Assembly (NCBI RefSeq): GCF_963921235.1
Contig: NC_086108.1
Location: 34,908,001-34,972,000 of the forward strand
Source of the DNA: Mobula hypostoma
Taxonomy: Eukaryota
Length of the DNA stretch: 64,000 nt
Direction of reading: 5' to 3'
Below, piece after piece: positions 1 to 64,000 of the stretch. The notes beneath the pieces were generated by a model. The model did no database searches, was not told the origin of the DNA, and worked only from the letters and a program-made list of their open reading frames with translations. Both the position numbers and the translations under genes were made by a program. Each line of letters opens with the position of its first letter. The stretch's first letter is position 1.

Positions 1-598
1 GAGGTAATTTCACTAAATGAAGGAGTACATAGATGGGCCAAATCGCCTCATCTGATTGTAGTTCTTTAGTGCTCCACTGTGTACCAGTGCCTCAACACAA
101 CCACTTCTCACTAAGTTATCAGCACAGTTGTTTAAATGAATCTATAATTCTGTGCAACGACAGCAAAATGTATTAGAATACCTTAACAAGTTGGGCAAAT
201 ATAAGAAGACAAGTGGAGTTACCTTTCGGGTTCAAGGCCTCCCATTGCAATCACTAGGTATAACTGATTTAGTGATGCACTGATAGTGAGACGCTTCTTT
301 CAGACACTTACTTAAATATTGCTTCACATTTGTGTATTTTCAATGTGTTTTTTGTCTCAAGCTCATTATTAGAGGTAAAACATTCCACCCAATTTTTAAA
401 ATACCTTGGCCGTGAAGAAAAGGAGCTTTCTAGTTCCAACTCAAAGCTCTCATTTTCTGTAGTTTCTTGAATTGTTCTCTTATCCATTGTCTCTCACACT
501 TTCTCCAAGCCAGTGTCAAAGAGCCAGGGCAGGGAATGGTCAAGAAGAACCCTGTTATCTAGCCACAGTGACAAGGTCTGTTCTCCTCTTTCTTCCAG

Positions 599-999
599 TG
601 GGTTCACAAGACAGCTTGTTGGAGATCACTTATCGATCAACGGTGCCTCCAGTGCTCTGTGACCCAACCACTCCCAAGCCAGAAGACGTCTGTGTGCCCC
701 AGTTGTGCGATGGATCGGATCTCCCCCTGCCTCTGGGAAGCCCATTAGGTATGGACGACTGCCTGGTAAAACTGGAGTGCTTCCACTTTCTGCGCAATGA
801 AAAGAGTTCCCATGATGAATTCATGGGAAGCCTGGAGCTGATCAAATTCCGAGAGTCAGGGATAGTGTCTGAGTATGAGTCTAACACAGATGAGAGCGAG
901 GAGAGGGACTGCTGGGTAAATGAAGAGTCAGTTCGGATAATGAATGTGATGAAAAGGCAGGATTTGGGAGATTGTCTTGATGATGAAATTGCAGTGTGA
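599..999 (+). CDS. NOS1AP: NOS1AP (CAPON) last coding exon, canonical C-terminus
   Basis: Acceptor ttctcctctttcttccAG ends at 598 (phase 1). The translation (x)GSQDSLLEITYRS...LCDPTTPKPED...GSPLG...CLVKLECF...LELIKFRESGIVSEYESNTDESEERD...LDDEIAV* matches the vertebrate NOS1AP C-terminus, including the PDZ ligand EIAV. TGA at 997-999. Confidence 0.96.
745..754 (+). promoter_or_regulatory. Internal alternative 5' splice donor in the NOS1AP last exon
   Basis: TTAG|GTATGG, cutting after G748 (phase 1) in the Gly codon of GSPL-G; phase-compatible with the C1orf226 acceptor at 18484. Confidence 0.75.
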
Positions 1000-2829
1000 A
1001 AGTTTGTGAATACTTAGGAAAGAATTTTCAATGTGACAGACCGACCCATCCTTATGGTCAGTCAGCTGGGCTGTCTCGTGTAAATAATGGCTAGAAATGT
1101 TCATTCCTGACATTATCCTGTTGATTAAGTGACAGTAATCATTTGACATGACTCACTGTGCAATCTGTTTAAAATCAATGTGTACTTTGCTTCTTTAAAT
1201 ATCAAGTTTCCCAAGTTTAAAAAAATATAAGTGAGGCTTCAGCACATGCTTTAAACTTTGAGAAATGGTAGAAGCTTAGAAATACATGAGGCAGGATACT
1301 TCAGGGATATGATTATAAGGTCTCTTCACACTGAAGTCTTTGAATGGGTACTAAAGAGGTTAGTTGTGCATTGAAGCCACAATCACTGAAAGACCTGAAT
1401 GAAAGTCATTCCATACATCTGCTCCCACACCATTGCTTCTTGATGTTATACCTTACTAGTTAGCGACAGACAGAGATAGAGAGTCTGTAAGAGTATTCAG
1501 TTGTTGTCGTCACCTTCAGAGTAATCTCAGGAGTTGTTGGTTCAGCAAAAGCAGACATTTGAAAAAAAGCTTTAGTCCCAGATTGTAGATGTCTGTGAGA
1601 GCAAATTACCACAAAGCTTGTGCCCATAATAATGCAAGAAGCAATTTACAATTCACAGAGAGATTATATCCATAAAATACTTGCAAGAAATAAAAGAAAA
1701 GATTTCAAAGCATTGTGCAACACAGAAAGGTCTTGCATACTCCAAAATCTCAGACAGAATCCTTTCTAGATCATTGCAGATTAATTATTACGTTAGGGCT
1801 ATGCCTTTGGGGGCAGGGATGTGTAACAAATTGATTTTGCTATGACCATCACTTAAACCCTTGTCATTTGCCCTATTGATGGTCAGAGCTATCTAGAGAG
1901 CACTGCTCTTTGTCTATTGGTTAGGATTTACAGCTTTTTGAGACCCAGAGGAACAGAATACCCTTTCTGTTGTGCTGACATCACACGTACTGCAATGAAT
2001 GTCCTCTGATACAAGATCACTACTGTGTTGCACATTGAAAAATTGTGCTTTTAACACACAAAGGTTTTATTGAGCAAAGTTCCCCTTTAATCTGAAGCTG
2101 TAACAACTGTGGCTTCGTAACAGACAGATAAAAATTTTGTGATCATCAGACGCTGTCAGTTGAACTCGTGACCCCACATAGATCATGCTGCTATCTCTCT
2201 ATAGGTAGTGACAGGTTACCTCGCTGGATGCTTCACACATGTTTGGAGTCAGCTCAAAGCAGATATGGATTTTGACTTGTCATTCAGCTGACGTAATTGT
2301 GTTGGCCTTCATTATTCTTTCTGCAACCGTCTGGGTAAATAAAACAAGTTTGAATCATGAAATGATTTCAGATAAAAACAAAGCAGATAAAAGACAGAGT
2401 GAAATAGAAAATAGTTCAATATATAGATTATAAAAGATAATTATAGGAGGGAGAGAAAAGATAGAATTTTATATAATAGAATATTTTATGGCAGCAATTG
2501 ACTATTTTAATACTGTAAAACCTCTACAAATAGAATATTGGGGATTTTCGTAATTAGTCTGTGTAAACCAAAATGCTTCTTGTTAAAGGTTGGCATAAAG
2601 TGTTCAGGATTTCTTGGATGTATTGCTACTGCAGAGTTGACTCGTGAGTTCAAGCATTTCTGCCACCATATTGTTTTTAATTTCAAGCATGATATGCTTG
2701 TATGATATGGATTAAATCAATGAACAGCATCATGAAACAACAGAAATAAACTTCCTCTCAAAGTGAAAATGTACATATTCCGTGAGAACATGAGTTAATT
2801 CCAAGAACTAGTTTTTGGCTATAGTTTTG

Positions 2830-3150
2830 ATTCCCTCTCTAACATTATCTTCTTGCCCACCCATCGCCTCCCTCTTGTGCTCCTCCACACCCCCCCCCCC
2901 ACACCTTTTCTTTCTTCCATGGCCTTCTGTCTCTTTCACCAATCAATTTCCTAGCTCTTTGCTTCATCCTTCCCCCTTCAGGATTCATCTATCACCTTGT
3001 GTTTCCCTCTCCCCTCCCCACTTTTAAGTCTATTTCTCGTCTCTTTTTTCCAGTCCTGCTGAAGGGTTTCAGCCCGAAACGTCAACTGTACTTTTTTTTC
3101 TATAGATGCTGCCTGGCCTGCAGAGTTCCTCCAGCATAGTGTGTGTATTT
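2830..3150 (+). mobile_element. Penelope-like retroelement 3' end (pseudo-LTR fragment)
   Basis: Pyrimidine-rich stretch followed by cagtcctgctgaagggtttcagcccgaaacgtcaactg...gatgctgcctggcctgcagagttcctccagcat; the same motif recurs at 15570, 41725, 44655 and 61060. Confidence 0.75.
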
Positions 3151-3176
3151 TTTTGGTTATAGTTATCAGTTTAACT

Positions 3177-3257
3177 CAGGGGTTCCCAACCTGGTGTCCG
3201 TGGACCCCTTTGATTAGTGGTGTTGGTCCATGGCATAAAAATGGTTGGGAGCCCATG
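3177..3257. mobile_element. hAT (Charlie-like) MITE, 81 bp
   Basis: TIRs caggggttcccaacc / ggttgggagcccatg; perfect 8-bp TSD GTTTAACT at 3169-3176 and 3258-3265. Confidence 0.9.
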
Positions 3258-4079
3258 GTTTAACTCTATCTTTATGGTTTCCACTACTATCTGATTCATA
3301 ATCACTTCATCTATTGCATTCTACTTCATTGCTCTTTTTTTGTAATTTGGAGTCTGAGCTCATAGTCGAGTGTGATAACATATTTCAAAAACAAAATGAG
3401 AAGCAGATTTGGAGACATCATCCCTGCAGACTTTTATAAGGAAGGAAAACACAAGCCCACTATTTTCAGTCTGCTGTGGTTGCATGTCAGGGCATCCCAT
3501 TTAAGATAGTGTCCTCTCCATGAAGAATATCATTGCTGACCACTTGAGTCTTAGCTCAAGCCCAGTTTTGGTGGTACACAGAGTGTATATGGTTAGCTTT
3601 GGAGTGAGAATAGAACGTCTGATGTTGAAATCAATGGTAGGAGGTAAGGCTTCCCCTAGAATTGAATAGAAGAGTCACTCGAGGATCCAATGAGGCCAAT
3701 GGGATTCCCTCAAGTAATCCTGAGGGGAGAATAGAGGGGTGATTCGAGTTCTAAATTATAGCAGAGGGTAAGGTTTGAAGAATGGCGATGGGTGGGTAAG
3801 AACTGGAGTTTTGTGAGAGTAAAGTTCCTGAAAGGAGAATGCTGTAAGGTGTCACGGTTGTGAAGGAGGACCAAAGGACTTGAGATACCAGAGATAAACA
3901 CAGGAGATGTTTGGAGAGTCAATGAGGAATATGGGCCCCATTAATTACAGCAAATAATCACTGAGCAGAAAATGGCATAGAATAAGGTCACTTGGCCCAC
4001 GATAGATACAACATAGATTGAGAGGCAAATTTGGTCAGGTGGATGCTTGAGACTGCTCAAGGGGAAGGATAACACCACA

Positions 4080-4930
4080 AGACAAAACAGAGTTTGATTG
4101 TAAGGCTATTTTTCAGACTGGAATAGTTATGCAGTGATCCCCATGATTAGTACGGGAAAAAAATGCTAATCTGATGCACATGAAGAAACTGGATGCAATC
4201 TTAAGATCTTCCGATCCCACTTGGAAGTGGGAAAAGTTTAAAAGGATGTGTGGTGGAATAGGCAGACATGTAGGAATGTAATTTCAGGCAGTAAATAATA
4301 TATTTTTAAAAATAAGAACAGGGAAAGGCAATAAGTGTTAAGTGGTATAATTTTAAAGAGTGTGCTAGAAAAGTGGGCGTCCTTCCCTTTAAATCTTTGA
4401 AGGTGACAGAATAGATTTACAAAGCAGTTAATAAAACATACGGGTTCCATGAGCTTAAAAACAGCAACACAGAATGCAGAAGTGAGAATTTAGGGAAAAC
4501 CTATACAAGCCATCAGTTCTTGTCAGCTTGAATATTATGTTAGATTCTGGACAGTACAGCTGAGAATGGATCTAGAAGGGTGAAGAAGTGGTTCACTACA
4601 ATGGCACAGGGATCAGAATTATGTGAATGAGCTGGTGAATTTGGAGATGTTCTCTGTAGACTCAAGAAGGCGAAGAAGAGAATTGAATGTGACAGTTATT
4701 GCATGGGTTTGTGGAGACTTTTAAAAGTAAAATGAACACGGGCTTTGTTTAATCAGCAAGACCACGAGACAATGGAGGTAGATTTAATTGGGGGTTTAAA
4801 AAGGAGTTGGATCAAAAGCTGAAAGAAAGTTGTGGGATGGGCTGCATTGCTTTTGCACTTTCATAAAATTGGCGTGTTTACAAAGAGCCAGCTAGCCTAA
4901 TTCTATGCTGCTTTCCATTATGTAATCCTA
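4080..4930 (+). mobile_element. Old, degraded CR1 LINE fragment (RT C-terminus to 3' UTR)
   Basis: Decayed similarity to the RT-to-tail region of the better preserved CR1 copies in this window; no intact ORF. Confidence 0.55.
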
Positions 4931-5657
4931 TGGGTAAATAAAGACAAATTATTTATAGTGGAGCCAGAGCATAAATTTAAGGTAACTTACAAAAAAAAAG
5001 CAGGGACAACTTTAGAGAGAGAGTTTTTTCTCATGAATGAGCAGATGGAATTTGGAACCCAAGGTGGGGAAGCACTGGGTCACGCCGCAGACCGCCTCTA
5101 CTCTGATGTGACGAGTGCCAGCATTTGGTTAGCACTGCAGTCCCCAGATCTGTAGTCTTTAGAAGTGCCCCTCTGTGGAACTGGAATGTTTGCTGCTCCC
5201 ACAGTCAGGCTCCTGCAGTTTGGGAGTTGGGAGGTTTGGGATCAGCAGAGCTGATGTTTGGGAAGTGGAACAGACTGAGGTGGATGAAGGGGTATGATGG
5301 GGATTGGGGATGGGGTGTTTGCATGTAGTTGGGAGGATTGTGGGTTGGTTGGTGGAAGATCAGGAGTAGAAATTGGTTAGTTGCAGAGCCAGGAGTATGA
5401 GTGGCACAGTAAGTGGGGGGGGGCTGCTTGAATGGGACCCCAAAGCTGGAAAAATCCACAATTTACACTCCTTGCTAGGACTTCAAAGTGCGCAAAGTTT
5501 GGCATTCATGGTTCACAGTCCCTTGTGTCCTCCAAGTTCTCTCACAATGCTCTAACCTCCCCTTCAGTGTTTCGGGGGAAAGATAATACCCCATGAGCCC
5601 AGGTGCAAAACGAACCAGAAGCAGTTATTACTGCATTCATTGGTGGAACAACTGATT

Positions 5658-5712
5658 GTTCGGTTGCATAAGTTCGGTTGCATAACACCAAAACAAGTGT
5701 TATGCAACCGAA
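5658..5712. repeat. Tandem duplication plus perfect 16-bp hairpin
   Basis: gttcggttgcataa occurs twice; ttcggttgcataacac (5673-5688) pairs perfectly with gtgttatgcaaccgaa (5697-5712) around an 8-nt loop. Confidence 0.85.
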
Positions 5713-8508
5713 TGTTGCTAGAGCAATACTACAAATGCAGTTAGCTGTCATGGTGCACGTTAGCATGTTAATGAGTTGATTGCAGTTTGTGGTGTACACC
5801 AACCTCTTAAATCTGACCTCACTACTGTGGCTCAGTTCTTGCTCATCCAGTCCATTCCTGTATTATTCACCCCTCTCAGTTTGGTTCTGTCCTACAATTA
5901 ATGGTGGCAATTTGAGAATCCACAAATCAGTGCGCTTGATGTTTCAGTAATTAAAGTGTGGTCATTTCCTTCATATTATGAGCATCATATGACTGGGGAC
6001 AATTCCTTTAATAAAACGCTTAATAGTGTAAGTTGATTGATATTTTACATAAAGCTGATGTCTTATCTGAACCCATGCTTAATCTATTGTTATTTTAATT
6101 TCACAGCAATGATTTTCTTAAAAAAAAAGATTAACTGTATAAACTGTGCACTGTGCTTTTTTTTTAAATTAAGTGTTTCCCAATGCAAACACAGCACTTT
6201 AATACAGCCATATCTGCGCAGGTTTGGTAATGCGTCACAAACAAACACTGAGTACAAGGAAAGGTTTATCAGCCTCACTGGGCCTAGTGCCGAAAAGGAC
6301 ATTAAATGAGGGTTGGCTGTGTAACATCAGAATCATTAATTCGTAGAGGTGCTATCTTGTACAAAAAGAGTTTCAGATCAGTTTCTTTCAAGGCCACCAG
6401 CTATCTGCAGTTTCTAACAAATTTAGAGCAGCATTTTGCTTGGGTGTTTGTTCTTATCCCAGTCACCCACGTTGAGTCTGAGGGAGGTGAGTGTTGTTTG
6501 TGAAAGGTTATGCTTTGGCTCACAGAAGTGACATTGTAGTGAAGCACTTAAAACAATAAAAGACAACTAATCAACATGAAGTTTCTCAAGTGGCCTCTGA
6601 GAAAATGAGGTGGAATCTGTGACTGATTAAGTTTATTAAGTAAAAAAAAATATGGCTGCAGATGTTCTTGTGTAACATGACTTTGAAAGCACTAAGCAGC
6701 ACTGTTATTGGGAGGCAATATAACACTGACCACAAAAGACTGTATTCTGCTCCCTGTCCTGTACATACAAGCAAGCTCTGTTTCATAGTAATACGTGTTT
6801 ATTCTATAAATGAAACTGTGTAGTGTGGAGAGTATATTTAATATTACCCACTCATTCTTTGCAGAAGCTGTAGAGATATCCAGGGGCTTTGCATGTCTGC
6901 ACCAAGCTCTCTGTTTCGTACATATAAATAAGAAAGTATTTTGTGATGAAAAGAAGTTGTATTTTTTGTACTGGCAGAGAATTGAAACTTAAGTGTAGTT
7001 CTCCAAGTTATCTTCTGCTTTCCAGCCTGTTGCTGAATGTGGACCCTTATTGGACCATCAGCAGCAGGGCACCACCTCTGTTTCCTATTGGATGTCCCTG
7101 CTGCATTCCCTTGAACCTGCGTAATATCGAATAGCTATAAAATATTTCAGTCCATTATTTGTAAGTAAGGTTCAACCAAGTGCGCCGGTTATAAAATGAA
7201 GCACCTGATAAAACTAATGAAGATAATTTAGTTGCAGTTCTTTAATGGACTCTCGCTGGAATGGTAATGAAGAAGCCACTGTCAATGACTAAAGAAAATG
7301 TAGACTCAATACTGCCATCTGTTTTGTGGCTTTGTCTTAAAATCATTTGCAGTTTGAATAGAAGCTACCCGATGATTCATTTTTTTTCCATGGTTCTCCC
7401 TTTTTAAGCGTGGCATTGCTATGTGAGCCCAAGTTTTGATTACACCAGCATACTTAAGCTTTTGTGAATACTGCCTTGTTTACGAATCTGGTCTGTAGCA
7501 GGAAACAATGCAATAGAATGGCAGGGAGATTCAGTGACAGAGCCTAAGGAAAGCAGAAAATATTTTGGTTTAACATAAAGAGATCTGACATGGTATGACC
7601 TAAACTGATTTTTCTGATCTTTGTGCTCAAGAGAAGGAATTCAATCATCAGTGGTTGGCTATTCTTTTGGCATTTTGCATTTAAACTTTGGAAACATATC
7701 TTGCAGTTGCCTGAGGGGTACAGATTGAAGACAAGGAAGGAATTAGTCATTGGGTAGGAGAAGGAGACAAATTGGAGTCATGGGACAAAATGTATTTTAA
7801 CAACAAGAAAGAACTTGATTCAAAGCACAGTACAATCTGAATGAAGAAATTGTAAATTGGAAACTTAGAGACAGCAAAGGCTCAATGACCGAATGGCACC
7901 CCCTCTGCTATAGGTTTTCATGAAGTCTGCTACCATAAAGTCTACAACAGCAGATATCATTCCTTTATTTTACTGTCTTTTCCAAACCTATCACAAAGCA
8001 CCAGAGGCATCCCCAGCCACATGAATATACCCTGGGACAAGGGGTTACAATCCTTCCTTGTCTGGCCTGTTGAGTCCCAGGAGGCTGTGCCTGCTGGCTA
8101 TTCTGTGGCCCAGGAAACAGAAAGAAATATATGGATTCCCTTCATCATCAAAGCTCCAACTCTGCTTGGGCTCTATCTGAAGCTTAGTTACAGTTCCAAT
8201 GCATAACTGCATTTAATTACATTTTTGTTATTATAGCCCCACAGTAGGAGTCTAGGTGCAGCGTATTAGCAAATTTTTCAGACCTGAGTTTCCAGGCAAC
8301 CACAATACTCTCTTTGCCAAATGTCCACTCCGAACAGTTACATGATGCAGCCTCCTGCATTATGGGTCTCAAGTTCCAATTTACTGATGGGAAAACTTAA
8401 ACAACTTCAAAATGGGAGTGAGGGAGTGAGTAACAGTAAGTTCTGGAAGTGTTTGAACAAGACTATTAGTTTGCATTAAATAAATTTAGAGATTTTTGAA
8501 GAAGTGTA

Positions 8509-8912
8509 CAGCATTCGGCAGAAGTCTTAGACACGTAAAAACAAGTTCTGTAAAGCAAAGATGTTTTCAAAAATAATGAAATGAAAAGTTTCTAATTATA
8601 CTATAAAGAGCAGTAAACAGTAAAAAACTAAATCAAATCAATATTTGGTGTGACCACCCTTTGACTTTTAAACTGCATCAATTCTCTTGGGTGCACTGTT
8701 ATGCAGTTTTATAAGGAAATCGGCTGGTAGGTGTTCTAAGCATCTCGGAGAACTTGCCACAGTTCTTCTTCTGACTTTGGCTGTCTCGCTTCCCTGTCCA
8801 GGTAATCCCAGACAGCCTCAATAATCTTGAAATCAGAGCTCTGCGGAGGCCATAACATCTGAAATCATATATTAAAAAAAACTAGCATGCCTAAGACTTT
8901 TGCACAGTACTG
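8509..8912. mobile_element. Tc1-type non-autonomous DNA transposon
   Basis: TA at 8507-8508 and 8913-8914; degenerate left TIR cagcattcggcagaagtcttagacac and right TIR tgcctaagacttttgcacagtactg. Confidence 0.8.
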
Positions 8913-9355
8913 TATTTTGTTCAATGAATATGTGACAAACCGGACAAAGCATCGTGTTATTATATTCTGATAGTAATTATTAAAATTCTGCAAGTATTAA
9001 CTCAATTATTAAACTACAATTATCCCTCAATATTGTCATGTTTAAGCAGTGCCACTTGAACCTACTTCCGTAGTTGCATCTGCACGCAATAACCCACCCC
9101 TTGATTATAATTTTTATCTTTCAAACTTTTAGCTTGTCAATGAGTTGAGACCCAGAGAGCCAGATTCAGGCTGTCCCAGTCTATTCACCATTTAACTCCT
9201 CCAACAATCTGCACGTAACCCAGTTTCTGAAGGTGATCTCACCTGCTCACATTTGCTTCCTGATGATGATGACTCAAGGTTCTCTGTCAATGTGTTGAAT
9301 TGTGACTTCAATCTGCAATCCGCCACCCTTAGTTTTCCCACCTTACAAAAACATA

Positions 9356-9894
9356 CAGCACTGTGCAAAAGTCTCAGACACATAGATATATAGCTAGGGT
9401 GCCTAATATTTTTGCACAGTACTGCAGTAATTTTATGTATTGCGTTGTACTGCTGCCACAAAAAAAACCCTGAAATTCATGACGTGTGAGTAACGATAAA
9501 CCGGATTCTGATATGGGTCTCTATTGTGGACTGAGAGTGGGAAGGAGGCAGGGAGAAGGGAATCATGGTTAGGGAAAGGGGAAGGGAGAGGGGAAAGAGT
9601 GGGAAGCACCAGAGAGATATTCTGTAATGACCAATAAGCCAATAGTCTGGAATCAAATGACCTTGCCTGGTGACTCAGGGCTGGGTGCGTCTGTACCTGC
9701 ACAAACCTCTGCCTTCTCTGCCACCTGTCCCACACCCCTGCTGTAGCACTTCACTTTCTCACCAGTCCCAATATCCTTTGCTCCTGCCAGGTTTACAAAC
9801 GCACTCTCTGCTCCACGTTGACAAATACAGTACTGTGCAAAAGTCTTAGGCACCCCAGCTATATATATGTGCCTAAGACTTTCGCACAATACTC
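9356..9894. mobile_element. Composite Tc1-type element: two ~70-bp hairpin MITEs in inverted orientation around ~400 bp
   Basis: 9356-9424 and 9828-9894 each consist of TIR cagtactgtgcaaaagtcttaggca, a short spacer and the inverted TIR; the two spacers are near reverse complements of each other. Confidence 0.75.
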
Positions 9895-12074
9895 TCTCCC
9901 TTGAAATTATCAATTCACTTTGCATCCACAATTTACAGAACAGTTTCTAAACTGGCACCTCTCTGTGGGTTTTCTTATTTGTCTCCCAAATAGACTAGTT
10001 ATAAGTTGATATTGATTAGTACTCCACCACTAAAAAAGTATTGTTTATTCAGAGAATCATATTCCAGTAAAGTTGAGTTCATTGTATGACAATCAGTCTT
10101 CTATCTTCAAATCCCGAACCACAGCCACCCCTCCGGCCTTTGTCTTTTAGTTCTGTTAATCCCATTGAGTTGGTATTGTTCCTTTGTTTCTGAAAGTGCC
10201 TGTGAATGCTGATGATTATGTTCCTTGGATTGAGAGCGTGCTCTATCAGTGCAAGTCTATGGTGAGTGAAAGGCTGGTTCCACTGAACTGAGTGACGTCA
10301 AGCCCTTCACCAATTATCGCTGTGATACATGCTTTAGGCTCTTTCTTACTAACCCAGTAAGAAGCACATTGGTGTCTTCTAGCCCTGACTCTGTACACTC
10401 AGCTCCCTCTGACAATGTCTTCTTGGTATTTGTAAGTGCACTTACTCTGTTGCTGTCTCCAATCTGCTTTTTGCTTAATAAATCTCCTTTTGTAACTGGC
10501 GTTCTTTCTGTATTCTTGACTCTTTCTTTAAATTAAAAAAAAGTGGTGCCCTATGTCAAGCTTCAAATTAAAAAGCACAGTAATATGTCGTGATTTTGCA
10601 GGTTCAAGCCTTGAACAGTATTCTGGACAGGTATGGGGGAATGTAGTGTGGCTCCTTTGTGTGTATGTGTGTGTCTGTGGGGGTGTGGTGCTGAGCGGTG
10701 AGGAGTAGTATCATTCACGATGAAGGAGAATTATAAGTCTGGGAATCACTGGGACCTCTGCACTGAGATTTGCTGTCTCATGTTTCTGGAGACTCTGAGA
10801 ATGTAGGCTGATGCACACCTGTCACAGTAATCACATCAGATACGCAAATACAATTGAATACAGTTGAAAGTGGCTGTTTAAGTTTCCAGAAATATGTGAA
10901 ACCATCCGAACAGGTTTACCCATTGTAGATTTTTTCAACCATAAAGTGCTGTAATAAACAACTGTGCAATTGAATTTCTAAGTTGTTTTATAGACTGTTT
11001 TCCTGGTTTTCTTAAGCATTCAAGTCTATTATTATCATTCTAATATCATTGATTATAAAAGTACCTTCAATTTATGTGTGAATGACAGGAGAAACACAAC
11101 ATTTATGTCCTGGAAACATAGTTGTTGGAAATGCAGTAAGCAATAACCTCAGTTCAAACCCACATCAAAATTACAGGAGCTGGAGATTCATGACTTCTTG
11201 ACATAGTAGCTAAATCCACACTTAAAGAAAAGGGTCAAAATGTGCAGCACTGACTGCTTTGGAATTGAATGACATCAAAAGAATAATCTGCTCTTTACAG
11301 TTCCAGCACCAAACTGCCCTTGGAGGTACAGTATAGAAGTAGGAAGAGGTGAACAATTCAAATCCATTGAACCTGTGCTCCATTCAGGTTGAGGTCATGG
11401 CTGACCTTGAATTTTCCAGCAGTTACAGGGACCCTTATGGCTTTGTCCTTGCTAACAGCAGAACATCAAAATCTTCCCTCTGGACAGACTGTAGAATATC
11501 ATGTTTACCTCATGATGATGTGGTCCGTCAGGATTGTTGTGCATCGTGCAAAGGAGAGTGACAACGTGTAAAGAATGACCGCATTCATAATGCAGAGGTT
11601 TGAATGGGTGAATGAGGAGAGGTTTGAATGGGTGAACCAGGAAGCTGGTGAATAAGAAAGGTTTTTGTCAGCTGTGAATGCTCAGTGAGAGAGACAGTCT
11701 GGCTTTGTATAAATTTAAAGTGCAGAACCTGCCATACAACTTTAATTTCAAGTCCCATAATCCAGTCCCAATCAGACCAACACCACCACCCCTGCCCCCA
11801 AGTGAATATAATTCCTATATATTGTCCTGAAACTTGAATCAGGGTTGGGTGTTATTATGTGCTTGTTTAGGATTTGCATAATGGCAGTCTGGCAAGTTTT
11901 AAGGAGCTCTTTGAGCATCAGGTGGCCATTTTAGCCAAAACCAGTCCTTACCCAGTCTGGGTTTGTCGTGGCAGCTTAAGCCTAAGTAGTTTAGTTGGCT
12001 ACAAGATGTTAGTCAAGGTTACAGAGAGACAGGGTCTTACAGCACAGAAATAAGTACTAAAGCCCACTATGTCT

Positions 12075-12347
12075 GAGGGGGCATAATTTTAAGGTGCTTT
12101 GGAAGTAAGTACAGAGGGGATATCAGGGGTAAGTTTTTCACAGAGTGGTGGAATGCACTGCTGGCAACGGTGTTGGAGGTAGATATAATAGGGTATTTTA
12201 AGAGACTCTTAGACAGGTACATGGATTAGAAAAATAGAGGACTGTGCAGTGGGGAAATTCTAGGCAGTTTCTAGAGTAGGTTACATGGTCGGTACAAGAT
12301 TCTGGGCCAAAGGGCCTGTAATGTGCTGTAGATTTCTATGTTCTATG
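12075..12347 (+). mobile_element. CR1 LINE 3' end inserted into an older minus-strand CR1 fragment (about 12035-12775)
   Basis: Ends in a ttctatgttctatg tail; same family as 37958-39745 in the opposite orientation; ctatgtc occurs at both junctions. Confidence 0.75.
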
Positions 12348-12779
12348 TCCAAGCCAACCATCAAGTACCCATCTACACTCATCCCATTTGTCACAATTGC
12401 TCCAGAGCCATTTTGGCAATTGAAGTTCTTATCGAGACATTTCTTAAAGATTGTGAGAGTCTCTGCCTCTATCAACCTGTCAGGCATTGTGTTACACATT
12501 TCATTCACCATCTGGGTGAAAATAATTCCTTCTCCAATCTCTTCTAATCCTCCTACACCTTACCCTTTACATTTTTATCCCTTGCCCCAAATGTATATCC
12601 TATGGTTTTAAACACCACAGCATTGGGAAAAGATATCCTATGATTTACCCTATCACATTGCCCCTCACTACCCTCTGCTCCACAGTCTATCCAGTCTCTT
12701 TTCAGCAAAACATTCCATCCTACATAACATCCTGGTAATTTTCCCATGTACCGTCTCCCTTGTAACCACATTCATAGTA

Positions 12780-13257
12780 TGAGGGGTGATTGATAAGTTT
12801 GTGGCCTAAGGTAGAAGGAGTCAATTTTAGAAAACCTAGCACATTTATTTTTCAACATAGTCCCCTCCTACATTTACACACTTAGTCCAGCGGTCGTGGA
12901 GCATACGGATCTTGGACCTCCAGAAAGTGTCCACAGCAGGGGTGATTGATAAGTTCGTGGCCTAAGGTAGAAGATGAATTATTAACTTCAAACTTTCTGC
13001 ATGATCACTGAAAGAGTTGAGATGCATGTGCATGTAACAAGAGCTGTATAACTCATCTCCTCCTACCTTAGGCCACAAACTTATCAATCACCCCTGCTGT
13101 GGACACTTTCTGGAGGTCCAAGATCCGAATGCCCCACGACCACTGGACTAAGTGTGTAAATGTAGGAGGGAGGGGACTACGTTTAAAAATAAATGCGCTA
13201 GGTTTTCTAAAATTGACTCCTTCGACCTTAGACCATGATCCTATCAATCACCCCTCA
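12780..13257. mobile_element. Mariner-type MITE with ~200-bp TIRs and IR/DR architecture
   Basis: TA at 12778-12779 and 13258-13259; ends tgaggggtgattgataag / ctatcaatcacccctca; the terminal ~36-mer is repeated internally at 12938-12973 and mirrored in the right arm. Confidence 0.92.
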
Positions 13258-13589
13258 TATATCTGCCCAAACTTTTTGCCAGACTGCTTTGGTTTTGTGG
13301 AAATGGAAGTGCTGGGTTTGTGTCACTAGGGGTGTTGGGGGACTGTGTGAGAGCAATTGTTCTCGAAGGCCTTTGCTAAGAGGAAGGTCTGAAATGCCAT
13401 ATAGAATTAGGAGTCTTGTATATTGCTGCATCCTATCCAATGGTAGGAGAGCAATGTTTTGTTAGATTAATGAACTGGTGTTGTTTTTAAAGTTCCAGAG
13501 ATGACCCTTGTTCTTGGGTCGATTTAGTGAGAGAGGCATTGAAAGGGTAAGTTTAGAAAATCAGAAACATTTAGAATCTCTCTATGCAC

Positions 13590-14000
13590 ACAACTACCCA
13601 GGTTATAGTAGAGGTCAGATAGGGTAGGACTTTATTTCTTGGAATGTAGGAGACTGAGAGATGATCTTATTAGATGTGTCCAAGATCATGAGGGGCATGG
13701 TCAGTCTTTTTCCCAGGGTTTGAGCACTTGAGATCCAGAGGGTATAAGTTTACGGTGAGAAGGGAAAGATGAAGTAGAAACTTGAGAGGCAGCATTTTTA
13801 CCATGTGTGGTGTGTATGTAGAATAAGCTGCCAGAGAAGGTAGTTGAGGCAGTTTCATTAAAACTTTTAAAGGTTCTTAGACAGACACATTTATTGGAAA
13901 TGTTTCACAGGTTATAAACACCACACTGGCAACTGGCACCGGCTTGGATGGGGCATCCTAATTGGCATGAACCATTTCCGATGAAGGACCAGCTTCCATG
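13590..14000 (+). mobile_element. Degraded CR1 LINE 3' fragment
   Basis: ggactttatttcttggaatgtaggagactgagagatgatctt encodes the GL(Y)SLE.RRLR.DL-like CR1 RT C-terminal motif. Confidence 0.7.
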
Positions 14001-14722
14001 CTTGAACTCAGTTTAAGACATGCATGTTCTTCTTCCTGCTTGGAATTACAGAATAGAGAATTTGTGAACAAAGTGGTATCCTGATGGAGTGGGGCAGGGT
14101 TGAGGGAGGTTAGTCAAGTGGGAGATGACACTAAATGCATAGGGAAGATAACACGAGGCAATGTAGCTGTTTGCAGATGTTCGGCAACATGACCAAATTA
14201 ATATGGGGTAGGTGGCTAATGGATGGAAGATATTTGAACAAGCTTTTTATCAGTCACAGTCACTGCTCAGAGAATTTAAAATAACTGGCAGCCTAAATAC
14301 ATCCTAAGGACTATGTCGTGGCTGTGATTCCTATTACTCAGCAGAAAACCCCACGAAGAGTGGCATTTAATGTCCCAGAACACAAGCAGGAGGAGTCCCA
14401 GACAGATCATTACAGACACTTCTTTATCTGGGATTTTGATTGGCGAATTCTACAGGAATGAGATACCAGAATCTTGGAAGGAATAGGGAATGAGTGGGAT
14501 TAATGCCATTGCGGAATCTCATCAGTGCAGTGTGAGAAGGCAAGTGTCCCAACAAGTCACCTTAGCATCATGAATCACCAAAAATTAGGAGTGGGAAAGA
14601 GACAAGATTTAGTAGTACCTATACTACCTTAAGAGAAAGAAAGGAACAGGATAGACCCCAAGAAATCTACGAGGGTCCAAAGCCAGTGAGACACAAATAT
14701 AAGATATTCACAGGTAAGTCCA

Positions 14723-15020
14723 GAATCAGATTCAGGTGTATTAGCACTGATATATGTCATGAAATGTGTTGTTTTGCTGCCACAAAACAATGCAATACAT
14801 AAAAAAAAATCAGTTACAAGAGAAAATATGTAAATAGTACAAAAGAGGAATAGGTTGTAGGTTCTTGGACTGTTCAGACATCTGATGACGGAGGGAAGAC
14901 AAGGTTCCTAAAATGATGAGTGTGTGTCTTTAGGCTCCTGTATCTCCTTCCTGAAAGTAGTAATGAAAAGAAGGCATGTCTGGATGGTGAGGTTCCTTAA
15001 GGTTGACATCTCTGGATAGA
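14723..15020 (-). mobile_element. Rex/Babar-like LINE 3' fragment
   Basis: Reverse complement of the tail family seen at 28650-29097, with (AGAATC)n-type tail at 14722-14735. Confidence 0.65.
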
Positions 15021-15569
15021 TGCCAATGACTGGCTGAGTTCTTCCAGCATTTCTGTTTCCTGTTTTTGATTTTAAGAAAGATTGGACTATTAATATCCAC
15101 AGCAACATTTCTTTAATGTAACAAACCAGTAAATGTGATATTACAAATTGTAGTTAGTTATAAAGATAGTGGTGGATCCACCAGCATAGATGGACGGAGA
15201 AATTTATTAAACTTGCTTAAAAGTTGACTGGTTTCTATTGATATCCACGATTTGTTGATGTATGAATACACTCTTCACAAATCTGAAATGTAGCAACTGG
15301 GGAGCAAGTTCCTCACCCAGATCTTTCCCTTATTACTACTGTAAGTTTGCTGCGAGAGAATGAAGCAGTCCATCTATTCCCTTGCAGCTTCAACAGATAG
15401 ATGTTATCAGTGAACCAGGCAGTCCCTGTAACAAAGGTAAATTGGCTTATTTACCAATGCGGTTATTTCTGAAAGCAGTTTACTGAGATTACAGATCAGC
15501 AGTAGGAACCTGGAAACTGCTGACAAAGGGTAATCAAAGAAAAAGCTTAAGCAAGCCTCTGTAATTTAA

Positions 15570-15710
15570 ATATGAGAAATTCGGCAGATGCTGCAAGTCC
15601 AAAGCAACATATACAAAGTGCTGAAGGAACTCAGCAGGTCAGGCAGCATCTAAACAGTTGATGTTTCAGGCCGAGACTCTTCTTCAGTACTGGAAAGGAA
15701 GGGGGAAGGT
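15570..15710 (-). mobile_element. Penelope-like terminal fragment
   Basis: gcagatgctg...ggaactcagcaggtcaggcagcatc...gtttcaggccgagactcttcttcagtactgg is the reverse complement of the motif at 3051-3140. Confidence 0.75.
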
Positions 15711-16589
15711 GCCTTTGCAGGAAGGAATTATGTTCCTTATTTGAAAGTAGCATATAATTTTGTAGACGAGCAGGCTGGGATTTTCTCCTGCAGGGACTAT
15801 GATACTGGAAATGATATGACGCAATATTGATTTCAGTTTGACCAAGCATCCAATATCCCAGGGCAATTTCCAAAATCAGATCCGTTTAATTAAATTGTCA
15901 TTTGTAGTATTCCAGCCAGTGTTTATTGGATTTGGATGTGAAATGCCTACCATTGGTTGAAACAACTGGCTACAACAGTGTGGACTGAAAGGCAAAGTTA
16001 AGCAATAGAATTCCAGTCTCTTCCCAAGAAAATAAACTGGTTTACTCATGTAAAAGTACATTACAAGTGATTTCGTTCTTCAGACTACTGTTGCTGTAAG
16101 TGGAGAATGATCAAACTATTTAAGCTAAATTATACATGTGGTTGTGCCGAGAATATTGGATGCATTTTGATATGGTCCATTGTGTCACGAATCTTTCTCA
16201 CCCCTCAAGAAGTATTTTATTATTTCCCCACAGGCCTTTCCAGCCCCCAAAAGAATTGAAAATTTGGGGCAAACTTTTACTGGTTTCTCACCATTGTTTC
16301 TGGGAGCAGAAATGCTTTGCTTCAGCGTCAGGTTGTTGTGGGTTGAATTGCTCATGGAGCAGACTTGATGTCCTTCAGTGTCATCATCGCCTGCCCTCAG
16401 CATGTCACTCTTTCATTATGGAGGGGATGGAGGGTTAAAGAAAAATTGCTGGCAACACTCAGCGGGTCAGGCAGCATCTGTGGAGAGAGAAAAACAGAGT
16501 TAGTGTTTCACATCAGAGAAGTCATTGACCTCACTTGCAACCTCAAGAGGGAATAGAACAATGGTCTGGTTATATTGTTACATAAGTGA

Positions 16590-16885
16590 CATAGCAAGTC
16601 ATATTATTCTGGTGACCCAGGTTGGACCCTGATCTCCAGTGCTCACTATGTAGACTTTGAAACTTCTCCCTGTGACCATGTGGGCTTACTCATGGTGCTC
16701 TGATTTCCTCCCACATCCCAAGGATTTGCTGGTTGCTTGATAATGTAGCCACTGTAACTTACTCCCATTATATCTGGGTGGTAAGAGAATCAAGGTTGTG
16801 TTGGTGGGCGTTTGGGAGGGAGAGGTTACAATGATGTAGGTGGAAGAATGGTTTTACCCGGCATAGACTCACATCGGACTCCTTA
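16590..16885 (+). mobile_element. Degraded V-domain SINE
   Basis: ttctccctgtgaccatgtgggcttactcatggtgctctgatttcctcccacatcccaag core, shared with the SINEs at 23966 and 45378. Confidence 0.65.
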
Positions 16886-17689
16886 TATACTATTAGAAGA
16901 TATAATGCAGTTTAAGAGAAAGCATTTTTCTTCTAAACTAATTATGACACACTTGATCTGGCTGAAGGGTTTTTAAAGATGAGTAACGAGGGGAATAGAA
17001 ATAACTAAACTAGTTCTGAATTTACACTTAAAGAATGGGGAAGTTACTTGTTAACGATAGAGTTTTCCAAATTGTTTTTACTTAATTCTTTTAACATGCC
17101 TACACAAATTCTTGTTTTTGTAATTCTGATCCCATTTCAGATACATTTTTGCAAACTTTGAATGTGGTGATAAACCTTGAAAAGGTGAATATTAAAACAT
17201 CAATCTCTTGGTGCTGATGAACAGATTAAGTATAGGCATTATTGATTAAAATGTCGGTCCTTTTCTTCATAGTCTGCTGAGTGAGATGTCAGTGAATAGG
17301 ATCTGTGTAATCTTAGCCATTGTTATTACTGAGTGTGTATGAATCGATGATTGTTGAATAATCACTTGTTCCTTACTACGTTTTATTTTACTGTACTTTC
17401 CCTGTTGCTTTAATGCTGTCTGAGCTCTTATTTCATAAGGTAAGATCCTTCAGCTATATAATCATATCTAGTAAATAGTTGGAGAAAGTCTTTTTGTTCT
17501 TTCCACTTCCCTCTTCCCAAATATTAGCTCACAACTAATGCTGGATTGTATTGCTTTTAGCTCATAACCACAAGCTTACCAAACCAATACAAAAAGCTTG
17601 GGTCAAAATAAAGTTGCCGCGTTATTTTTGCAGATACCAGCCTAACTCTCAAATTTGATCAGATCCCTGTTGAATTAATTCAATTCATT

Positions 17690-18425
17690 TTGGAGAAATG
17701 TGAGGTGAAACTTCTTGGCAGGAAGAATGAAGAGAGGCTGTGTAGAATGAAGTATACTATTCTAAAAGCGGTGCAGAGGAGAGAGAATGGAGGTGTGTGA
17801 TTATTGAAAGTGACAGCGCAGGTTGAGAAAGGTAATACATTTGTAAATAATTCAGGGCTTTATCGATGGATCTATGTAGTTTAAATCCAGGGAAGTTATG
17901 GTAAACTGTAAAATAAGTCCATCCTCGAATGGAGTATGATTTTCATTGATCACCACATCATAGGAAGGACTTGAAGGCGTTAAAGATTTGCCAGAAGGAC
18001 TTAATGAACAAGGGACTACAGGTACAAGGATAGAGTGGAGAGAATGAAACTGCGTTCTTCAGAGAAGAGGCTGAGTGAAGATTTGATAGAAGTACAGTAT
18101 ATCAAATAATGAAGGCTTTGGACATCATGGACATTAAGATAATGTACCTTTTTGTGGAGTGGTTGAGGTCCAGGGGTCACAGGTATAAAACAAAACAACG
18201 GGAAGAGAATTAAGAGTGACTTGAGGAAATCTTTTTTACAAAATGCATGGTTGAAATCTGGGACAAAAAAAATTCTAAACTGAGAAAATGAGAGATTTTG
18301 GAGTGATTTTCTGCTTGACCTCTGATTATGCCTAATGAGGAAGCTGTAGGCCAGTGTAATTTGATTGGTTTTCATCAGTAAAGTAACAGCTTGTGTTGTT
18401 GTTCCTTGTAATGATCTATGTCATG
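17690..18425 (+). mobile_element. Degraded CR1 LINE RT/3' fragment
   Basis: Decayed EKCEV.H.GR.N and ...RRL..DLIEV motifs; many stop codons. Confidence 0.65.
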
Positions 18426-18483
18426 TAACTGGTTTTTAGATCCCAGCTAATTAGGAATCTTTCCATCTGTTTTTCCTTGGTAG

Positions 18484-18820
18484 TTGACCAAAGCATGTTT
18501 GAGAACTCCAATACCACACCGATGCCAAAACTTCACCACGGCAAAACCGCCACCTCCACAAGAAGTGCCTTGGCCGGGTCATCAATGGCCATTGCTGCCG
18601 AGTCAGCCGGGAGATTGGCCAGTGGCAGCAACAACCACCAGCCCCTTAAGAGTGCTTTCAACCTGGGGAAGGCCATGGGGGCAAAGGTCAATGACTTGCT
18701 GCGAAGAAAAGAGCAGAGCACGGTGACAGATGTCGGTGTGACTGAGGTCAACAAGAATGCGGAGGGGGCCCTTTCAGTGGCGGGAAAGGATGAGAACGGG
18801 CCAGTGACCAACAGTGGGAT
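18484..18820 (+). CDS. C1orf226: C1orf226 orthologue, penultimate coding exon (own ATG at 18495)
   Basis: Acceptor ttttccttggTAG ends at 18483; MFENSNTTPMPKL...NLGKAMGAKVNDLLRRKE...VGVTEVNK matches C1orf226; donor AT|GTGAGT at 18820/18821 (phase 2). Confidence 0.93.
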
Positions 18821-19539
18821 GTGAGTAGGTTCTCAGTTACTTTGCCAACCATGTGAGCAAAATATCTCTTTTAGCAACTAACATTGAGCAGATGTTCTGG
18901 GTGTTCATAGAGTATGTTGACTATTGCAGATACTTGCTCATGTAAATAACATAGAATTTATAGGACAGGATTAGGTCATTTAACCCAGCTGGTTTATGAC
19001 AATGTTTATGCTTCACCCAGGCATATGAATGTAAAATACTTGAGAAACAGACTGTACAGTTCATCCTGGCCCTTTCTATGAATACCCATCAATACTAATC
19101 CCATTTACCAGCCTTTATTCCTTTCTTCCACATGTAATTAAGTGATTTCCCCTTAAACATACTTATAGAATGTCTTTGATAAGAATTGCAACTGTAACCT
19201 GGCTGTAAATAATCCTATATTAAGCAGCCAGGTTGAAATTGGAATATATTTGAAATCCTCTAAAGATGCAACTGTTCCAAGTGTCTCTATGCGTGGAACT
19301 CTATAGATTACAAAGCAGCTGTAAGAGAGGAAAGACCTTTTGAGTCCTAAGTGATCTCAAGGAAAAGTATTCTACACAAGTGTCCTGGGAACAGGAAATG
19401 GCATTAAAACATGTGCAAATATATATATTTACCCATTTTAAAAATGTGTACAAGATGGGTCCAGTTACTCACCTTCAGTCTGCGTGGCTAATGCTCAGCA
19501 GTGTCACCCAGTGGTTGGAGCATGGAAGCACAAGAAGAC

Positions 19540-19875
19540 CTCAACCATTAAGTTCACCTGAGAACAGTCCAAAATTCCTTACAGCCAATTAAGTATTTTG
19601 AAATTTAGTCACCATCATAATAATGGAATGAATCAATGATCAGGTAATCTAGTTTTAGTGGCATTGTCTGAGTGACAAATGTGGGCCAGAACATTAGGAA
19701 GAACTCTGACAGTATATTTCAGAATAATGCTTTGGGATCTTTTACATCAACTACAAGAGGAAGATGGAGCACATGGACAGCACACTGACTGTCCTGTATA
19801 GGTTTTGTGCTCAAGTCCTGCAGTGACACCTGAACCTAAAATCTTCGGACTGAAGTCAAGAGAGCAACCAGCGTT
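19540..19875 (-). mobile_element. Deu-domain SINE remnant (SacSINE1/AmnSINE-like)
   Basis: ggccagaacattaggaagaactc...tttgggatcttttacatcaac...tttgtgctcaagtcctgcagtgacacctgaacc resembles the Deu core and tRNA-derived head in reverse orientation (from recall). Confidence 0.55.
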
Positions 19876-20311
19876 TTGAGCTTATAGCCCAGTGTCACAG
19901 TGTGACAGATGAACAGCAACATCCTCTTAGAATTGGACATTTCACTAGAAGTGAAGATTATTAATATTGCATTGACTGGCATATTTGCCTGGATAACAGT
20001 GATTCTGCTTCAAAAGTAATAATATATATATCCAAAAGACACCCCAAGAAATGACAAGGGTTTTCATTATTTTTTCCCCAAGACAACAATTCTATTGGAA
20101 AATATTCTGCCTTATCTCTCCATGATTAACAGCACTGATTGCATGGGATGCTTCCCATAATATTTGGCTTCAACAATACTGAAGTGTGAATTTTTGTGCT
20201 GGGTATCCTCTGGGCCTATCTTTTCAATTGGTTTTCATGTTGATGGAATTTAAATGAAACTGAACATTCATTGCCAACCTGAGCACTATTGGTTAGTAAA
20301 GCATTTAGTGC

Positions 20312-23300
20312 ATCATAGAACCATAGAATCATAGAAACAACAGCACAGAAACAGGCCCTTTGGCCCTTCTTGGCTGTGCCGAACCATTTTCTGCCTAGTC
20401 CCACTGACCTGCACACGGACCATATCCCTCCATACACCTCCCATCCATGTATCTGTCCAATTTATTCTTAAATGTTAAAAAAGAACCCGCATTTACCACC
20501 TCGTCTGGCAGCTCATTCCATACTCCCACCACTCTGTTTGAAGAAGCCCCCCCCAATGTTCCCTTTAAACTTTTCCCCCCTCACCCTTAACCCATGTCCT
20601 CTGGTTTTTTTTTCCCCTTGCCTCAGTGGAAAAAGCCTGCTTGCATTCACTCTATCTATACCCATCATAATTTTATATACCTCTATCAAATCTCCCCTCA
20701 TTCTTCTATGCTCCAGGGAATAAAGTCCTAACCTATTCAACCTTTCTCTGTAACTGAGTTTCTCAAGTCCTGGCAACATCCTTGTAAACCTTCTCTGCAC
20801 TCTTTCAACCTTATTTGTATCCTTTCTGTAATTTGGTGACCAAAACTGAACACAATACTCCAGATTCGGCCTCACCAATGCCTTATACAACCTCATCATA
20901 ACATTCCAGCTCTTATACTCAATACTTCGATTAATAAAGGCCAATGTACCAGAAGCTCTCCTTACAACCCTATCTACCTGTGACGACACTTTTAGGGAAT
21001 TTTGTATCTGTATTCCCAGATCCCTCTGTTCCACTGCACTCCTCAGTGCCTTGCCATTAACCCTGTATGTTCTACGTTGGTTTGTCCTTCCAACGTGCAA
21101 TACCTCACACTTGTCAGTATTAAACTCCATCTGCCATTTTTCAGTCCATTTTTCCAGCTGGTCCAAGTCCCTCTGCAGGCTCTGAAAACCTTCCTCACTG
21201 CCTACTACACCTCCAATCTTTGTATCATCAGCAAACTTGCTGATCCAATTTACCACATTATCATCCAGATCATTGATATAGATGACAAATGACAATGGAC
21301 CCAGCACTGATCCCTGTGGCACACCACTAGTCACAGGCCTCCACTCAGAGAAGCAATTCTCTACCACCACTCTCTGGCTTCTTCCATCGAGCCAATGTCT
21401 AATCCAATTTACCACCTCTCCATGTATACCTAGCGACTGAATTTTCCTAACTAACCTCCCATGCGGGACCTTGTCAAAGGCGTTACTGAAGTCCATGTAG
21501 ACAATATCCACTGCCTTCCCTTCATCCACTTTCCTGGTAACCTCCTCGAAAAACTCCAACAGATTGGCCAAACATGACCTACCACGCACAAAGCCGTGTT
21601 GTCTCTCCCTAATAAGCCCCTGTCTATCCAAATGCTTGTAGATTCTGTCTTTTAGTACTCCCTCCAATAACTTACCTACTACTGACGTTAAACTCACCGG
21701 CCTATAATTTCCCGGATTACTTTTCGATCCTTTTTTAAACAACGGAACAACATGAGCCACTCTCCAATCCTCCGGCACTTCACACGTAGACAGTGACATT
21801 TTAAATATTTCTGCCAGGGCCCCCGCAATTTCAACACTAGTCTCCTTCAAGGTTCGAGGGAACACTCTGTCAGGTCCCGGGGATTTATCCACTTTAATTT
21901 TCCTCAAGACAGCAAGCACCTCCTCCTTTTCAATCTGTACAGTTTCCATGGTCTCACTACTTGATTCCCTCAATTCCATAGATTTCATGCCAGCTTCCTT
22001 AGTAAATACAGACGCAAAAAACCTATTTAAGATCTCCCCCATTTCCTTTGGTTCCGCACAAAGCCGACCACTCTGATCTTCAAGAGGACCAATTTTATCC
22101 CTTACAATCTTTTTGCTCTTAATATACTTGTAAAAGCTCTTTGGATTATCCTTCACTTTGACTGCCAAGGCAACCTCATGTCTTCTTTTAGCCCTCCTGA
22201 TTTCTTTCTTAAGTATTTTCTTGCACTTCTTATACTCCTCAAGCACCTGATTTACCCCTGTTTCCTATACATTTCATACAACTCCCTCTTCTTCTTTATT
22301 AGAGTTGCAATATCCCTTGAGAACCAAGGTTCCTTATTCCTATTCAATTTGTCTTTAATCCTGACAGGAACATACAAACTCTGCACTCTCAAAATTTCCC
22401 CTTTGAAGGTTTCCCACCTACCAATCACATCTTTGCCAGAGAACAATCCCAATCCACGCTTTTTAGATCCTTTCTCATTTCTTCAAATTTGGCCTTCTTC
22501 CAGTTCAGAACCTCAACCCCAGGACCAGATCTATCCTTGTCCATGATCAAATTGAAACTAATGGTGTTATGATCACTGGAACCAAAGTGCTCCCCTACAC
22601 AGACTTCTGTCACTTGCCCTAATTCGTTTCCTAACAGGAGATCCAATATTGCATCCCCTCTAGTTGGTCCCTCTATATATTGATTTAGAAAACTTTCCTG
22701 AACACAATTTACAAACTCTAAACCATCTAGACCCCTAACAGTATGGGAGTCCCAATCAATGTATGGAAAATTAAAATCCCCTACCACCACAACTTTATGT
22801 TTCCTGCAGTTGCCTGCTATCTCTCTGCAGATTTGCTCTTCCAAGTCTCGTTGACTATTGGGTGGTCTGTAATACAATCCCACTAATGTGGCCATACCTT
22901 TCCTGTTTCTCAGCTCCACCCATAAGGACTCAGTAGACAAGCCCTCTAATCTGTCCTGCCTGAGCACTGCTGTAATATTTTCCCTAACAAGCAATGCTAC
23001 TCCCCCACCTTTCATTCCTCTGCCTCGATCACATCTGAAACATCGGAACCCTGGAATATTAAGCTGCCAGTCCTGCCCCTCCTGTAGCCAAGTTTCACTA
23101 ATTGCTACAACATCATAATTCCACGTGTCAATCCACGCCCTCATCCGCCTTCCCCGCAATACTCCTAGCATTGAAATATATACACATCAGAAGATTTTTA
23201 CCACCACTCACATCCTTTCTATCAGCGGATTTGCTTAAACTTTCAACATCATTTATTTTCACCCCAGCCACACTGTCAGCTCTGGCACTCTGGTTCCCAT

Positions 23301-23328
23301 CCCCCTGCAAATCTAGTTTAAAGCCTCC
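20312..23328 (-). mobile_element. CR1 LINE, 5'-truncated near the end of ORF1, with near-complete ORF2 (APE endonuclease plus RT)
   Basis: ORF pieces give YFNARSI, VAISETWL, VVVGDFNFP, LDLLL and SSDH (endonuclease) and NYRPVSLTS, QHGF, MDFSNAFDKVPH, GVPQGSVLGP and FADDTK (RT); about 3 frameshifts (near 23140, 22445, 22255); (TTCTATGA/G)n tail at 20312-20336. Confidence 0.96.
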
Positions 23329-23539
23329 TCGGTAGAAAATTATTCTTAGTCCTATCTCAGATAGGCTGGACATGGTGGTCAATTCTGGAGACTCCCAACT
23401 CACTGACTATTTTTCTAACTGCACTTTAAGAATACACTCTCAAGAAATCTAGTGTCGAATGTGAGCTTCTCAGGATGTATGTTGGGAAATCTGCCCTCCA
23501 AATCTGCAACAGATTTTACTTGCTGCTGAAGGAAAGGGA

Positions 23540-23780
23540 AAAGGGTAAGAGATTTTAGGGAAGCTATTTCACCCAGAGAGTGGTAAAGATCTTAGACGTA
23601 TTGCCTGAAAGAGGGGCAGCTGACAGCGTTTAAGAAGTGTCGTAACTAGCATTTAAATTGCCAAAACATGGAGGGCTACAAGCCAAGTGCTGGTAAATGG
23701 GATTAAAATAGATGAGTCAGCATGGGTGTGATAGACCAAATGCCCTGCTTCTGTGCTATGTGACTGTATGAATCCATGAC
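23540..23780 (+). mobile_element. Degraded CR1 3' end
   Basis: tttcacccagagagtggtaa (F.QRVV motif) followed by a CR1 3' UTR-like tail. Confidence 0.6.
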
Positions 23781-23965
23781 TCAGTTGAGAGGAATTCCTG
23801 CTATCAAGAAATGATAGTTAATTTTATTTTAAATTTTGAATTGAGTTCATTGTCTTCAAGTGTGCTAAGCATTTTTATTATCAATATTTTTAGTTGTAAT
23901 CTGTATTTGAATTACTGATTGTTAATTTTTCTTAGTGCTTCTGAAGGACTGATGAGAAACAAAGT

Positions 23966-24230
23966 GGGGTGGCACGGTAGCGTAGTGGTTAGCGCAGCGC
24001 TTCACAGCACCAGCGACCCAGGTTCACTTCCCCCCACTGCCTGTAAGAAGCTTGTACATTCTCCCTATGACTGCGTGGGTTTCCTCTGGGTGCTCCTCCT
24101 GTTTCCACCCATGGCTCAAGGTGTACTGGTTGGAAGGTTAATTGGACATTGTAAGTTGTCCCATGATTAGGTTATGATTAAATCGAGGGATTGCTGAGCG
24201 ACATGAGGGCCTATTCCATGTTGTATCAAA
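23966..24230 (+). mobile_element. tRNA-derived V-domain SINE
   Basis: Pol III box A tagcgtagtgg (23978-23988), box B ggttcacttcc (24021-24031), V-domain core tgcgtgggtttcctctgggtgctcc. Confidence 0.8.
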
Positions 24231-24681
24231 AAGTACATTTAAAATCCATGATTTGCCACCTAAGGTTGGGTTGTAGCTTACTTAGCTAGTCATCAAAGAT
24301 CTTTCTTCTGGTGTTCTGTGTCATGACTTTTCTTTGCCATTGCATTGTCGTTGGCATATTCTCACCAGGAGATCTGCAGAAGGTAACAGTGTGAATGGGC
24401 AGCCTGCTTCCAGCGGAAAGTTTTGGCCTATTGACTCCCAAACTGTGATAAGGAAACATCACTGGAGCTGCAGGTGGTCAGGATCATTTATGAGTTTGAG
24501 TCATTCCCAATGTTTGAATCAAAGCCAAAAATGAAACTTGTCGCTTGTAAATTGCGTCAAGGTTCTTAAATCAGACACAAATGGGATTGAGAGAAATGTA
24601 TTCAGCTTCCATGTATCTTGCTTTTTTCTGAGTCACATTAAAGTTGCCAACCTTACTAACCTGTACCTCCTTTACTTCTAG

Positions 24682-25243
24682 TCAGAGCCTCTCAGAGTCA
24701 TTCCCTCGGCTGGAGCCACCTCCACCGACAGCCAAAAAGAGGACTTCCCGGGCCCTGAAGACCACTCAGGACATGATGATCTCATCAGTGCCAGTGGTTC
24801 ATTGTGGAGACATCTCTGACCTGTCCATCAACTCCATCTCCGATGGAGCAGCACAGCGAAATAACCAAGCACTGGAAAGCAAGGCCGGCAATGGGGAAAC
24901 CTCCCCCTTCAGCACTGCGGAGAACCTGACTCCTAACCTCATCGCTGAAGCCAAATTGGAGAACAAACACTGCGGCATGCCGGAGGGTACCGAGGACCTT
25001 GCCAAGCCTGCCCTTTCCGTACCTGATCTATTGAATAAAGAGCCTGTGGATGTCAAGCTGAAGCCAGCTGGCCCGGAGAAAAGGATGGCCTCCTCCCCAT
25101 GCCCCGATAAGGCTTGCTTGCGGATCAGCATCAGTGAAGATGATCTTTTAGGGGGCGACTGTGAAAGCTCTGGAGTGCTGAGGCAAAGATGTTCAAGTGT
25201 TGAAAATGAAGAACATCATCCAGACTTGCTGTCATTCGATTAG
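24682..25243 (+). CDS. C1orf226: C1orf226 orthologue, last coding exon
   Basis: Acceptor cctcctttacttctAG ends at 24681, phase 2 matching the upstream donor (AT+T = Ile); ESFPRLEPPPPTAKKRTSRALKTTQDMMISS...LSVPDLL...ASSP...HPDLLSFD* matches C1orf226; TAG at 25241-25243. Confidence 0.94.
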
Positions 25244-28200
25244 GCTCTTGTGGGAATTTTCACTCGTTAACACTGGGACTGTTGGATCTTACCTTTGTTG
25301 GATGATATCAAATTCTCTGCAATGTGCTTTAATCATTTGCAAAGTTTCACACCAAATTTCATGACCATTATTCTAACCGTTGTGTTTTTGATCTGGGGAG
25401 ATTCATGTCAAGGTTTAAACACAAGGTTAGTTGCAGAATATTCTGTGCAACCTTCTTTTTGTGGAGAGTAGTTTGGCTCCGAGCTGACCTTTAAGCCCAG
25501 CGGAGATTTGATGTTGTATCACCATTTGAAAGATCACAATCACTAGTGCTGCTTTAAAAGGATACGTCTTTCCAATGGTCACTTGGAAGATGATAGAAAA
25601 CTAATGGAGAATGCAATTTTTTTTTAAATTGGGGCATTGAAATTACACTGGAGGTCAAGTTGCTTGGGTAATTGATCTAACTCTCTCCTATTTTTAACAA
25701 TACAGTTAGCCTATTTATTTTAAACAACAGAGCACCTCTGGTAAAGCAGCAGAGATTCTCATTTCAGATCAGCACACCATCTGTCAGACTTCCCAGTCTA
25801 CAATGTTAGCTTGTGGGCTCGATTCTAAAGGTAAAGCTAGAGAAGTCAACAAATCTGGCCTCTCTTCCAACTGTTCAACAAAGTTGCTAATTAATCTTTA
25901 ACCGCTTGCAAAGCCTGTAAGCAATAATCTAACACTAAGTGCCTCAATTTCGCCTTGTGCGCAGAAACCTTGCCACAGTAAATTTGGTTTGGTGAGCACC
26001 TCACTAAATATTTTTCCTTACAATTTACTTCCTGCAAGCCATCAGAAAAGTGAAGTAAATATCATGTTCTGTTAGGGGTATGTGGTGGGAAGAATGGTGA
26101 AACCTAAAAACGAACAGTACAAGGGAAACTCTCTGCAAGTGAATGAAACTTAATGTAGTTGTTGTTTTAGGAAATAAGAATTTATTTTAGGTTAATATTA
26201 TTACATTGATTATGAAATCAAAACTTTATAAAACATATCATTTTATTAAAAAAAAGTCCAGATGTCGTACCGGCTTAATTATGTATTTCAAAAAGCTTTT
26301 ATTCTCTTTCAAAAACTGGATCATTTAAGTGCACCATAATTTGCTAACATGCCAGTTAAGCATCTATTAATTAGCTACTTCCTGTATAAATGGAACCTAC
26401 ACATTTAGACTAACTCATGTTGTGCTGCTCTCCTGAATCCCAGTCTAGACAGGAGCTATTTCCAAAGGTATTTTGGTGAATAGTTTTATTTAATTTTGTT
26501 CTTATTTTCTAGTTTACTAATTTTAATTATTTCGATTAGTTTCGTGAAAATACAATGAATCCTCTCGTTCACCCCAATCCTCACATCTACCTCATGGCCC
26601 TCTTCACAGTTTTTGCTTTGGGAAGTCTGAAGAGGGAAGTGTGTATTCAATATGGGTTTCAGCATATCACTGCCCAAACTCTCCACTTAAGACACACAGT
26701 GTGTGGAGTATTGCATTGGGAGTCTTGTTTTAATGAGAGTTACATTCTTTAAAGTGGTGTGCGAGGGTCGGGAATTGCCTTTGGGAGGAAGCTTTCCCAA
26801 TCAGTGTCAATCTTTTGGAAACCTGTGAGCTACTGATTTCTGTAGAATGGATCTGAAAATGTGATTGGTATTTCAAATTTAGTGGTTTCATTCAAACACA
26901 AATGTTAACACTTAAAACCTGTAGTGTTTATTTGCTTTATTTTATAAATTGAAATCTTTTTAAAAAATTGTGGTTTTCTTTGCGATTTTAATTGTGTTGG
27001 GCATAGTCTCTCTCTGAATCGCTTTGAATGATTTATCGGTGCTAGCCTTAATTAGATTGCCATTGTAATTTGTAACGTTTCAGGTATCACCCTTACTTTA
27101 TAATTCACTCACACGTGCGGTATTATTGTATAATTAGGCAATCTACAGCTGAGGAAGAGGGAACTAGAAAATTAATCATCCACAATTTTGTTTAATTTCA
27201 TAGTACATGTATTGTTGTGATGAGGCAAATTGCATTAACAATTCAATTTATCTCATATTTTTGACGAGTTCAGAAGAGACAGCATTAAACCTTTTGCCTG
27301 TCATGTTTTTAGTTTCGGAGTGAGAGTCGCCATCAATTTTAAGGTGATTTTAAAATCAGTATTGTTACTGGCCCACTACTAAATGAAATTTGATTAACAC
27401 TTGAAAGAGTAAAGTTTGCAAAGCTTCTCGAAAGGCGTAGAGCTATTAGTTAAGGCCTTTCAAACAAAAAGTGGGCTCAATCTGTGCTGTGAGAGCACCC
27501 CCTTCATATCTTTTAATATAAAATATAAGTTCATTAAAAACGTTATATTTTGTTCAAACTGACTTTCCCATTGAGTTAACCAGAGGAAAATAAGTTGATT
27601 TTTCCCCCATCAGATGTTTTGCTAAATGAAAATTTTGAAATGCATCTGTTTCTTTTCACGGTTTTGACCATTGAATTGTTGAGAACCAAGTCGAAGTTGC
27701 ATTGGTGCAGATTTAGTGGGAAGGGGAAATTTCACGGAATTTATTTGGCCATTTGATCCCTGATCCCTGGTTTCTCATCAGCAAACACTAACTATTGCAG
27801 TACGCTATAATGTGACCAATAATTTCCTATTAGTACTGGTAAAGATAGAAGCAGAAATGGTAGGGATATGGAAAGGGTCTCGGAGAACTATCTTATTTTT
27901 TTATGGGAAAAAGCAAATGATAAAATACTGGATGTACATGCAAAATGTTGATTTCAAGTCTCCTCAATATTCACACTTGTCAGTCCTACACTAAGGCTGC
28001 AGTCACCATTCAGAAATGGTTTAATGGGCAGGTATGCTGAAAGGGCTCGATGCCTTGTTGAAGGTTCACCCTCTCAAAAAATGCTGGGGCATTGGCTTCT
28101 GAGACAGAGATCATAAATTGCCGGATGCTGTGAAGAATTGCATAGGTGTCATGTTATTCTTCCTACCAAAGTGTGCATAAAAGGCCTTGAGTTCATCAGG

Positions 28201-28649
28201 GAGTGAGGTATCACCTAGCATTTATGCTGTTAGGTTTCGTCATGTGCCAGTGATAATAAACCTGATTCTGATTAGTAAGTAATGGCATGTGAATACTGCC
28301 ATAGCTATCAAGATCCAGTTGTGTCTATAACTTTGCATGGGATTGCCCTTTTGCTCTCACAATGCCCTAACACAGTTTGCATCTGGACTTCTTGTCGGAT
28401 TCTGAATCACTAGTCTTGAACACCACAGATGTAGCCCTCAGCAGCCCTCCTGGTTCATCTAGGTCTTCCGATTCAGGAAGTTCAGTATGTTTTTGAAGAC
28501 ACACACCCATCCACACAGGTCTTACTGGAATCAGTAATAGATGTGAATTGCAAGACCCCTCTATTCCTCTGCCATTAACCCTGTATCCTGCCTTCAATTT
28601 CAACCTTCCAATGTGGATCACTTCAACTCTTCCGATCAAAATTTACAGA

Positions 28650-29097
28650 ATTCGTGCAATTTTTTACCGGATTTACAGTGGAGAGCAATCTGACTGTTTG
28701 CCTCACAGCCTGGTGTGGAGTCTCCAATGCACAGAATTACATGAGGCTGCAGAGGTTTGTAGTCTCAGCCAGCACCATCATGGGCACAACCCCCTTCACC
28801 ATTGAGGGTGTCTTCAAGAAGGCAAGCCTCCATCATTAAGGACTTCTCACCACTGTCGTCAAGGAGAAAGTGCAAGAGTCTGAAGTCCCACACTGAGTGA
28901 TTCAGGAACAGCTTCTTCCCCTCCATTATCAGATTCCTGAATTCTCCGCAAATTCCTGAACGCTGCTACATTATTCCTTTTTCCTTACTCTACTTACTTT
29001 GCAATTTATGGTAATTTTATATATTTGCACTGTACTGCTGCCACATAATAACCTAATTTACATCAAAAAAGACAGTGATAATAAGCCTTATTCTGAT
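28650..29097 (+). mobile_element. Rex/Babar-like LINE 3' fragment
   Basis: Decayed ...ES.LT.C.TAW.G... and ...FRNSFFPS.IR.LN motifs; tail gcactgtactgctgccac...aataagccttattctga. Confidence 0.7.
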
Positions 29098-30519
29098 AAC
29101 TTTCTAACTTCATATGCTTCAGCAATGTCGAGAGGTGTGCAACCTTGTATCCCCTCTAAACGCTAATCTGTGTTAAATTTATTGCAAGCTTCATTCTTCT
29201 GCCATTGCATGAGTTTAATGAGACCCATGCTTAACTGAACATCTCATTTGCCTTTCTTATCAGTGCAGTGCCTTTCCACAAAGAGAATTTTATATAAGGG
29301 TATGATATGAAGGTTGATAAGTTCAAGAGTTAAAATCCTTTGCCCACCTGTTCAGTCTATTATGTTTCTGAAAAAGCGTGTCACATCAGAATTAAGTTTG
29401 GAGTGAATTTAACTCCTGACTTTGCATGCTGAAGGAATCTCACCAGTGTTAGTTGCCTCACGTGTTTTGCACATCTAGAAGAAGAGATATCAACTTGCAC
29501 AGTGAGACTGTGACATCATTAATTCGAAGGAGGGGATCACCATAAATCCTGAGGTAGTCTTGAGAGAGTCAATCAAGTGGATTTAGTAACAGGATGATCT
29601 GTAACAAGATGAGATAAGTGTACATGAACGTTAGATGGATCAGGTGAGACAAAGGGCCTATTTCTGTGTTGTATGACCCTATGACTTGTTTTGAATGATT
29701 TGTCATTCCCGCTTCAGTTGTAGAAACTTTCCAGAAATCTAATTTCTCTGCAGATAACAAATCCTTTTTGCCCACAAAATACTGGATTGTGAATCTTCTG
29801 TCTCCTTGTGGATGTTCTAAATCAGTGCAGTCTACCGGAAGAAGAAACATTTTCTCACATTGGCACTGATATAATTTTCAGTACCTAAATGCAAGAACAT
29901 CTTCAGTTATAATTCCTTGCTCAGAAAATACACGGAGATCTTAATTCTATGTGCTGTAGACAATACTTACTCTGGAAAAATATGTGCTTGATTTATTAAC
30001 ACGTGGTAACATTGTAGTGAGTTTTGCAGCAAGCAGGGATATTCTCACCTTGAATGGCATTAATATAGGCACAGTAGGTCATTATGATACCAGGTTTCAG
30101 TTCAAACAATGTACAAAAAGTGGGATAACTATCTATTAATGCCAGGCTATAAGGATAAGCTTCAAACTCCTCTTGACTAGTGCAAAAATCTTATACACAT
30201 TCAAGGCTGTTTGATGCAGACCTCTCACAGTCAAACAGGCCTCAACTGGACAGCTGAATGTGCTGCAGTGTTGGGGAACCCGGCTTGCCTGGGATCTGCA
30301 GTGCAGAAGCCCAAATCATTAAATTCAGTAAGGCAAATTCTCCAAGGAGTTCACTGGTCTTTACTTCGCCCAGTCTCCTGTCCCCTGCTTCACCCCTGAC
30401 CTTCATTACTTCTCATGTTTCACAGGTATCTCATTACAGTCTGATACCTTTCCACTCCACTGGTCTCTGGCCTACTTAAATATCTGGTCCCGAATGTTCG
30501 CTGGCCCTTTCCAAAAATC

Positions 30520-30566
30520 CCCTTACCTCCACCTCAGATCCTTCTCCTGTTCCTTCCTGACTTCTT

Positions 30567-30607
<41 letters not shown>

Positions 30608-30787
30608 TCTTTCCCTGTTGTCCCCCCACCACCACCCATAGCCCCTCTCTGTTTCACACTTTCTCTTATTTTTCCCTCTGTCCCTCTCATTCTCTCTTCT
30701 ATTGCCTCTTGCTCTCTCGCTCTCTCTCTCACCTGCCCCCCACCCCCATCTCCATCTCCCTCTCCATCTCTTTCGACTTTCTTTTAG
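30520..30787 (+). repeat. Polypyrimidine / (CT)n low-complexity tract
   Basis: About 270 nt almost entirely C and T, including (CT)n runs. Confidence 0.9.
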
Positions 30788-31530
30788 GCTTGTGGTATGA
30801 GTAAGGTAAGATTTTTAAAAATTGGTTTACTTTAATGGTTTTAATTTATCTTTTAATGAAATTTAGTTGTGAATATGTTAATATTTTATCATTGACATCA
30901 GTTTTAGTAGTTTTTGAACTTTGAATGCTTTTTAAAATATTTTCTGAATAATACTAATCCAAGATTCACAGTGGTGACAGAAGGCAACTTTGGCTTGTGA
31001 CAAAGCTTAACCAGTGTATCTGAGGGGAAAGTCTGGATTTCAGTGCTCCAGACCAAGTGATTCATAGAACACATTGTCCACCTTTTAGGTGTGTTTGGCC
31101 ATCTGCCTCCAGATCAAGTAAGTGGATAGGTAGTAAGTCTGGAAATCCAAAAAGATCCTCCTATAAATTTTGCTTCTCTCTGCATTGATGCTGCCTAACC
31201 TGCTGAGTATTCATCACTATTTTGCATCAACCCCATTACATATATGTTGTGAGCTGTCACATTCACAGTTTACTCCCCTAAAGTGGCAGCACAACCTCAG
31301 GTGAAAGGCTCAAATCTATTACTGTTTGATTTATTTTCTCATAATAATTCTGTTGTTGAATGGAAGAACAAACAGAGCCAAACATGTGGGAGTGATAGCC
31401 TATGACTCTTGGCGTTCTGAACCATATCTTTGCCATACATCTTCATTGGACATGTTTTCCCAGTTAACCTAATTAAAGTTTAAAAAGGGTAAATAATGGG
31501 GATACTCAAGAGGTCAGGCAGCGTTCATTC

Positions 31531-33265
31531 AAACCATAAGACTAAGGAATAGAATTAGGCTATTCAGACCATCAAGTCTGCTCCACCATTCCATCATGGC
31601 TGATTTATTATCCCTCTCAACCCTATTCTCCTGCCTTCTCCCCGTAACCTTTGATACCCTGATTAATCAAGAACCTTTGAACTTCCGCTTTAAATATACC
31701 CATTGACTTGGCCTGCACAGCTGTCTGGGGCAAAGAATTCTACAAATTCACCACCCTCTGGCTAAAGAAATTTTTCCTCATTTTTGTTCAAAATGGATTT
31801 CCCTCATTTCTGAGCCTGTGTCCTCTGGTCCAAGACTTTTCCACTGCAGGAAACATCCACTCCACTCTATCCAGACCTTTCAATATTCGATAGGTTTCAA
31901 TGAGATCCCTCACCTCCCTCATTCATCTAAACTCCCGCAAATACAGACCCAGAGCCATCAAATGCTCCTCATACAGGAAGCCTTTCATTCCTGGGGTCAT
32001 TCCTGTGAACCTCCTCCGGGCACTGTCCAGTGGCAGCACATCTTAAATAAGAGGGCCAGGCTGTCCACAATACTCCAAGAGCAGCTCTGACCAATACCTC
32101 ATAAGGCCTCAGCATTACATCTTTGCTTTTGTATTCTAGTGCTCTCGAAATGAATACGAACATTGCATTTGCCTTCCTTACCATGGACCCAACCTGCAAG
32201 TTAACTTTTAGGGAATCCTGCGTGAGGATTTCCAAGTCCCTCTGCACCTCTGCTTTGTGAATTTTTTCCCCCATTTACAAAATATTCCATGCCTTTATTC
32301 CTTCTGCCAATGCGCATGACCTTGCACTTCACTACATTATATTCAACCTGCCACTTCTTTGCCCATTCCCCCATTCTGTCTAAGTCCTTCTGTAGGTACC
32401 CTGCTTCCTCAACACTACCTGCCATTCCACCTATCTTCGTATTGTCCGCAAACTTGACCACAATGTAATCACTTCCTTCCTCCAAATCACTGGCATACAA
32501 CATGAAAAGAAGCAGTCGCAGCACTAACTCCTGCAGAATATCCCTAGTCATCAGCAGCCAACCAGAAGAGGCCTCCTTTTTTCCCACTCTTTGCCTCCTG
32601 CCAGTCAGCCAATCTTCTATCCATTCTAGTACTTTTCCATAATACCATAGCAGCCTCGTGTGCGGCACCTTGACAAAGGCCTTCAGAAAATCCAGATAAA
32701 CAACATCCATTGACTTTCCTTTGTCTATCCAAAAAGAATTCCAACAGAATTGTCAGTCACGATTTCCCCTTGAGGAATCCATGCTGACTTGGGCCTATTC
32801 TATCATGTGCCTCCAAATACCCTGAAACCTCATCTTTCCAATCACTGAAGTCAGGCTAACTTGTCTATAATTTCCTTTCTTCTGCCTCCCTCCCTTCTTA
32901 AAGAGTGGACTGACATTTGTCAGTTTCCAGTTTTCAGGAACCATTCCAGAATCTAGTGATTCTTGAAAGATCACAACTAATGCATCCACAATCGCTTCAG
33001 CTACCTCTTTCAGAACACTGGGGTGTAACTCATCTGGTCCGGGTGACTCATCCACTGTCAGACTTTTCAGATTCCCAACTACCTTCTCTTCAGTAAAGTC
33101 AACGACACTCACTTCTGCCCCCTGACACTCTGTAATTTCTGACATTCTGCTGGTGTCTTCCTCAGTGAAGGCTGACATAATATACTTAATAAGTTCCTCT
33201 TTTTTGTATATAGACAATATACTTGCTAGGTTCCCCCATTACTAGCTCTTTAGCTTCATTTTCCA
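31531..33265 (-). mobile_element. CR1 LINE, 5'-truncated RT region
   Basis: ORF fragments with SPGPDELHP, NYRQVSLTS, VYLDFLKAF, KFADNTK and QRDL; frameshifted; tail accataagac at 31533. Confidence 0.92.
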
Positions 33266-35096
33266 GAGAGAAACTGCACTAATATTTCAGGTCGAGGGCT
33301 GCAGGAAAGAGAAAACCCATGATAGAACACTGCTGCCTTATGTTCATCCTGTGTTGCATTTGCTGGTTAGTGCCACTTTGGTAGTCTGCAGGATCAATAA
33401 GAGAGAAGACATATCTTGTGTTTAAATCCGGGTTTATGCAAATAAAAATGCATGTGAAAATCCAGTGGGTTGGGATAGCTGCAAAAGGGTATAAAGGAAT
33501 TAACCAATAATCCGAAAAGGGGCAAGCAAGTAGGAAAGCTAACAGGACTTTTATTGGAATTGATGGTCATGGAAGGGAGTGTGGCCTTTTAGAGGCAGAA
33601 ACTGTCTAATAGTGGATGGTGGAAATGGGCAAAATACAAGCAATGCAAAGGAATTAGCCAGAAAATGATGAATCTACCATATCTAAGGTAAAGACCTCCC
33701 AACTTCGGTCTGGTCAAGAAACGAGCTACCTATTGCACCCCCTGTTCATTTTACTGTGGAATGTTCTATACGATATATAGAGGGTTAAGGTAACATCATG
33801 AGGCACTGAAAAAGCTGGGCTGTAATGTTTCGAGTTTTGTCAGTTCAATGGTGATTTAAAGCTCTTTTTTAAATGATAAAGGAATACAACAAGGAAGACA
33901 GAAGGAAACTATTTTATCTGCTGGGGGAATTGGAGCAAAAGATTATGATGTTGCAGGGCTCCTAGAAGTGAAACTTCCTGCACAAAAGGCAGGGTCACTT
34001 GAAATTTGCAAAACCAGGCTGAATAAAAGTTGTGAGTCAGGGAATCAAAGGGAAAAGCACCAACACTCATCCCGGAATAAAGGAATTTCTGTGTTGTACT
34101 CCTTCAGTCAAAGTGGACCAGAAGAATTGTTTTCCTCGGATAAATAGAATGTGGCACCTCAGACAGGGATCACCGAATCCATCACACCTAGTCCTATCAC
34201 TGACCACTGTTGAACAGATGTACTGGTGCTTAGAATGTTAACATCTAATGTTAATAAATGGCCATATTATTTGAACCTTCTGTTATTGCAAATCCTTTCA
34301 TTTATTAACTACAATTCACAATCCTTTTCATTGTATTTATTCTCTCTCAATACTTGAGTAACCATTAGTGCACGAAATAAGAACCTGAGGATTAAAAATA
34401 CATTTATTCTGCAGCTGCTGAACCTCAGTTGCATTGGCGTGTTGCATTCAAAGAACCATGGTGTTTCTGGGCCATGCCCAAACTGATTACTTGATCAGAA
34501 GATTTCAGTTCTGCAGCATTTGATGCTGAGAGAGTTTTATCTGTTTGGTTCTTATTGACTTTCCTACAGTACTACACTACAGATAACAAAAGTATCAGCA
34601 AAAAAAGTGCATGATGAAAGTGTATTGACTTATGTGAATAAAATCCATCTTTGCCCATTTTCCTGGGGTCTCTGGCTCACTGAGCTTCTGTCTTTAAATT
34701 CACCTGCATTTCTAAGACATGACATTTTCCCTGCTTGCATCTTGTGGAACAAGCTAGGGTTGGGGGTACTGGTTTAAAAATAAAAGGTTGCCCATTTAAG
34801 GAAGGGATGAGGCAAAACTGTTTCACTCAGAGGATTGAGTCTTTGGAATGCTCTTCCTCAAAGGCTGGTGGTCACAAAAACTTCTAATAATTTTAAGGAA
34901 AAGGTAGATAGGTTCTTGATAAGGAAGGGAGTGAAAGGCCATAAAATTAGACCAGTAATGCAGAACTGAGATTACCATCTGTTAGGCATGATTTTATTAA
35001 AGGACAAAACAGGCTTGACAGATTGCTGCTTCTAATTTGTATTTTTATTCCTTTTGCATCAAATCGACCTGGATTAATAAATAATGATAGCTGTAC

Positions 35097-35943
35097 TGTC
35101 ACGTACCCCGTGACAGGTTAAAGAACCAGCAGAAATGGAAAACACTTTGGAGTCCAGTATTGCTATTAACTAATGATATTTATTAGCAACTACTCAATAC
35201 AGTAATATAAATGCAGATAAATCAAACAGGTTAGTAATGATTATAGATAAGTAAGTATATCAGTAAGTGTGGAAATATATGAAAACCAAGCTTCTTCAAG
35301 TCTAGGGGTAAATAGATAGTCTTACAATGATGAGTAAAGTTCAGTTCAGTTTGTGGTATTGAGTTGGGTGGTGATGGAGAGAGAGAGGGGGAGAGATTTT
35401 AGTCTTCAGGTGAGCTGACCCCGTCAATCTTCCCGTTGTCTTCTGAAATCCTTTAGAAGTCACTGATCATAACTTCAACAAAAGGGACTGTTCTTCTGTA
35501 GTGGAGTTATCAACCCAGGTGAGGGTTGGGCACACAAACAACTCCCCACCGCTCACACCCTGTTCACACTGCGAGAGCCACTGATGGATCTGCCGAATCG
35601 ATCCTCTAAAACCCACTTTTTCTGTGGGCACAACAAAGCTCATTCAATGTCCAAAATCATGTGTCTCAGGTCTATCATCTGACCTTCTATTTATCTCCCC
35701 ATACTGAGTACCAACTGTCATTCAAACAGCTCCTCCCTTCTCTGTCTGTAAGAATGTACAAGCAGGCAATGTCCTTGTAGAAAGTATAAACAAACTATGA
35801 GCAGTCTTTCTTTCTCTCTCTCTCTCTCTCTCTGTCTTAAAAACAAGACGTTGGTGTTAAATAACTCTCTCTCTCTTTTCAAAAGCACAGTTCATAGGGG
35901 TAATCGAGCACAGTTCAAAGGGGTAATTCAGGACCCCGTCACA
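35097..35943 (-). mobile_element. Solo LTR (probably Ty3/Gypsy), 847 bp
   Basis: TGTCACG...CGTCACA termini; perfect 4-bp TSD GTAC at 35093-35096 and 35944-35947; a minus-strand AATAAA near 35180 suggests the orientation. Confidence 0.8.
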
Positions 35944-37764
35944 GTACAAATAATAATTGCTGTACACAATGGATTTATTTATTCCAATCCTTCAATAGAA
36001 AACAATGTGATACAAACTCTACGTTAATCTAACAGTGAACATTTTTGAACATCACCTTGAGACATTGCAAATGAGACCTAAATTTTGTATGAACCATCTC
36101 CATTTCCTGCGTCAGGAACGTGAAACATGTCTTGCATTCAAATGTACTGCCATTCTGACTGATAGTTTCATCTTCTTGAAGTCAGTTTTAATTGATTTAC
36201 AGTACCTAGAAAATGCCATATTACAATTTCAAATTAAATAAATTGATGCACATAAAATAAGAAGTAGATTATTAACATTCATGCCCTGGGATTTAGAAAT
36301 GTTAATATACCCAAGGCTGGTAGGTTTAATCTTTAATGTTCATGTTCCTTCTCCACTAAGATATTTCTGCACCTGTGATTGATGTATTAAATCTATTGCC
36401 AGTACAATTTAACATAACCTCTTCTTTTGTTCACAAATTACCTCCAGTTTTTGGATTTTCAGGCACACTTATTAGAAGTGCTGTTGGCAATAGAACCTGA
36501 AAATTACTGGATAGAGGTTCAGATCACAAGTAAATATTTTTAAGTTATCCTTTCTGATCTGTTTTCTTAAATTTAATAAAACGGCAATGTGTCTCGCTAC
36601 ATTCTTTGCAGAGATAGATACATGTCCTATATTCCTTTTTGCACTTTATATCATGAAAAACTTTTAAATCCATTGGTTTTGAGGCATTGTAAAATGAGTA
36701 GATCATTTAGCCCTTTGTTCCTGTTCAGTGGGATCATTAGTAATACATGAGCTGACTGTGCCTAACTCCTCACATTCCTTGACATGTTTGACCATCACTC
36801 TTACATTTAAAACAGTGTTGATCCAGCTCCAGTTGTTGTTTGTAGAAGGTTGCTTCAAACATTTTTTAGACTGTGCTGCATATTCTTAGATTCCTCTGGA
36901 GGAAACAAAATAGCTTGGCCTAGATTAGTTGGATAGATAGAGCCCACCTTTTAACCTGGTACTCAGTCCCATATCCATTTCGACCAGTGTAGATCATGCT
37001 GGAGAATACTTCTGGGGGAAGACTTGCCAGGGGCAAAATTGGACCCCGGAGCAACAAACAGGGGAAGGGTTAGGGTGGAAATGTGAAGCAGCTGTCAGAT
37101 TATCACCAGTAATTAATTTATTTATTCAATTTATAGTACCAACGACACACCTGACTTCTCTCCAGTGTCAAATATACACTAAATTGTGTCATTGTTTTCA
37201 TAATACTTATTCTCCCTTCCCCAATAAAAATGGATTTTAACACTCCACATTGTGATCACAAAGAGAGAAAAGCATGCCACACTCTTGTTGTTGCTCCTTT
37301 AATCTTTATTATTAATTAGACACTCTACTGACATCAGGAGACTTCATTGCACCCACTCAGCAAGCTGATCAGACACTTACCAAAGATCATAGTGTACACT
37401 AAAAGCAACCCTATGTTTTCTCCAGCTGAGATATTAACTCAGCAATAGCACAGTCTGCAGTACTACAGTCTTGGAGAGGTTGGGTCAGGGACCTGCAAGG
37501 GACAATGAAATGGCCACTAAAGAAGCAGCCATTCCCACAGCATCTTTGAAGTTCCCACATTCTACCAAACCCTCGCATGAACAGTATATATGTATGTCTG
37601 GATTCAGCTTTTCCAAGGCCATCATCACTGAGGTAATGGGCATTCTGAGTGAGAATCCTTGACTGCACTTTAACACTGGGATTGTTCTCATTGTGGAGCT
37701 CGGTGTCATGTCCATTCTGTCCTAAAAAGTATAATGCTTTTTGTGTTACTAATTTAATTGGCAT

Positions 37765-37873
37765 CTTTTTATCTAGTTTTGGGACTTACATGAAGATCTG
37801 ATCACATTTTAGGTCATACTTACGCAGAAATAGAAAAAATTCTACAGGGTTCACAAACTTTCTAGCACCGCTG
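37765..37873. mobile_element. Orphan Tc1 TIR fragment
   Basis: ...cagggttcacaaactttctagcaccgctg followed by TA, resembling the reverse complement of the Tc1 left end at 62668. Confidence 0.65.
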
Positions 37874-37957
37874 TAGGTATGACAAAGGTTCTCGAGTACT
37901 ATCTGAGCCATGCTTAAGTTACTTTGAAGTAAATGACATCACATAGTGAAAAGATTG

Positions 37958-39745
37958 AACATAGAACATAGAAATCTACAGTAATTACAGGCCTTTTGGC
38001 CCACAGTGTTGTGCTGACCATGTATCCTACTCTAGAAACTGCCTAGAATTTTCCTAGCGCATAGACAATAGACAATAGGTGCAGGAGTAGACCATTCAGC
38101 CCTTCAAGCCAGGACCACCAGTCACTGTGATCATGGCTGATCATCCACAATCGGTACCCTTTTCCTGCCTTCTCCCCATATCCCTTCACTCTGCTATCTT
38201 TAAGAGCTCTATCTAACTCTTTTTTGAAAGAATCCAGAGAATTGGCCTCCACTGCCTTCTGAGGCAGAGCATTCCACAGAACCACAACCCTCTGTGTGAA
38301 AAAGTTTTTCCTCAACTCCATTCTAAATGGCCTACCCCTTACTCTTAAACTGTGGCCTCTGGTTCTGGACTCCCCCAACGTCAGGAACATGTTTCCTGCC
38401 TCTAGCATGTCCGATCCCTTAATAATCTTATATGTTTCAATCAGATCCCCTCTCATCCTTCTAAATTCCAGTGTAGACAACCCCAGTCACTCCAATCTTT
38501 CAACATATGACAGTCCCGCCATCCTGGGAATTAACCTCGTGAGCCTACGCCGCACTCCCTCATTAGCTAGAATGTCCTTCCTCAAATTTGGAGACCAAAA
38601 CTGTACACAATATTCCAGGTGTGGTCTCACCAGGGCCCTGTACAACTGCAGAAGGACCTCTTTGCTCCTATACTCAACTCCCCTTGTTATGAAGGCCAAC
38701 ATGCCATTAGCTTTCTTCACTGCCTGCTGTACCTGCATGCTTACTTTCAGTGACAGATGAACAAGGACACCTAGATCTCATTGTACTTCCCCTTTTCCTA
38801 ACTTGACACCATTCAGATAGTAATCTGCCTTCCTGTTCTAGCCTCCTATTATTCTAAGCTCCATGTGCCTATCTAAGAGTCTCTTAAAAGACCCTATTGT
38901 ATCCGCTTCCACTGCCGCTGGCAGTGCATTCTACGCATCCACCACTCTCTATGTGAAAAACTTACCAATGACATCCCCTCAGTACCTATTTCCCAAGCAC
39001 CTTAAAACTACGCCCCCTCATGTTAGCCATTTCAGCCCTGGGAAAAAGCCTCTGGCTCTCCACACAATCAATTCCCCTCATCAACATATGTGCCTCTGTC
39101 AAGGTCACCTCTTATCCTGTGCCGCTCCAAGGAGAAAAGGCCCAGTTCACTCAATCTATTCTCTTAAGGTATGCCCTCCAATCTAGGCAACATCCTTGTA
39201 AATCTCCTCTACACTATCTATATAGTATCAACATCCTTCCTGTTGTGAGGTGATCAGAACTGAACACAGTACTCCAAGTGGGGTCTGACCAAGGTCTTAT
39301 ATAGCTGTAACATTACCTCACGGCTCTTGAATTCCATCCCACGGTTGTTGAATACCAACACACCATACACACATTCTTAGCAACACTGTCATCCTGCACA
39401 GCAGCTTTGAGTGTCCTGATGGACATGGACCCCAAGATCTCTCAGATCCTTCACACTGCCAAATATTCTGTCATCAAATTTGACCTACCAAAATGAACCA
39501 TTTCACACTTACCTGGGTTGAACTCCATCTGCCACTTTCTCAGCCCAGTTTTGCATCCTATCGATGTCCTGCTGTAATCTCTGACAACCCTCCAGACTAT
39601 CCACAACACCCCTAACCTTTATGTCATCAGCAAACTCACAAACCCACCCTTCTACTTCTTCATCCAGGTCACTTACAAAAATCACAAAGAGGAGGGGGTC
39701 CCAGAACAGATCCCTGCGGAACACCACTGGTCACCGACCCCCATG
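37958..39745 (-). mobile_element. CR1 LINE (outer element), split by a nested CR1
   Basis: Tail gaacatagaacatagaa at 37957; the 3' UTR is interrupted at ~38064 and resumes at ~38839; RT fragment LFVIFVSDLD...FADDIK. Confidence 0.88.
38062..38838 (-). mobile_element. CR1 LINE (inner, different subfamily)
   Basis: Own (CTATTGT)n tail; ORFs containing KKANGMLAFI...LVRPHLEYCVQFWSP and RRMRGDLIETYKI. Confidence 0.9.
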
Positions 39746-40329
39746 CAGACACGGATTCCTCCATGATGTAGGGAGAAATGGATTTCAGTTTGCAGGGCTC
39801 TGGCACCTATACTGGGAAAGGACAGAATTGTTCTATTGGCATAGGCTTCCCTTCACTCAGTCTAGGATGTGTGCTTTGATGAATCTACATCACCGTAGCG
39901 TCAAATTAAATAGTTGATGGGGAGGCAGGGCACGGAGGGTTGAGTTGGGAGGATAAATGCCGTGTTACAAAATGGGAGACGATGCAGTTTGTCAGGAATG
40001 TGCAATGTATACCTCAGATCAAGAGTCAGAGTAGAGAAATATGAAGAAACAACAGAACTGAAGGTTCTTGACCTGAATATACGCAGGGTTGTTTTAGGGG
40101 ATTGAGCTAATGGTAAAAATGGTCATGGAGTTGACCAACACAATGCTGTCTCTTGTACCCTAGCTATATGGTTCCCACATACCTTCATTCACGCCATAAA
40201 TGGAAAATTCTACAAGTTGCTGGGAAGTTTCCCAGGCAATGTGCGGGTCTCTGTGCACCAGATAGTTTTGGGAAGTGACCCCACACACTGTAGGGAATGA
40301 AAAGAAATTAATAAAAACATTTTTTTTAA

Positions 40330-40828
40330 AAATGCATAAAGTAAAAAATCGAAATCTCAATCATGTATTGAAAGAGTGGATTCAACAGTGTCTGAGTGAA
40401 CATGTACCGCTTAACGGTATGCTGATCATGAAACGAGAAAAGATCCATCACGACAAATTGAAAATTGAAGGTAATTAGAGTTTTTAGCAGGCTGGTTACA
40501 GAAGTTTGAGAAAAGTCGCAGCATTAAGTCTTTAAAGATGTGTGGTGCTAATGTCTTCTGGTCACAAAGGAGCAGAAAAATTCATGAATGAGTTTGCCAA
40601 GAAAGTCACTGATGAAAATCTAACATGCTGAACAGCTGCATCAGTACATATGTGTGATGAACAAAGACTGTGTATGTGTGAGACAAAGACTGTTTACCAG
40701 CAGCACATCAATTCAGAGTCAGAAATGACAGCAATCTCAAGCTACCTCATTATTATTCCAAACTCCAAAATCCAAAATCTGAAACACTTCTGGCCCATAA
40801 GCATTTCAGATAGGGGGTACTCGACCTA
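40330..40828 (+). mobile_element. Tigger/pogo DNA transposon fragment (Tigger4/Zombi-like)
   Basis: CENP-B HTH-like translation LNHVLKEWIQQCLSEHVPLNGMLIMK...AGWLQKF; right TIR aagcatttcagatagggggtactcgaccta followed by TA. Confidence 0.8.
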
Positions 40829-41724
40829 TACTGTGACAGTGACATGGTTGCAAAGTGAGCAAGGAATATTAAATATTCCAGGACACAAAGTTTGGAGCTT
40901 GAACTTTTGTACTTAAATTTTTGAAGTGCTAGGCAAAATGGAAAGGAGTTGAGGTAAGTATGAATTTAAAGAATCAGATAAAGGCAGCAGCAAAGCTCAG
41001 AAAATTAAGAAGCTGAATCAGTTTGGCTAGAGCCAAGGTAGCAACATTGGGTAGAGGTCATCAGTATGAGTTATACATAGGGCTCCAAAGAACAGTGTTA
41101 AAGCAGGGCATAGTACAAATCAGGAAATCAAAGATGCATGTAACAAGACTAATAAATAAATCAATTCAGTTTTAATCTATATATAGACTAAGAAATTTAG
41201 CTATAAAACTGTGGAGGAAAAATTTGTGGAATGTATAAGAGAGTCTTTTCCAAATCAATATATTAAGGAACGTGCTTCACTATATCCAGTATTGTACATT
41301 TTAAAATGGTTAATTGTTGATTTTGTGGATAAGGGAATTCTAGGAAATGTTGAACATAATATGATAGCATTTTGTATCAAGATTGAAAATACATTTGTAG
41401 TTTAACTTGCTCTGCAACTGGGGCAAAGAATCCTAAACAAAGCAAACTACAAAGATATAAGGTATGAGCTGGCTATGATAAGTTGAGAAATCATATGAAA
41501 AATGCAATTGTTAAAGGAATTAATACATTGTTTACAAATACTATAATGTATGTCCCAATTGTGTAAAGATTAAAAGTCCAGCTGTGGCAACCAAGTGAAG
41601 TTAAAGATTATTAGATCCACATTTTGTTGCCAAACAAAAACATAAAGTCTGAGAGTTGGGAGCCTTGCAGAATTCAGTAAATGATGTCCTAGGCATTAGT
41701 AAGGAAAAAGCAAGTGAAGTGCAA

Positions 41725-42090
41725 GACAAGCAACAGGAATTCTGCAGATGCTGGAAATTCAAGCAACACACATCAAAGTTGCAGGTGAACGCAGCAGGCC
41801 AGGCAGCATCTCTAGGAAGAGGTACAGTCAACGTTTCAGGCCGAGACCCTTCGTCAGGACTAACTGAAGGAAGAGTTAGTAAGAGATTTGAAGGTGGGGG
41901 GGGAGGGGTAGATCCAAAATGATAGGAGAAGACAGGAGGGGGAGGGATGGAGCCAAGAGCTGGACAGGTGATTGGCAAAAGGGATATGAGAGGATCATGG
42001 GACAGGAGGCCCAGGGAGAAAGAAAAGGGGGAGGGGGGGAAAAACCCAGAGGATGGGCAAGGGGTATAGTCAGAGGGACAAGGGAGAAAA
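41725..42090 (-). mobile_element. Penelope-like retroelement 3' end, well preserved
   Basis: caacaggaattctgcagatgctgg...gcaggccaggcagcatc...cgtttcaggccgagacccttcgtcaggac followed by a purine-rich body. Confidence 0.82.
41826..41861 (-). ncRNA. Minimal type I hammerhead ribozyme motif in a Penelope terminal repeat
   Basis: Minus strand reads AGTC-CTGACGA-AGG-GTCTCGG-CCT-GAAA-CG-TT-GACT: intact CUGANGA and GAAA core, stems I and II, palindromic ACGT stem III, GUU cleavage triplet. Confidence 0.7.
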
Positions 42091-42452
42091 AGAATTGCAA
42101 GAGCAGTTATGCTGGAAACATAGAACTTTAAAAGCTTATATAAATATATAAAAAGGTAGAAAACACCTTAAGATAACCGGAGTACCTTGTAAACTAACAC
42201 AGAAGAAACTGCATGGAAATGTGCATAAGAGAAAGTTTAATCAATTTATAAAAAGTTTGAAATGTATAAATGTATTTTAAAAATGTTTGTGATGTGTCCT
42301 GCTGTTTTAGTATTGTGGCTGGAATGGAACAGTACAAAAATTGTTCAAACAAGTGCAACACCTGCTATTATGGTGTAAGGTTGAGAAACACACTACTCTG
42401 TCACTTGTCAAAAGTGGCCCTAACTGCAAACAGTGTAAATAGGCTGATTACA

Positions 42453-43006
42453 CACTCAGTGTCCAATTTATTAGATACACCGGTACACCTGCTCATTAAT
42501 GCAAATATCTAATCAGCCAATCACATGGTAGTGAATGCATAAAAGCACATAGACATGATGAAGAGATTCACTTGCTGTTCAGACCAAACATCAGAATGGG
42601 GAAGAAAAGTAATCTAAGTGACTTTGATTGTTGATGCCAGACAGAGTGGTTTGAGTATCTCAGAAACTGCTGATTTCCTGGGATTTTCACGCACAACAGT
42701 CTCTAAAACTTACAGAGAATGGTGCAAAAAATAGAATAAAAAATCCAACGGGTGTCAGTTCTGAGGGCGAAAACACCTTGTTAATGAGAGAGGTCAGAGG
42801 AGAAAGGACAGACTGGTTCAAACTGATGGGAAAGCAATAGAAGCTAAAGTAATCATGTGTCACAACAGTGGTGTGCGGAAGGGCAACTCTGAACTCACAA
42901 CACATCAATACTTGAAGTGGATGGGCTTCAGTGGAAGACCACGAAACATACACCCAGAGGTCACTTTATAGGTACAGGAGGTACCTAATGACGTGGCCTC
43001 GGAGTG
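42453..43006 (+). mobile_element. Tc1 deletion derivative retaining the transposase N-terminal HTH remnant
   Basis: TIRs of the cactcagtggccactttattaggtac type with TA on the right; decayed MGKKS.LSDF...GLSISETAD.LGFSRTTVS..YREW reading from ~42596. Confidence 0.82.
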
Positions 43007-43519
43007 TATTTGAATCTTGTGTACTGTAAAGGTCAAAGCAATGTCACGGATCAGAATTAGAAGCAGGTTTAACATCACTGGCATATGTCATGAAATGTGT
43101 TGTCTTTGCGGCAGCAGTAGAATGCTATACATAATAATAGAAAAAAGATGAAGCAGAAAGACCATGGAATAGGTCAAATTAAGCCTACTAAGAATATGTC
43201 ATAATGTGCTAACGACATATGGTACTTCGAACAATTAAGCTAAGGGCAGAGCATTAATTAAAAGAGAAGATAAAAGATTTATTTGTCATTTGTACATCGA
43301 AACATAGAGTGAAATGCATCATTTGTGTCAGTGTGAGGATGTGCTGGGGGCCAGCCTGTAGGCCAGTAGCGGTGTCATCATGCTTCTGGCATTCTGGCAG
43401 CCTGCCCTCAACAGGAAAGGGAGGACACTGAAGGAGTGTTTCTCTGACCATAGGGGACTGTACCTGTAACATAATGTGAGATAATTAATGTGACAATAGG
43501 AGAGAAATAAGCGTGATAG

Positions 43520-44185
43520 GGGATGACACAGTGAAGCAGCTAGAGCTGCTCCTTCTCAGCTCCAGAGACCCAGGTTGATTCATTCCAAATGTCTGAGATT
43601 CATTTTGGATTCAGATTCATTTATTTGTCACATGTATTTTGAAACATACATTGAAATGTGTCGTTTGCATTAACAACCAAACCTCCTAACGATGTACTTT
43701 GGACAGCCCAAAGTGTCACCATGCATTCCAGCGCTAACATAGCATGCCCCCAGTGCTCAGGAACAACATAGAGCACAACAAAACAACAACAGCTAAACAA
43801 GCCCCTTACCCCACTCCCTCCCACCCACACATATGGACAGCCCTCCAACGCCAGAACAGGACTGGCCTCTGGGCCTCCAGTCTCCAGGCTTCAGCATCGG
43901 GCTTCCATCAACCTTTGGGCTTTATGCTGTCTGTGAAGTTTGCACGTTCCCCTTTTGACATGAGGTTTACTTTTCTAGAAGCTGTGACTTCCTACCACAT
44001 GCCAGAGACATGTGGGTTGGTGCATTAGTCACGGCAAGTTGTCCCAAATATGTAGTTAAGTCATGAGGCGGGGTAGGGGATGGATATGTGTGGGGAGAAT
44101 GAAAGCAGATGAGTGTAAATAGGTTATTAATTGTCAGTGCAGTCTTGATGGGCTGAATGGCCTGCTTCTGTGCTGAATGACCCTG
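43520..44185 (+). mobile_element. V-SINE interrupted by a minus-strand LINE-tail-derived insertion (~43600-43925)
   Basis: tRNA-like head at 43520-43580; V core resumes at ~43925; the insertion begins gattcagattcatttatttgtcacatg. Confidence 0.6.
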
Positions 44186-44654
44186 TAGAAGAAGAAAATG
44201 AGATGTAAAATATTGTTGAAATGCTGAGAAAGAAGCTACTTTGCTATCACATAAAATCAAAGGGAAAATTCAGATAAAATATTAATGTCAGAGAGAGGAC
44301 AAGGCTGTAGTAAAAGAGACACTCAGACGTCAAACCTCAGAGGTTTCAAGGAACAGATTATGACTTTAATTATTAAGTATTGCTGCTCCGTATTGACTCA
44401 ATTTAATAAGTATACCTGTACCAATAGCGGGTAGTTGTGGTCAAGATCAAATCTCTTGAGTTAGTTTATAACCTTTGAAAATAAACTAAAACTACAATCT
44501 GGCAGATCTTATACAAGGGAACAGCAGATAAAATTAAACAAATGTTTTGTATCTTTTTCACAGAAGAAGTCATAGAAAATCGTGAAACATAAGGAACTGC
44601 ATACTGTATCTAGAATGGATTTAGAGTTCAAAATAAATAGCAATGATAAAACAT

Positions 44655-45215
44655 AAACACATGAGATTCTGCAGATGCTGGAGATCTTCAGCAACACGCA
44701 CAAAATGCTGGAGAAACTCAGCAATTCTGCAAGCATCTGTGGAGGGGAATGAACAGCTGATATTGCCATGCTCATTCTGACATGCCTGTCCACAGTCACG
44801 AAGAGGACACACTCGGTTGGCGGAGCAGCACCTCTTATGCCATCTGGGCAGCCTCCAACATGACACCATAAACACTGATTTTGCTAACTTCTGGTAAATG
44901 TTCCCACTCCCTCCTTCTTTCTTTTTCCATTCCCCATTCTGGTTACTCTCTCATCCCTTCTCTTCCCCTCACCTGCCTCTCACCTCCCTCTCGTTCCACA
45001 GCTTCCCTTTCTTCTATAGTCTGCTGGCATCTCCTAGTAGATTTCTTTCTCTTCAGCCCTTCACTTCTTCCACCTATCACCTCTCAGCTTCTTATTTCAT
45101 ACTCCCTCCCTCACCCACCCACCCACTTACCCACTCACCTTGTCTCACCTGCCAGTTTGTACCCCTTCACCCTCTTATTCTGGCTCTGTCCCCTTCCTTT
45201 CTAATGTTGATGAAA
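44655..45215. mobile_element. Penelope-like element with an inverted terminal segment
   Basis: Minus-oriented end (44655-44760) followed by a plus-oriented GIY-YIG C-terminal remnant EQHLLCHLGSLQHDTINTDFANFW* (~44823-44898) and a pyrimidine-rich 3' region. Confidence 0.7.
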
Positions 45216-45377
45216 GACAGTTGTAAAACCTTGCTTTGGGAAGGAGGAAATCTAAGACAGGCAACAGTACATTAGTTAACCTGACACGCATTGTGGGGGA
45301 ACTGTTGGAATCTGGTTATTAAGCAAATGTATATAGGCCGTTTGGAAAATGGTAAAAGGATTTGGCAGAGTCACCAA

Positions 45378-45686
45378 GGACGCCACGGTGGCATGGCAGT
45401 TGGCGCGATGCTATTACAACTTGGGGCATTCTGGAGTCTGGAGTTCAATTCTGGTGACGTTCTGGAAGGAGTCTCTATACGTCCTCCCCATGGAATGCGT
45501 GGAGTTTCTCCGGGTGCTCCAGTTTCCTCCCACAGTCCAAATGCATACCGGGTTGGTTAATTGGTCATCATAAATTGTCCCATGACTAGGTTAGAGTTAA
45601 TCGGGTTTGTCAGGGCTTGCTGAGGTAGCATGACTTGACGGGCTGGAAGCCCTACACAGCATTGTAATGCTAAATAGATAAATGAA
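45378..45686 (+). mobile_element. tRNA-derived V-domain SINE
   Basis: Box B gagttcaattc, core tgcgtggagtttctccgggtgctccagtttcctcccacagtccaaa, (TAAA)-like tail. Confidence 0.78.
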
Positions 45687-45811
45687 GGGGAAATTACTTC
45701 TGACAGATTTGGTAATATTTTCTTTGTAACTGGCAGAATAGATGTAGTAGGTTTTGATTTTCTGCAAGTCATCTGCAGGGTGCTGTGCAAGAAATTATTA
45801 AACAAAAGTAT

Positions 45812-46300
45812 AGATAATTATATACAACTTTGGTTAGGCTGTACTTGGAATACTGTGTGCAGTCCTAGTCATACCATTACAGGAAAGATATGGGGGCCCT
45901 GGCAAGGGTACCTGGATTGGAGAGTATTGGCTACAAGGAGAGGATAAACAAACTTATATTATTTACTCTGGAGTATAGGAGTCCGAGGGGATACCTGATA
46001 GAAGTTTATAACGTTATAAAAGGCACAGGATAGACAGTCAGAAACCTTACCCATTGTAGAAATATCACCTACTAGATGGAATGCTTTTACACAGAGAATA
46101 GTGGGTGCCTGGAATGGGCTGTCAGGAACAGTGGAAGCAGATACAATAGTGTAGTTTAAGAGGTTGTTAGATGGACACATGTAGCAGGGAATTGAGGGAT
46201 TTGGATTACATAGAGGCAAGAGATTTACTTTAATTTGGCACCATGTCTGGCACAGACATTGTAGGCCAAAGGCCTGCTCCTGCACTATGCTGTTCTACAT
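45812..46300 (+). mobile_element. CR1 3' fragment nested in the older CR1
   Basis: QLYTTLVRL.LEYCVQ and RGYLIEVY motifs; tail ctatgctgttctac. Confidence 0.7.
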
Positions 46301-47244
46301 AAACAGTAGAGTACAAGGGAATAGTTGGGAGGCTATGACCAGTAGGCCACTGCAAGGGTGTCAGTCAATAATCTGGATGATATCCAAGGTGGCTCCTTAT
46401 ACAAGACTGGGTCAGAGTTGTGAGGAAAATGCAGAAAGACATCTGAGAAAATAGTATAAGAGAATAGGCAAGGACATGATGGATGGAATATAATGTGGAA
46501 AGTGAAAGATCATCCATTTTGATAGAAAAATAGAATAATTTTTAAATGTTGAGAGATCGAAGTCATCTATGTCTAAAGGAATCTGGATGCAGTTGTACTC
46601 GAATCCCCAAAGTTAATACGCAGATACAGCAAATAATTAGGAAAGCAACTTATGCACTGGCCTTTATTGCAAGAGAATTTGAGTACAAGAGTAGAGATTA
46701 CTATTCCAATTACATAGGGTCCTGACAGGACTATATCTGAAATATTGTGCTTAGATCCGTTCTCCCAAACTAAGGAAAGATAAACTTGCAATAGAGGGAA
46801 TAGTACAAAGATTAGCCAAATTGATTCCAGGGTTGGTGGCTTTGTCATATGAGGACAGATCAAACAGACCGGGGCTAGACTCTCATTTAGAAGAATGAGA
46901 AGTGACCCTAGTAAGGTGTACAATATTCTGATGAGGTGTGACAGGGTAATACAGGAATTACAGTATGTTTTTCTTAGCTGTCTCTAGAACCAGGAGTTGC
47001 AGTCGCAAGTGGATGGAAAACTTGGAATTTTTTTTACCCAAGAGGACTGAGGAGAATCAACAATTGGAAATATTCAAATTGAGAGATTTTTTAAAAAACT
47101 GAGCGAGTTAGGGGATATATAGTTAGTGTTATAATGGTCAGGCGCAACCTTACTAAATGGCAGAGCAGGCAGAATGTGTTAGGCCACTCCTGCTTTGATT
47201 TTTTATGAACTTATATATCCAACCTGAACTTGTGATGTGGCCAG

Positions 47245-47525
47245 ATATGAGAATGGTGTTTTCATACATTCCAAACAATGCCTGGGATTGGAAAAGTCTA
47301 CAGAAAATGGTAGACGGAGCGCAGTCCATTACAGGCACAACCATCCCATTAGCGAGTGTATCTACAATGAGCCCTGCCACAAGAAAGCAGCTCCCATCAT
47401 CAAGGACCCCCATCCTCCAGCTCATGGCCTCTTCTCACTTCTACCATCAGGCAGGAGGTACAGGAGCGTTAAATCCCAAACCACCAGATTCAGGAACAGT
47501 TATTACCCTACAACCATCAGGCTCA
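47245..47525 (+). mobile_element. Rex/Babar-like LINE fragment
   Basis: KKAAPIIKDPHPPAHGLFSLLPSGRRYRSVKSQTTRFRNSYYPTTIRL. Confidence 0.8.
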
Positions 47526-48257
47526 AAAAAAGAACCTCTACATTTCCACTGTGCATTTTCTTGGGTACATTGGTTCCCAAATTACACTCCATATTGCTTG
47601 CCAAATAGCCTCATAATTCACCCTCCCCCAGCTGAATACTGTTTTCTCCTATCCCTGTACAAAGCTATGGTAAAGGCTAGGGTGATGTAGTCACCGTCTC
47701 TGAAATGTTCACCCACTGAGAGGTCTGTCAGCTGACTGGGTTCTTTATCCATAAGACATAGGAGAAGATTTAGGCTATGTGGCCAATTGAGTTTGCTCTG
47801 CCATTCTTTCATGGCTGATTTATTCTCCCTCTCAACCTCATTCTCCTGTCTTCTCCCTGTAACCTTTGATGCCCTGATTAATCAAGAACGTATCATCCTC
47901 CACCTTAAATATACCCAATGACTTGGCCTGTACAGCTGTCTATGGCAATGAATTCCAGATTCATCACCCTCTGGCGAAAGCAATTTTTCCTCTTCTCTGT
48001 TCTGATGAAGGTCTCTCTACTTTGAGACTGTGCCCTCTGTCCTGGACTCCCCCACTATAGGAAACAGCCTCTCCATATCCAGTCTATCTCGGCCTTTCAA
48101 TTTTCAACAGGTTTCAAAAAGAATTCCCTTCATTCTTCTAAACGCCAGGAAGTACAGGCCCAGAGCCTTCAAACGGTCCTCATATGTTAATCCATTCCCA
48201 GAATTATTCTTGTGAACCTCCTCTAGACCCTCTCCAACGTCAGCACATCTTTTCTTA

Positions 48258-49005
48258 TGTATCCCTCAGCAGGCTTGTACACGCACTTGGCTCATTAGCC
48301 AGCTATGCTAACAGCCACATGATCAGTGGTGAGAACACCATCTTTCACTAACAATATATGCCTAGGGTAGGTATGACTTGGGGTTCAATCAAACAGGAAC
48401 ATCATTATGTTCCAATTAAAGGAACCTTGATTTGAGTGAACGCTATATAAATATTGCCCATACACAATTATCGGTCAGCCAGAAGTAACAGATGGTTCAT
48501 CGCATGAAATTATAAAGAATGTCTATTGGCTAATTTCGCTTTATCAACCATTTAAGAGAAAGAAAAGAAAGAAAAATTTAAAGGGCCCATTACAGTTAGA
48601 CCCGTCTAAATGTGCACGCAACCATTGGCGCTCATATCTTCCAAAAGCCTGGTATAACCATTGCTCACAGTGCTGAATTCTCATCAACAATCACTAGTAG
48701 AACTTCTCATCTTTGTTTTGCAAAGCACTCCTTGCTGTCGCATCTTCCTGCCATCTCCGCCGATCTTCTCTTCTCTGCATCTCCCACCAAAAGGCCACAA
48801 ATCCCACTAGTGTCTGCCCAGCTCTCTCCAGAACCTTCTCCCAATTCCTTCATTCTGATTGGCTGATGTAACATTCCTAAGTTGAACATTTTAGCCCATT
48901 CTCTTTAGCTGAAACCAAAACATTCTACCAGCACTGGTTTTACAGAAAGTTACTAAATGAAATACCCCACGCAATAGCAGTAGAAATCTTAACCAAGGCA
49001 TTACC
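48258..49005. mobile_element. Probable solo LTR, 748 bp
   Basis: Interrupts the CR1 cleanly; 4-bp TSD CTTA at 48254-48257 and 49006-49009; starts TGTA and ends TACC (one mismatch from TACA). Confidence 0.65.
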
Positions 49006-49268
49006 CTTAGATAAGTGGTTCAAAACTATTCACAATACTGCGTGTAGTCTGACCAGTGCCTTATAAAGCCGCAGCACTACATCCTCCAGTCCACTCGAAA
49101 TGAATGTTAACATTGCATTTGCCTTTGTAGCACTGATCTAACCTGCAAATTAACTTTTAGGGAATCCTACACAAGGACTCCCAAGTCCCTTGGCATCTCT
49201 GATTTTTGAATTTTTCCCCCATTTACAAAATAGTCCAGGCCTTTATTCCTTCTAGCTAAGTGCATGAC

Positions 49269-49873
49269 TGTTCTGCCCTTTGGACAATTGACTTATGTTT
49301 TTTACTATGTAATTAAGCATATTCAGCTTTTATGTTAAAATGAGCAGTTTCAGATCAGGTCACTTGCTGTGCAGTGAGGACATAGTAAGAAAGTACATTG
49401 GCTGGCAGAAGTCCAGAGGCTTATGTCAGAAGCAAAATAAGTTTCTATCTAAAGCCATCCTGTTGTTTCCCCAGCAGATGTATTACTTGTAAGTTGATGT
49501 TATATTGTTTAGAAGTTAATCTAAAGGTATCAATATGATTTTGCTAAAATAGAAAGTTATAATTGAGTTTATTAGACACTAACATTTTACACATACTATT
49601 TACTTGTAGTATTTACTTCTTGGAATCTTAAAATATTTACCTGCAGGACACTTAACAAAGTTCTTACTTACCTTTGTATATTTACTTATGTGAATGGACT
49701 ATGCAGTAGTTGTACTCCATTTTGGTGTTTTTCAGTTTCATTCCTATTGGCATGCCATTGAGTCTGCAATAAACCCAAGGAGCTAGGATGCAACATCCTG
49801 TCTCATATCATTTTTGAATGAAGTTTGGCTGACTGTCTACTTGACATTACAACACCTCAGCAAGGGCAGTACA
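49269..49873 (+). mobile_element. Solo LTR, 605 bp (5-bp TSD; possibly BEL/Pao)
   Basis: TGTTCTGCCCTT...AAGGGCAGTACA (11/12 inverted match); perfect TSD ATGAC at 49264-49268 and 49874-49878; AATAAA at ~49768. Confidence 0.82.
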
Positions 49874-50934
49874 ATGACCATGCACTTCTCTACACTATAT
49901 TTCATCTGGCACTTTACCTAGTTCCCAATCTGTCCAAGTCCTTCTGCAGACACCCTGCTTCCTCAACACTACCTGTCCCTCCACCTATCTTCATATCATC
50001 CACAAACTTTGCCACAAAGCCATCAATTTCTTCTTTCATATCATTAACATATGTGAAATGAAGTCATCAGAACATCAACGCCTGCAGCACACCACGACTC
50101 ACTGGCACCCAACCAGCAAAGGCATCCTTTAGTCCAACTCTTTGCCTCCTGCCAGTCAGCCAATCTTCTATTCTGCAATACCATGGGCTCATCTTCTTAA
50201 GCAGTCTTATTGGTGGCACCTTGTCAAAGACCTTCTTAATATCCAAATAACAGCATCCATTGACACTCCTTTGTCTATTCTGACTATTATTTCCTCAAAG
50301 AATTCCAAAAGATTTGTCAGGCAAGATTTCCTCTTAAGAAAACTATGCTGATTTTGGCCTGTTTTGTCAAATGTCTCCAAGTACCCCAAAATGTCATCCT
50401 TAATAATAGAAGGATGTCTCCCTACATACTGGTCTGGAATCCTTCCTTCACGCATGTTACTCCATCTGGCAGTATGTGTACACAGATCATTGAAACTGGC
50501 AGGACAGTGTCATAAAATGCTGAATTTTGTGTGTACATAAATAAAGATATTGGCCTGAGATATTGAGAAAAGTACTGGAGGAAATCATGAGGTCACCAAT
50601 CATAATTGTTCAGTGCTGTGGGATTGGCAGAATAAAGTTAAGCCCAGCAACTACAGGTCAGTTTTATCCCTGGTGGTGTGAAAGCATTTTGAAATATTGA
50701 TCTGGGGCACGAACAATAATCATCAGGGGAAGGACAGATGAATTAAGGCAGCATGGCTTTAAGGGCAACATCAGTAAAGGGCAAACTTAGCCACAATTAT
50801 TCTAAACCCTGGTGCTTCACAAAATTGCATTCTCAGTCACCTACTCTACTCCCTGTACAGTCAAACTGCATGGCCGGATTCTGCTCCAACTCCACCTTGA
50901 GGATAAGTTCTGTGGTAAGCTGCATCTCAAATAA

Positions 50935-51752
50935 CAGTCAATGAATATAAGTACAGGAAGGGCATAGAATGTTTAATGACAGGGTTATGACAACCACCTT
51001 TCTCTCAATGTCAGCAAAAGAATTGGTCAATGAAGTGTGTGTGGGGGGGTGTGCATATGCTGTTGTTTGTCAATAATGGTGTTGAGGTTGGGAGCTTCAA
51101 GTTCCTTGGTGTGAACATTACCAGTAGTCTGTCCTGGTCCAAGTATATTGATGTCACGGCCAAGAAAGCTCACCAATGCGTCTACTTCCTCATGTGACTA
51201 AAGAAATCTGCCATATCCCCATCCACTCTTATCAACTTTTTAAAGCATTATAGTAAGATTTCTGTCGGCATGCAGATCAGTATCAGCTTGGCGTGGCAAT
51301 TGCTCTGCACTTGACCACAAGAAACTGCAGAGCTGTGGACACAGCTCAGCGCATCACAGGGTCCAGTCTCCCCTCAATGGACTCTATGCTTCTTGCTATC
51401 TCAGTGAAGCAGCCAGTATAATCAATGACCTGATTACTCACCCCAGATATTCTCTATTCATCCCTCTTCCATTGGGAAGAAGATACAAAACCCTGGAAGC
51501 ACGTATCACAAGGCTCAAGGACAACTGCAATCCCACTGTTATCAGACTCCTGAATGGACCACTTGAATGTTAAGATGGATCCCTGGCCTCACAATTTTAC
51601 CTTGTTATAATCTTGCATTTTTGGTACCTTTTACACAATGTTCTGCATTGTTATTGTTTTACCTTATTGTAGCTCAATGCACTATGTAATGATTTGATCA
51701 AATATGCAAGACAAGCTTTTCAATCTATCTAGGTGCATGTGACAATAATAAA
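50935..51752 (+). mobile_element. Rex/Babar-like LINE 3' part
   Basis: SFKFLGVNITSSLSWSKYIDVTAKKAHQCVYFL motif (~51093-51191); tail catgtgacaataataaac. Confidence 0.75.
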
Positions 51753-51769
51753 CAATTGCAAAATTAGGT

Positions 51770-52620
51770 TTACCAAATTTGACAGTTCTTTTTTCCAGTT
51801 GAGGTAACAGATGAAAGTTGTCAGAGGTAACGCAATTTATGTGGTGTGCATAGGCTTCCAGAAGACTTTTGTTGAGAGTTTCACCAAACAGGCCTATTAG
51901 TAAACCTTACATAAAAGAGACATCAATAACTTCAAAATAAAGTTGGATAAGAAACAGAAAACAGTAGGGCATGGTGAATGATTGTTTTTCAAACGGGAGG
52001 CAAGTAAACAGTCATATTCCCCAAGGGATTGGACTTAGGACATTGTCTTCTTGACATATTAATCGAGTGCAAGCCATAATTTGTTTTAAGTTAATGGATG
52101 ACACAAACTTGGCACCGTGAGCTGCATAGAATGCTGTAGGATAGGAAATACTCTGGTTGAATTTTCAGTTGCATGGCAGATGAAGTTTAACGCACAGAAA
52201 TAAACCAATATATTTTAACTGGAAAAATGAGTTGCAACATAAAAGGCACTTTTCTAAAAAGGCAGGACCTGACAGTATGTGCACAAATCACTAATAAGGC
52301 ATGCAGAATTCTGAACTTCAGCAAACTCTATAAAAAGGACAATTACGTTTTACCTTTTCAAACAATTGCCTGTCCTCAGGAAAGGTGCATAATGTTCAGT
52401 TCTTTTTAATATATTATTGTAAGGATGTGAAGGCTTTAAAGATGGTGCAGAAAAGTTTTATCAGAATGGTGCTTGGTAAGATAGTACAAGAATAAGCAGA
52501 AACTAATAGATTTTATAAGAGCATATACAATGATAAGAGATCTAGACAGAAAAGATAGTGTCAGGCTGTGCACTTTGGTGGAGGGATTAAGGTCCACAAG
52601 TTATACCAATGTAACATGGC
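51770..52620 (+). mobile_element. Degraded CR1 RT fragment
   Basis: Decayed FF..V, IPQG.GLG, DDT.LG and WQMKFNA.K motifs. Confidence 0.65.
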
Positions 52621-52680
52621 AAATGTTTCAATGGTAAATTCACTTTCATGACAAGACTGAAAAGTTTGTTTAGGTAGCTC

Positions 52681-52686
52681 TTTATT
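52681..52686 (-). terminator. Candidate distal polyadenylation signal of UHMK1
   Basis: tttatt (AATAAA on the minus strand) lies at the boundary between the repeat-poor AT-rich block and repeat-dense intergenic DNA. Confidence 0.55.
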
Positions 52687-55600
52687 GTGACTAAAGCATA
52701 AGGCATTATTTCACCAACAAAAGATATATGTTACAAGACATAGTAGCATGTCTTTTAAGATAGTTAAGTACACAAAGCAGCAGAATAATCAATGTAACAA
52801 CACCAGTGTACATAACCAAACCCTTGCATAAGGTACGTGGATGCAGCACTGTAAAACTGCTTTTCTGGAAGAGGATAGGAATTGATATACTAATTGCATA
52901 TTTGGATGCAGGAACCATCTAGTAATGCTACAAGTTTGGTGGAAAATTCAACAATTTTATCATACAATAAAAACTGTACTGGAAATACAGTGATAAATTT
53001 TGTTTCCTCTTTTTCTGCAATACGGTTGTGCAAATTTCTGTCTGCAACTCAGACAGAAATTTCACATTAATCATTGTGGTTAAAGTAATGCAGATGTGAA
53101 ACAACCCATTGTTTAGAATTAATGGTCTGAAGATAAATCAGAATTATAATCACTCATTTTTTTCCATCTTCTAAAATTTTGTAGCTACAATATCAATAGT
53201 TATTTCATTTTTCCCATGACCAATAGTACTCTGCAAATATATGTAAGTATACAACAGCTCTTAATCTATCAGGCTGGCCTGAATTCTCCCTTGCTTAATA
53301 AACTTCAGTTGGTACTAAACTGGAGTTGCACCCAGATTATTAGCCTGCTCCAAAAGAGTTCATGTACTATTAAGTGCAGTTTCAGTGTTTTAAAATATTC
53401 AGTGGAATAAAATTTGACAATATAACCATGAATACAACACAAGCCAAAAATTTGCAAGTGGAAGAACAATCCCAATATTGCAATATACTGTATATAAAAA
53501 AACTGCCTCCAAATGTGAAAAATGATAAATCAACACTGATCCATTTGTGTCAAATGACTTCAGTCCTGGAAACACAGAATTAACTCAAACATTGGCCTTT
53601 TTGCTAAGGCAGAAATTAGCTTAAAACAGAGTTGACATTTTCTTTGAAAAAAAAATGTTGTCTATGAAAGACGATTATCTGCAGAATAAACTTGCACAAC
53701 CAGCACACCCAATGAACATTCATTCAAACTGCTTGGGAAATTAATCTTTCCAATTGTTTTGATTTGCAATTCCTGTGCATTGTCTTTTACATGACTTCTT
53801 CATTTACTAGTGTGTTTTTCTGCTCTCTGTCTTTAATCCTCTCTCTCTCCCTCCAAAGAAATAACTGCAATAGGTTTCGGTTTCATTGCTTGGCACAAGT
53901 GTTAGAAATAGGCATCTATATGGTACTTAGCATTTTAGTGCAGACATTTTTAATTATCAATCATTATGAAATGCATAAAATGAAAGCTGAAAAATACATT
54001 TCAATGTTGCAGCAATTAATGTATACAAACTGCAGCTCAATCACAATATTATTATACACAGTTGGTTTATGCATTTTATGCATGTTCACAGTAGCATATC
54101 AATATATTAGCAAAAGAAGTATCACGAACAGCAGTATTTTATAATGAAAACAAACTAATGCACCTCCACTTACATTAATTCAGTTAGATGATGCTTCAGT
54201 GCATAATTACATTTATAGGCCCACTTTAAAAAAAACAAAGCACATACAATTCTTGTAATAGTACATAGCCAAGATATATTAAATATTGAGAAAGATCAAT
54301 TTCTTGAACATCTGGCGGTAATGAATGGATTTTCAATTGCAGTTGAACACACAGTGCTTCAGTGTTTTTCACAACAGATACAAACTGACAATATAGATAC
54401 CTGACTCATTTTTTAAAAGCACTGTATTCAATCATTTGTGTTTATAAAGTTTCAGTGTTTAATATTAGACATCCAATATAGCAACCTGGATTAGGGAAAA
54501 ATTATATTTGCTCATTAAAAGTTTGCCAGAAAAAAAACTGGCTTATCTATGCACTAAGAATTTTGTTCATCTTTAAAAACCTAACACAGCAGCAGAGAAA
54601 TAATGGGTGATGGAGTGATCTCAAATCAGAAGTGCATTGAAAGACATCCAAATGCCCAAGTACAGGGCCACATTATGGCTGGTACATTATGTCTTAAAAC
54701 TGCCTGGGGTGTTATGTTTTTGAAGACTAATGAGTTATCCAAACAGCAAACTGTCTGGAATCTGAGATGCAATCAGCCTTCATATAATGTTGCGGCTTCT
54801 ACAGAAACTGCCAAGGATTACGATTGATTGTACAACTTTTAAGGACAGTTAATTTTCACTTTAACATTTTTGGGGATTTAGAGGATAATAATTCAGAAAT
54901 ATAACAACATTGTATATCATACTTCTTCGTGGCAGCACATTAATTTTACAGAAATAAATTTCAAATGATAAACAATCTCTCAGTTAAAAGCAGCTACACC
55001 CAGAATTAACATTTACCAGCATATAAAACTTAGTAATTCCTTGCAAAAATCCAAATTTTCCTGTTTTACAAATGAAACTTATATCACCCTTGTCATAGCA
55101 AGAATCAAACAAATGCAAAGGAGAACCCATGGAAAATTAGAAATGGCACACAAAAAACGCAATAAAAATGCAAGAGGTTACAACTTGCATAAGCCATTCA
55201 GACTGCATTCTGAATATTGTGATCTGAAATGTAAACTGTGAACCTATTGTATTTTTGTAAGTTTTGTTAAAAATCTAAATTAAAATGTTATCTATAACTG
55301 GAGGAACAGCATGTCAGATTGAGGTGAATGATCTGAAGCACTCTTTTGGAATAGCCTTCATTTAATCACAAGATTTTTGAGCATGATTGTACTCCTCTTA
55401 GGAGTGGATATGTTGCAGATGACTGACCCTGAGAAATGCTTTGGGGATGATTCTGTAATATATTTTAAAAATAACTACTGGAATCATTCCAGTTGAGCAA
55501 TTATCAACTATAGAATCTCAATGCATGGCTACGTTTAATCATCAAAACCATAAAATTTATTGAAGATGGCAACAAACTCAAAGAGATAAAACATATCCAA

Positions 55601-58186
55601 AATCAACTGCACAATGTTCTGGTAATCACATCAGTCTTCAGGTATGTAAAAGAAAGGGTATATAAATAAAATTTTTATAAAGGCTTATGCTTTTTGAAGT
55701 GGCCCTATGCACACTGTTCAAAAGTGGAAAGTTTTATCTCTTCCCTTCCCATTTTCTCTTCTATTTCAGTAAAAAAAACTGGGTGCACTGCTACAAGGCA
55801 TCTAGGGAAACACAAATATTCAACCCACCCCAAACAACTGCTATAAGGTGGCATGTTTATTTCTTTTGATTCAAATCTTTAGCACGGGGGACACAGAGAT
55901 CAAGGGAAAAGTGTGTATGATCTGTGCAGTGTCAGATTATTCACTACTTTCAGTAAATAAACAAACTGCTGCTAGACAAATCATACAGGTCTAATACATG
56001 CATTCTTAAAAATTAATCCGAACAATGTTAACTTTCAACAAGTTACCTTACTTGAGAATTTCATATACAAATCTGGCTGTATATTATTTCGTGAAACAAA
56101 TTGTGATGTAACATTAGTATGCCGATAATGAAGAGAAGCTTTGCCTTTCTATCTCTCGTTTAATCTCACTTAGATGCTGCAGTTCCTAAAAACAGAATCC
56201 AGAATACACCATGTTTACCTCCCAAGATTTTGGTGCAAAAGTAACTGGGATTGTTGCATACTTAAATGGAATATTTTACTGTCTTGTGGGTGAGTTGCCA
56301 GATAAAGAACCCTGACTCACAATTCAGTAAATGGTAAGTCACATTGCATTCAAGCCCATGCTATGTATGGTTTTTAATTTGCAAACATGACTCAGGACTG
56401 ATCCAAGAATGTAACCAGAATTAACTGAACTCTTAAAGCATCCAGTAGTGAAAAAAACCAGCAGGTTTCTTGTGTTATCATTTAAATCCCATGAATCAAC
56501 ATCATAGGTTTGCATAAACACACTGAAAAAATCTTTGGCCATTTAAAAATATGTATTATTTTGCTCCATCTGGACAGAAATTTATAAGACAAATTAATAT
56601 GGCCAGAGCTCCAAAACGAGCAGTGCTAAATCCAGTTAATTATATCTACTGCAGCTCTTTCAGCCTTATTCAGCAACAAATTAAACCTACTCTGTTAAAG
56701 TTCTTGTGTCCTGGAGAACTTACTTCAGGACTTACAAGGCCCTTCAAAAGGAGTTGTGATTTTTTTCAAATTTCAAAACAAGTTTTTCACATTGCAAAGA
56801 TGTATGTTTTTGAAATCTCATAACCCCTTGGATTTTCTATGAAAAAATCTTCTATGTATAGTCTAAAACTTTACAATTGTTTAGAATAGATTGGAGCACA
56901 CTGAAACATGCCATTGCGGTTTCATTGTTTCTAACTTCAGCATTGTGCTAATGAGAACTGTAGAATTACATGTTTAAATATTAGTACTTACTAATTTGAT
57001 TAATTGCTTCCAAACATACTGAAAATCTGTTCTTTTTCGGCAGTGTGTAGCTAGATTTAATGGCTTCAAAAAATCTTATGGCAGAAATCATATCAAGATT
57101 TGAACTAGCACAAATGACCAAATCAGAGAGTATGAACTAATATCATAAGCCAGGGAGAGTCCAGGTACATTGAAACTTAAGCGTGCACCTGGTAAGTACA
57201 TTTCATATTCAACTGCTGAACTGTTTTACTCATCTGTGTGTGAGAACCGATTTCAAGTACCTATGCATTTACTTGACCAAATCCGCAAAATATACATCCA
57301 AAATTTAGGAAACCACCTTAAGAAAAATGTAATCCAAGAACCAGCACTGCATCGGAATTGAATTGGAATGTTAATATCTAGTTCAACAGAATTATTCAGA
57401 TTCACTTGTTTTAAATTGGAACTGTCTCAGCCACTGGTAATATAATATTAACATAAGCAAATAACAAGATCAAAATGTACTGTATAACACAATCCATGAG
57501 GATACAAATATCCCTAGATGAATTCTCATTTCCCTACAAATATTTTAATACTTTGATAATCACAGAATATTTAAATCAGAAATCTATTAATACTAATCAA
57601 ATAAAACACTAACTTAGGAGATATGCACTTTGTCTATACCAATGGCTGGTTTCTGAGTGTAGATAATAAATGTTCTAAATAAATATCAGTAACAGTAAAG
57701 CAAGAAATAGTCTTGAAGTGCATTATTTAATTAAAATGAGTTGGAAGACACAAGCTCACTTTTGTGAATAAACACAAGAGCTGAGTAATGGTTTAGCGTA
57801 TTCTTGTGTATAGAAAATTATGGGTAAGTGTGATACGTAGGGACAGAATTTGCAGCCACATAGGAATCTGATAGCAGAAGGATGCAGTTGTGAGGCATTC
57901 CTAATTGTTGGGAGTATTTGTGTTGTTTTTTTTTACTTTGGCATAATTTGATAAGTAAACATTTTAAAATGGTTTACTTTGCTATAAAACATCTGAACTA
58001 AATGTTAGAAATACCTTTTCACAAATTGCTAAATTTAAGTTCACTGTTTTGATTCTAAATTTCTTGAGTTTAAGTCCACAGATAAATTGCTAGAGTTCAT
58101 TTGTTTTGTGGCTTAAGATTGCAGAGTACAGCTAAGTGACAGAAAGACATATCAATTTTTAAAACACTTTTATAATTGCCTTATAT

Positions 58187-58266
58187 TATAGGTTCCCAAC
58201 CTGAGGTCCACGGAGCCCCTGCTTAATAGGATTGGTCCATGGAATAAAAACGGTTGGGAACCTCAG
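58187..58266. mobile_element. hAT MITE, second copy of the 3177 family
   Basis: ggttcccaacctgaggtccacggag...ggtccatggaataaaaacggttgggaacc; degenerate 8-bp TSD ccttatat / ccttaaac. Confidence 0.82.
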
Positions 58267-60029
58267 CCTTAAACGCACCTGAGCAAATGCCTGAAAGAAA
58301 CAACCTCAACCGTGCATAACCATACTGCAACAATCCAACAGAGTTCTTTTTGAGACTGAATAGTTCATGTGTCTTCATAAACTGGTTCAATATTCTTGTT
58401 CTGCATTTTCTCCATTTCAGCAAGCTGTCTTTGGTTATTAGCTAGAATTGATCAACTTCATGAAATATCCTGCACCTTTACAATTCTAATATTGTAGGAA
58501 TAAGTGCAATGAACTAGAACACATAACCACAATAATATTTTAACTGCTAAGGACCTGATACTAGCGCTGTGAATACTGTCAATTCCAAATGTAATCTACA
58601 TTTAGGTGAGATGTTTTCCAAATCAACTGATGGGGGTCCCTGTAAAGGACTACATGGAAATATTTTTCCTAAAATATGTATTTAATATTGCCACAGTAAA
58701 ATGCTAGGTACATGGAAAACTACGCAACAGTGATGCAATCCAGATTAATTGAATCTTTTGGTTAGGGTAAGATTACTTTTGGTTTTTGTTTGGAGTATAT
58801 ATTAAATTTTACTGGAAAGTCAACATTTAAATTGCACTCACCGGATTATAACATATGTGCAAACTCACTTGAACCACTGTTATGAAATTCATCTAAAAGT
58901 ACTTATTAAAATCATTTAATTTTAGCAGTATCTTTTAAAATGTTTAGACTCCCAAAGTGATTTGAACAATTACTGCCAGTCTACTTAGTCATTTAGTCTA
59001 ACAATGATTGCACAGTTTCACTATTTTAGAATTACTATTTTATTGTGTGGGTTGTCAATTTGCTGAAAAACTAAGTGTAGCCAGCAGTCTGATATTTTCC
59101 TCAGCCTTTATACCAAATTACATGGAATTAATTATCTGCATGCTTATTATTTCTGATCAGATTTGCTCAAGTATTAGAACACTTGTCATTCATTATGTCT
59201 TTGTGTGCCACTGTGGTCAAAAAGTTCAAATCCAGGCTACACAATAGCCAAGCCACCCCCATGCAAGGAAAACAATATAAAAAAATAACCTTAATGCAAT
59301 CTCTAAAGCTGAGAAAGGATACAAGGAGCTTTCTTGTGTTTCTCCCCTAATATAAATAAATCTGCAACACACCACACATGTATACACACCATTCAAGCAG
59401 CTGTATACTAAGGCCAAAAAAAGCACTATTAAGGAATTCTAGGAGTTGTGCTCAAATATGTGTACCACTTGCCCACAATAAAAATCCATTGTTTAATGTA
59501 TGTCTATTTATGCAAATACACTCACTAAAATCCTTCAAGATATCACAAATATTCTCCATCTGATGTACCCATAGTAGCTATAGTTAAATGCTTGCAACAG
59601 GATCCTTATGGCATCACTAACATAGATTCAATCTATTTTACTTTTTATTCCATCATTTACAAAAAAGTGTTCTTTGATTTATTCAGATTAAGATATAGTA
59701 ATCTATAATAGGCTTCATCAGCATGCTCCCCATTATCAAATGCATTCTTGTTACCTCTGCCAGCAAAACTGTTAAATTAGCATTTTATAAACCAAATGCA
59801 GTGGCTATAATTTCTAGTAATAAAATAGATTTTGTTAATAACTTGCTGGCAGTTTTAAGTGCATTAATACCTAAGTTTGTAAACCTTTTTCTAAACCAGC
59901 TGCTTAAATCAATGCTATCTTACACATAAAATGAATCAGAGCAAAACATTTAACCTTTATACTGTTGTACTGAGGAATTTTTCAAAAGGGACCTGGGTGA
60001 TTGTAAAAGGTTGCATGCCCAGTTGAAAC

Positions 60030-60185
60030 TTAAGTATCAGTAACTACTGTATGATACAGATATCCCCTCTTATAGGCACACAGAGGGTAGAACGTAGCCA
60101 CAACAAACTTGCCATCGAACATTCTTCCAGTCAGCATCTGCTGAGCTATTTTGCAGTCACCAGCGCTTCTGAATTCAACAAAAAC
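60030..60185 (-). CDS. UHMK1: UHMK1 (KIS kinase) last coding exon, C-terminal part of the UHM/RRM domain
   Basis: Minus-strand acceptor ttctttctttttaaaactAG, then VFVEFRSAGDCKIAQQMLTGRMFDGKFVVATFYPLCAYKRGYLYHTVVTDT* (52 codons including TAA), matching the UHMK1 C-terminus LTGRMFDGKFVVATFYPLSAYKRGYLY. Confidence 0.95.
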   Translation of the reverse strand, partial: VFVEFRSAGDCKIAQQMLTGRMFDGKFVVATFYPLCAYKRGYLYHTVVTDT

Positions 60186-60679
60186 CTAGTTTTAAAAAGA
60201 AAGAATTAGTGTTGCACACCTTTTGTTTCTGTAAACCATTTGGTCATCTTGCAATAGCTACATTGTCAATTGTTGCTGAGGAAATTACATCGGAATTGGA
60301 CCGTCATCAAAAGGGTAGCACCTTTGGCAGTTTTGTACTAACTCTGTTCTGCACTGAGGTTTAATCTTGTGCTCTATTCTCCAGAGAGGGGCTTGACACT
60401 TAAATCAGAATGTTGTGAGTTCATGCCAATTTAGTCAGAGTTGATAGCCAAAGTATAACTTAACTATCATAAAATGTGGTACTTTTCTAGGCTGAGTCCA
60501 ATCCAGAACCAGTGATGCGGAAGTCTGAATATCCTCCTGTTGAATGAATTGTCTCCACTTGGTGCAGATTGGACAAAATACCCAACTTGAATCAAAATTT
60601 CTCAAAATAGCTAGACAGCGGAGGCAGCAAAAGAATTAAGTCCCAAGATATTTCCTCATTCCCAAGTTATATCAAATCC

Positions 60680-60960
60680 ATGCACTTAAGGTGAGAAGGA
60701 GTAAGTTTTTTTTTACACATAGAGAGTGATGGATGCCTGGAATGCACTTCATGGAGTGGTGGTGGAGGCAAAAGCAATCAAGGTGTTTACGAAGTGCTTA
60801 GATAAGGTACATGAATGTACACAAAATGGAAGGATATGCTGAATGTGTAGGCAGAAAGGCTTAGTTTAGTTGAGCATTTGATTATACTTCAGTTTGGTAC
60901 AACATTACTAGATGTGGGTGGGGCCTGTTCCAGAGCTGCACTGTTCTTCATGTTCTATCC
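60680..60960 (+). mobile_element. CR1 3' end in the UHMK1 intron
   Basis: FFTHR.MDAWNAL-like motif and tail ctgttcttcatgttctat. Confidence 0.7.
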
Positions 60961-61059
60961 TCCAATTAACAGGAAGACAAAATAAGCTGCGAGAGTGAAC
61001 TATAAGCTATTGGAGCAGACAAGTAGCATAAAGAGGTGAGGGCATCTTGTCTCAATTCT

Positions 61060-61225
61060 CTTCCTCGCCTCTTTCTTTGTGGCTATATCCCTTTACGATC
61101 TCAGTTCTGATGCATGGCTTTGATCCAAAACATCAACTATCCCTTTGCCTCCACAAATGCTGCCTGACCAGCAGCTTGCTTTTCACTCCAAGTCCCAGAT
61201 TCTGCAGTCTCATGTGCCTCTAAGT
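61060..61225 (+). mobile_element. Degraded Penelope-like terminal fragment
   Basis: cagttctgatgcatgg...aaacatcaact...atgctgcctgacc...tctgcagtctcatgtg. Confidence 0.55.
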
Positions 61226-61498
61226 CTGCTAGACTTGGGTAAGTTCACAGCAAGTGGAAACTTTTTCCATTTCCTGAGGAAAGATCTTTGCATTCATCCA
61301 TACCCTACCCCTGCTGCTACAATAATCGTTTATAGCCACATGGGTTATATCAAGCTCCAGGTCGCACTGTCATGGATGTGCCCTGTACAGAAGTGATCTG
61401 TGAGCAGTGACTAAGCTTCAAGCAGCTAGACCACCCAGATGTCCTTTTGTCAGTTGGCTGAGGTACTTAAAAACAGCTAATGACAAAAATAATTAAAG

Positions 61499-62331
61499 TA
61501 AGACCATAAGACAAAGCAGCAGAAGTAGGCCATTCGGCCCATCGAGTCTGCTCCGCCATTTTATCATGAGCTGATCCATTTTACCCTACTTAGTCCCACT
61601 GCCCCGCCTTCTCACCATAACCTTTGATGCCCTGGCTACGCAGATACCTATCAATCTCTGCCTTAAATTCACCCAATGACTTGGCCTCCACTGCTGCCCG
61701 TGGCAACAAATTAAATAGATTCACCACCCTCTGACTAAAAAAATTTCTTCGCATTTCTGTTCTGAAAGGGCGCCCTTCAATCCTGAAGACATGCCCTCTC
61801 GTACTAGACTCCCCCATCATGGGAAACAACTTTGCCACATCCACTCTGTCCATGCCTTTTAACATTCGAAATGTTTCTGAGGTCTCCCCTCATTCTTCTA
61901 AACTCCAAGGAATACAGTCCAAGAGCAGACAAACGTTCCTCATATGTTAACCCTTTCATTCCCGGAATCATTCTAGTGAATCTTCTCTGTACCCTCTCCA
62001 ACGTCAGCACATCCTTTCTTAAATAAGGAGACCAAAACTGCCCACAGTACTCCAAGTGAGGTCTCACCAGCGCCTTATAGAGCCTCAACATCACATCCCT
62101 GCTCCTATACTCTATTCCTCTAGAAATGAATGCCAACATTGCATTCGCCTTCTTCACTACTGACTCAGCCTGGAGGTTAACTTTAAGGGAATCCTGTACG
62201 AGGACTCCCAAGTCCCGTTGCATCTCAGAACTTTGAATTCTTTCCCCATTTAAATAATAGTCTGCCCGTTTATTTTTTCTGCCAAAGTGCATAACCATAC
62301 ACTTTCCAACATTGTACTTCATTTGCCACAA
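61499..62331 (-). mobile_element. Well-preserved 5'-truncated CR1 in the UHMK1 intron
   Basis: WQMKYNVGKCMVMHFGRKN...LVRPHLEYCGQFWSPYLRKD...LERVQRRFTRMIPG; one frameshift near 61875; taagaccataagac tail. Confidence 0.93.
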
Positions 62332-62667
62332 TTATTAAATAATAAAACTATCTAAAACACATTTGAGTGATATAAATTAATTTAAAACATGATGCAAAAA
62401 AAAGAAAGATACCACACTGAGAGGAGCTGAGTCACATACAGTATGTAAATTCTGTTGAAATAATGTTGAGCAACTGCACACTATGTCACTGCAGAGGACA
62501 TTGGAGCTGCACTCACTGGGAACTCAGGCGTGCTGGCACCTGACCTTCAGGAGTACCTCACTAATAAATCTCTACCAAACTATCAGAAAAGTATAAGAAC
62601 GGTTTATCCCATTTTCATTTTCTACCTTTCAAAGTCCTCAAAATAATTGACACTCACATTATAAATA

Positions 62668-64000
62668 CAGTTGCAAGAAAAAGTTTCTGAACCCTTTACC
62701 AGGTTTTCTGCATTAATCACTCATAAAATGTGGTCTGATCTTCATCTAAGTCACAACAATAGACAAACACAATCTGCCTAAACTAATAACACATAAACAA
62801 TTGTACTTCTTGTCAATACTGAATACATTATTTAATCAATCACAGTCTAGATTCCAAGAATTATGTGAACCTCTACAAAAGCTAGCTGGAGTAAGGTGTT
62901 CCAATCAATGAGATGACATTGGAGATGTGGTTTGTTGAGGTGCCTTGCCCTATAAAAAAGACATATAAAGTCAGGTTGCTGACAGAGACCCTCTTCTCAA
63001 GAAAGATCTGTTTTTGTGCAATTTGCCTTGATCAGCACAACTTCCAGAGGCCCTTCGAAGAATTGTAGAGATGCACAAATCAGGAAAAGGCTACAAAAAC
63101 ATCTCTAAAGACCTAAGTATTTATCAGTCCACAATAAGAGAAATTGGAGGAAATTTAGTACTGTTGCCACTGTCCCTAAGATTGGGTGTCCTGCAAAGAT
63201 CCACCAAGAGCAGAATGTGCAATGCTGAAGAAGGTGAAAAAGAACCCAAGGGTAACAGCAAAAGATCTGCAGAAATCTCTAGAACTTGCTAAAGTCTCTG
63301 TTCATGTGTCCACTGTAAGAAACACATTGATCAAGAATAATGTTCATGGAAGGACACCATGTAGAAAACCACTGCTCTCCAAAAAAAAACATTGCTGCAC
63401 GCCTCAAGTTAGCAAAAGATCACCTGAATGTTCCACAAAGTTTATGGGACAATGTTCTATGGACAGACCAGACAAAAATTGAACTTTGTGGCAGAATTGC
63501 ACAGTGCTATGTTTGGAAGAAAAAGGGCAGTGCACATCAACAATAAAACTTTGACCCAACTGTGAAGCATAGTGGAAGGAGTATCATGGTTTGGGACTGC
63601 TCTGCTGCCTCAGGGCTTGAACATCTTGCAATTGTTGAGGGAATAATGAATTCAAAATTGTATCAAGACATTATACAGGAGAATGTCAGGGTAGTGGTCC
63701 ATCACCTGAGACTTAATAGAAATTGGATGATGCAACAAGACAATGATCTGAAACACAAGATTAAATCAACAACAGAATGGTTTAAAAAGAAGAAAATTTC
63801 TGCTATGGAATGGCCACGTCAAAGTCCAGACCTTAACCCAATTGAGATGCTGTTGCATGACCTGAAGAGGGATGTTCATGCAAGGTATCACAGAAATATT
63901 GATGAACTGAAACAGTTTTGTATGGAGGAATAGCGACGAAGCAGGTTCTACTAGTACTAAGTACAAGGGTTCACATACTTATTCCAGCCTGGACTGTGAA
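62668..64000 (+). mobile_element. Tc1 DNA transposon (IR/DR type) running off the window end
   Basis: TA followed by cagttgcaagaaaaagtttctgaaccc; inner direct repeat at ~62842-62873 mirrored at ~63964-63999. Confidence 0.92.
63021..63933 (+). pseudogene. Inactive Tc1 DD34E transposase
   Basis: Fragments MHKSGKGYKNISK, VLWTDQTKIEL, KHSGRSIMVW and QQDNDLKH...WPRQSPDLNPIE (34 residues between the second D and E); several frameshifts and a premature stop. Confidence 0.92.

Follow-up and report, generated by a model that had tools for sequence, protein, structure and literature searches.

A splice switch joining NOS1AP to C1orf226 exons in a Mobula ray, likely older than the jawed vertebrates

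In the ray Mobula hypostoma, splicing of NOS1AP transcripts links a donor within the last NOS1AP exon (748|749) to an acceptor at 18484, immediately upstream of C1orf226, exchanging an 83-aa tail that ends in EIAV for one of 299 aa. We consider it very probable that the C1orf226 exons are likely, in the main, alternative terminal exons of NOS1AP and that this arrangement is likely older than the jawed vertebrates. The evidence consists of the splice sites, an open reading frame, the joint itself in transcript-type contigs and the same join in vertebrate database models. Coordinates refer to the window, the whole 64,000-nt stretch analysed, and all features lie on its forward strand. The isoform as such is already known and automatically annotated; what is new here is the age of the switch and a conserved clathrin-box-like motif at the end of the alternative tail.

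The last NOS1AP exon (exon 10) begins in phase 1 after the acceptor CAG|599. Its first 150 nt (599..748) are common to both isoforms, align with transcript contigs from 599 onwards with 0-1 differences and encode 49 residues, all identical to those of the RefSeq Mobula isoforms. This part ends at an internal 5' splice site, TAG|GTATGG (746..754), which splits a glycine codon in phase 1 and corresponds to human c.1258+1G; the glycine is that of the mammalian GSPL|G donor, G420 of the 506-aa primate protein, in agreement with the preliminary description of this locus. Scored with a generic donor matrix, the site ranked first among the 26 GT dinucleotides in 600-999 and, of the window's 3,455, fell within the top 2.3%, comparable to the constitutive donor of C1orf226 exon 1 (top 1.9%). 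Reading through the site yields the canonical tail (749..999, stop codon 997-999), 83 aa running to the PDZ-binding end DDEIAV and matching XP_062919904.1 at 82/82 residues.

Splicing removes a GT..AG intron of 17,735 nt (749..18483). Its 3' end (18447..18483) comprises a branch-point-like CTAAT at 18447, predicted from the consensus alone, a pyrimidine tract and the acceptor TAG|18484, whose tract is the richest (15/19) among the 22 AGs scanned around the C1orf226 ATG. The 11 nt that separate this acceptor from the ATG at 18495 (18484..18494) would nominally be 5' UTR of a stand-alone C1orf226; in the spliced isoform they are read as (V)DQS. The first C1orf226 coding exon (18484..18820) covers positions 1-97 of DUF4628 (Pfam PF15429, E 2.7e-26), and contigs stop exactly at 18820; the second (24682..25243, stop codon 25241-25243) covers positions 108-269 (E 3e-48) and agrees with XP_062919903.1 at 186/186 residues. 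The 748|18484 join is open, reads GSPL-V-DQS-MFEN and continues in frame through both DUF4628 exons for 299 aa to HPDLLSFD, so that the donor, the stop-free acceptor and the tail of about 300 aa are all present as first proposed. The transcript-contig comparison covered 748|18484, while for the 18820|24682 join, outside the compared stretch, the evidence is the identity of the RefSeq protein. Upstream NOS1AP exons fall outside the window and were taken from RefSeq models; according to these, the spliced isoform retains the PTB domain (PF00640, E 1.3e-33 in P0122) and lacks the PDZ-binding end.

The splice is real: the joint 748|18484 was present in each of four runs, which represent three studies and as many related organisms (runs X1 and X2 of organism A, X5 of organism B and X18 of organism G; the alignment joint 745>18481, cut three nucleotides further on, gives 748|18484). 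The four runs had been selected for containing C1orf226 exon 1, and 15 of the 90 joints were listed. Runs X1, X5 and X18 each hold one contig spanning both exons, a single unbranched contig thus leading from NOS1AP into C1orf226 exon 1 in three of the four. Run X2 contains, besides the spliced contig, a read-through contig (719-1043); the two share a start near 719, the pattern that a fork at the donor would give. Their depths (64.5 spliced vs 2.8 read-through) are not an isoform ratio, since contigs carry none, and the read-through contig is no deeper than intronic contigs of the same run and may represent pre-mRNA or DNA. That the ray also makes the canonical mRNA is plausible: RefSeq models X3/X4 and the conserved 83-aa frame support it, and this shallow contig is the sole read-through contig listed. 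In favour of an artefactual or noisy origin of the join (leaky termination, an assembly chimera, a processed pseudogene or annotation carried from one genome to another), it may be said that the runs are transcript-type by the program's guess, none being recorded as RNA, and that annotation has indeed been carried over here: both tails are present in 23 of the 120 listed homologues, nearly all with EIAV abutting MFEN without a stop, and we excluded these models as probable artefacts of concatenation. However, the base-exact GT..AG joint is the same in three organisms, with contigs of organism A free of differences and those of B and G differing in species-specific ways. Logan contigs of 3-4 kb likewise encode full-length fused proteins, and kidney disease results from a mouse allele and from a human donor variant that abolish this isoform alone (PMC12660744). 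We regard an artefact as largely refuted already and extremely improbable.

The RefSeq models may have been built in part on the runs of organism A, and these runs and the models are therefore not independent. RefSeq already carries the fused form as predicted isoforms X1/X2 (XP_062919902.1 and XP_062919903.1) of a Mobula ray, beside X3/X4 with the EIAV end, and a 2024 paper already names C1orf226 a NOS1AP splice isoform (PMC11607453); the preliminary description overestimated the novelty.

Conservation of the junction is extensive. Among the 120 listed homologues, 92 have the standard junction, from chimaera to mammals (sharks, rays, chimaera, ray-finned fishes, amphibians, reptiles and mammals), 89 the PTB motif and 93 the EIAV end. 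The linker pattern xD[QH]S is found in all 109 homologues with at least four residues upstream, and the residue after the junction glycine is R, M or I in 119/119, compatible with an A at position +3 of the donor. The Rhincodon model differs from the standard junction, and Narcine and Polypterus were found solely as separate models. Conservation of donor codon and linker across jawed vertebrates, as anticipated, is borne out.

These comparisons bear on whether NOS1AP and C1orf226 are instead two independent genes, C1orf226 having its own promoter and function, with a conserved conjoined read-through transcript as a secondary extra. Stand-alone models do exist: 22 of the 120 homologues begin within 40 aa of the C1orf226 methionine, and in spiny-rayed fishes and a caecilian some of them open with a short coding exon of their own. 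The annotated mammalian C1orf226 transcript NM_001085375 likewise has its own non-coding first exon (PMC12660744), and the ATG (18495 in the ray) is retained in 211 of 236 sequences. Yet the putative 5' UTR, when translated, equals the PTB domain in conservation (column identity 0.99 vs 0.94 in a 61-sequence alignment). The methionine is replaced by leucine or isoleucine in the other 25 sequences (lampreys, several killifish-type fishes, a jerboa and the arowana) while xD[QH]S stays, being kept in 188 of 211 proteins with both PTB domain and tail; loss of the start with retention of the linker favours an alternative tail, the ancestral role suggested for C1orf226 in the preliminary description. 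The unbranched contigs entering exon 1 from NOS1AP also speak against two genes, as does, weakly, the lack of a CpG island between NOS1AP and C1orf226 (CpG o/e ≤0.37 per kb in 1001-18000). We judge two independent genes to be improbable; in some lineages, short stand-alone C1orf226 products driven by internal promoters probably occur as a secondary use.

With the junction conserved from chimaera to mammals, the earlier proposal that the switch predates the split between sharks and bony fishes stands as far as it goes, but it underestimated the age. Spliced models of three lamprey genera read LRLA|VDQSLFEN, and a lamprey read-through model (XP_078459235.1) reads LRLA|GT...; the latter scores 12.7 bits on the canonical-tail profile, compared with at most 5.4 in 1,000 shuffles. 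The lamprey tail is without one conserved block and without the LLSFE end, terminating in ALGLD. The presence of both tails in lamprey gene models, the spliced and read-through forms coming from different species, suggests that the switch is likely older than the jawed vertebrates, a depth for which our literature search found no report. A profile of the tail gave 86 matches in 1.84 billion representatives; 40 were inspected in whole or in part and the 12 that are named are all vertebrate, which is no proof of absence in tunicates, amphioxus or hagfish.

As a mechanism, we propose that splicing at the internal donor and polyadenylation of a read-through exon 10 compete, and that a cell would in consequence make one of two products, an nNOS-binding adaptor or a PTB and coiled-coil adaptor with a long tail. 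By analogy with mammals, where NOS1APc predominates in kidney, is minor in brain and has been detected as protein, the read-through form may dominate in brain and the spliced form may serve junction, polarity and podocyte functions. That donor and linker are conserved as far out as sharks, and probably lampreys, argues for the spliced form as a core product of ancestral origin. By the same token, annotation should treat C1orf226 orthologues as exons of NOS1AP, and fish or frog models can be used to study the spliced form.

The long alternative tail is probably disordered and carries a few conserved short motifs. In the AlphaFold model of the fused protein not even the PTB domain is confidently predicted (mean pLDDT 45), and the model lends disorder of the tail weak support; Atlas structure matches all have TM ≤0.32. 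A candidate amphipathic helix in the first conserved tail block was rejected, its moment (0.45) being no higher than that of another tail segment (0.44). The few invariant blocks offer specific targets for finding binding partners of the tail, a question named by PMC12660744. The terminal LLSFD (25226..25240) is a putative clathrin box that fits the consensus L-Phi-x-Phi-[DE] (PMC5694535), and by sequence match 110 of the 120 listed homologues end in this pattern. A bolder reading, which we hold to be possible but doubtful, takes the invariant LLSF[DE] end for a working clathrin box: C1orf226 would never have been primarily a gene but the pair of alternative last NOS1AP exons, and NOS1AP would since the first vertebrates have toggled between an nNOS-binding and a clathrin-binding PTB adaptor. 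NOS1AP nephrotic syndrome would then arise in part from faulty endocytic sorting at the slit diaphragm. Our literature search found no clathrin link for spliced NOS1AP, and the supplementary texts of PMC11607453, among which the proteomics tables may not be included, contain no clathrin or AP-2 terms.

Three known systems invite comparison. The PTB-domain clathrin adaptors GULP/CED-6 likewise have an N-terminal PTB domain, a coiled coil and a long low-confidence tail, and the spliced NOS1AP tail resembles such adaptors in its clathrin-box-pattern end and four DLL triplets; in an Atlas feature search, clusters of GULP1 ranked directly behind CAPON-like proteins of invertebrates, which at a score of 0.82 is no more than a lead. 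ARH and Dab2 are PTB-domain clathrin adaptors too, and DPF, FxDxF and WxxF are motifs that bind AP-2. Scanning the ray tail revealed none of these three motifs and no acidic dileucine motif, and the published locations of spliced NOS1AP, in contrast to such adaptors, are cell-cell junctions and podocytes. The RefSeq Mobula isoforms are identical to the window translation in every exon part compared (49/49, 111/111 and 186/186 aa), differing in being automatic models that describe neither the switch nor its age. The ray join and that of the published mammalian NOS1AP-C1orf226 isoform (NOS1APc, also Nos1ap-Gm7694; PMC12660744, PMC11607453) are orthologous: the same glycine codon of exon 10 holds the donor, the acceptor occupies the same place just 5' of the C1orf226 ATG with an in-frame linker, the same two coding exons follow and the PDZ-binding end is lost. 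The human disease variant at this donor was at first classified as benign, having been interpreted against the canonical transcript (PMC12660744). The part of exon 10 before the donor measures 150 nt in the ray and 153 nt in mammals, and the ray tail is ~37-49% identical to mammalian tails, depending on the exon. The ray form is known from sequence and contigs, the mammalian one also from its tissue pattern and protein.

The last exon of NOS1AP (exon 10; acceptor 598|599, plus strand), as read from the sequence, continues in frame to a TGA at 997–999 and ends in DDEIAV. C1orf226's two coding exons (18484–18820 and 24682–25243, plus strand), both matching Pfam DUF4628, lie 17.5 kb downstream. 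Inside exon 10, a phase 1 donor (TAG|GTATGG, 748|749, plus strand) received the top score of the 26 GTs in the exon's coding portion with a generic donor matrix, and the acceptor at 18483|18484 (plus strand), 11 nt 5' of the C1orf226 ATG at 18495, has the richest pyrimidine tract among 22 nearby AGs. Their joining leaves an open frame, GSPL-V-DQS-MFEN, in which a 299-aa tail ending HPDLLSFD replaces the 83-aa tail of the read-through form. All coordinates in the preliminary description hold on rechecking, as does its in-frame join with a tail of about 300 aa. The C1orf226 intron also harbors a LINE-type element (20513–23186, minus strand) with long open frames for an endonuclease (253 aa, PF03372) and a reverse transcriptase (583 aa, PF00078); DDE_3 (Tc1-type) transposase fragments are found at 63180–63933 (plus strand).

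A search with C1orf226 exon 1 listed 21 sequencing runs, none of them on record as RNA. Four runs were aligned to 480–19100: X1 and X2 (organism A, one study), X5 (organism B) and X18 (organism G). The 748|18484 junction, which had been proposed as the thing to look for, was seen in contigs of all four, bridging 17,735 nt between GT..AG ends, among the 15 joints listed of 90. In X1, X5 and X18, one contig each covers 599–745 and 18481–18820, the match stopping exactly at the exon borders, with no differences in organism A and seven in exon 1 for organisms B and G. The spliced contig of X2 reaches back only ~30 nt from the donor, and another spans 719–1043, the pattern of a fork at donor 748; the latter, a read-through contig, is shallow, like the intronic contigs of the same run, and is therefore no proof of canonical mRNA. 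The runs were selected for containing exon 1; the contigs show presence, not level, and the aligned stretch covers the first join only, the second (18820|24682) lying beyond it. If collinear with exon 2, the X1 and X2 contigs would both end near 26850; no AATAAA or ATTAAA was found just 5' of this point, the nearest being at 26245 and 27284.

Two RefSeq models of a Mobula ray, XP_062919902.1 and XP_062919903.1, are identical to the window's translation (49/49, 111/111 and 186/186 residues), and a third, XP_062919904.1, is identical to its canonical tail (82/82), so both isoforms are already in public automatic annotation. The splice is real and is the ortholog of a published mammalian isoform; what is added here is its apparent age and the case for C1orf226 as an alternative NOS1AP ending.

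A homologue search with C1orf226 exon 1 gave 407 matches. Among the 120 listed, 92 have the standard junction, 89 a PTB motif and 22 are stand-alone models; the linker xD[QH]S is present in 109/109 of those listed with at least four residues before the C1orf226 Met. Carriers of the junction include Carcharodon, Cetorhinus, Chiloscyllium, Mustelus, Heterodontus, Heptranchias, Stegostoma, Callorhinchus and Amblyraja, as well as sturgeons, gar, bowfin, many teleosts, a newt, turtles, a marsupial and rodents. Fused proteins of ~730 aa are also encoded by 3–5 kb Logan contigs. A Rhincodon model has a different junction, and Narcine and Polypterus have only separate models among the matches listed. 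In stingray and salmonid models (P0002, P0062), exon 10 is skipped and exon 9 is joined to C1orf226 exon 1 (..S|IDQS) at the equivalent of 18484, a join that the window's phases would permit; in skate, a 460-aa model labelled "C1orf226 homolog" (P0135) has the same junction behind another N-terminus, with most of the NOS1AP N-terminal part absent.

On the canonical side, SP[LIV]G is kept in 119 of the 120 proteins listed, followed by R (111), M (7) or I (1), residues that, as read from protein rather than codons, are compatible with A at donor +3; 93/120 end in EIAV. In a 506-aa primate protein the donor Gly is residue 420, 153 nt into the exon, which bears out the proposed equivalence with the mammalian GSPL|G codon; the human donor and the disease variant c.1258+1G>C lie at this residue (PMC12660744). 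That paper states conservation of G420 down to Xenopus only, and a term search of its text and supplements returned no zebrafish, shark or vertebrate-wide statement. No account of the splice beyond mammals turned up in listings of the openly accessible literature searched.

Searching 1.84 billion representatives with a profile built from 15 stand-alone tails yielded 86 matches, among which (12 of them named) no invertebrate tail was recognised. One weak full-length match (E 7e-6) comes from a lamprey: XP_078721434.1 (Lampetra fluviatilis) clusters with Lethenteron and Petromyzon models and has, in order, a PTB domain, a coiled coil, LRLA|VDQSLFEN and then the second of the conserved tail blocks. 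In Lampetra planeri, XP_078459235.1 runs on from LRLA|GT into another tail, with an SLEM..ESGI..acidic stretch; against a profile of 92 canonical tails this one reaches 12.7 bits (maximum of 5.4 for 1,000 shuffles, 342 scored). Since lamprey gene models carry both a spliced and a canonical-like tail, the two tails and the switch point were likely present before jawless and jawed vertebrates diverged, more than 500 million years ago. The earlier placement of the switch before the shark/bony fish split is upheld by the junction from chimaera to mammals but likely underestimates its age.

In a stand-alone C1orf226 gene, the 11-nt linker would belong to the 5' UTR, yet it is conserved: column identity in a 61-sequence alignment is 0.99, compared with 0.94 in the PTB domain and 0.60 across the whole tail. 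Leu or Ile takes the place of the stand-alone Met in 25 of 236 sequences (lampreys, several killifish-type fishes, electric eel, jerboa and arowana), and xD[QH]S is kept in 188/211 proteins with PTB and tail, the other 23 being both-tail concatenations. No CpG island was found in the window between the NOS1AP and C1orf226 exons. Counting against the alternative-tail reading are annotated stand-alone forms that have a first exon of their own, in mammals (PMC12660744) and also in spiny-rayed fishes and a caecilian. The proposal of an ancestral alternative C-terminus is favoured with a qualification: C1orf226 is best read as alternative terminal exons of NOS1AP, which some lineages also use for a secondary short product. 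In the spiny-rayed fishes and the caecilian, short models (P0068, P0083, P0094, P0112, P0113, P0116, P0099) have a separate first coding exon that is spliced to the VDQS acceptor used by the fused form. In many models from birds and some from mammals (P0160–P0253, 23 models), EIAV runs straight into MFEN with no stop, likely an artefact of annotation by homology.

Use of the internal donor would remove the PDZ-binding end that binds nNOS, a function of the last 13 aa in mammals (PMC12660744), and would add a long tail carrying short conserved blocks (NLGKA..VNDLLRRK, FPRL.PPP..KKR..RAL.TTQDMMISS, SVPDL and HPDLLSF[DE]). In mammals, the spliced form is dominant in kidney (70–95% of junction reads) and minor in brain (PMC12660744), is located together with nephrin and at cell-cell junctions, and has SCRIB, VANGL1 and KANK1 as binding partners (PMC12660744, PMC11607453); by analogy, the ray isoform may share this expression, localisation and set of partners. 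In 110 of the 120 homologues listed (of 407), the final five residues fit the clathrin box pattern L-Phi-x-Phi-[DE] (PMC5694535); the lamprey tail end is degenerate. Spliced NOS1AP resembles clathrin adaptors in combining a PTB domain with this terminal pattern, but the ray tail has no AP-2 motif, and no paper linking the protein to clathrin was found in the literature searched, including a term search of the PMC11607453 supplement. A clathrin adaptor-like role is thus a hypothesis.
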